32,331 bases of DNA from an uncultured virus (IMG/VR IMGVR_UViG_3300037418_002777) (Duplodnaviria; Heunggongvirae; Uroviricota; Caudoviricetes). Positions 1 to 32,331 of the stretch are shown here, piece after piece. Where the stretch lies: IMG/VR virus record IMGVR_UViG_3300037418_002777. The stretch is one strand, 5' to 3'. Within the stretch, counting starts at the first letter, position 1. Every line of letters begins with the position of its first letter. The position numbers were made by a program, and so were the translations under genes. The notes under the pieces are model-generated. The model was not told the DNA's origin. It saw nothing but the letters and a program-made list of their open reading frames with translations, and ran no database searches.

Positions 1-1
1 C

Positions 2-529
2 CTGTTCCTGGGCGACTCCGACCAGAACAGCGGTGCCGTGTCGGCCGTGACCACCAACTCGCTCGATTCGGCCGCGACCGGCGGCGTCGTGACCCACAAG
101 GCCTGGATCAAGTTCCTGGCGCGTAACCGCCGCCGCCGCGTGATCACCCACGCGATGTGCGACATCGACACCTACCTGAAGATCGAGGGCCGCACCGGCC
201 GTCCGGGCTCGAACAACTACGACCCGACCCTGGCGCGCATCGACCCGCAGCTGGTGGCCGCGAAGAACTCGATCGGCTTCGGCAACGACGTCAAGTGGCT
301 GATCACCGACGACGCCGCCAACGGCGGCCCGGTCCCGGCCAACACCGTGTGGGCGCTGGACCAGTCGCAGGCGATCAAGCTGGTCACCAACACCGCGGCC
401 GACTACAAGGCGACCGAGGAGTTCGTGCTGCGCCGCTCGTCCAGGATGGTCTGGACTTGGTCGGAGGAAGCTCTCAGGCTGTTTGGGGATACCGACCTGT
501 CGGCCTTCGACGTGCTGGTGATCTCGTAA
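2..529 (+). CDS. Major capsid protein, C-terminal part (5' end outside window)
   Basis: Frame is open from position 2 (LFLGDSDQNSGAVSAV...) with very high GC3, as expected for a highly expressed gene. It lies directly upstream of the head-tail connector and tail genes. Call rests on position and composition. Confidence 0.7.
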   Translation: MFLGDSDQNSGAVSAVTTNSLDSAATGGVVTHKAWIKFLARNRRRRVITHAMCDIDTYLKIEGRTGRPGSNNYDPTLARIDPQLVAAKNSIGFGNDVKWLITDDAANGGPVPANTVWALDQSQAIKLVTNTAADYKATEEFVLRRSSRMVWTWSEEALRLFGDTDLSAFDVLVIS

Positions 530-535
530 CGCCAC

Positions 536-563
536 CGGCCGGCGGACTTGGGTCCGCCGGCCG
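536..563 (+). other. Perfect 12-bp RNA hairpin after the capsid stop codon, no U-tract
   Basis: CGGCCGGCGGAC (536-547), loop TTGG, GTCCGCCGGCCG (552-563), followed by CCCACTA. Confidence 0.8.
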
Positions 564-582
564 CCCACTACCTGGAGAACAA

Positions 583-870
583 ATGTCCGACTTCAAACTG
601 ATCGACAAGCAGGGCGAATGGGTCCTGAACACTGGCGAAACCCGCCTGCCCGACTACCAGCGCCACGTGGACAACCCGGGCTCGGACCTGGTCATCATCG
701 AGCCGGGCGTGCCGACCAAGGTGGTGCGCTCGACCTACCTGAAGCAGCAGCCGCTGCTGCGCCTGATCGAGGACCCGACCAAGGGCGAGATCATCTTCAA
801 GGAAGAGCCGGAGCCGAAGGCCGAGCCGGAGCCGAAGGCCGAGCCGAAGCCCAAGGCCGAGCCGAAGTAA
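583..870 (+). CDS. Small capsid-adjacent hypothetical protein (95 aa) with a C-terminal EPKA-rich tail
   Basis: GGAG at 574-577, ATG at 583 (MSDFKLIDKQGEW...). The longer 157..870 ORF overlaps the capsid gene out of frame. Confidence 0.8.
   Translation: MSDFKLIDKQGEWVLNTGETRLPDYQRHVDNPGSDLVIIEPGVPTKVVRSTYLKQQPLLRLIEDPTKGEIIFKEEPEPKAEPEPKAEPKPKAEPK
805..867 (+). repeat. Coding tandem repeat built from GAGCCG/AAGGCC hexamers (EPEPKA)
   Basis: GAGCCGGAGCCGAAGGCC twice, then degenerate copies. Confidence 0.85.
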
Positions 871-888
871 GCCGGCCTGCGCCAGCAC

Positions 889-919
889 AAAGCCCGCGTG
901 ATCCGCGGGCTTTTTCTTT
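889..919 (+). terminator. Rho-independent terminator ending the capsid unit
   Basis: AAAGCCCGCG-TGATC-CGCGGGCTTT stem-loop running into TTTTTCTTT. Confidence 0.9.
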
Positions 920-920
920 A

Positions 921-936
921 AGCAATTTCCATGCCA
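921..936 (-). promoter_or_regulatory. sigma54-type -24/-12 box, reversed relative to the late genes
   Basis: Minus strand reads TGGCAT-GGAAA-TTGCT with exact GG-N10-GC spacing. Confidence 0.65.
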
Positions 937-955
937 TAATGTCTCCTGAAAGGAG
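932..955 (+). promoter_or_regulatory. Extended -10 sigma70-like promoter plus small SD-occluding hairpin
   Basis: TGcCATAAT at 932-940. CTCCT (943-947)-GAA-AGGAG (951-955) pairs with the SD of the 962 gene. Confidence 0.55.
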
Positions 956-961
956 CCCACC

Positions 962-1453
962 ATGGCCTTCACTGACATTACCTCGACCGCCGAAGTGCGC
1001 GCCGTCCTCGGCGTGTCCGAGAAGGAGCTGCGCGACGACGTGCTGCTGCTGCCGCTGTACTCGACCCGGCTGACCGAGGCCCTGCGCGACCTGCACACCC
1101 AGCTGCTGGCCGACTACGCGAGCGCAGCCGCACTGGACTCGAGGACTGACGACCAGCAGCGCTTCGTCGACCTGGTGCAGGCCTACGCCTCCCACCACAT
1201 CGCCACCCAGTGCCTGGGCGCGCTGCCGATGTTCGCCAAGCAGCAGGTCACCGACGGCAAGAACGCGCTGCAGCGCGTGGCCGACCCGTACGCCCAGCTG
1301 AGGAAGGACGTGCCGTCGGTGCTGTACATCCTGAAGGTGCGCCTGCGCGGTGCCTACGCGGGGATCAATCCGGACGCGACGCCGCCGCTGCCGGCCGAGC
1401 AGCTGGCGGCGCTGGCCGCGACCCGCGGCACCGACCCGGTCACCGGAGCCTGA
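962..1453 (+). CDS. Putative head-tail adaptor/connector (163 aa)
   Basis: AGGAG SD, helical character, first gene after the capsid unit. Confidence 0.6.
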   Translation: MAFTDITSTAEVRAVLGVSEKELRDDVLLLPLYSTRLTEALRDLHTQLLADYASAAALDSRTDDQQRFVDLVQAYASHHIATQCLGALPMFAKQQVTDGKNALQRVADPYAQLRKDVPSVLYILKVRLRGAYAGINPDATPPLPAEQLAALAATRGTDPVTGA

Positions 1454-1454
1454 C

Positions 1455-2288
1455 ATGGACCTGGCCGAAGCGTCCAGCTTCTTCGACGACGACCCGGTGC
1501 GCGACGCCTACAGCGGCGCGCTGCTGTTCTACGGCCACACCAGCGCGCACGACGACCACACCTCGTCCGGCGCGACGGCGCGCCGGCGCACGCTGGCGGC
1601 CGCGCCCGAGGCGGCGGCACCGGCGCGCGGCGTGGTCGACCTGTACGGCGAGGTGTGGCTGGTCAGCAACAGCAACCTGGACAGTTTCGACGGCGTGCCG
1701 ATCCGGCGCAGCTTCGGCCTGAAGAAGTCGACCGGGCTGATGACCGCGCTGACCCCGGCCCAGGCCTGCCTTGGCCAGGCCGGCACCGACTTCCACGCGC
1801 ACAAGGAATACTTCCGCGACAACCAGGACGCGCGCACCGGCAGCGACTGGGACGTGATGTGGAACATCTTCTGCCCGCCGTCCGAGCCGGTGGCGAAGGG
1901 GACCTTCCTGCGCCAGGGCGGCACCCTGTTCCGGGTGCGCAACGCCTATACGACGGTCGAGGAGCTGGTGATCGCCGAGGCCGACCAGTTCGATGCCGAC
2001 GCGCTGCAGAGCGCGGTGTTCACCAGCGCCGTGCTCGACCTGGTCACCGACCGCCGCGGCACCACCACCACCTCGGCCCAGGTGGTCCAGACCGACCTGC
2101 AGAAATACTACGCGTTCCGCACCCAGGCCGAGGGCAACGCGCAGGCCGGCGACCGCGCCGTGTTCGTCGCCAAGAGCGCGCTGATGCCGGCCGTCGGCAT
2201 CGAGTTCACGCTGCAGGGCGCGAAGTGGCGCACCCTGGCCGTGGTCAGCGAACAGGACGCGTGGATGCTGCACGCGCGACAGGTATGA
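1455..2288 (+). CDS. Putative head-closure/head-tail joining protein (277 aa)
   Basis: GGAG then ATG at 1455, 1 nt after the upstream stop. Beta-rich; C-terminus (FTLQGAKWRTLAVVSEQDAWMLHAR) resembles head-closure proteins; gene order fits. Confidence 0.55.
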   Translation: MDLAEASSFFDDDPVRDAYSGALLFYGHTSAHDDHTSSGATARRRTLAAAPEAAAPARGVVDLYGEVWLVSNSNLDSFDGVPIRRSFGLKKSTGLMTALTPAQACLGQAGTDFHAHKEYFRDNQDARTGSDWDVMWNIFCPPSEPVAKGTFLRQGGTLFRVRNAYTTVEELVIAEADQFDADALQSAVFTSAVLDLVTDRRGTTTTSAQVVQTDLQKYYAFRTQAEGNAQAGDRAVFVAKSALMPAVGIEFTLQGAKWRTLAVVSEQDAWMLHARQV

Positions 2289-2788
2289 TCAGCATCAACG
2301 CCAACCAGCTGAAGGTCAGCCTGGACAAGATCAAGGCCCGCAAGGACCAGATCCACAAGACCGCCGACGGGCGCTTCCGCCAGAAGCTGTTGTACCTGTT
2401 CGGCCTGGCGGTCAAGGTGTCGCCGCAGTTCTCGGGCGACTTCGCCGCCAACTGGAACATCGTGGTCGACGGCAACATGCCGGTCTACCGCCCGCTGCCG
2501 GGCAAGTACAGCGACCTGGTGCACGAGAAGGGCGGCCACTACCGCGTGGTGGCGCACAAGGCCGGCGACCCGGAGGCGGTCAACATCTCCACCTTCCGCG
2601 GCCTTGGCCAGCTCAAGGGCGTGACGCTCAAGTCGCGCGTGCACTTCGTCAACGCCACCGAGCTGCACACCGACGGCACCCGCATGATCGGGCCGGACGG
2701 TGCCGTCAACCTGCGGCCGGAGAACCTGATCCCGGGCGGCGTCCGCATCGAATCGTATCTGCGCGCCCGCGCGAAGGAGATGGCATGA
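2285..2788 (+). CDS. Putative neck/tail-completion protein, HK97 gp10-like (167 aa)
   Basis: ATGA overlap at 2285. SPQFSGDFAANWNI resembles the gp10-family PVDTGxLRxSW motif; gene order fits. Confidence 0.6.
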   Translation: MISINANQLKVSLDKIKARKDQIHKTADGRFRQKLLYLFGLAVKVSPQFSGDFAANWNIVVDGNMPVYRPLPGKYSDLVHEKGGHYRVVAHKAGDPEAVNISTFRGLGQLKGVTLKSRVHFVNATELHTDGTRMIGPDGAVNLRPENLIPGGVRIESYLRARAKEMA

Positions 2789-3198
2789 GCGAGCAGGCCC
2801 GCCTCGACATCATGAACGTGATCAACCAGATCCAGGCGGATTTTTCCGACTATCCGCTGGTGGTCGAGTCGGACAATCGCCAGGTGGTTGACGAGGCGAC
2901 GCAGGACAATCCCTACCTGCAGGTCGAGATCGACTATCTGCCTGGCGGCGGCCAGATGGACCTGGGCACCCGCCCGATGGTCAAGCAGGTCGGCCAGCTG
3001 TGCCTGTACGCGGTGGTCAAGGAAGGTGCCGGCAGCGCGGGCGCCGGCCACCTGCTCGACTTCGTGCTGCCCTACTTCGACTGCAAGACGCGCGGCATCG
3101 TCACCTTCCACGCCGGCCAGCGGGTGCGCCCGATCCGGCGCAACGGCAAATGGTATGCACCGGTCTGGTTTGACTTCTGGTTCGTGCGCTACACCTGA
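2785..3198 (+). CDS. Putative tail terminator protein (137 aa)
   Basis: ATGA overlap; size, position just before the tail tube gene, and alternating beta-strand pattern. Confidence 0.65.
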   Translation: MSEQARLDIMNVINQIQADFSDYPLVVESDNRQVVDEATQDNPYLQVEIDYLPGGGQMDLGTRPMVKQVGQLCLYAVVKEGAGSAGAGHLLDFVLPYFDCKTRGIVTFHAGQRVRPIRRNGKWYAPVWFDFWFVRYT

Positions 3199-3203
3199 CG
3201 CGC

Positions 3204-3220
3204 CTGGCATGAAAATTGCT
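3204..3220 (+). promoter_or_regulatory. sigma54-type -24/-12 box upstream of the tail tube gene
   Basis: CTGGCAT-GAAAA-TTGCT; GG at 3206-3207, GC at 3218-3219. Confidence 0.7.
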
Positions 3221-3256
3221 GTTATACAGCAAACTTTGCAACACGTGACGGAACAG

Positions 3257-3289
3257 CCAAGGTAGACTGGCGGAAATTTTACCTTGGAG
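3257..3289 (+). promoter_or_regulatory. Hairpin overlapping the tail tube SD, with a -10-like hexamer in its left arm
   Basis: CCAAGGTAGA (3257-3266) pairs with TTTACCTTGG (3278-3287). SD GGAG at 3286-3289. TAGACT at 3263-3268 has no good -35 at 17 bp. Confidence 0.55.
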
Positions 3290-3296
3290 CACTACT

Positions 3297-4535
3297 ATGC
3301 CGCTGCCATCAGCCGACCGCGTACAGCTTGCCTACATCCCCGAAGCCACGTTCGGCGTGACGCCGACCACCGGCAACGGCTACAACCTGCGCACCACCGG
3401 TGAGACCCTGCAGTTCAACCTGACCAAGGAGACTGACAAGGAGCTCAACGCCAACGCCGAGAACACCTCGTCGACCACCACCGGTGCCCAGGCTGACGGC
3501 GACATCAAGGGCCACATGCAGTACGCCGAGTACGACCGCCTGTTCGCCGGCCTGATGCGCAGCGCCTGGTCGGCCTACGGTACCAACGGCGTCGGCTCGA
3601 CCTTCTCGGCCAGCGTCACCGCCGGCACGCTCGGCACGGTGGCGTCGGTGATCACCGCCGGCGCCGCACCGATCAACGCCAACGCGTTCACCACGCTGGC
3701 CCCGGGCCAGTGGTTCAAGGTCAACATGCCGGGCGACCCGAACGACGGCAAGCTGGCGCGCGTGTCGCTGACCGTGGCGCCGACCCCGACCACCGTCACC
3801 TGCGACGTCAACACGCCGCTGACCGCCGCCACCGCGGTGGCCGGCAGCTCGCTGTCGACCTCGCGCCTGAAGAACGGCGTGACGATGCAGTCGTTCACGA
3901 TCGAGCGTCAGATCAGCGAGATCGGCCAGTACATGGCCTACCGCGGCCTGTACGTGTCGAAGTTCTCGACCCAGTTCGCCAGCAAGTCGATCACCGACGT
4001 GACCTTCACCACGCTCGGCAAGGACATGATCAAGGGCGGCGCGACCACGCTGCCGGGCACCACCGCCGCGTCGCAGACCTACGACATCCAGAACGGCGTC
4101 ACCGGCGTGGCCAACATCTGGGAGAACGGCGCGCCGCTGGCCGGCACCACGATCAAGTCGATGAAGTTCGACATTGACTCGGGCCTGCGCGCGCAGGACG
4201 GCCTTGGCGTGCTGGGCCTGGTGGGCGTGGGCATCGGCACCTTCGCCGTGACCGGCACCCTGGAGGTGTACTTCGCCAACGGCGCGCTGTTCGACAAGTA
4301 CGCGAACGACGTCTACACGTCGATCTGCCTGACCACCAAGGATTCGCTGGGCAACGGCTACGTGATCTCGCTGCCGCGCGTGATGCTGACCAAGGCCAGC
4401 GTCAACGCCGGTGGCCGCAACACCGACCTGATGGCCAGCTTCGAGTTCACCGCCTACGCGGACAAGGCCAACGCCAATGCCGCGCTGCGCGCGACCATGT
4501 TCCTGGACCGCTTCGGCGCGGCGGTGACGCCGTAA
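3297..4535 (+). CDS. Major tail tube protein (412 aa)
   Basis: N-terminal LAYIPEATFGVTP and C-terminal VTGTLEVYF...GNGYVISLPRV are typical of siphovirus tube proteins. Followed by terminator, chaperone and tape measure. Confidence 0.85.
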   Translation: MPLPSADRVQLAYIPEATFGVTPTTGNGYNLRTTGETLQFNLTKETDKELNANAENTSSTTTGAQADGDIKGHMQYAEYDRLFAGLMRSAWSAYGTNGVGSTFSASVTAGTLGTVASVITAGAAPINANAFTTLAPGQWFKVNMPGDPNDGKLARVSLTVAPTPTTVTCDVNTPLTAATAVAGSSLSTSRLKNGVTMQSFTIERQISEIGQYMAYRGLYVSKFSTQFASKSITDVTFTTLGKDMIKGGATTLPGTTAASQTYDIQNGVTGVANIWENGAPLAGTTIKSMKFDIDSGLRAQDGLGVLGLVGVGIGTFAVTGTLEVYFANGALFDKYANDVYTSICLTTKDSLGNGYVISLPRVMLTKASVNAGGRNTDLMASFEFTAYADKANANAALRATMFLDRFGAAVTP

Positions 4536-4561
4536 GATCTTCTCGTGGTGGGGAAGTGGGT

Positions 4562-4600
4562 GGGCGCAGTGCCAACAAGGGCTGCGCCCTTTTTGCTTTG
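4562..4600 (+). terminator. Rho-independent terminator after the tail tube gene
   Basis: GGGCGCAGT (4562-4570) pairs with GCTGCGCCC (4581-4589), then TTTTTGCTTT. Confidence 0.8.
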
Positions 4601-4614
4601 CGTCAGCTTTCCTT

Positions 4615-4643
4615 TTGACAATGTTCAACAGCTTGCGTACACT
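4615..4643 (+). promoter_or_regulatory. Near-consensus sigma70 promoter for the tail assembly chaperone
   Basis: TTGACA (4615-4620), 17 bp, TACACT (4638-4643). Confidence 0.85.
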
Positions 4644-4674
4644 GGCCGCTCCACAACTCACCAGGGAAAATACT

Positions 4675-5145
4675 ATGTTTGATATCTTTGCCGAGTACGC
4701 GGTCGACCCGAAAGCCGAGCAGGAGGGTCGCTGGTTCCCGTTCGGCACCGGCCGCGTGCTGGTCGCGCGCGCCGGCAACGCCGCCTACAATCGCATGATC
4801 ACGGCCCGCTATGAGCAGTACAAGCACGAGCTGAGCCAGAAGGACACGCCGGCCCAGCAGCAGGCTGCCGAGCGCCGCTCGAACCTGATCATGGCCGAGG
4901 TGATGGCGCACACCGTACTGCTCGGCTACGAGGACTTCGGCTACCAGGGCAAGCCGATCGAGTACAGCATCCCGAACGCCCAGATGATGCTCGAACATAA
5001 GGAGTTCCAGCGGGCGATCGGCGCGCTGGCGGCTGAATTCCGCAACTTCCGCTACCAGACCGAAGAGGCCGACGCAAAAAACTCGGTGCCTACCTCCGCT
5101 GGGAACTCCAGTGGGGGCCTGAACTTGGCTTCCTCGAGCAGCTGA
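4675..5145 (+). CDS. Tail assembly chaperone (lambda gpG analogue, 156 aa)
   Basis: AGGGA SD then ATG at 4675; lies between tube and tape measure genes; slippery site near the 3' end. Confidence 0.85.
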   Translation: MFDIFAEYAVDPKAEQEGRWFPFGTGRVLVARAGNAAYNRMITARYEQYKHELSQKDTPAQQQAAERRSNLIMAEVMAHTVLLGYEDFGYQGKPIEYSIPNAQMMLEHKEFQRAIGALAAEFRNFRYQTEEADAKNSVPTSAGNSSGGLNLASSSS

Positions 5146-5423
5146 AGGCGGACGGGGAGGACCCGGTAGCACTACGCGACCGCCCCGTTCTCGACCTCCG
5201 CCAGGCCTACTACTACGGCGCGTACCAGCTGATCGCGCGCGGGCGGCAGGCCAGTATGTCAGGACCGTTGGCGCTGGACGTCATCCCGAAGATCCGAGAT
5301 TACTGCGACCTGTTCAACATCACCAACCTGAGCGAACGGGAGCGGCTTGTCCGACACGTGGTGGCCCTCGACAACGTCTACCTCGCCTACATGGCAGAGA
5401 GGCGCAAGCAGCAGGCACAGTAA
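4675..5423 (+). CDS. Frameshifted tail assembly chaperone (gpGT analogue) via -1 ribosomal frameshift
   Basis: A AAA AAC at 5076-5082 in the X XXY YYZ phase. The -1 frame is open from 5079 to TAA at 5421-5423 (KLGAYLRWELQWGPELGFLEQ...ALDNVYLAYMAERRKQQAQ). Confidence 0.85.
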
Positions 5424-5428
5424 TTGCT
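5413..5428 (+). promoter_or_regulatory. sigma54-type -24/-12 box upstream of the tape measure gene
   Basis: AGGCAC-AGTAA-TTGCT; GG at 5414-5415, GC at 5426-5427. Confidence 0.6.
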
Positions 5429-5456
5429 TGCCTACAACAAGCCTCCATTGGATAAT
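5428..5456 (+). promoter_or_regulatory. sigma70-like promoter for the tape measure gene
   Basis: TTGCCT (5428-5433), 17 bp, GATAAT (5451-5456). Confidence 0.65.
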
Positions 5457-5479
5457 GTTGCTCCAATGGAGGCTTTTCT
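5439..5479 (+). promoter_or_regulatory. 14-bp perfect hairpin sequestering the tape measure SD; possible attenuator
   Basis: AAGCCTCCATTGGA (5439-5452) pairs with TCCAATGGAGGCTT (5462-5475), which contains GGAGG. Followed by TTCT and ATG at 5480. Confidence 0.85.
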
Positions 5480-8400
5480 ATGAGCGAAGGCATCGAGGGC
5501 GTAGGCGGCCCGATTGACGTACCTGTAACGTCCAGCGGTGCCGAGGGCATCGAGCGGATCGTCACGGCCCTCGACCGCCTGCACGATGCCTTGCAAGGGC
5601 TCGGGGCCGTCTCCGGCCTGACCCGCCTCGAGCAGCAGATGCAGCTGATGCAGGCGTCGATGACCACCGGCTTCGCCGCAGTGGCGGCGCTGGCGCAGAA
5701 GGTCGAAAACGAGGCCGTCGCCGCTGCTGAGCGGGCCTCAGCCAAGACGCTGAACGTCCACCAGCGCCGCGATGTCGAGTTGAATCGCCTGCGCGGCCAA
5801 GCGATGGCTGATTACGTCAGCTGGTGGGACAAGATGCTCTCGATTGAGGAGAGCCGCGACACCGAACTGAATCGGATGCGCCAAAAGTCCGCTGCCGAGT
5901 ACGCCGCGTGGTGGGAAAAGACGGCCGCCGAGCGCGCGGCGATCGAGCAGCGCCGTGATGTCGAGCTGAACGCGATGCAGCAGAAGGCTGCCGCCGACTA
6001 TGTTTCCTGGTGGGCAAAGGCGGCCGCTGAACGTGAGGCGATCGAACAGCGGCGTGACATCGAGCTGCATGCAATGCGCCAGCGTGATCTGGCCGATTAC
6101 GTGTCCTGGTGGGACCGGACGCTTGCCGTTCAAGAGGCGGCCACGGCGCGGCAGCTGGCGGTTGCCGAGGCTGCAGCCGAGCGCCAGCGGGTCCTGAACA
6201 CCAACTTCATGACGGCCGGGCCGGCCGCGCAGATCCGCAGCGCCACTCAGGCCCAGACCTACCTGCAGCAGCCCGGCGCCACCCGCGAGGGCGCGATTGA
6301 GCGCTACGGCAGTGTGGCGGTCGCGTCCGACGTCGAAGCGCTACGCGCAGCCCATGCGGCGCTGACCCCGGCCGTGGCCAACTCGACGAGCGCGACCGAG
6401 GCGCACAACCGCGCGATGAACGAGGCGCACAGCCTGGCGCGCGGCCTGGCCGGTTCCCTCGGCGGCCTGTGGCTGACCTACGGCAGCCTGGTGCCGCTGG
6501 CCGCGGGCGCGGCCATTGCCGGCTCGCTGCGGCAGGTGGTCGACGTCGGCGCTCAGGTCGAGCACCAGCTGACCAACGTGCTGGCGATCACCGGCAGCGG
6601 CGTCAACCTGGACCAGTTCCTACAGGTGTCGGACGGCTCGCTGCACTCGCTGGTCGAGGGCGCCAACGCGATGCGCATGCTGGCGCAGAACGGCCTGAAC
6701 GCGTCCGAGTCGCTGCAGGTGCTGCCGGCGATTCTGGACTTGGCCACTGCCGGCGAGATGAGCGTCGGCCAGGCGGCGCTGGCCGCCACTGGTGCCGCCT
6801 CGGCGTTCGGCTTGGGCTACAGCGAGGCCGGGCGCGTCGCCGACATCTTCGCGAAGACCGCGGCCAACTCCAACACCTCGGTGCTGGAGATGACCGAGTC
6901 GATGAAGCAGGCCTCGACGGTCGCCTCGCTGTTCAAGGTGTCGATCGAGGAGACGGCCGGCATGCTTGGCCTGCTGGCCAAGATCAACGTGACCGGCGGC
7001 GCCGCCGGCACGTCGCTGACCAATATGCTGACCGGCCTGTACGAGCCGACCGAGAAGGGCAAGAAGGCGCTCAAGGAGCTGGGCGTCGAGACGTCGCTCG
7101 CATCCGGCCAGCTCAAGCCGTTCACCCAGCTGCTTGAAGAGCTGAAGGGCAAACTGGCCGGCTTCACCGATGCCGCGCGCGTCGACTTCCTCGGCAGTAT
7201 CTTCACGGTGCGCGGCACCAAGGCGGCCGAGCTGGCGCTGAGCAACCTGGACGCCTACAAGGAAAAGGTGCAGGACGCGGCCACCGCGTCCGGCTTCATG
7301 GCCGACGTCGTCAGGAAGCTGGAGGACGACACCACTGGCGGCTTCCAGCGCCTGGGCGTGGTGGTGCAGAACAGCTTCGTGCGCGCGTTCGCCCAGGCCT
7401 CGCCATACGTGCAGCACATCGCGCTGGAGCTGACCGACGCCTTCAAGGACGGCGGCAGCGCCTCGACCGGCCTGCAGAACTTCTCCACCAACGTCGCCCG
7501 CCTGACCGGCGCGCTGGTCGACAACCTGGGCACCGTGACCCTGGTCGGTGCCGGCTATGTCGGCCTGCGCGCGCTGGGGCCGACCATCGGCCTGCTGAAG
7601 GAGGCCGCTGCTGCCAGCTGGGTGCTGTCGGCCGCGCAGGCGGCCGAGACGGCGGCAATGGGCGCGCTGACCGCCGCCAACGTCGCTGGTGCCGCCACGG
7701 CGGCCGAGGTGACCGCCGTCACCACCGCGCAGACGGCCGCGACCGAGGCCGCAACCGTCGCGTCCGCAGCGTGGTCGGCAACCCTGTTGCCGGTGCTGGG
7801 CGCGGTTGCCGTGGCGGTCGGACTTGGGGCTGCGGCCTGGCTGCTGTTCCGCGACAATACCGACGAGGCGGACAAGACCAATCAGAAGATCGCCAATTCG
7901 CTGCAGGTGGTCGACGAGGCGCTTGAGCGCGAGAATAAGCGGCTGGACGAGAACCTGAAGCTGTGGGACGCAAAGAACGGCGTCCGGCTGGCCCCGGAGA
8001 CGGTGACCCAGAGCGCGGTGGACGCCGCCCGCGCGCAGGTCCAAAAACTCGAGCAGGAGGCACGCCGCAGGGGCTTTGACCCGGACGAGATCCGCCATCC
8101 CCAGGAGTCCGGCTACGACGCCGGCAGCGGCGTCGTCACGCTCACGCGCAGCTATGACGGGCTGGCGGAAGCCATTGCCAAGGCCGACAAGAATCTGGCC
8201 GGGCTGGAGAGTCGCAAGCTGTTTAGCGATGACGTGGTCGGCCCGAAGCAGGCGCTGGAGAAGGCGCAGAACGCCACCACGCAGCTGCGCGACGAGCTGG
8301 CGAAGTTCTATGCCCAGGCCAGCGAGCGCGACTCGAAGGGAGAGTTGTACCAGCAGAATGCGGCCGTACGCGCGGTCAGCCTGAAGGCGGCGCCGCTGTG

Positions 8401-11400
8401 GGAATCCCTGCTCGACGCGAAGCAGATCCTGCCGGACCCGAAGGATGAGCTGGCACGCGTCAACGCGCTGAGCGTCTCGCTGCGCAAGCTCCAGGACGAG
8501 CGCAACGCGCTGCTGGCGCCGCGCGCGCCGAAGGAAGACAAGAAGGCCGAGCGCGATGCGTTGCAGGCGCAGATCGCCGAGAACGCCCTGGCCAAGGAGC
8601 TGTTCGACGTCAAGCAGAAGACCGCGCTGCTCGACCTGCAGTCGCAGCACCAGTCCGGCGGCTTGGGCGACGTCGCCTACATGGAAGCCAAGGCCGAGGC
8701 CGCCAAGCAGTCGGTGCGGTATGCGATCGCCCAGGCGCAGGCCGACATCGCCGTGGTTCAGGGCGCCGAGAACAAGCGTGCCGCCGAGCAGAAGTACCAG
8801 AACCAGAAGCAGGTCGGCCAGGCCCGGCTGGGCGAGATCGACCGCCAGCTGGCGATCGAGGAGGCCGACTACTTCGAGCGCCTGCACCGCCAGAACCTGA
8901 CCACCCAGGCCGAGGAGTACAAGCGCAGCGGCGACTTGGTCAACGCCTACCTGACCAAGTTCGAGGCGGACAACGGCACCGCCATCGCGCGCATGAACGC
9001 CGACCTGAAGGGCATCGACCGCGATGCGCTGGCGGCGATCCTGTTCGTCGACCCGGACAACACCGAGGCGCTGAAGGCCTACAACCACGCGCTGGAGCTG
9101 ACGATCGCGCTGCGCGCCAAGGCGAGCGAGAAGGACGCTGGCGTCAAGAACGCCGAGTTCGACATGGTGAAGAACCAGCTCGACTCGCTGGTGCGCACGA
9201 TCAACGCCCAGATGGCCAGCGCCAAGGAGACCGGCCAGGAGCAGGGCGGCCTGCTGGGCGCGCTGGGCGTGGCCGACGCCGCGCAGGGCATCCGCACCCA
9301 GCTGCTGCCGCAGGTGCAGCAGCTGGCCAGCCAGCTGCAGGACATCGCCGGCCGGTCCGGCCTGCCCGAGCTGGCCGAGAAGGCCAAGGCGGCCGGCATC
9401 GAGATCAGCAAGCTGGGCAAGGATCTGTCCAAGACGTCCAGCCCGTACGGTGACGAGTGGAAGAGTGTCTGGAAAGACATCATGGATGGCGGCCGCCAGG
9501 CCTTCCTGCACCTGGGCGACGAGGGCATCAGCTTCGTCGACCGGGTCGCGCATGCGCTGCGCGCCGGTATCCTCGACCTGCTGTGGCAGATGACGGCCAA
9601 GAAGTGGCTGCTGCAGATCGGCGGCTCGATCGAGGCGGGCGCGGCGGCCGGCATGGCCGGCAACGGCCTGCTGGGCGGCCTCGGCGGCGGCGCCGCCGGT
9701 AGCGCGCTGGGCACGATTGGCAGCATCGGCAGCGCGATCGGCGGGGCCGGCAGCCTACTTGGCCTCACTTCCGTGTCGGGGGTCGCTGGCGAGTTTCTTT
9801 CTGGCCTGTCCGGTTCCGCTGGTGCCGCATCCGCTGCGCTGGGTGGGGCTGAGTTGACGACCGCGGCCAGCGCTGGTGCGGCGGTCAATGCCGCGATCGC
9901 CGCGATCCCGGGCTGGGGCTGGGCGGCGATGGGCGCGGCCGTGCTGGGTTCGTTCCTGTTCGACAAGGGGCCGGAAGACCACACCAGCCTGACCTTCGGC
10001 AGCAACAACCTGCCGGGCAACGTCGACATCAACCACCACGGCAACGAGGGGAACAACATCCCCTATCTGAGCTCGGCGTCGACCAGCGCCTTCGGCACCT
10101 TCGGGGCGACCGGCGGCTTCTGGATGGACACCAAGAGCAAGCAGATCACCGACTTCGTCGCCACCGTCGGCAAGGTCGACGACGTGCTGGCGGCGTTCCT
10201 GACCGCAGGCGAGCGCAGCCAGGTCAAGGACTACCTGAGCAGCCAGTCGCTGACGGTCGACACCGGCCACGAGGGCTCGGACCCGAACGCCAACGGCCAG
10301 CTCGACGCCGTGTTCACGGCGCGCATCCGCAACATCCTGGACGGCGTGCAGGGCGGGCTGTCGTCGCTGGTGGACGGCTTCAAGGGCACCTCGCAGGAGC
10401 TGGCCACCGAGGCCGGCGCGATCCTGCAGTACCGCGCCGCGCTGCGCGACGCTGGCGAAGCGGTGTTCGGCGAGAAGGTCACGCTCGAGCAGCTGGCCGC
10501 GCTCAAGCTGCCGACCGAGGCCACCAGCGCCGCGCTCAAACGCGTGACCGACGTGTTCAGCGCGACCGACGTCGTCGCCCAGCAGATGGGCAAGTCGATG
10601 CAGGCCGTGTTCGGCGCGGTCGGCCTAGCCTCGATGAACGCGCGCGAAGCCCTGGTGCAGGCGGTGGGCAGCGTCGACGCGCTCAACACCGAGACCGCGT
10701 TCTTCGCCCAGAACTTCCTGAGCGAGGCGCAGAAGATCGCCCCGGTCAAGCAGCAGCTGGACGCGGCGATGGGCAGCCTGGGCTTGGCCGGCGTGACCAC
10801 CAAGACGGCGTTCCGCGACACCGTGCTGGGCCTGAACCTGACGACTGACGAAGGCCGCAAGACCTACGCCGCGCTGATGGCGCTGGCACCGCAGTTCCTG
10901 CAGGTGGCCGAATACACCGACAACCTGACCGGCAACCTGGAGGACCTGAACGGCGTGGCCAAGACGGCCGCCGAGATCGCCAGCGAGCGCAAGGATCTGC
11001 AGGGCCAGCTGAACCAGCTGACCAAGACCGACGTCGAGTTGGCCGCGATCCAGCGCGCCCAGCTGGACGAATCGAACCGCGCGCTGTTCGACCAGGTGCA
11101 GGCGGCCAAGAAGGTCAAGGACGCGCGCGACGACCTGAACAACGCGTATGAGGCCGAGAAAAAGACCCTCGAGGACCTGCGCGACCGGATGGGCAAGCTG
11201 TCGTCCGACTGGCAGAAGCTGCTGATCGACCTGAAGCTGGGCGACAAGTCGCCGCTGACGCCGCTGGAGAAGTACAACGCCGCCAAGGACGAGTTCAACA
11301 AGACGCTGACGGCGGCCAAGAACGGCGACGTCGATGCCCAGAACAACTACAGCGACGTCGCCAACAAGTTCCTGCAGGCCTCGCGCGACGCGTTCTCGTC

Positions 11401-12064
11401 GTCCAGCACCTACAGCGCCGACTTCGCCCGCGTGATGTCAGCCACCGCCGACGCGGCCAGCTGGGCGGCGCAGCAGGTCGACGTCGCCAAGGACAGCCTG
11501 AAGGCGCTGCACGACCAGGTGTCCGGCCTGATCGAGGTCAAGAAGGAAGTGATGTCGGTGCACGACGCGGTGGTCGCGCTGGCGGGTGCGCTCGCCCAGG
11601 GCGGCGACGTCGGACTCGGCGGAAGCGCGGCGGCGGGGCAGACCGCCGGCATCGAGGCACTGTACCAGGGACTGCTGGGGCGGCACTCGGACGCTGGCGG
11701 ACTTGCCTTCTGGCAGCAGGCGATGGCCGGCGGTGCCACGATGGCCGAGGTCGCCGACGCGATGACGCACAGCCCTGAGTACCGGGACCATCACCCGGAC
11801 ATGCTGTACAGCGGCAGCATGTCGAGCAGCCATGCCAACGAGGCCCAGAGCGTGACCGTGACCAACGGCCCGACCGGCGCCCAGATCGACGCGCTGATCG
11901 CGCAGCTGGCCAATTTGAATAGCGGGCAGGCGAACCAGACCGACCAGCTGACCAGTGCCACGCTCAGTGCTGCGGCCACCATCGCCGACAGCGTGGCGGC
12001 CGGCATCGAACAGGGGGCTGCCACTGCCTCCTGGCAGAACCGCAACACCGAGGTGATCCAATGA
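5480..12064 (+). CDS. Tail tape measure protein (2194 aa)
   Basis: Very long Ala-rich helical ORF after the chaperone frameshift. TP901-family-like core (RVADIFAKTAANSNTSVLEMTESMK...GGAAGTSLTNML), hydrophobic Gly/Ala segments, N-terminal WW repeats and a C-terminal DUF4214-like motif. Confidence 0.95.
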   Translation: MSEGIEGVGGPIDVPVTSSGAEGIERIVTALDRLHDALQGLGAVSGLTRLEQQMQLMQASMTTGFAAVAALAQKVENEAVAAAERASAKTLNVHQRRDVELNRLRGQAMADYVSWWDKMLSIEESRDTELNRMRQKSAAEYAAWWEKTAAERAAIEQRRDVELNAMQQKAAADYVSWWAKAAAEREAIEQRRDIELHAMRQRDLADYVSWWDRTLAVQEAATARQLAVAEAAAERQRVLNTNFMTAGPAAQIRSATQAQTYLQQPGATREGAIERYGSVAVASDVEALRAAHAALTPAVANSTSATEAHNRAMNEAHSLARGLAGSLGGLWLTYGSLVPLAAGAAIAGSLRQVVDVGAQVEHQLTNVLAITGSGVNLDQFLQVSDGSLHSLVEGANAMRMLAQNGLNASESLQVLPAILDLATAGEMSVGQAALAATGAASAFGLGYSEAGRVADIFAKTAANSNTSVLEMTESMKQASTVASLFKVSIEETAGMLGLLAKINVTGGAAGTSLTNMLTGLYEPTEKGKKALKELGVETSLASGQLKPFTQLLEELKGKLAGFTDAARVDFLGSIFTVRGTKAAELALSNLDAYKEKVQDAATASGFMADVVRKLEDDTTGGFQRLGVVVQNSFVRAFAQASPYVQHIALELTDAFKDGGSASTGLQNFSTNVARLTGALVDNLGTVTLVGAGYVGLRALGPTIGLLKEAAAASWVLSAAQAAETAAMGALTAANVAGAATAAEVTAVTTAQTAATEAATVASAAWSATLLPVLGAVAVAVGLGAAAWLLFRDNTDEADKTNQKIANSLQVVDEALERENKRLDENLKLWDAKNGVRLAPETVTQSAVDAARAQVQKLEQEARRRGFDPDEIRHPQESGYDAGSGVVTLTRSYDGLAEAIAKADKNLAGLESRKLFSDDVVGPKQALEKAQNATTQLRDELAKFYAQASERDSKGELYQQNAAVRAVSLKAAPLWESLLDAKQILPDPKDELARVNALSVSLRKLQDERNALLAPRAPKEDKKAERDALQAQIAENALAKELFDVKQKTALLDLQSQHQSGGLGDVAYMEAKAEAAKQSVRYAIAQAQADIAVVQGAENKRAAEQKYQNQKQVGQARLGEIDRQLAIEEADYFERLHRQNLTTQAEEYKRSGDLVNAYLTKFEADNGTAIARMNADLKGIDRDALAAILFVDPDNTEALKAYNHALELTIALRAKASEKDAGVKNAEFDMVKNQLDSLVRTINAQMASAKETGQEQGGLLGALGVADAAQGIRTQLLPQVQQLASQLQDIAGRSGLPELAEKAKAAGIEISKLGKDLSKTSSPYGDEWKSVWKDIMDGGRQAFLHLGDEGISFVDRVAHALRAGILDLLWQMTAKKWLLQIGGSIEAGAAAGMAGNGLLGGLGGGAAGSALGTIGSIGSAIGGAGSLLGLTSVSGVAGEFLSGLSGSAGAASAALGGAELTTAASAGAAVNAAIAAIPGWGWAAMGAAVLGSFLFDKGPEDHTSLTFGSNNLPGNVDINHHGNEGNNIPYLSSASTSAFGTFGATGGFWMDTKSKQITDFVATVGKVDDVLAAFLTAGERSQVKDYLSSQSLTVDTGHEGSDPNANGQLDAVFTARIRNILDGVQGGLSSLVDGFKGTSQELATEAGAILQYRAALRDAGEAVFGEKVTLEQLAALKLPTEATSAALKRVTDVFSATDVVAQQMGKSMQAVFGAVGLASMNAREALVQAVGSVDALNTETAFFAQNFLSEAQKIAPVKQQLDAAMGSLGLAGVTTKTAFRDTVLGLNLTTDEGRKTYAALMALAPQFLQVAEYTDNLTGNLEDLNGVAKTAAEIASERKDLQGQLNQLTKTDVELAAIQRAQLDESNRALFDQVQAAKKVKDARDDLNNAYEAEKKTLEDLRDRMGKLSSDWQKLLIDLKLGDKSPLTPLEKYNAAKDEFNKTLTAAKNGDVDAQNNYSDVANKFLQASRDAFSSSSTYSADFARVMSATADAASWAAQQVDVAKDSLKALHDQVSGLIEVKKEVMSVHDAVVALAGALAQGGDVGLGGSAAAGQTAGIEALYQGLLGRHSDAGGLAFWQQAMAGGATMAEVADAMTHSPEYRDHHPDMLYSGSMSSSHANEAQSVTVTNGPTGAQIDALIAQLANLNSGQANQTDQLTSATLSAAATIADSVAAGIEQGAATASWQNRNTEVIQ
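5760..6130 (+). repeat. Four WW-containing repeats in the tape measure N-terminus
   Basis: RDxELxxxxxxxxA(D/E)YxxWW; TGGTGG codon pairs at 5822, 5909, 6008 and 6107 (spacing 87, 99, 99 nt). Confidence 0.9.
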
Positions 12065-13533
12065 CCGACGCTGAATTTGCCGCCTGGCTGACCGACCCGT
12101 CGGCCCGGCCCACGACGCTGATCGAGGTGGCCCCGCTGATCGCGGGCGTGGCCACGCCGCTGTACCTGGCCACCGTCGGCTACACCACCGGCGCGGCCGA
12201 CACGCCGGCCAACACGCCCTACCTGGGCGTGTGCGGCACCGGCATCAAGCCGACCGAGGCGCTGTCGCTGGACGGCAGCGCGGCGCTGACGGTGGGCGAT
12301 ATCGAGGTGCACAACTACGGCGGGGTGCGCGACACCTGGCTGGGCTACGTGTGGACCAACACCCCGGTCACCGCTTGGGTCGGCGATGTGCGCTGGGCGC
12401 GCGCCGACTTCCGGATGGTGTTCAACGGCCTCGTGGCCAACCTCGACAGCAAGGGCCGGGAGGTCCTGAACATCAAGATCCGCGACAAGCTGGTGCGCCT
12501 GAACGCGGCGGCGACCGAGCACAAGCTGGGCGGCACCACCAGCAACAAGGACGAAATCATCCCGCTGGTGTTTGGCGAGGCGTTCAACATCACGCCGCTG
12601 CTGACCGACCCGACCACGCTCGAGTACCAGGTGCACGACGGCCCGATCGAGCGCATCATCGAGGTGCGCGACAATGGCCTGCCGGTGGACGCGATCAGCG
12701 TGAACCTTGCCACCGGCAAGTTCACGCTGAGCCAGTCGTCGGCCGGCGGCGTCACCGCCAGCGTGCAGGGCGACAAGCCGTCGACCTATGCCAACACGAT
12801 CGCGGCGACGATTCAGCGCCTGGCGACCGGGTTCGGCAAGAGCGCCGACCGCTTCACCCTGGCCGAGATCGACACGGCCAACTTCACCGCGTTCGACGCT
12901 GCCCACCCGCAGCCGATTGGCCTGCCGATCACCGACCGCACCAACGTGCTGGCGGCCTGCCAGCAGCTGGCCGCCTCGGTCGGCGCGCAGCTGCTGCCGT
13001 CGCCGACCGGCCAGCTGCGCCTGTACCAGATCAGCCTGCCGCCGGCCGGCACGCCGACCGACATCCTGCCGTCGATGATGGTCGAGAAGTCGCTGAAGAT
13101 CGCGCAGCGCCCGGATGTGGTGGCGGCCGTCAAGCTGGGATTCTGCAAGAACTGGACCGTGCAGAAGGACCTGCAGACCGCGCTGCCGGCTGCGCACAAG
13201 GACTTGATGGCGACCGAGTGGCGCACCGAAACCGCGACTGACGCGACCGTGCAGGCGACCTACAAGCTGACCGCAGACCCCCAGCAGCAGGACACCTTGC
13301 TGCTGCGCCGCAGCGACGCCGCCGCCGAGGCGGCGCGCCAGCGCGACCTGTGGAAGGTCCAGCGCACCGTCTACGAATTCGAGGCGCTGGCGCCGTGCCT
13401 GACCCTGCAGCTGGGCGATCCGGTGCGGCTGTTCAACTCGCGCTTTAACCTTGGTGCCGGCGCGGTCGGCATCGTCCTTTCCCGCGCGCCGGACTGGAAG
13501 ACCCGGCGCGTCACTCTGCAGGTGCTGGTCTAA
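12061..13533 (+). CDS. Tail tip/hub-like protein (490 aa)
   Basis: ATGA-coupled to the tape measure. IPLVFGEAFNITP and C-terminal LQLGDPVRL resemble tail hub/central tip proteins. Confidence 0.65.
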   Translation: MTDAEFAAWLTDPSARPTTLIEVAPLIAGVATPLYLATVGYTTGAADTPANTPYLGVCGTGIKPTEALSLDGSAALTVGDIEVHNYGGVRDTWLGYVWTNTPVTAWVGDVRWARADFRMVFNGLVANLDSKGREVLNIKIRDKLVRLNAAATEHKLGGTTSNKDEIIPLVFGEAFNITPLLTDPTTLEYQVHDGPIERIIEVRDNGLPVDAISVNLATGKFTLSQSSAGGVTASVQGDKPSTYANTIAATIQRLATGFGKSADRFTLAEIDTANFTAFDAAHPQPIGLPITDRTNVLAACQQLAASVGAQLLPSPTGQLRLYQISLPPAGTPTDILPSMMVEKSLKIAQRPDVVAAVKLGFCKNWTVQKDLQTALPAAHKDLMATEWRTETATDATVQATYKLTADPQQQDTLLLRRSDAAAEAARQRDLWKVQRTVYEFEALAPCLTLQLGDPVRLFNSRFNLGAGAVGIVLSRAPDWKTRRVTLQVLV

Positions 13534-13545
13534 TTGGGAGCACGC

Positions 13546-14565
13546 ATGGCACTCATTTTCATCGACGGCTTCGACCATTACAGCACGGCCGACATCAGCA
13601 AGAAGTGGGCCGGGTTCGGCGGCGGCACGGTCAACTCTAGCGGCGGGCGCCGCAGTGGCGGCTGCTACGTCGCGTCCAGCAACAGCAGCACGTACCTGAT
13701 CAAGGCGTTCGCCAACAGCGCGACCGTGGTCGCGGGCTGCGCGTTTTACCTGCCGAGCATCAGCGGTGGCGGGCATGCGATGGTGATGGCCTTGGGCGAC
13801 GGCGGCAGTGCCCAACTCACCCTGGCCGCCGCCCCGGACGGCACGCTGAAATTGTGGCAGGGCGCGATCAATAACGTTTTGCTTGGCACTGGCCCGGTGC
13901 TGGCCATCGGCACTTGGTACTACATTGAGATCAAGGCTACGATCAGCGACTCGATCTCGGCCGGTGCCTGCGTGGTGCGCGTGAACGGCGTGGCGGCGAT
14001 TACGCTGGCCGCCGGTGCCGACACGAAGGCAACCGGCAACGCTTATGCGAATCAGCTGTGGATCGGCCAGGTTGGCTCAAGCGGGAATAGCCAGCGCGTG
14101 GACGACCTGTACCTGTGCGATACGTCCGGCAGCGTCAACAATGATTTTCTGGGCGACTGCCGAGTCGATGCGCTCTACCCGAACGCCGACGGTGCGTACA
14201 GCAGCTGGGCACCCAGCACCGGCACCGCGCACTGGTCGCTGGTGGACGAGACCGCGCCGAACGCCACCGACTATGTCAGCGCCAGCACGGTTGGCGCCAA
14301 GGACAGCTATGCTTTTACCGACCTGACGGCACCCACCGTGTTTGGCGTGCAGGTGAACAACTACGCCTGGAAGGACGACGCCGGCGGGCGCAGTATCGCA
14401 AACCTGGTGCGCTCGGGAGGAGTGGACGCGCAGGGCGCGGGCACCGCGCTGGCTACGACGCCGCTGTACCTGTCGAGTGTGCACGAGACCGACCCGGCCA
14501 CCAGCACCGCCTGGACCCAGGCTGGGATTAACGCAGCTGAGTTCGGTTCTATCGTAACGGCGTAA
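13546..14565 (+). CDS. Putative virion structural protein, beta-sandwich/lectin-like (339 aa)
   Basis: GGGAG SD then ATG at 13546 (MALIFIDGFDHY). WYYIEIK...VRVNG...VDDLYLCD pattern is LamG/ConA-like; lies in the tail module. Confidence 0.6.
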   Translation: MALIFIDGFDHYSTADISKKWAGFGGGTVNSSGGRRSGGCYVASSNSSTYLIKAFANSATVVAGCAFYLPSISGGGHAMVMALGDGGSAQLTLAAAPDGTLKLWQGAINNVLLGTGPVLAIGTWYYIEIKATISDSISAGACVVRVNGVAAITLAAGADTKATGNAYANQLWIGQVGSSGNSQRVDDLYLCDTSGSVNNDFLGDCRVDALYPNADGAYSSWAPSTGTAHWSLVDETAPNATDYVSASTVGAKDSYAFTDLTAPTVFGVQVNNYAWKDDAGGRSIANLVRSGGVDAQGAGTALATTPLYLSSVHETDPATSTAWTQAGINAAEFGSIVTA

Positions 14566-14568
14566 GCC

Positions 14569-16152
14569 ATGACCAGCGCGCTCACCTCGCAGCTGGTCGT
14601 CGAAACACTTGGCACAGCTCAGCCGCATGCCGTATCTTCCCAGCTGGCCCTTGAGACGCTTGGCACCGCCCAGCCGCGCGCAACGTCCAGCCAGGTCTCC
14701 GTCGAGGTGCTGCGGGCGAATGTGACGAGCGCCGTCTCCGGACAGCTGGCCCTCGAGATTCTTAGACCTTACGTGATTGGAATTACCGACTTGAGCACTA
14801 TTGTCAACGATTGCGACGTCCTGCTGCAGTCCGGTTCGCGCATTGCGATCGGCAGCGGCGTGCCGCCGCGGCTGGACCTGACCGCCGATGCCTACCTGTT
14901 CAAGGTCACCACGGGCGGCATCGGCTCTCCCAGCACGATCAACCTGAAGGCGATCCTGACCAACCTGTCCGGCACGGTGACCTGGTCGGTGACCGGCGCC
15001 ACCGGCCTGACCACCAGCGGCACCACTGCGGTCCTGGCATTCGCCAACGTGACAGGCTCTTCGGTTACCGTGACCGCGCAGGTGACCTACCTGGGCCAGA
15101 ACTTCACGGCGTCGCTGGTGATCAGCAAGGCCACTGACGGCACCAATGGCAGCAACGGCAGCAACGGCACGCGCGGCACCGTCAACATCGCGGTGGCCGG
15201 CAGCTGGTCCGACAGCGCTGCCACTTCGGCGATCCAGTCGGTGACCGGCACCAGCCCGATCAACCGGGACGTGGTCAGCATGTACACCGGCTCGAGCTCG
15301 ACCACCAAGTATTACCAGAGCGGCTCGTGGCTGACGATGGACGCCTACATCGGCGGCAACCTGCTGGTGACCGGCACCGTGTCGTGCGCGGTGCTGGCGG
15401 CCGACACGATGGTCGGCCAGACCTACAAGACCGCGACCTCGGGCCAGCGCGTCACGATCAACGAGGGCAGCAACAACGCGATCACCTTCTACGATGCTGG
15501 CGGCACCCAGCGCGCGCTGATGGGGGGCTCCGGTGCCGGGGTCGTGTACGGGTCGGCGGTCAACACGGTCCCGGGCGTGTTCGGCTCCGGCGGCTCGGCG
15601 CCCGGCGTGTACGCGTTCGCCTCGTCCGGCACCGCGCTACTGGTGTCGGGCACGGCGACAATGGACAGCGTCAATTCGGGCACCCACCTGCCGGACGCCA
15701 ACAATGCCTACAACCTGGGCAGCGCCGGCAGCGCCTGGGCCGGCATCTATTCGGTCACCGCGCTGAACGTGACGTCGGACGCGCGCGCGAAGACCGACGT
15801 CGCGCCGTCCGACCTTGGGCTGGACTTCGTGCTGCGCCTGCGCCCGGTCAGCTACCGGCTGAAGGTGGGTGAGAACACCGAAGTGCTCGACCCCGAGGCG
15901 GTCGGGCCGTGGGCACCCGGTGCCGAGCCGTGGGTGGCGCAGCCGCGCCCCGGCGCGCGCCGCCACTACGGCCTGCTGGCGCAGGAGGTCAAGGTCGCCT
16001 TGGGCACGCGCGACGCCGCGTTCTGGTGCCTGGCCGATCCGGCCGACCCGGACTCGGCGCAGAGCCTGCGCTACGAGGAGCTGGTGCCGGTGCTGATCCA
16101 GGCGGTGCAGGAGCTGACCGCGCGGGTGCGGGCGCTGGAAGGGAAAGCCTAG
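14569..16152 (+). CDS. Tail fibre/spike with C-terminal intramolecular chaperone (peptidase S74-like), 527 aa
   Basis: Cleavage-site pattern TSDARAKTDV, then LRPVSY, HYGLLAQEV and a terminal coiled coil LRYEELVPVLIQAVQELTARVRALE. Confidence 0.85.
   Translation: MTSALTSQLVVETLGTAQPHAVSSQLALETLGTAQPRATSSQVSVEVLRANVTSAVSGQLALEILRPYVIGITDLSTIVNDCDVLLQSGSRIAIGSGVPPRLDLTADAYLFKVTTGGIGSPSTINLKAILTNLSGTVTWSVTGATGLTTSGTTAVLAFANVTGSSVTVTAQVTYLGQNFTASLVISKATDGTNGSNGSNGTRGTVNIAVAGSWSDSAATSAIQSVTGTSPINRDVVSMYTGSSSTTKYYQSGSWLTMDAYIGGNLLVTGTVSCAVLAADTMVGQTYKTATSGQRVTINEGSNNAITFYDAGGTQRALMGGSGAGVVYGSAVNTVPGVFGSGGSAPGVYAFASSGTALLVSGTATMDSVNSGTHLPDANNAYNLGSAGSAWAGIYSVTALNVTSDARAKTDVAPSDLGLDFVLRLRPVSYRLKVGENTEVLDPEAVGPWAPGAEPWVAQPRPGARRHYGLLAQEVKVALGTRDAAFWCLADPADPDSAQSLRYEELVPVLIQAVQELTARVRALEGKA
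14584..14770 (+). repeat. Four 17-aa (51-bp) repeats at the fibre N-terminus
   Basis: SQLVVETL / SQLALETL / SQVSVEVL / GQLALEIL; Gln codons at 14590, 14641, 14692 and 14743. Confidence 0.85.
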
Positions 16153-16178
16153 ACCGGGAGCAAGAATTGTGCCATGCT
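16150..16178 (+). promoter_or_regulatory. sigma70-like extended -10 promoter
   Basis: TAGACC (16150-16155), 17 bp ending in TGc, CATGCT (16173-16178). Confidence 0.5.
16159..16174 (-). promoter_or_regulatory. sigma54-type -24/-12 box, reversed
   Basis: Minus strand reads TGGCAC-AATTC-TTGCT, a full match to TGGCAC-N5-TTGCW. Confidence 0.7.
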
Positions 16179-16212
16179 CTTGCCTATCGGAACTTAATCC
16201 ACCGCAAGAGCC

Positions 16213-17634
16213 ATGCCCAACCTGCGCGTCATCTACGACAATGCCGCCGACCGTGCGACGGCGCTGACTGCGTCGACCAGCGTCGGCGCGCTGGTGCCGG
16301 CCAACCTGAAGAACGACATGAAGTCGGTGGTATGGCGCTCGGCGAGCGCTGCGGCCGGCGTCACGCCCAGCGCGACGCTGGACCTGTCCTGGACTACCGC
16401 CGAAATGGTCGCTGGCGTCGCGCTGGCCTACTGCAACCTGACGTCGCAGGCGCTGGTACGGGTGCGCGGCACCAACGAGGCCCCGGCCACCAATCTGGTG
16501 CCGGGGTCGGAAAGCCTGTCGACGGCCTACGGCTGGTCCGGTGCCAGCGTGGCCGCGACGACCAAATTTTATGCAGGCGTGGTGCCGTACCAGGAGGTGG
16601 CCAAGGCGCTGTCCTCGACCAACGAGAACCGCGGTGCCAGCCTGGGCACGGTCGCGGCCGGTGCCTACGTCACGCTGACCGTGGCGCTGCGCGCCGGCAC
16701 CGTGAGTGCCGCCGGCGTCGGGCTGTATGACAGCACGGCCGCCAGCTGGGGCGCGAATGCCGACTCCAGCGCGTTGGTGCTGGCCGGGCCGGGCGCGTTG
16801 TCCCGCTCCAGCGGAGGCCTGTTCAACGTCAGCGGCCTGACCGCGACCGACGACACGCTGGTGCAGATCACCCGCCTGTACCAGACCAGCGGTACCGGCT
16901 ACGTCCTGCTGTATCCCGGCACAGCAGGATCGAGCACTGCCGGGCAGTCGGTGCTGGCCACCCGCGTACAAGCCGAGGCCGGCCTGGTGCCGACCAGCTA
17001 CTACCCGACCACGTCCGCTGCGGCCACGCGCCCGCTCGGCTACATGGACAGCTGGCAGTCGTACGCCTTGAACACCGGCTGGGTGTCGGCATGCGCCGCG
17101 CCACCGCTGGGCCTGTGGAACTGGGGGGCTGCGCCGCTGGGTGCCAACGCTTACGCCTATGGCGGCGGCGCGACCGGGCGGGCTTGGGTGCCGGCCCCAG
17201 CCGCAGTGCGCGCGCTGCGCATCGAGATCACCGACGCTGGCAACCCGGGCGGCTACATCGAAGCATCGCGGCTGGTGTGCGGTGCCTACTGGGAGCCGCA
17301 ACGCAACGCCGACTACGGTGCCTCGCTGCAGGTGGTCGACGCCAGCAAGAACTACCGCAACGACGCGGGCGACCTGATGAGCGATGCCGGCACGGTCAGC
17401 AGCAAGCTGCAACTGTCGATGTCGAAGCTGCAGCTTGCCGACGCCACCACGCTGTACGGGCTATTGCGCGGCAACGGCATCATCCGTCCGGTGTTCGTCA
17501 GCCTATTCCCCGAGGACGCCAACCCGGCGCGCGAGCAGGCGCACCAGCTGTACGGCAAGCTGGTCAGTACACCGGCGATGACCCTGCCCTTCTTTAACGT
17601 CGCCGCGGCGACCCTTGAGATCGAGAGCGTCTAA
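16213..17634 (+). CDS. Tail tip protein, distal-tail-like scaffold with an inserted beta-sandwich domain (473 aa)
   Basis: Tail module position. The internal segment from TNLVPGSE to QAEAGLVPTSYYPTTSAAATR looks like a carbohydrate-binding-type insertion. Confidence 0.55.
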   Translation: MPNLRVIYDNAADRATALTASTSVGALVPANLKNDMKSVVWRSASAAAGVTPSATLDLSWTTAEMVAGVALAYCNLTSQALVRVRGTNEAPATNLVPGSESLSTAYGWSGASVAATTKFYAGVVPYQEVAKALSSTNENRGASLGTVAAGAYVTLTVALRAGTVSAAGVGLYDSTAASWGANADSSALVLAGPGALSRSSGGLFNVSGLTATDDTLVQITRLYQTSGTGYVLLYPGTAGSSTAGQSVLATRVQAEAGLVPTSYYPTTSAAATRPLGYMDSWQSYALNTGWVSACAAPPLGLWNWGAAPLGANAYAYGGGATGRAWVPAPAAVRALRIEITDAGNPGGYIEASRLVCGAYWEPQRNADYGASLQVVDASKNYRNDAGDLMSDAGTVSSKLQLSMSKLQLADATTLYGLLRGNGIIRPVFVSLFPEDANPAREQAHQLYGKLVSTPAMTLPFFNVAAATLEIESV

Positions 17635-19974
17635 ATGGCACGCTTCTATTACGGCCAGCTGGACTACATCACCCAGCTGAACTACCTGGACAACCTCGCC
17701 ACGCTCCAGAAGGGCGACCCCGGACCGACCGGCCCGGCCAACACGCTGACGATCGGCACCGTTACGACCGGCACCGCGGCCGCGACCATTACCGGTAACG
17801 CGCCGAGCCAGACCCTGAACCTGACCCTGCCGACCGCAGCGCCCAACAGCCTGGCGATCGGCACCGTCACGACCGGCGCGAACGGCGCGCCAGCGGCCGC
17901 GACGATCACCGGCAGCGCGCCGAACCAGACCCTGAACCTGACCCTGCCCAAGGGTGACCAGGGCATCCAGGGCAACACCGGCCCGGCCAACACGCTGACG
18001 ATCGGCACCGTCACCACCGGCACGGCCGCAGCCACCATCACCGGCAGTGCGCCGAACCAGACGCTGAACCTGACTCTGCCGACGGCGGCGCCGAACACGC
18101 TGGCGATCGGCACGGTGAGCAGCGGGGCGACGGCGGCCGCGACGATCACCGGCAGCGCGCCGAACCAGACCCTGAACCTGACCCTGCCCAAGGGCGCGAA
18201 CTGGAAGGGTGCCTGGGTGTCGGGCACCACCTACGCGGTCGACGACTGGGTCACCAATGCGGGCTCGACCTACCGGCGCAAGGTGGCCGGTGCCGGTGCC
18301 ACGGTGCCCGGCTCGGACAGCACCAACTGGGACGTCGCCGCGGCCAAGGGCGCGGACGGGGCCGGCACGGTGTCGTCCGTCAATAGCATCAGTCCGGTGT
18401 CGGGCAACGTGACGCTGGCGGCGGCCGACGTGGGCGCGTTGCCAGCGGCAGGTGGCAGCCTGTCCGGCAAACTGGCGGTAGGGGGCACGCTGACGCCGGA
18501 CGTCCAGCTTGGGCTTGTCTCTGGCTCGGACACGACCAACAGCAACGGCGGCGTGGCCTTCTACGGCAGCACCAGCAACAAGCAGGCCGCGATCCTGAGC
18601 TACAATACGGGCTCGTTTAACGGCGACCTGCGCTTTTTCGTGTCGCAGAAGGCCTCGGCCAGCCTGGCCACGACGGCCGAGGCGATGCGACTGAATCCGC
18701 GCGGCGCGCTGATCGGCACGACTACCGATGACGGCAGCAGCGCGCTGCAGATCGGCGGCGCGGTGCGTACGACGTCGACACTGACGGCGCGCGCCGGTAC
18801 CGATGGTGAATCGTCGTTTGGGGCGGACGCTAACGGCTCGATCGAGCTGGGCAAGCAAGGGCGCGCGGCAGCCGGCACCCCGTTCATCGACTTCCATTCG
18901 TCGACCAACAACACCGACCACGACGTACGCCTGGTGGCGTCCGGCGGCACGGCTACTGCAGGCCAGGGCACCCTCAGCATGCTGGCCAAGTGGGTCCTGG
19001 TCGGCACCGGCACCGATGACGGCAGTGGTGCCACCCTCCAGGTGGCCGGCAGTGTGCGCACGACCAGCCAGGTGTGGGTGAACGGTGCTTCCTCCATCGC
19101 TGGCTACGCTTCCGCGATGACGTTGTACTACACTGGCGAGGGGTCCCAGCACGGCTTCACCCTCAAGCCGGCGACGTCGGTGGCCGACACCAACGCGATC
19201 AACTTCATGAACAGCGCCGGCACGGTGGCGATCGGCCAGATCCAGCACTTGGCCGGCAACGCCGGCATGAACCTGACCGGCTCGTGGAAGTACCAGGGCA
19301 GCCCGATCCTGACTCTGGCCTCGCAGGACACCTCGGCCGGCTACGTCGGCCTGACCTCCTACAAGATCAACTTCAAGAACGCGGCCAACACCTTCACGTC
19401 GTTCCTGACCAACACCAACACCGCGGCGCGCACCTACACCTTCCCGGACAAGGATGGCACGGTGGCGATGACCTCGGACCTTGCTTCGGCCGGCGCGATG
19501 GTGCTGCTGGGCCAAGCCACGGTGTCGTCGGCGGTGGCGCAGATCGATTTCCTGAACATCTTCACATCGGCGTACGACAAGTACGTGATCGAGGTGCATG
19601 GGCTCACCCTGGCCGTCTCTGCTACGCCTATACTGTACCCCGCCACCGGGGGCGTCGCTGAAAGCACCGGCGGCTGTTATAGCTACAACGCTGCCGGTAC
19701 GAATCAGTACACCAATCTGGCGTATGCGCCCATCAGTGAGACTACCATCGGTTCCGGCAATACCCTGAGCGTGACGATTGAAGTACGCAACGCCAATGAC
19801 AGCGTGAACAAAAAACAGATTGGTGTGCGCGGTGCCACTAACTTCTATGACGGGGTTTGGCGCGAGGGCACCTATGCCAAGTCCGCAGCGATGTCCGGCT
19901 TCCGCCTAGCCACTGCTGGCGGCGGCAACATCACCGCCGGCACCATCCGCGTGTACGGCATCAAGAACTCGTAA
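17635..19974 (+). CDS. Long tail fibre / receptor-binding protein (779 aa)
   Basis: Thr/Gly/Ala-rich with tandem repeats and short GXY runs, a CBM5/12-like segment (AWVSGTTYAVDDWVTNAGSTY), the VSSVNSISP-GNVTL-AADVGA fibre motif, and a DUF4376-like chaperone downstream. Confidence 0.9.
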   Translation: MARFYYGQLDYITQLNYLDNLATLQKGDPGPTGPANTLTIGTVTTGTAAATITGNAPSQTLNLTLPTAAPNSLAIGTVTTGANGAPAAATITGSAPNQTLNLTLPKGDQGIQGNTGPANTLTIGTVTTGTAAATITGSAPNQTLNLTLPTAAPNTLAIGTVSSGATAAATITGSAPNQTLNLTLPKGANWKGAWVSGTTYAVDDWVTNAGSTYRRKVAGAGATVPGSDSTNWDVAAAKGADGAGTVSSVNSISPVSGNVTLAAADVGALPAAGGSLSGKLAVGGTLTPDVQLGLVSGSDTTNSNGGVAFYGSTSNKQAAILSYNTGSFNGDLRFFVSQKASASLATTAEAMRLNPRGALIGTTTDDGSSALQIGGAVRTTSTLTARAGTDGESSFGADANGSIELGKQGRAAAGTPFIDFHSSTNNTDHDVRLVASGGTATAGQGTLSMLAKWVLVGTGTDDGSGATLQVAGSVRTTSQVWVNGASSIAGYASAMTLYYTGEGSQHGFTLKPATSVADTNAINFMNSAGTVAIGQIQHLAGNAGMNLTGSWKYQGSPILTLASQDTSAGYVGLTSYKINFKNAANTFTSFLTNTNTAARTYTFPDKDGTVAMTSDLASAGAMVLLGQATVSSAVAQIDFLNIFTSAYDKYVIEVHGLTLAVSATPILYPATGGVAESTGGCYSYNAAGTNQYTNLAYAPISETTIGSGNTLSVTIEVRNANDSVNKKQIGVRGATNFYDGVWREGTYAKSAAMSGFRLATAGGGNITAGTIRVYGIKNS
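17731..18194 (+). repeat. Four ~35-aa repeats (ABAB) in the tail fibre
   Basis: N(T/S)LxIGTVxxG..AAATITGxAPxQTLNLTLP four times; 62 identical bp at 17893-17954 and 18133-18194. Confidence 0.95.
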
Positions 19975-19984
19975 AAGGAACTAC

Positions 19985-20431
19985 ATGACGATCCAGATCA
20001 TGGCCGACGGCGTCACCCGCGATGCCACCCCGGAGGAGGAAGCGGAGATCCAGCAGCGTGCGGCTGCGGATGTGCCGCTGCTGCGCGCTGCTCAGTGGGA
20101 GGCCATCAAGTCGCTGCGCGACCGGCGCAAGGCGGGCGGCGTCCTGGTCAGCGGGTCCTGGTTCCACTCCGATGACGCCAGCCGCATCCAGCAGCTTGGG
20201 CTGGTGCTGATGGGGGCAGGTATCCCGGCCGACCTGCAGTGGAAGACGATGACCGGCGACTTCGTGACGATGACGCCGGCGCTGGCCCAGCAGATATTTA
20301 CGGCGGTCGCTACCCTGGACCAGGGCACCTTTGCCTGTGCTGAACAGCACCGCCAGGCATTGCTGGAGGCGGCGAATCCCGGTGCCTATGACTTCTCGAC
20401 CGGCTGGCCACCGATCTTCGGCGAAACTTAA
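19985..20431 (+). CDS. Tail fibre assembly chaperone-like protein (DUF4376-like, 148 aa)
   Basis: AAGGA SD. WEAIKSLRDRRKAGGV-WFHSDDASRIQ-WKTMTGDFVTMT pattern; directly after the fibre gene. Confidence 0.75.
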   Translation: MTIQIMADGVTRDATPEEEAEIQQRAAADVPLLRAAQWEAIKSLRDRRKAGGVLVSGSWFHSDDASRIQQLGLVLMGAGIPADLQWKTMTGDFVTMTPALAQQIFTAVATLDQGTFACAEQHRQALLEAANPGAYDFSTGWPPIFGET

Positions 20432-20434
20432 TTT

Positions 20435-20492
20435 TAGAAAATTTCCCACACGCATGTTACACTTTCCGGCAACTTTCCTGTGGAGGTTGCCG
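20435..20492 (+). promoter_or_regulatory. Extended -10 promoter followed by an SD-occluding hairpin
   Basis: TAGAAA (20435-20440), 17 bp ending in TGt, TACACT (20458-20463). CGGCAACTTTC (20467-20477) pairs with GGAGGTTGCCG (20482-20492), with two G-U pairs. Confidence 0.65.
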
Positions 20493-20494
20493 CG

Positions 20495-20989
20495 ATGCGT
20501 TACGACGAAGCCCGCCCGCTGATCCAGACCGGCGATCTGATCGCCTCGCGCGACGTGCACGGTCTGATTGGCCGCGCCACCCAGGCTTTCACCCGCGACC
20601 CCCACACCCACACCGGTGTTGCCGTCTGGCTCGGCGAGCGGCTGTTCATGGCGGACTTGAACAGCGGGCGCAACCACCTGACCGCCGTGTCCCAGCTGGC
20701 CAGCTTCGACGTCTGCGACCCGCCGCCCGGCCTGGCGCGGGCCGACATCGAGCGTGCCGTCTACGACTGGCTGGCCGCCCCGATCGAGTACGGTTTCCTG
20801 GCGTTTCCCGTCATCGGTCTGAAGTGCGCCCTGGGACTGAAGGTGTTCATCCACTGGCGCAAGATCATCGTCTGCTCGGGCGGCTCGGTGCAAATCTTCG
20901 AGAAGGCCGGCTGGCCCGAGCACAGCCGCATGATTTCGCCGGGCGAACTGGTGCAGGACCTCGGCGTCAAGTTGCAAGTTCGCCCCTAA
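20495..20989 (+). CDS. Permuted papain-like NlpC/P60 peptidase/amidase (YiiX/YaeF-like, 164 aa)
   Basis: GGAGG SD, ATG at 20495. Motif order IQTGDLI, HTHTGVA (His), EYG, IVCSG (Cys), ISPGEL is the permuted His-before-Cys arrangement. Confidence 0.8.
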   Translation: MRYDEARPLIQTGDLIASRDVHGLIGRATQAFTRDPHTHTGVAVWLGERLFMADLNSGRNHLTAVSQLASFDVCDPPPGLARADIERAVYDWLAAPIEYGFLAFPVIGLKCALGLKVFIHWRKIIVCSGGSVQIFEKAGWPEHSRMISPGELVQDLGVKLQVRP

Positions 20990-20997
20990 GAATTACC

Positions 20998-21014
20998 CTG
21001 GCATAACATTTGCT
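20998..21014 (+). promoter_or_regulatory. sigma54-type -24/-12 box upstream of the lysis cassette
   Basis: CTGGCAT-AACAT-TTGCT; GG at 21000-21001, GC at 21012-21013. Confidence 0.7.
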
Positions 21015-21042
21015 AGACGGCACGTTCAATAACGCCTAGAAT
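21014..21042 (+). promoter_or_regulatory. sigma70-like promoter for the lysis cassette
   Basis: TAGACG (21014-21019), 17 bp, TAGAAT (21037-21042). Confidence 0.7.
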
Positions 21043-21068
21043 TTCTACATCTTTTCTTGAGGGAAATC

Positions 21069-21164
21069 ATGGAGATCTTGGTGCTCATGCCGCAGTTCTG
21101 GGGCGAAATGCTTCGCGCGTTCTTAACCGAGCTGTTCGACAACGACCTGGAGGCGCGCGCATGA
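21069..21164 (+). CDS. 31-aa leader ORF coupled to the first holin-like gene
   Basis: GAGGGA SD, ATG at 21069, MEILVLMPQFWGEMLRAFLTELFDNDLEARA, ATGA overlap with 21161. Confidence 0.6.
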   Translation: MEILVLMPQFWGEMLRAFLTELFDNDLEARA

Positions 21165-21394
21165 CGCTGGGCGAACTCAAACACACTGCCGAGACCTTCT
21201 GGGAGAGCCTTGAGCCGATCAAGCCGCACCTGGACGTCGCCTCGATCGGGCTGCTGATCACGGCGCTGTTCCAGCTGATCCCGGGCGTGACGACGATCAT
21301 CACCCTGCTGTGGTCGTTGATCCGGCTGTACGAAACCGCCACCGTGCAGGCCTGGCTGGCTCGCCGGCGTGCCCGCAAAGGAGTCTCGTCATGA
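21161..21394 (+). CDS. Putative holin or antiholin (77 aa)
   Basis: Long hydrophobic stretch (VASIGLLITALFQLIPGVTTIITLLWSLI) with a basic C-terminus (RRRARK); upstream of the endolysin. Confidence 0.7.
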   Translation: MTLGELKHTAETFWESLEPIKPHLDVASIGLLITALFQLIPGVTTIITLLWSLIRLYETATVQAWLARRRARKGVSS

Positions 21395-21624
21395 CCCTGC
21401 AAACCCTGAAAGACACCGTCGTCGCCGAGCTGCGCCGCGTGACCACCTGGGTCAACGCGACCCTGGTCGCGATGCTGCCGTTTTCCGCCGACATCATGAA
21501 CGCGGTCAACACCAACCTGCCGAACTTGGCGCCGTACCTGCCCGAGAACATCTACAAGGCGGTCGGCTTCGCCGCGGTGGTCTACAACATGGCGGCCAGC
21601 GTGCGCCGCACCCACAGAGAATGA
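21391..21624 (+). CDS. Second putative holin-like membrane protein (77 aa)
   Basis: AAGGAG SD, ATGA overlaps at both ends, two hydrophobic segments, immediately before the endolysin. Confidence 0.65.
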   Translation: MTLQTLKDTVVAELRRVTTWVNATLVAMLPFSADIMNAVNTNLPNLAPYLPENIYKAVGFAAVVYNMAASVRRTHRE

Positions 21625-22274
21625 ACGACGCCCAGCTGCTGCGCGCGGTGCCATCGCTGGGCGCGGCCCGCGCTGGCCTGTGGCTGCCGGCGATCACTGC
21701 GGCGATGCGCCGCTTCGAGATCGCCACGCCGCGCCAGCAGGCCCACTTCGTCGCCCAGCTGCTGCACGAGTCGGGCAACCTGACGCGGCTGGTCGAGAAT
21801 CTGAACTACAGCGCGGCCGCCCTGCTGGCCACCTTCAACACGCCGAAGGCCCAGCGCTTCACGCCCGCGCTGGCGGCGCAGTACGGGCGCACCGCCGCCC
21901 ACCCGGCCGACCAGCGCATGATCGCCAACATCGCCTACGGCAGCCGGATGGGTAACGGGCCGATCCACTCGGACGACGGCTGGCGCTACCGCGGCCGCGG
22001 CCCGATCCAGCTGACCGGCAAGGACAACTACGCGCGCTGCGGCGCGCTGCTCGGCATCGACCTGGTCAACTCGCCCGAGATGCTCGAGCAGCCGGAGGCT
22101 GGGTGCCTGGCGGCCGGCTGGTTCTGGCACGTCGGCAACGGACTTGGCCACTCGCTCAACGCGCTGGCCGAGGCCGGCGAGACCGACGCGGTCTCGCGCG
22201 CCGTCAACGGCGGCAACAATGGCCTGGCCGAGCGCCGGGCGCTGACCAACGAACTGCTGGAGGCCTTGGTATGA
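21621..22274 (+). CDS. Endolysin, glycoside hydrolase family 19 (217 aa)
   Basis: AHFVAQLLHESG, ENLNYS, DGWRYRGRGPIQLTGKDNY and VNGGNNGL motifs. Confidence 0.93.
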   Translation: MNDAQLLRAVPSLGAARAGLWLPAITAAMRRFEIATPRQQAHFVAQLLHESGNLTRLVENLNYSAAALLATFNTPKAQRFTPALAAQYGRTAAHPADQRMIANIAYGSRMGNGPIHSDDGWRYRGRGPIQLTGKDNYARCGALLGIDLVNSPEMLEQPEAGCLAAGWFWHVGNGLGHSLNALAEAGETDAVSRAVNGGNNGLAERRALTNELLEALV

Positions 22275-22867
22275 ACCGTGTCCGCTGCTTCCTGATTGAG
22301 CCGACCGATCGGGTGCGCATGTCGCTGCGCCGCTACAGCGCGAGCGGCGGGCTGCAGGGAGAATGCCCTGTGCACGGCTACCACAATGCCAGTGCCGAGA
22401 TCGGCGATGACGCGCTGGCCGCCATGCCTAAGATTTCCAAGTACGTCTATGGCGCGGTGCACGGCGACCTGTGGCCGCATGACGATCCGCGCTGGCCGAC
22501 CCACTGCGCCTGCGGCTATGCGTTCACGCCGTCCGACAACTGGCAGTTCAACCCTGACACGCTGTACCGGCGCGCCGACACCGGCGAGTTGATGACCGAC
22601 CGCAGCGCGCCGCCGGGGGCACTGCGCTACGCCGGCTGGCTGCACGACTTCGGGGGAGGCTACCAGCCAGGGCCGGACGGCAAACACCTGCAGTGCAAGC
22701 TGCCGGACGGTCGCTGGTGGGTCATCGACGGCCCGGCCAGTAACGCTCCCCGCGACCAGGTCGGCTGGACGCGTACCGGCACCGTACCGGACGTGACCGC
22801 GCGCCCGTCGATTCAGACGCCCGGCTACCACGGCTTCCTGACCGACGGCTGGCTCGAGGAGTGCTGA
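22271..22867 (+). CDS. Cys/His/Trp-rich hypothetical protein with a DUF6527-like C-terminus (198 aa)
   Basis: GGAGG SD, ATGA/TGATG coupled. C-terminal WTRTG..PDVTARPSI..YHGFLTDG; candidate metal ligands CPVH and HCAC. Confidence 0.6.
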   Translation: MNRVRCFLIEPTDRVRMSLRRYSASGGLQGECPVHGYHNASAEIGDDALAAMPKISKYVYGAVHGDLWPHDDPRWPTHCACGYAFTPSDNWQFNPDTLYRRADTGELMTDRSAPPGALRYAGWLHDFGGGYQPGPDGKHLQCKLPDGRWWVIDGPASNAPRDQVGWTRTGTVPDVTARPSIQTPGYHGFLTDGWLEEC

Positions 22868-23445
22868 TGCGCGCGCTACTCGCCACCCTGACCGGCACCC
22901 TGGTCCCGCCGTGGGCACGCTGGCTTGCGATCGCCGCGCTGGCCCTGTCCGCCTACGAGCTTGGGCGGCTGCACGAGGCGCGCGACGCGGCCGGCAAGGT
23001 CGTCACCCAGGTGGTGACGACGGTGAAGAAGGAAGTCCAGACGGTCACCCGGGTCGAGACCGTGTACCGCGACCGGATCCAGAAAATCTACGTCCAGGAG
23101 AAGCAGCTTGAAGCCGATGTCCCGACCTATATCCCGCCTGCTACTGACCAGCTTTTCGCTGTGCCTGTTGGCTTCGTGCGCGTCGCCGCCGCCGCCTGGT
23201 CCGGCACCGCTGCTGGACCCGCCGCCGAGTCTGACCGCGAACCCGCAGGAATTTCGTTTTCCGAGCTCGGAAGCATCGAAGTCGCCAACGCCACCAGCTG
23301 CCGCGTCTGGCGCGAGCAAGCCCTCGGCTGGCGCGAGTTCTACGCCAAGCAGCAGGTAACTTTCAACGGTAAAGCAGGAGACTGGTACCAGCCCGATGAC
23401 GACCATCCTCGTGATCCCGGACAGCCAAGTCAAACCGAACGTTGA
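22867..23445 (+). CDS. Putative i-spanin (Rz-like, 192 aa)
   Basis: Single N-terminal TM segment (WARWLAIAALALSAY) then a periplasmic region; downstream of the endolysin; contains an embedded lipoprotein ORF. Confidence 0.8.
   Translation: MRALLATLTGTLVPPWARWLAIAALALSAYELGRLHEARDAAGKVVTQVVTTVKKEVQTVTRVETVYRDRIQKIYVQEKQLEADVPTYIPPATDQLFAVPVGFVRVAAAAWSGTAAGPAAESDREPAGISFSELGSIEVANATSCRVWREQALGWREFYAKQQVTFNGKAGDWYQPDDDHPRDPGQPSQTER
23108..23359 (+). CDS. Putative embedded o-spanin lipoprotein (Rz1-like, 83 aa)
   Basis: +1 frame inside the i-spanin. GGAG at 23097-23100 before TTG at 23108; signal peptide with lipobox LASC, then Pro-rich ASPPPPGPAPLLDPPPSL. Confidence 0.75.
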   Translation: MKPMSRPISRLLLTSFSLCLLASCASPPPPGPAPLLDPPPSLTANPQEFRFPSSEASKSPTPPAAASGASKPSAGASSTPSSR

Positions 23446-24160
23446 CCTGAGCTACCTGCACTGCATCGGCCGCCTGATCGTGGCCGAGAAGCCCGACATC
23501 ATCGTCCACCTGGGCGATTTTGCCGACATGGAGTCGCTGTCCTTGTACGACAAGGGCAAGGGTTGCTACGAGGGGCGGCGCTACAAGGCCGACATCGAGG
23601 CGGCGCACCGAGGCATGCAGGCCCTGCTTGGGCCACTGCGCGACTACAACTGCCGGCGCCTAGCCACCAAGCATGCGCTGTACCGGCCCGCGATGCACAT
23701 CCTGTACGGCAACCACGAGCACCGCATCTGCCGCACGATCGACGAGGAGCCGATGCTCGACGGCACCATCGGCCTGGAGGACCTCGCCTACGCCAGCTAC
23801 GGCTGGCAGGTGCACCCGTTCCTCGAGGTCGTCGTAATCGAAGGGATCGCGTTCTCCCATTACTTCACCACTGGTGCGATGGGGCGGCCGGCGGCGTCCG
23901 CCCAGGCCCAGCTGAACAAGAAGCTGATGAGCTGCATCGCCGGCCACCAGCAGGGGCGCCAGATGGCGCGCGCCTACCGCGCCGACGGAAAAGCCCTGAC
24001 CTCGATCATCGCCGGGTCCTGCTACGACCACGAGGAGCGCTACCTCGGGCCGCAGGGCAACAAGCACTGGCACGGCGTCGTCATGCTGCACAACGTCGAC
24101 GACGGCCAGTTCGACGAGCACTTCATCCCGTTGCACGACCTGAAGAAGCGCTTCGGCTGA
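23396..24160 (+). CDS. Calcineurin-like metallophosphoesterase (254 aa)
   Basis: AGGAG upstream; motifs IPDSQ, HLGDFAD, GNHEHR, FSHY and AGHQQ. Confidence 0.88.
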   Translation: MTTILVIPDSQVKPNVDLSYLHCIGRLIVAEKPDIIVHLGDFADMESLSLYDKGKGCYEGRRYKADIEAAHRGMQALLGPLRDYNCRRLATKHALYRPAMHILYGNHEHRICRTIDEEPMLDGTIGLEDLAYASYGWQVHPFLEVVVIEGIAFSHYFTTGAMGRPAASAQAQLNKKLMSCIAGHQQGRQMARAYRADGKALTSIIAGSCYDHEERYLGPQGNKHWHGVVMLHNVDDGQFDEHFIPLHDLKKRFG

Positions 24161-24163
24161 CGC

Positions 24164-25345
24164 CTACTGGCGCGCGGACGTGCGCAGCGGCGGTGCGCCG
24201 GTGACGCACAGGGCCAGCTGGGCCTGGGCTCCGGCGACGCACAGGCGCGTCTTCGTGTCGCTGACGGTGTCCGGATGGTCCAGACGCTCCTGGAAGCAGT
24301 GCATCGCCTTGAGCACGAAGCGGCTGTTGCACATGTCCCGCATGGGGTTGGGGACGTTGGGCGGCAACCCGTCAGCATTCGCGCACATGCCCGGAAACAT
24401 CTGGCACCAGTCGGTGGCCGGGCGCGGCAGCGGCTGGGTGTCCGGGCTGGGCACCGGTTTCGGAGCCGGCACGGTCACCGTGCAGCCCGCGGCCACGGCG
24501 GGCAGGCCGGGCAGCGGCGGCAGCGCCACGCAGGTTTCGCTCGGTGCCCGGTAGCGCCGCCAGCCGCCACTGCCGTCCGGCTGGTCCGGCATGCCTCCTT
24601 CGCCAGCGGCACCCGGGTCGGGGCTGCCGTCCGGTGCGGACGGGTCGGGCGGATTCGGGTCGAAGGTCGGGTATTCGGGGTCGGGGCGCTGCCCCGGCAC
24701 ATCGACCGAGCCAGCGTCCTGCAGCCGCTTGCCGCCCGCAAGGGCGGCGTGGCGGGGCTCAGGCTCGGCGTCGGTCTTCGCCCCGGGCGCCTTGGCGCGC
24801 GCGCTGCTGGCAGGGGCGCGGCCACTGCGCAGTGCGCTCGCAGCCGTCTCGCAGCCGACGTCCGCGGCACAGCCGGCGTCGAACTGGGCGATCGCGCCCG
24901 CAAGCCTCGCCTCGAACACGGCGATGGCGGCGCTCTGGCGGTCCAGCACTGATTTCGCCAGCTTGACCTTGTCTGCGTCCGACATCGCGCTGACATCCTG
25001 GCCGGCGTACATCTCGGTCTGCGCGTAGAGCGTCAACGGGGTCCTGCCGTCCGCGCCGATTTCGGAGTTGACCTGAATGCCTTTCATGCTCCACGCCGGC
25101 ACGAGCCGCTTGCAGGCCTTCGTGCCCTGGGCATCATAGGTGCAGAGGGCGTACCAGTCCTCTCCTCCCGGATACGCCGACGTGCCGACCGGCAGGTAGG
25201 TGATGCCGTTGGCGCTGAACCACGGCTGGCCGGCGCCGATCGCCAGCGCATGCGCGCGGGGCGCGGCGGACGAGGGCGCGGCAGAAGCGCGACCGCCGCA
25301 CGCGACCAGGGCGAGCGCGGCGGCAACATAGGTAAGTTTTCTCAT
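24164..25345 (-). CDS. Putative exported protein/lipoprotein with Pro-rich linker and Cys-rich C-terminus (393 aa)
   Basis: AAGGA SD; MRK plus hydrophobic stretch plus LVAC lipobox; AT-rich leader downstream of a terminator. Confidence 0.7.
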   Translation of the reverse strand: MRKLTYVAAALALVACGGRASAAPSSAAPRAHALAIGAGQPWFSANGITYLPVGTSAYPGGEDWYALCTYDAQGTKACKRLVPAWSMKGIQVNSEIGADGRTPLTLYAQTEMYAGQDVSAMSDADKVKLAKSVLDRQSAAIAVFEARLAGAIAQFDAGCAADVGCETAASALRSGRAPASSARAKAPGAKTDAEPEPRHAALAGGKRLQDAGSVDVPGQRPDPEYPTFDPNPPDPSAPDGSPDPGAAGEGGMPDQPDGSGGWRRYRAPSETCVALPPLPGLPAVAAGCTVTVPAPKPVPSPDTQPLPRPATDWCQMFPGMCANADGLPPNVPNPMRDMCNSRFVLKAMHCFQERLDHPDTVSDTKTRLCVAGAQAQLALCVTGAPPLRTSARQ

Positions 25346-25438
25346 ATGTAATCCTTTTAAGGTAAGTTTGGGTGAGCACCCGCCCTCACGATAGGACGAC
25401 CGATGAGACTGCTCTTGATCTAGCGCTGAGGATTGCGC

Positions 25439-25468
25439 AAAAAGTAAGGCCCGCCTGACGCGGGCCTT
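25439..25468 (-). terminator. Rho-independent terminator ending the minus-strand DNA-metabolism operon
   Basis: AAGGCCCGC / GCGGGCCTT 9-bp stem (25446-25468), then ACTTTTT on the minus strand. Confidence 0.85.
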
Positions 25469-25471
25469 GGG

Positions 25472-25621
25472 CTACAGGGCGGCAGCAAGCGCCTTGAACA
25501 GCATCAGGCTGAGCACAGGCACGGCGTACCAGCACGCGGCAGCGACCTTGCGGAACCTGAATAACAGCGGGACCGTGGGCCAAATGATCAGCCCCGCTAC
25601 CACTGCCAGTGCCAGCCTCAC
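25472..25621 (-). CDS. Small two-TM membrane protein (49 aa)
   Basis: GTGA overlap with the upstream stop. MRLALAVVAGLIIWPTVPLLFRFRKVAAACWYAVPVLSLMLFKALAAAL; stop lies 3 nt before the terminator stem. Confidence 0.6.
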   Translation of the reverse strand: MRLALAVVAGLIIWPTVPLLFRFRKVAAACWYAVPVLSLMLFKALAAAL

Positions 25622-25854
25622 AGTTTCAGCTTCCCGCGCGCCTGCAGCCAGTCGTTGCAGCGCTCGACGTGGACGTAGGCGACGCCGCCGGACGGCGACG
25701 CGTACATCAGGCCGCGCGGCCAGGTGCCGTCGTGCACGCGCTTCTGGACCGTGTTCTTGCGCTGGCCGTACTTCTCGCAGTAGGCGTCGATCTCCATCCA
25801 GCCGTCGATGATAGGTGCCTCGGGGCGCGCCAGGTTGTCGGTCATCGTGCTCAT
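25618..25854 (-). CDS. Excisionase-like winged-helix DNA-binding protein (78 aa)
   Basis: AGGAGG SD, ATGA overlap. WMEIDAYCEKYGQRKNTVQKRVHDGTWPRG...YVHVERCNDWL fits the Xis-like pattern. Confidence 0.7.
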   Translation of the reverse strand: MSTMTDNLARPEAPIIDGWMEIDAYCEKYGQRKNTVQKRVHDGTWPRGLMYASPSGGVAYVHVERCNDWLQARGKLKL

Positions 25855-26105
25855 GCTGCCTCCTGCGTTTGCAGGGTTACGGCGACCGTCACGACCGGAT
25901 GGTTCTCGGCCTGCGTGTACACGCCGAGCGCGACGCACTGGCCGGCGTTCAGCGCTGCCAGCTCGGCCGCGTCGGGCTTCCAAAACGAGAACAAGGCGGT
26001 GCCCAGGTCAGTCGCCAGCGGGGCGACCGGCAGCGGGGCGACGCCCTCGACGCCGGGCGGTGCGGCCAGGGTGCCGGTGCAGGCCGGGTGGTTGATGATT
26101 TCCAT
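25851..26105 (-). CDS. Hypothetical protein (84 aa)
   Basis: AAGGA SD; coupled to the next gene; SFWKPDAAELAALNAG. Confidence 0.7.
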   Translation of the reverse strand: MEIINHPACTGTLAAPPGVEGVAPLPVAPLATDLGTALFSFWKPDAAELAALNAGQCVALGVYTQAENHPVVTVAVTLQTQEAA

Positions 26106-26116
26106 GGTGGGTTCCT

Positions 26117-28318
26117 TTAGAAAGTGATGATGTTATCAGCGAACGAGTCCGCGAGCGGGCTGTGCGTGACCAGGATCACCTGGCCGAAGCCGCAGGTGGC
26201 AAGCAGGCCCAACATTGCCGTTTCGCGTTCATCATTGCATGCCGCGGCCGGCTCGTCCAGCAGCAGGAAGTCGATGTTGGGCAGGAAGGTGCGGGTCAGC
26301 GCCAGCCGGTTAGCCAGCCCGAGCGCGTCCTCGGCCGAGCCGGACAGGCCGGTGATCGGTTGCCCACAAATGCGGAAGCGGCCGTCGACGCGGGTGATGT
26401 TGGAGACCTCGCCGCGGATCTGGCCCAGGTAGGACGACACCCCGCCCAGCACCAGCGCCCACAGCTTGTCGGTGATCGCCGGGCGCGCCGCGCGCAGCTT
26501 CTTGACCAAGAGGTTGTTGGCCTCGATCTCGGCCAGCTGCGCCTCGGCAGCGGCCAGCTGCTGGCGCGCCTTCTCGGCGCTGGCCAGCAGCTGCTCGCGC
26601 CTGGCCCTCGCCAGCTCGAATGCCTGCTTGGCCGTCGCATGGGCGCGCTCGGCCTGCTGCATCGCCTCCTGCAGCCGCAGGACGCGTGCCTTCTGCTCGG
26701 TCTCGCGTTCGAGCGTGGCGCGCGCGCTGGCGACGTCCAGCCCTGACAGCTTGGCGGTGTCGGCCGCCTGCAGGTTCTGCAGGTCGACCAGCTGCACCTG
26801 CTGCTGCTCGCGGCGCGCCTTCGCCGCCAGCGACTTGTCGCGGTCCGCTTCCAGTTCGCGCAGCTTCGGCGCCAAGTCCACACCGCCCTCGGTCGGGCCG
26901 GTCCAGGACCAGGTCGCCGGCACGCCCTTGCGGTCGAGCGCGATGTAGTCGGCCGCGCGCGCGAACAGCAGCTCGGCGCGGTCGTGCGCCACCAGCACCG
27001 CGCGCAGGTCCTTCAGGTATGCGGCGCGCTCGGCCTTCCGGTTGGCCAGCACCGTCAAGCTGGTGTGCAACACGTCGAGCGCGTCGGCCACCTCGGCCTG
27101 CACCCCATCGAAGTCGACCTTCAGCTTCGCCAACTGGGCGTTGAGTGGGTTGTTGACCCGGGCGACCTCGGGGATGTCCTTCAGGTCCTTGCCGCAGAAC
27201 GCGCAGCTCTCTTCCCTGACCAGCTTGCCTTCCAGCTGCGCCTTGTGCACCTCGTAGGCCGACGCCGCCTTCTGCAGCTTGGCCTTCAGGTCGGCGATAC
27301 GCTCTTTGGTCGACGCGACCTGCGTGTCGGCGTCGGCCACCTCGCCCTCGGTCTTCGCGATCTCGGCGTGCAGCGAGGCCAAGGGTTCGTCCCACAGCTC
27401 GACGATGTTGGCGGCCTTCAGCTCGGCCAACAGCTTGAGCGCGGCGCCGCGCTGCTTCTGCTGCTCGACCTGCTGGCGGCAGGCGGCGATCTCGGCGTCG
27501 GCCGGCGCGACCGGCAGTTTGGCGTCCAGCGCCGTTTGCAGGGTGGCGATCTGGCTGCTGCGCGCGGCGATCGCCGTCTTCAGCGCGTGCTCGTCCTGCA
27601 AGGTGGTGCGTGCGGCGGCGACCGGCAGCGCGTCGAGCACGTCCTTGGCGGCGCTGTAGTTATTGACTGCTGCCTCGTACGCGTTGGTGGTGTCAATCAC
27701 GTCCTCCTGCAGCGGCGCCAGGTCCGGCAGCTCGCCCGGCTCGGCTTCGCCCTTCAGGTACTCGATCGAGCCCTTCACGCCAGCCGTGTCGCCGTACGGC
27801 AGCTGCTCGGCCACCAGCCCGATCAGCTCGTCGATCAGGTCGAGGTCGGCCAAGTTTTCGATCATCTTGCCGGCCTCGGTCGGGCCGCCAGCGAGCGCGC
27901 CGCCCAGGTCCTTCTGGCGCGCCAGCATCAGCTTGGCGGCCATGTCCTTGGTGGTGCCGAACAGCTTCTCGACCTGCTCGGTCACCGCATCCTGCCCGGT
28001 GACCAGCGGCTTGTCGCTGCCGTTGGCGTACAGCTCGGCGCCCTTGGGCGAGCGCACGATGCGGTACTTGACTCCGGCCAGGCTGAACGCGTGCTCGACG
28101 CGCAGCTTGTTGACAGGTACGCCGTAGGTGACGACGTCGTCGATGGTTTCGCCCTTCTTGAGGCCCGCCTTGGCACCGAAGTAGGCATAGGCCAGCGCCT
28201 CGAGCAGGGTCGACTTGCCGCGCTCGACGGCGGCGCGGATCGCGTTGATGCCGGGCGCGAAGTGGACCGTCGTGTCGGTGTGTTTCCTGAAATTTTCACA
28301 GCGGACGTACTCAAGCAC
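26117..28318 (-). CDS. SbcC/Rad50/gp46-like SMC ATPase (733 aa)
   Basis: ENFRKH, GKST, coiled coils with a central CAFC zinc hook, LSGS signature, LLLDEP Walker B, LVTH. Confidence 0.92.
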   Translation of the reverse strand: MLEYVRCENFRKHTDTTVHFAPGINAIRAAVERGKSTLLEALAYAYFGAKAGLKKGETIDDVVTYGVPVNKLRVEHAFSLAGVKYRIVRSPKGAELYANGSDKPLVTGQDAVTEQVEKLFGTTKDMAAKLMLARQKDLGGALAGGPTEAGKMIENLADLDLIDELIGLVAEQLPYGDTAGVKGSIEYLKGEAEPGELPDLAPLQEDVIDTTNAYEAAVNNYSAAKDVLDALPVAAARTTLQDEHALKTAIAARSSQIATLQTALDAKLPVAPADAEIAACRQQVEQQKQRGAALKLLAELKAANIVELWDEPLASLHAEIAKTEGEVADADTQVASTKERIADLKAKLQKAASAYEVHKAQLEGKLVREESCAFCGKDLKDIPEVARVNNPLNAQLAKLKVDFDGVQAEVADALDVLHTSLTVLANRKAERAAYLKDLRAVLVAHDRAELLFARAADYIALDRKGVPATWSWTGPTEGGVDLAPKLRELEADRDKSLAAKARREQQQVQLVDLQNLQAADTAKLSGLDVASARATLERETEQKARVLRLQEAMQQAERAHATAKQAFELARARREQLLASAEKARQQLAAAEAQLAEIEANNLLVKKLRAARPAITDKLWALVLGGVSSYLGQIRGEVSNITRVDGRFRICGQPITGLSGSAEDALGLANRLALTRTFLPNIDFLLLDEPAAACNDERETAMLGLLATCGFGQVILVTHSPLADSFADNIITF

Positions 28319-28622
28319 TTTGGCTCTCCTTCAGTTTGTCGATTTCGTCCAGCAGGGCGAGGATTACTTCGGGCGGCGTGGCCATAATCAGGGCGGCGTC
28401 CGAGCCTCGAAAGTCGCCGCGGCTGACATGGGCGAATCCTGCACCCGCTACGATCTCCCATCCGAGACACCAATCATCGTTGGCCGCAGCCACATCGACA
28501 GGGTCTGTACCCTGAGCGATTGCTTCTCTCCAGTTGATGTTTCTCGGCAGCAGGGCGCGTGGGCCGGGCGTCGCGTTTTCGCACAGTTTGCGCAGCCGCG
28601 CCTTCACATCGTCAGGCAGCAT
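28311..28622 (-). CDS. Ead/Ea22-like protein (103 aa)
   Basis: LRKLCENATPGP...DAALIMATPPEVILALLDEIDKL resembles the Ead/Ea22-like pattern; AAGGAG SD. Confidence 0.65.
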   Translation of the reverse strand: MLPDDVKARLRKLCENATPGPRALLPRNINWREAIAQGTDPVDVAAANDDWCLGWEIVAGAGFAHVSRGDFRGSDAALIMATPPEVILALLDEIDKLKESQSA

Positions 28623-28647
28623 TTTGCATCTCCTTCAGTTTGTCGAT
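28325..28647. repeat. 19-bp perfect direct repeat bracketing the Ead/Ea22-like gene
   Basis: TCTCCTTCAGTTTGTCGAT at 28325-28343 and 28629-28647. Confidence 0.9.
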
Positions 28648-29655
28648 CTTCTCGTTTTCCTCGGGCGTCAGGTACTCGCGCAGCGCCTCGCGCACGTTGA
28701 AGTTGGTGACCTGCTCGTGCGACAGCACCAGCTGCTCGCTGTCGGACACGCCCTCGATCTTCACCGCGTTGGTGATCACCAGCGCCTTGGCCGTGCTGCG
28801 AAAGCGCGCGATCGCGTTGACCACCTGCGACGCCTCGGCGGCCGAGGCCTGGCCGGTCACGCGGATGAAGCGGCCGGTGTCGACCAGCTCGCGCCAGTCC
28901 TGCTCGGAGAAGTCACCTTCGGCCTGCCAGGTCTGGATCCGCTGCTGCAGGTGGCGGCCGGCGCCGTTGTCGTCCAGGTGCAGCATGCACTTGAAGTCGT
29001 TGTTTAGACAGTCGCTGACGGACGACGGGAACTGATTGCCGATGACGACCACCTTGCCTTCCAGTTCGGTGCGCGCCTGGTGCTCGTGGGCGAACACGAT
29101 GTGCCGCACCGGCAGCTTTTCGGCCTGCTCGCGCGACAGGTTCAGCGAGTGGTCCGATTCGGCGGCGAAGCCGTTGTCGTAGTTGCAGTGCACGAACAGG
29201 TAGTCGCACTCGGGCACCTTGGACAGCTCGACGTTGAATAAGTCCTGGTTGGCCACGTGCGGGATCACGTAGCCGTGCGGCGTCATCGTGCCTTCGGTGA
29301 TGTGGGTCACCCGCGCTTCCCAGCTGCTTTTCAGCAGCGCCGCCAAGAACTCGAAACTGGAGAAGTTGGTCGAGTTCTTGCTCAAATCGTGGTTACCGTT
29401 GACCAGGTACAGGCGGGCGGTAACGTGGCGCTCAAGCCAGTCCCACAACGCTTGATAGGTGCGCAGCAGGTCGGCCTTGCTGATGTCCGGGCCGTCGAAC
29501 AAGTCGCCCAGGATCATCAGGTCGGTGTCGATGCCGTACAGCGTCTCCTCGAACTGCGACAGCAGGTCCAGGCGCAGCTGGTAGGCGGTGGCCAAGGTCG
29601 TGCCGCCGGTGCGGACGGCGCCGATGTGCCAGTCGTTAAGGATCGTTAAGCTCAT
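28612..29655 (-). CDS. SbcD/Mre11/gp47-like nuclease (about 347 aa)
   Basis: NDWHIG, LGDLFD, GNHD, FVHC and FAHEH phosphoesterase motifs; next to the SbcC-like gene. Start is 29655 or 29658. Confidence 0.9.
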   Translation of the reverse strand: MSLTILNDWHIGAVRTGGTTLATAYQLRLDLLSQFEETLYGIDTDLMILGDLFDGPDISKADLLRTYQALWDWLERHVTARLYLVNGNHDLSKNSTNFSSFEFLAALLKSSWEARVTHITEGTMTPHGYVIPHVANQDLFNVELSKVPECDYLFVHCNYDNGFAAESDHSLNLSREQAEKLPVRHIVFAHEHQARTELEGKVVVIGNQFPSSVSDCLNNDFKCMLHLDDNGAGRHLQQRIQTWQAEGDFSEQDWRELVDTGRFIRVTGQASAAEASQVVNAIARFRSTAKALVITNAVKIEGVSDSEQLVLSHEQVTNFNVREALREYLTPEENEKIDKLKEMQNAA

Positions 29656-30107
29656 CATTTCTCTCCGAAAAGTTGTTCCATCACGTCGCCGACCTTGGGG
29701 TAGGCCTTGAACATGGCGACGTCCCAGGACGGGGCCGGCGTGACGAAGATGTCGAGCGGGACCAGGCGCCACTCCTGGTGCCGGCCCTCGCCCTTGTGGC
29801 AGACCACTACCCAACACTCATCGCCGGCCAGACGCCACTTGTTCATGCGGGCGACCTTGTCTTCCGAGAAGTTCGCCTGCGGCACCCGGCGGGTCGCGAC
29901 GGTGGTGATCTTCACCTCCTTGACCTCGACCTTGAAGTGGGTGCCGCGGCAGGTTGCCTCGAAGTCCGACGGTGCAGTTTGCAGCGAGCCGGCGCGGGCG
30001 TCGGGCCAGCGCGCATACGCGAAGCGCCCGTCGTCATCGTTGCGTTTCTTCATCCAGGCCTTCACCTGCGACTCGCTCCATTTCCCACGTTGCCCGACGG
30101 CGCTCAT
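29655..30107 (-). CDS. PD-(D/E)XK nuclease, probable Holliday junction resolvase (150 aa)
   Basis: GGAGG SD, ATGA overlap; RGKWSE...PSDF...KVEVK. Confidence 0.75.
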   Translation of the reverse strand: MSAVGQRGKWSESQVKAWMKKRNDDDGRFAYARWPDARAGSLQTAPSDFEATCRGTHFKVEVKEVKITTVATRRVPQANFSEDKVARMNKWRLAGDECWVVVCHKGEGRHQEWRLVPLDIFVTPAPSWDVAMFKAYPKVGDVMEQLFGEK

Positions 30108-30316
30108 GGCTGCCTCCCCTCGTGCACGACGCGGGCCGGCGGCGGTTCGGGCGGCCCAGGCGGCCTCGCGTGCCTGACCTGGATCAGACAGCTGCCCGCT
30201 CGCAGGTCGCTGCGAAAAATGCACTCGCACGCGCCGAACAGGCCGCGCGAGTCCGGATGGGCGCACTTCCCGCGCCGTGAAAAGTGGACGCAATTAACGT
30301 TGATCGCTTTTTGCAT
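30104..30316 (-). CDS. Small Cys-rich hypothetical protein (70 aa)
   Basis: CVNCVHF-like Cys pattern (NCVHF, KCAHP, ACEC, SC); fills the gap and overlaps the next start. Confidence 0.55.
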   Translation of the reverse strand: MQKAINVNCVHFSRRGKCAHPDSRGLFGACECIFRSDLRAGSCLIQVRHARPPGPPEPPPARVVHEGRQP

Positions 30317-30317
30317 G

Positions 30318-30479
30318 TCAGCCCCCCAGTTTCACGAGGGCCTCGTGGATGCGGTCCTCGATCGACTCGAGGGCGCGCATCAGCAACGGCTTGGTTTCGG
30401 CCTGGATCAGAGCGTTCAGCTCGGACTTGGCCTTCGTGAGCTCGGCGATCGCCTGCTCGATCTGTTGGGCGGCGTTCAT
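30318..30479 (-). CDS. Small coiled-coil hypothetical protein (53 aa)
   Basis: ATGA overlap with the thyA stop; MNAAQQIEQAIAELTKAKSELNALI; high GC3. Confidence 0.6.
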   Translation of the reverse strand: MNAAQQIEQAIAELTKAKSELNALIQAETKPLLMRALESIEDRIHEALVKLGG

Positions 30480-31387
30480 ACGGCCATCGGCGCTTTGATC
30501 GCCGCGTGGGATTGGTAGCCGTCGAGGAAGATGTCTTCCGGGTGCAGTCGGGCCAGCAGCTCGTCGAGGGGCAGCGTCGCCACGCCGGCCGGCAGGTGCA
30601 TCTTCAGCAGCGGGAGCGGCAGCGGCTCCCGTCCAAGCTGCTCTTTCACCTGGTCGAGATGGTTGACGTAGATGTGGGCGTCGGCCAGGAACATCGTCAA
30701 GGTGCCGGCCATGTAGCCGGACCAAGCGGCGAACAGCTCGAGCAGCAGCGCGTAGCTGGCGATGTTGAACGGCACGCCGAGGAACATATCGCAGCTGCGC
30801 TGGTACATCGTCATGTGCAGCACCTTCGACTCGACGTGCGGCAGCAGCTGGAACAGCACGTGGCAGGGCGGCAGCGCAGCCTGGTCAAGCTCGGCCGGGT
30901 TCCAGGCGTTGACGAGGATGCGGCGGCTTTGCGGGTTGTGGCGCAGCGTGTCGAGGGCGATCGCGATCTGGTCGACCGGCTTATCGTTGACCGTGTACAG
31001 GGTTTCGTCCGACCAGGGACCATCGAACTCTTCGATTTCCGGTGCTGACCAGCGGCGCCACTGCGCGCCGTAGATCCGACCCAGGTCGTCCTCGCCCCTG
31101 CGATGAGGATTGTCCAGCCACGCCGCATTCTCGTTGGCATTCTGGTCCCAGATGGTGCAGCCCAGCGCGCGGAAGTCGGCCGCGCTGGTCAGGCCGTACA
31201 GGAAGCCGATCAGCTCCCGCTTGACCTGGCCGAACGCCAGCTTCTTGGTGGTCACGGCCGGGAAGCCGTCGCGCAGGTCGAACTTGAGCATCGCGCCAGG
31301 CAGGGTCAGGGTGTCGATGCCGGTGCGGTTGCCCTGACGGACGCCGTTTTGCAGGATGTCCTGCAGCAGTTCTTGGTATTGTTTCAT
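30476..31387 (-). CDS. thyA: Thymidylate synthase (303 aa)
   Basis: RTGIDT, FPAVTTKK, LGRIYGAQWR, ALPPCH, YQRSCDMFLGVPFNIASY and DAHIYVNH. Confidence 0.97.
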   Translation of the reverse strand: MKQYQELLQDILQNGVRQGNRTGIDTLTLPGAMLKFDLRDGFPAVTTKKLAFGQVKRELIGFLYGLTSAADFRALGCTIWDQNANENAAWLDNPHRRGEDDLGRIYGAQWRRWSAPEIEEFDGPWSDETLYTVNDKPVDQIAIALDTLRHNPQSRRILVNAWNPAELDQAALPPCHVLFQLLPHVESKVLHMTMYQRSCDMFLGVPFNIASYALLLELFAAWSGYMAGTLTMFLADAHIYVNHLDQVKEQLGREPLPLPLLKMHLPAGVATLPLDELLARLHPEDIFLDGYQSHAAIKAPMAV

Positions 31388-31441
31388 CTCTTGGACTTTA
31401 TGGTGGTGGCGCCGCGCGTTGCGGGGCGCGGCTTCCCGGTG

Positions 31442-31756
31442 TTACTGGTCGGCGTTGTAGATGTGGGTCGGGCGACCCTTTTCGTCATTCCAGGTCGGCA
31501 CGTCGCCCAGCACACAGGTCGACGTTTTGACGACGTAGTGGATCTGGCAGCCAGCGATCATCATGTTGCCGACCTCGGCGTACCAGTTGGTCGACTTGCC
31601 GTTCGGTCGCACGCCGAGGGCGTCCTCCGCGGTGCGCACCGCCTTCACCGTGCCGAACACGGCGCGGTAGTTCTGGCCGTCCGGCGCGTAGAACCAGTTG
31701 TCGCAGGTGACCAGCACCTTGTCGCCGATGCTGATGTTGTTGGGTGCCTCGATCAT
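31442..31756 (-). CDS. Hypothetical phage protein (104 aa)
   Basis: AAGGAGG SD, ATGA overlap with the ligase stop; DNWFYAPDGQNYRAVFG. Confidence 0.75.
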   Translation of the reverse strand: MIEAPNNISIGDKVLVTCDNWFYAPDGQNYRAVFGTVKAVRTAEDALGVRPNGKSTNWYAEVGNMMIAGCQIHYVVKTSTCVLGDVPTWNDEKGRPTHIYNADQ

Positions 31757-32331
31757 GCAGCCTCCTTCAGGCCGAGCTTCTCGACCAGCGCCAAGTCGGC
31801 CGGCGTCATGTCCTGCGCCGAGCGCCAGCTGATCCAGCGTGCCTGGCGCGGCTGGTCCAGCACGCCCACGTCCAGGCTCTCGTACTTGAACGGGCACCCG
31901 CGGTACGCCGCCCGGTCGGCCCACACTTCGGCGCATTCGTCCTTCTTCATGCGCCCGCAAGGGATACGCACCTCCTTGCCAGTGGCAACGTCGATCGCGA
32001 TGAAGCCGCCAGCGATGCCCTTGCCGACCTTGTTCTCCTGGTGCGACGAGCGCTCGGTGCGGCCGCGGCTGTTGGTCGTCGGCACGTTGTTGTTCTGCTC
32101 GGCCTCGTAGACGTCGAGCACGATCGCGTCCTTGTCCGACACCGGCTTGTAGCGCCAGAAGTCGTTCTTGGTCGCGGTCGCGCGGCCCGACTTGTGCAGG
32201 GCTTTCGGGTCGCGGAAGATCGCGCCCTCGTAGCGCTTCTCGAGGCAGTCGACGATCCAGGCGCGTGCCTCGTCCGGGTTGTTGATCCAGACGAACGGCA
32301 GCACCGTGATGTTGGGGTCGGCGCCGTCGCC
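31753..32331 (-). CDS. ATP-dependent DNA ligase, C-terminal part (5' end outside window)
   Basis: Motif IV YEGAIFRDP, motif V WRYKP, then an OB-fold-like region ending PRQARWISWR; frame open to the window end. Confidence 0.85.
   Translation of the reverse strand, partial: GDGADPNITVLPFVWINNPDEARAWIVDCLEKRYEGAIFRDPKALHKSGRATATKNDFWRYKPVSDKDAIVLDVYEAEQNNNVPTTNSRGRTERSSHQENKVGKGIAGGFIAIDVATGKEVRIPCGRMKKDECAEVWADRAAYRGCPFKYESLDVGVLDQPRQARWISWRSAQDMTPADLALVEKLGLKEAA

Follow-up and report, generated by a model that had tools for sequence, protein, structure and literature searches.

Sigma-54-consensus boxes in fixed register with sigma70-like late promoters of an uncultured tailed phage: a possible host-dependent gate on late expression

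Late-region boxes and promoter-like elements

The window, i.e., the whole 32,331-nt stretch of DNA from an uncultured Caudoviricetes virus of soil (IMG/VR IMGVR_UViG_3300037418_002777) that was analysed, holds genes for the head-tail connector, tail tube, tape measure, tail fibres and lysis; on a GC3-based gene map, the basis for our list of gaps, eight late-region gaps exceed 40 bp (530-582, 871-961, 3199-3296, 4536-4614, 5424-5479, 16153-16212, 20432-20479 and 20990-21069). A preliminary description had placed sigma-54 boxes, (T/A)GGCAY-N5-TTGCT, in five of these eight; all five sites were recovered, and the five-of-eight count holds on our gene map. A pattern search of the window with GGCAYNNNNNTTGCT matched at 921-935(-), 3206-3220(+), 5414-5428(+), 16159-16173(-) and 21000-21014(+), the base preceding GG being T in four of the boxes and A at 5413. 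The boxes and the elements around them are:

889..913, + strand, intrinsic terminator hairpin with a T-run and a 10-pair stem, closing the head gene unit
921..936, - strand, box 1, TGGCATGGAAATTGCT, reversed relative to the late genes, preceding the head-tail connector genes (962-3198)
932..940, + strand, extended -10-like TGcCATAAT in gene direction, its TGCCA being the reverse of the -24 element of box 1
3205..3220, + strand, box 2, TGGCATGAAAATTGCT, forward, 76 nt upstream of the tail tube gene (3297-4535)
4615..4643, + strand, box-less late promoter-like TTGACA-N17-TACACT, after a terminator (4577-4591) and before the tail chaperone gene
5413..5428, + strand, box 3, AGGCACAGTAATTGCT, forward, preceding the gene for the 2194-aa tape measure (5480-12064)
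5428..5456, + strand, sigma70-like promoter TTGCCT-N17-GATAAT called by a consensus scanner, its first T being the last T of box 3
5440..5474, + strand, 14-bp hairpin followed by TTTTCT, masking the Shine-Dalgarno GGAGG and with the -10 in its loop
16159..16174, - strand, box 4, TGGCACAATTCTTGCT, reversed, preceding the tail fibre genes (16213-20989)
20999..21014, + strand, box 5, TGGCATAACATTTGCT, forward, preceding the lysis cassette (21070-23445; endolysin 21621-22274)
21014..21042, + strand, sigma70-like promoter TAGACG-N17-TAGAAT called by the consensus scanner, its first T being the last T of box 5

Box 1 is directed into the hairpin at 889..913; RNA in the direction of the box folds at -22.2 kcal/mol (z -3.7), and the hairpin is conserved in a six-genome alignment of box 1. 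As read from the sequence, the element at 932..940 predicts a sigma-70 start near 947. On the + strand this site reads AGCAA-N5-A-TGC-CATAAT and that at 16159 reads AGCAA-N5-G-TGC-CATGCT, box 4 overlapping the weak -10-like CATGCT (16173-16178); at 16204-16217 the start codon is covered by another reversed GGCA-N6-TTGC, a weaker one. No sigma70-like partner was found for box 2, whose TTGCTGT forms one arm of a palindrome (3216-3232). The spacer of box 3 contains the TAA stop codon of the tail-chaperone frameshift frame, and just downstream the segment 5438-5482 folds at -23.4 kcal/mol (z -6.7; z 0.35 for 5462-5500), a prediction by which the hairpin at 5440..5474 would form in read-through or sigma-54-started RNA and not in sigma-70-started RNA. 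Two late promoters of the window (4615 and about 20453) have no box, the promoter-like site at 4615 showing that not every late unit carries one.

Enrichment of the boxes

A scan of the whole 48.7-kb record, as the preliminary description had proposed, bore out the enrichment, with 10 matches to GGCAY-N5-TTGCW against 0.54 expected (300 shuffles, largest 3). Five of these boxes lie just outside the window; nine of the ten are intergenic and the early arm has none, while four of the ten (two of five in the window) are oriented against the genes. Eight lie wholly within the record's 3,635 bp of intergenic DNA, where 0.078 were expected, and within the window five were observed against 0.19 expected (0/100 dinucleotide shuffles reached five). 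Among 41 distinct promoter-associated boxes, T precedes GG in 35 and a purine follows GGCAY in 37, both being positions that the search pattern leaves free, and the spacer is A/T-rich. In none of eight one-mismatch sites that keep a geometry does the mismatch fall in GG or GC.

Box density in the phage records is ~140–200 per Mb; a bacterial MAG has 23 per Mb (43 in 1.9 Mb). This six- to ninefold density, together with the absence of a phage activator, would suit a sponge, i.e., boxes that multiply with the genome and soak up host sigma-54 polymerase, shutting down sigma-54-dependent host responses, with their position on phage promoters incidental. We nevertheless consider a sponge highly improbable, as it needs no single-base registers, no conserved orientation and no restriction to the late module.

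Conservation in related phages

Position and orientation of the boxes are kept in relatives at 50–72% tail-tube identity. The relatives carry 8 (G003), 7 (G004), 6 (G006), 9 (G007), 11 (G009), 4 (G010) and 4 (G005) boxes; a backwards control pattern, run on five of them, gave one match in G010 and none in G006, G007, G009 or G005, and in one control comparison backwards controls totalled 2 versus 30 boxes. The ortholog of box 1 is reversed in all six aligned genomes, with AGCAA and TGCCA.AAT invariant and TGCCAyAAT present in all six; G003, outside that alignment, has a one-mismatch version. In G003 box 2 reads GGCACGATAATTGCA and its distance from the gene start is unchanged (-91); under the strict pattern it is absent in the other relatives. 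Both box 3 and the hairpin at 5440..5474 are kept in G003. The ortholog of box 4 has one mismatch in G003 (TTGCC), is partial in G010, and is absent in G004 and G007. A six-genome alignment of box 5 has TGGCA, TTGCT and TA.AAT as invariant columns, and the -10 of the 21014 promoter (TAGAAT or TAAAAT) is kept in 6/6 genomes, with the N22 register in five and N18 in G009. Orthologous boxes keep their place even though the flanks and the N5 spacer have changed among relatives.

Chance, A/T-rich composition of the intergenic DNA or coding constraint may account for some matches, in that certain genic ones in relatives look coding-driven (e.g., antisense GGCACC...CTTGCT, which G007 and G009 share in orthologous genes). 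As an account of the boxes in general we find it scarcely credible, given that 0/2000 composition-matched intergenic shuffles reached the observed eight, that the backwards controls were so few, and that orthologous boxes are conserved despite diverged flanks; for the five window sites it is effectively refuted. The sequence comparisons instead support the boxes as a late-module-specific conserved element matching the full sigma-54 consensus. A distant relative, G011, has no box in 29.9 kb and retains sigma70 parts alone, TTGACA-N17-GATAAT inside its protease gene and TTGACA-N17-TAGAGT before its gene for a protein with two helix-turn-helix units (two-HTH), so that the box looks like an add-on.

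Registers between boxes and sigma70-like promoters

Two recurring geometries had been described at these sites; those at 5428 and 21014 (shared T) and at 921 (TGcCAnAAT) are real, whereas the -10 of the fourth site, CATGCT, is weak. In register A the last T of a forward box is the first T of a -35, as at the scaffold-internal, tape-measure and lysis promoters, and an independent consensus scanner begins its calls (5428-5456 and 21014-21042) at exactly that T. In register B the TGCCA of a reversed box furnishes both the TG and the opening bases of an extended -10; this is the case at the promoters of the portal, the connector and, less strongly, the fibres. In register C, which lies beyond the window, the leaderless promoter of the first late gene has its -10 inside a forward box. 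Register A (TTGCT-N22-hexamer) occurs at 12 of 55 boxes in seven genomes (background 0.9% per intergenic position) and register B (ATTnT flank) at 14 of the 55 (background 0.3%), never both at one box, although these counts are not independent, many of the 55 being orthologs in related genomes. Judged by the alignments, diverged relatives retain both registers. In IMG/VR the fused pattern TGGCAY-N5-TTGCTTGACA exceeds its backwards control only about twofold (50 vs 26 stretches), a point against a sigma-54 gate. The fused box/-35 layout is present in unrelated phage lineages of 26–65% GC.

The invariant AGCAA of register B falls at -26 to -22 of the extended -10 promoter, a stretch that sigma-70 does not contact in a base-specific way, and this implies a second reader. 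Boxes directed straight into a strong hairpin (2/5 in the window, 7/14 among register-B boxes) fit non-productive sigma-54 starts.

These layouts bear on an alternative in which the boxes are, as in Pseudomonas phage YuA, ordinary sigma-54-dependent promoters of late genes: a host enhancer-binding protein would open the forward ones, and expression of the tube, tape-measure and lysis genes would start from these; the sigma70-like elements would then be secondary, and the reversed boxes would yield short antisense or dead-end RNAs. The forward boxes do lie 56–92 nt upstream of the start codons at 3297, 5480 and 21070, box 2 is solitary like an ordinary sigma-54 promoter, and YuA, which according to a passage of PMC10914365 needs sigma-54, has -24/-12 promoters at comparable places. 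Yet the boxes facing against genes keep that orientation in relatives, independent promoters would not need exact shared-base registers with a -35 or -10, and sigma-54-started RNA at box 3 is predicted to fold into a terminator-like hairpin masking the ribosome site. As neither an activator gene nor a shared upstream enhancer motif was identified either, we regard plain promoters as rather unlikely.

Regulators, host and the reader of the boxes

The earlier statement that no regulator is visible was borne out by a domain search of the record and related genomes: neither the record nor five related records, of which three are complete, yielded a Sigma54_DBD, Sigma54_activat or Sigma70_r2 domain, and, short of a formal motif search, no shared upstream enhancer motif was identified near the boxes. 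The tail tube has Gram-negative (Pseudomonadota) affinities, two hits at 39–40% identity fall in MAGs labelled Methylophilus and Rheinheimera, and on these grounds the presence of rpoN in the host is assumed.

The reader might conversely be a phage protein. The candidate is the 102-aa two-HTH product of the first late gene, which lies immediately beyond the window; some other factor that escaped recognition would be the alternative. In this view one HTH would bind each half of the bipartite box, and the protein would shut off the leaderless promoter of its own gene and act as repressor or activator at the remaining late promoters. A monomer with two HTH domains could read an asymmetric bipartite box just as well; the protein matches Pfam HTH_23 and HTH_29 and the PHROG 'DNA binding protein', and its structure, predicted with high confidence, comprises two three-helix HTH units and a linker (pLDDT 91). 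Moreover, a box covers the -10 and start codon of the two-HTH gene, with a 15-mer identical in five genomes, and by our own calculation the centres of the boxes lie at about -42, -19 and -6 relative to the sigma70-like promoters, classical places for an activator or repressor. Against this, the box agrees with the sigma-54 consensus at each of the 10 fixed positions as well as at unselected ones, otherwise a striking coincidence; G011 has the two-HTH gene and yet no box; and the fused box/-35 layout occurs in the unrelated lineages, though these may carry the gene too. The box also stays unchanged while the two-HTH protein falls to 33% identity, which in these alignments counts for sigma-54 as the reader. 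A fold search with the two-HTH protein gave no significant match (best E 0.17), and thus nothing ties it to such a role; a phage-encoded reader seems to us doubtful.

A candidate sigma-54 gate on late expression

Based on their sequence and arrangement, the box layout looks like a host-dependent gate on late expression and not like a plain promoter set. We give about even chances to a reading in which host sigma-54 polymerase docks on the boxes, competes with sigma-70 polymerase and gates the late genes. The boxes would be docking sites for the host sigma-54 RNA polymerase holoenzyme, built into or set against the phage's sigma70-type late promoters such that the two polymerases would be mutually exclusive there. 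Sigma-54 holoenzyme forms a stable closed complex and does not start without an AAA+ activator; because of this, its presence would gate the late promoters, probably acting as a brake. Given a host activator, the forward boxes might fire as well, as reported for YuA, in which sigma-54 is said to act positively and not as a brake. We infer here the identity of the reader as sigma-54, the sign of its effect and the release of the gate. Since box 2 has no sigma70-like partner, occlusion does not cover it, and no release, which a brake would need, was found. The preliminary description had suggested either a clamp on late promoters or a phage-activated late sigma; this interpretation is supported in part, by conserved, late-specific consensus boxes in fixed register with no visible regulator. 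The phage-activated late sigma has no candidate activator.

Comparison with known sigma-54 systems

Canonical enhancer-dependent sigma-54 promoters, of the glnAp2, pspA and nifH type, have the consensus TGGCAC-N5-TTGCW. The phage boxes are identical to these in core sequence and GG-N10-GC spacing and share their secondary preferences (T at -26, purine at -20, A/T-rich spacer). They differ in that the phage has no activator gene or recognised enhancer, that the reversed boxes (two in the window, four in the record) point away from any gene, and that most boxes share bases with a sigma70-like promoter.

YuA is likewise a lytic siphophage without its own RNA polymerase, sigma factor or activator, and is described in the PMC10914365 passage as dependent on both sigma70 and sigma54; that passage cites the underlying promoter work (Ceyssens et al. 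2008, J Bacteriol 190:1429). The GenBank record NC_010116 annotates '-24/-12 consensus' promoters at three places in the virion and lysis region: upstream of the scaffold, upstream of the lysis genes, and from tail chaperone to tape measure. The register-A boxes here stand in the same kinds of places. However, YuA has no strict-box match, its annotated fragments containing only degenerate GG-N10-GC candidates, and neither the PMC10914365 passage nor NC_010116 mentions reversed boxes or fixed sigma-70 registers. Its tail tube is barely alignable with that of this phage (26% over 87 residues, E 7e-5), and this phage is therefore not a Yuavirus.

A counterpart to a brake comes from E. coli, where, according to passages of Schaefer et al. 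2015 (PMC4551910), sigma-54 represses sigma-70 promoters (argT, chaC, mdfA, patA) by binding competition at overlapping sites, a silent sigma-54 closed complex lowering sigma-70 transcription; transcriptional occlusion by overlapping promoters is cited there from Zafar et al. 2014. In those cases, too, the -24/-12 site overlaps the sigma-70 promoter footprint, and the consensus C at -12 is present in all repressive sites (PMC4551910), as it is in every box here. The E. coli examples are scattered cellular promoters with modest effects (10–60% in vitro; PMC4551910), whereas the phage layout is systematic, with boxes at most late units, three exact registers, reversed boxes and conservation across the lineage.

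Sigma-54-type boxes in the late region

The window covers bases 4506-36836, on the minus strand, of a 48,656-bp IMG/VR virus record scored by CheckV as 62% complete, and its GC content is 63-70%. A gene map drawn from GC3, with PHROG and Pfam scans of the products, revealed a siphophage late module on the + strand; Rfam and tRNA scans found no Rfam families and no tRNAs in the window. Two bases of the window, at 11692 and 11774 inside the tape measure gene, differ from the genome record.

Gene map of the record (coordinates are those of the window)
Start of the late module, +: 102-aa two-HTH protein; Dam-like methylase; large terminase
Ending at 529, +: portal; S49 protease/scaffold gene; major capsid
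962-3198, +: connector genes
3297-4535, +: tail tube
To 5423, +: tail chaperone with frameshift extension
5480-12064, +: tape measure, 2194 aa (unusually long)
To 20989, +: tail tip and fibre genes
21070-23445, +: lysis cassette, with endolysin at 21621-22274
Early arm, -: SbcCD-like, ThyX and PolA genes

The sigma-54 consensus is TGGCAC-N5-TTGCW, with exact GG-N10-GC spacing. The preliminary description had placed five such boxes in front of late genes, in five of the eight late-region gaps longer than 40 bp, and both statements hold: GGCAY-N5-TTGCT matches five times (0.19 expected; 0 of 100 shuffles reach five), and the gene map returns the same share of gaps, 5/8. When the scan was widened to the whole record, with W as the last base, there were ten strict boxes, five of them beyond the window. 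Eight boxes fall wholly within 3,635 bp of intergenic DNA (0.078 expected), a number reached by none of 2000 composition-matched shuffles, so the intergenic enrichment that had been put forward as a check is present. The early arm, to the right in the record, contained no box.

Strict boxes (GGCAY-N5-TTGCW) in the record
921, -: box 1, before the connector genes
3206, +: box 2, before the tail tube gene
5414, +: box 3, before the tape measure gene
16159, -: box 4, before the fibre gene
21000, +: box 5, before the lysis genes
Five extra boxes adjoining the window, in the stretch L002 of the same record: 8079-8093 (window -7955..-7941), 8281-8295, 8517-8531, 4343-4357 and 1990-2004

Three of the extra boxes lie in an 873-bp control region between two diverging arms, the late arm and a leftward one; of these, one spans the -10 of the first late gene together with its leaderless ATG, and one faces the opposite way. 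Another is reversed, 13 nt upstream of the portal start. The last, a forward box, lies within the S49 protease/scaffold gene and is joined to TTGACA-N17-AATACT, apparently an internal promoter that serves the scaffold portion and the capsid gene.

The core consensus is present in 5/5 boxes of the window and 10/10 of the record, and the likeness to the sigma-54 consensus extends past the ten positions fixed by the search: across 41 distinct promoter-associated boxes, a T precedes GG in 35 and a purine follows GGCAY in 37, and the spacer is A/T-rich. Among eight one-mismatch sites that retain one of the two commonest promoter overlaps (registers A and B, below), GG or GC was mismatched in none. 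Three of the five window boxes (3206, 5414 and 21000) face the downstream gene and two (921 and 16159) face against the genes, a reversed orientation that is maintained in relatives. A first multiple alignment of the five box gaps was uninformative, because these sites are not homologous to one another.

We also observed a weaker reversed match, GGCA-N6-TTGC, at 16204-16217, overlapping the fibre gene's start codon (16213); the gap before this gene thus has two reversed sites, 45 bp apart. At box 2, a perfect 7-bp inverted repeat (TTGCTGT-TAT-ACAGCAA, 3216-3232) has the -12 element of the box as its left arm, and in the related phage G003 a conserved block, cagcaaactttgcaacac...ccaaggtagact, lies downstream of this repeat.

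Interlock with sigma70-like promoters

The boxes overlap sigma70-like promoters in three fixed registers. In register A the box and a -35 share one base, the final T of TTGCT serving also as the first T of the hexamer, with a spacer of 17 nt before the -10. This is seen in TTGCCT-N17-GATAAT at 5428 and TAGACG-N17-TAGAAT at 21014, sites which a promoter scanner called independently and which begin at the terminal base of box 3 and of box 5, respectively, and in the TTGACA-N17-AATACT of the protease gene. In register B the reversed box reads AGCAA-N5-R-TGCC and then AnAAT, and its TGCCAnAAT forms an extended -10 (TG, one base, CAnAAT) aimed at the downstream gene; this TGcCAnAAT overlaps the reversed box 1 and its orthologs. 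Register C, beyond the window, is TTGGCA-N17-[GG]CATACT[TATTGCA]TG: here the first late gene has its -10 within the box and its predicted start at the A of the ATG, and the 15-mer is identical in five genomes.

Over seven genomes, 12 of 55 strict boxes are in register A, 14 in register B and none in both, counts which include orthologs and are not independent; the corresponding backgrounds are 0.9% (A) and 0.3% (B) of intergenic positions. By these positions the footprint of a sigma-70 -35/-10 promoter takes in a -24/-12 site, the sigma-70 promoters themselves being predicted. No sigma70-like partner was recognised for box 2, before the tube gene.

Two late promoter-like sites in the window lack a box, and both have TACACT as their -10: TTGACA-N17-TACACT at 4615-4643, before the tail chaperone, and TGtTACACT at about 20453-20463, before a 169-aa gene starting at 20480. 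In addition, the 245-bp gap before the portal (L002:4331-4575, window -4437..-4193) contains TTGAAC-N17-TACAGT and TGgTATAGT, each with a GC-rich hairpin and T-run within tens of bases downstream; these elements may represent a pair of very short transcription units, or of small RNAs.

Conservation in related phages

A protein-guided IMG/VR scan with the tail tube gave 16 loci, two of them from the same phage and the others at 50-72% identity.

Strict boxes in related records, and matches to the backwards control
G003: 8 boxes; backwards control not run
G004: 7 boxes; backwards control not run
G005: 4 boxes; backwards control 0
G006: 6 boxes; backwards control 0
G007: 9 boxes; backwards control 0
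G008 (79% complete): 0 boxes; backwards control 1
G009: 11 boxes; backwards control 0
G010: 4 boxes; backwards control 1
G011 (36% complete): 0 boxes; backwards control 1
G012 (24% complete): 1 box; backwards control 0
G013 (8% complete): 0 boxes; backwards control 0

For comparison, a bacterial MAG of 1.9 Mb had 43 boxes against 10 for the backwards control, i.e., a density of ~23 per Mb as against ~200 per Mb in this record. In G003 and G004, which are complete and have mapped gene blocks, all boxes fall in the late module or control region. Several further matches in G006, G007 and G009 are antisense inside early genes; some of these early-gene matches are probably the product of coding constraint and not regulatory boxes. 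Two matches, G007:C1:55782 and G009:C1:31824 (in stretches L044 and L033, respectively), are antisense to orthologous coding sequence and have like flanks.

Conservation in related phages, which the preliminary description had left to be checked, was found for both the place and the orientation of orthologous boxes: those upstream of the portal and connector genes are reversed, and those within the protease gene and upstream of the lysis genes are forward. In a six-genome alignment of the lysis promoter the invariant parts are TGGCA, TTGCT, TA.AAT of the -10 and little more, and in that of the connector promoter they are the terminator, AGCAA, TGCCA.AAT, the ribosome site and the ATG. Other sites are less widely kept: site 4 has one mismatch in G003, is partial in G010 and is absent from G004 and G007, and sites 2 and 3 are retained in G003 only. 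The distant relative G011 has TTGACA-N17-GATAAT inside its protease gene and no box; since it retains sigma-70 elements without a box, the sigma-70 parts look ancestral and the box an add-on.

Candidate readers of the boxes

The region from -26 to -22 of an extended -10 promoter is not known to receive any sequence-specific contact from sigma-70. In register B the invariant AGCAA sits at exactly these positions, and a second reader is therefore implied. The preliminary description saw no regulator in the window, and this now extends further: no sigma-54, enhancer-binding protein or sigma-70-family protein was found in the record or in five related records, three of them complete. PF00158 (Sigma54_activat) had no match over cut-off in a Pfam scan of 34 proteins of the record or in the five related records, PF04552 and PF04542 gave nothing over cut-off in those five, and Sigma54_DBD was absent from the phage records. 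A weak PF00158 match in G003 (14.5 bits), to a 74-aa open frame adjoining a ligase-like ORF, was regarded as spurious.

The sole phage candidate for a reader is the 102-aa product encoded by the first late gene. Its predicted structure comprises two three-helix HTH units (pLDDT 91); a Foldseek search against the PDB identified no structural relatives at E <= 0.001, and a PDB sequence profile search returned only weak sigma-region-4-like or HTH matches (best E 0.027). The gene, detected six times as the ORF starting at a box and by search in G010, G006 and G009, is present in 7/7 box-bearing genomes among nine records checked for both features. G008, 79% complete and without boxes, yielded no copy of the gene, and G011 keeps it behind a leaderless TTGACA-N17-TAGAGT promoter with no box in its 29.9 kb. 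The protein diverges down to 33% identity and the box meanwhile is invariant.

In IMG/VR the fused pattern TGGCAY-N5-TTGCTTGACA is present in 50 stretches and its backwards control in 26, a modest excess; a -10 at N16-18 accompanies it in 27 of the 50, drawn from several unrelated lineages with 26-65% GC. This spread of the fused layout weakly favors a universal host reader over a lineage-specific protein. An unrelated AT-rich lineage (26-30% GC; L058, L069-L071, L075-L078, L090, L097 and L100) carries TGGCATTTTTATTGCT running directly into TGACA-N17-TATAAT.

As to the host, megablast of window positions 1-20000 found no DNA match among 50,697 phage records, and tblastn showed the tail tube to be distantly akin to those of phages with Pseudomonadota hosts (Dinoroseobacter, Xanthomonas, Stenotrophomonas, Pseudomonas and Caulobacter). 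A GC content of 67%, together with the PHROG names, had first raised the idea of an actinobacteriophage, the host of which would lack sigma-54; this was dropped when the tube tblastn returned only phages of Gram-negative hosts. When genome contigs were scanned with a 10-sequence tube alignment there were only two matches (39-40% identity), in MAGs labelled Methylophilus and Rheinheimera, and the Atlas labels were only 'Viruses' or 'Pseudomonadota'. The sequence of window 600-6000 was present in 11 DNA runs, from soil or rhizosphere metagenomes, and in no RNA runs.

A proposed gate on late promoters

The sigma-54 holoenzyme forms a stable closed complex and opens DNA only with an AAA+ activator. 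Our own arithmetic on the standard footprint of this closed complex suggests that bound sigma-54 polymerase would overlie, within the sigma-70 promoter, the -35 and spacer in register A, positions -37 to -3 in register B, and the -10 and start in register C, such that, assuming a host with rpoN, the two polymerases would be mutually exclusive in all three. The favored reading, held with moderate confidence, is that the boxes gate the late promoters, likeliest as a brake, because the closed complex needs an activator and sigma-54 lowers sigma-70 transcription at overlapping sites in E. coli. The interpretation in the preliminary description, of sigma-54 as a clamp or a late sigma, is borne out in part, by the interlock and the missing phage regulator; occlusion does not cover box 2, with no recognised sigma70-like partner. 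As sigma-54 acts positively in the Pseudomonas phage YuA, the forward boxes may instead, or in addition, be plain sigma-54 promoters which an activator of the host opens.

Predicted RNA folds bear on what such starts would yield. RNA from the predicted sigma-54 start of box 3 would form a 14-bp hairpin followed by UUUUCU, with the ribosome site buried (-23.4 kcal/mol, z -6.7), and RNA from the predicted sigma-70 start at the same promoter has no such fold (z 0.35). In this terminator-like hairpin (5440-5474) the GATAAT of the -10 sits where the 5' arm meets the loop, and the 3' arm contains the ribosome site; only RNAs starting inside the hairpin would be translatable. Transcribed in the reversed direction from box 1, RNA begins at a terminator hairpin (-22.2 kcal/mol, z -3.7). 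More generally, a hairpin with a T-rich tail lies 5-23 nt ahead of the box in 7/14 register B sites and 0/12 register A sites. The hairpins at boxes 1 and 3 fit non-productive sigma-54 starts.

A bolder version of the brake, which we consider improbable, is that host sigma-54 serves as a copy-number timer, silencing the late promoters until replicated boxes outnumber the sigma-54 pool. Silent closed complexes would sit on most late sigma-70 promoters of the infecting genome, in the orientation fitting each promoter, and the virion and lysis genes would be held off by a scarce, activator-locked host polymerase; with replication, roughly ten boxes per copy would exceed the small sigma-54 pool and the late promoters would open. 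No phage-encoded late activator would be necessary, and any sigma-54 complex that fired would be led directly into a hairpin, boxes 1 and 3 being examples.

Significance

How lytic phages delay their late genes when they lack their own polymerase, sigma factor or known activator is open for most uncultured lineages. Should host sigma-54 read these boxes, the lineage would have a gate made from an alternative sigma factor of the host, inert unless activated and built nucleotide by nucleotide into ordinary promoters; for this regulatory design the literature searched has no phage example. It would extend a single experimental precedent, that of YuA, and would give the sigma-54 repression of sigma-70 promoters seen in E. 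coli a natural, system-wide example. Since sigma-54 recognition is conserved, the design is directly testable with standard holoenzymes and surrogate hosts even though phage and host are uncultured. On the same condition the boxes would point to a host with rpoN, which makes them relevant to host prediction.

Comparison with known systems

A full-text literature search found no account of a systematic single-base interlock with sigma-70 promoters, conserved reversed boxes included, throughout a phage lineage that has no activator. On sequence grounds the phage is not a Yuavirus, because there is no DNA match, the tail tube is barely alignable with YuA gp66 (26% over 87 residues) and YuA has no strict box; the annotated -24/-12 fragments in the YuA genome hold only degenerate candidates. 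What is shared with YuA is promoter placement only: the YuA record lists three promoter fragments of high activity with a '-24/-12 consensus', located upstream of the scaffold, lysis and tape-measure regions. In the 2008 YuA study of Ceyssens, promoter-fragment activity was reportedly lost in an rpoN mutant. Dependence of YuA on both sigma70 and sigma54 is also described in a further source (PMC10914365). YuA is the precedent for sigma-54 sites on phage virion and lysis genes. In its sequence the element described here resembles both a sigma-54 -24/-12 site and the overlapping sigma-54/sigma-70 promoters of E. coli, at which sigma-54 lowers sigma-70 transcription (PMC4551910).
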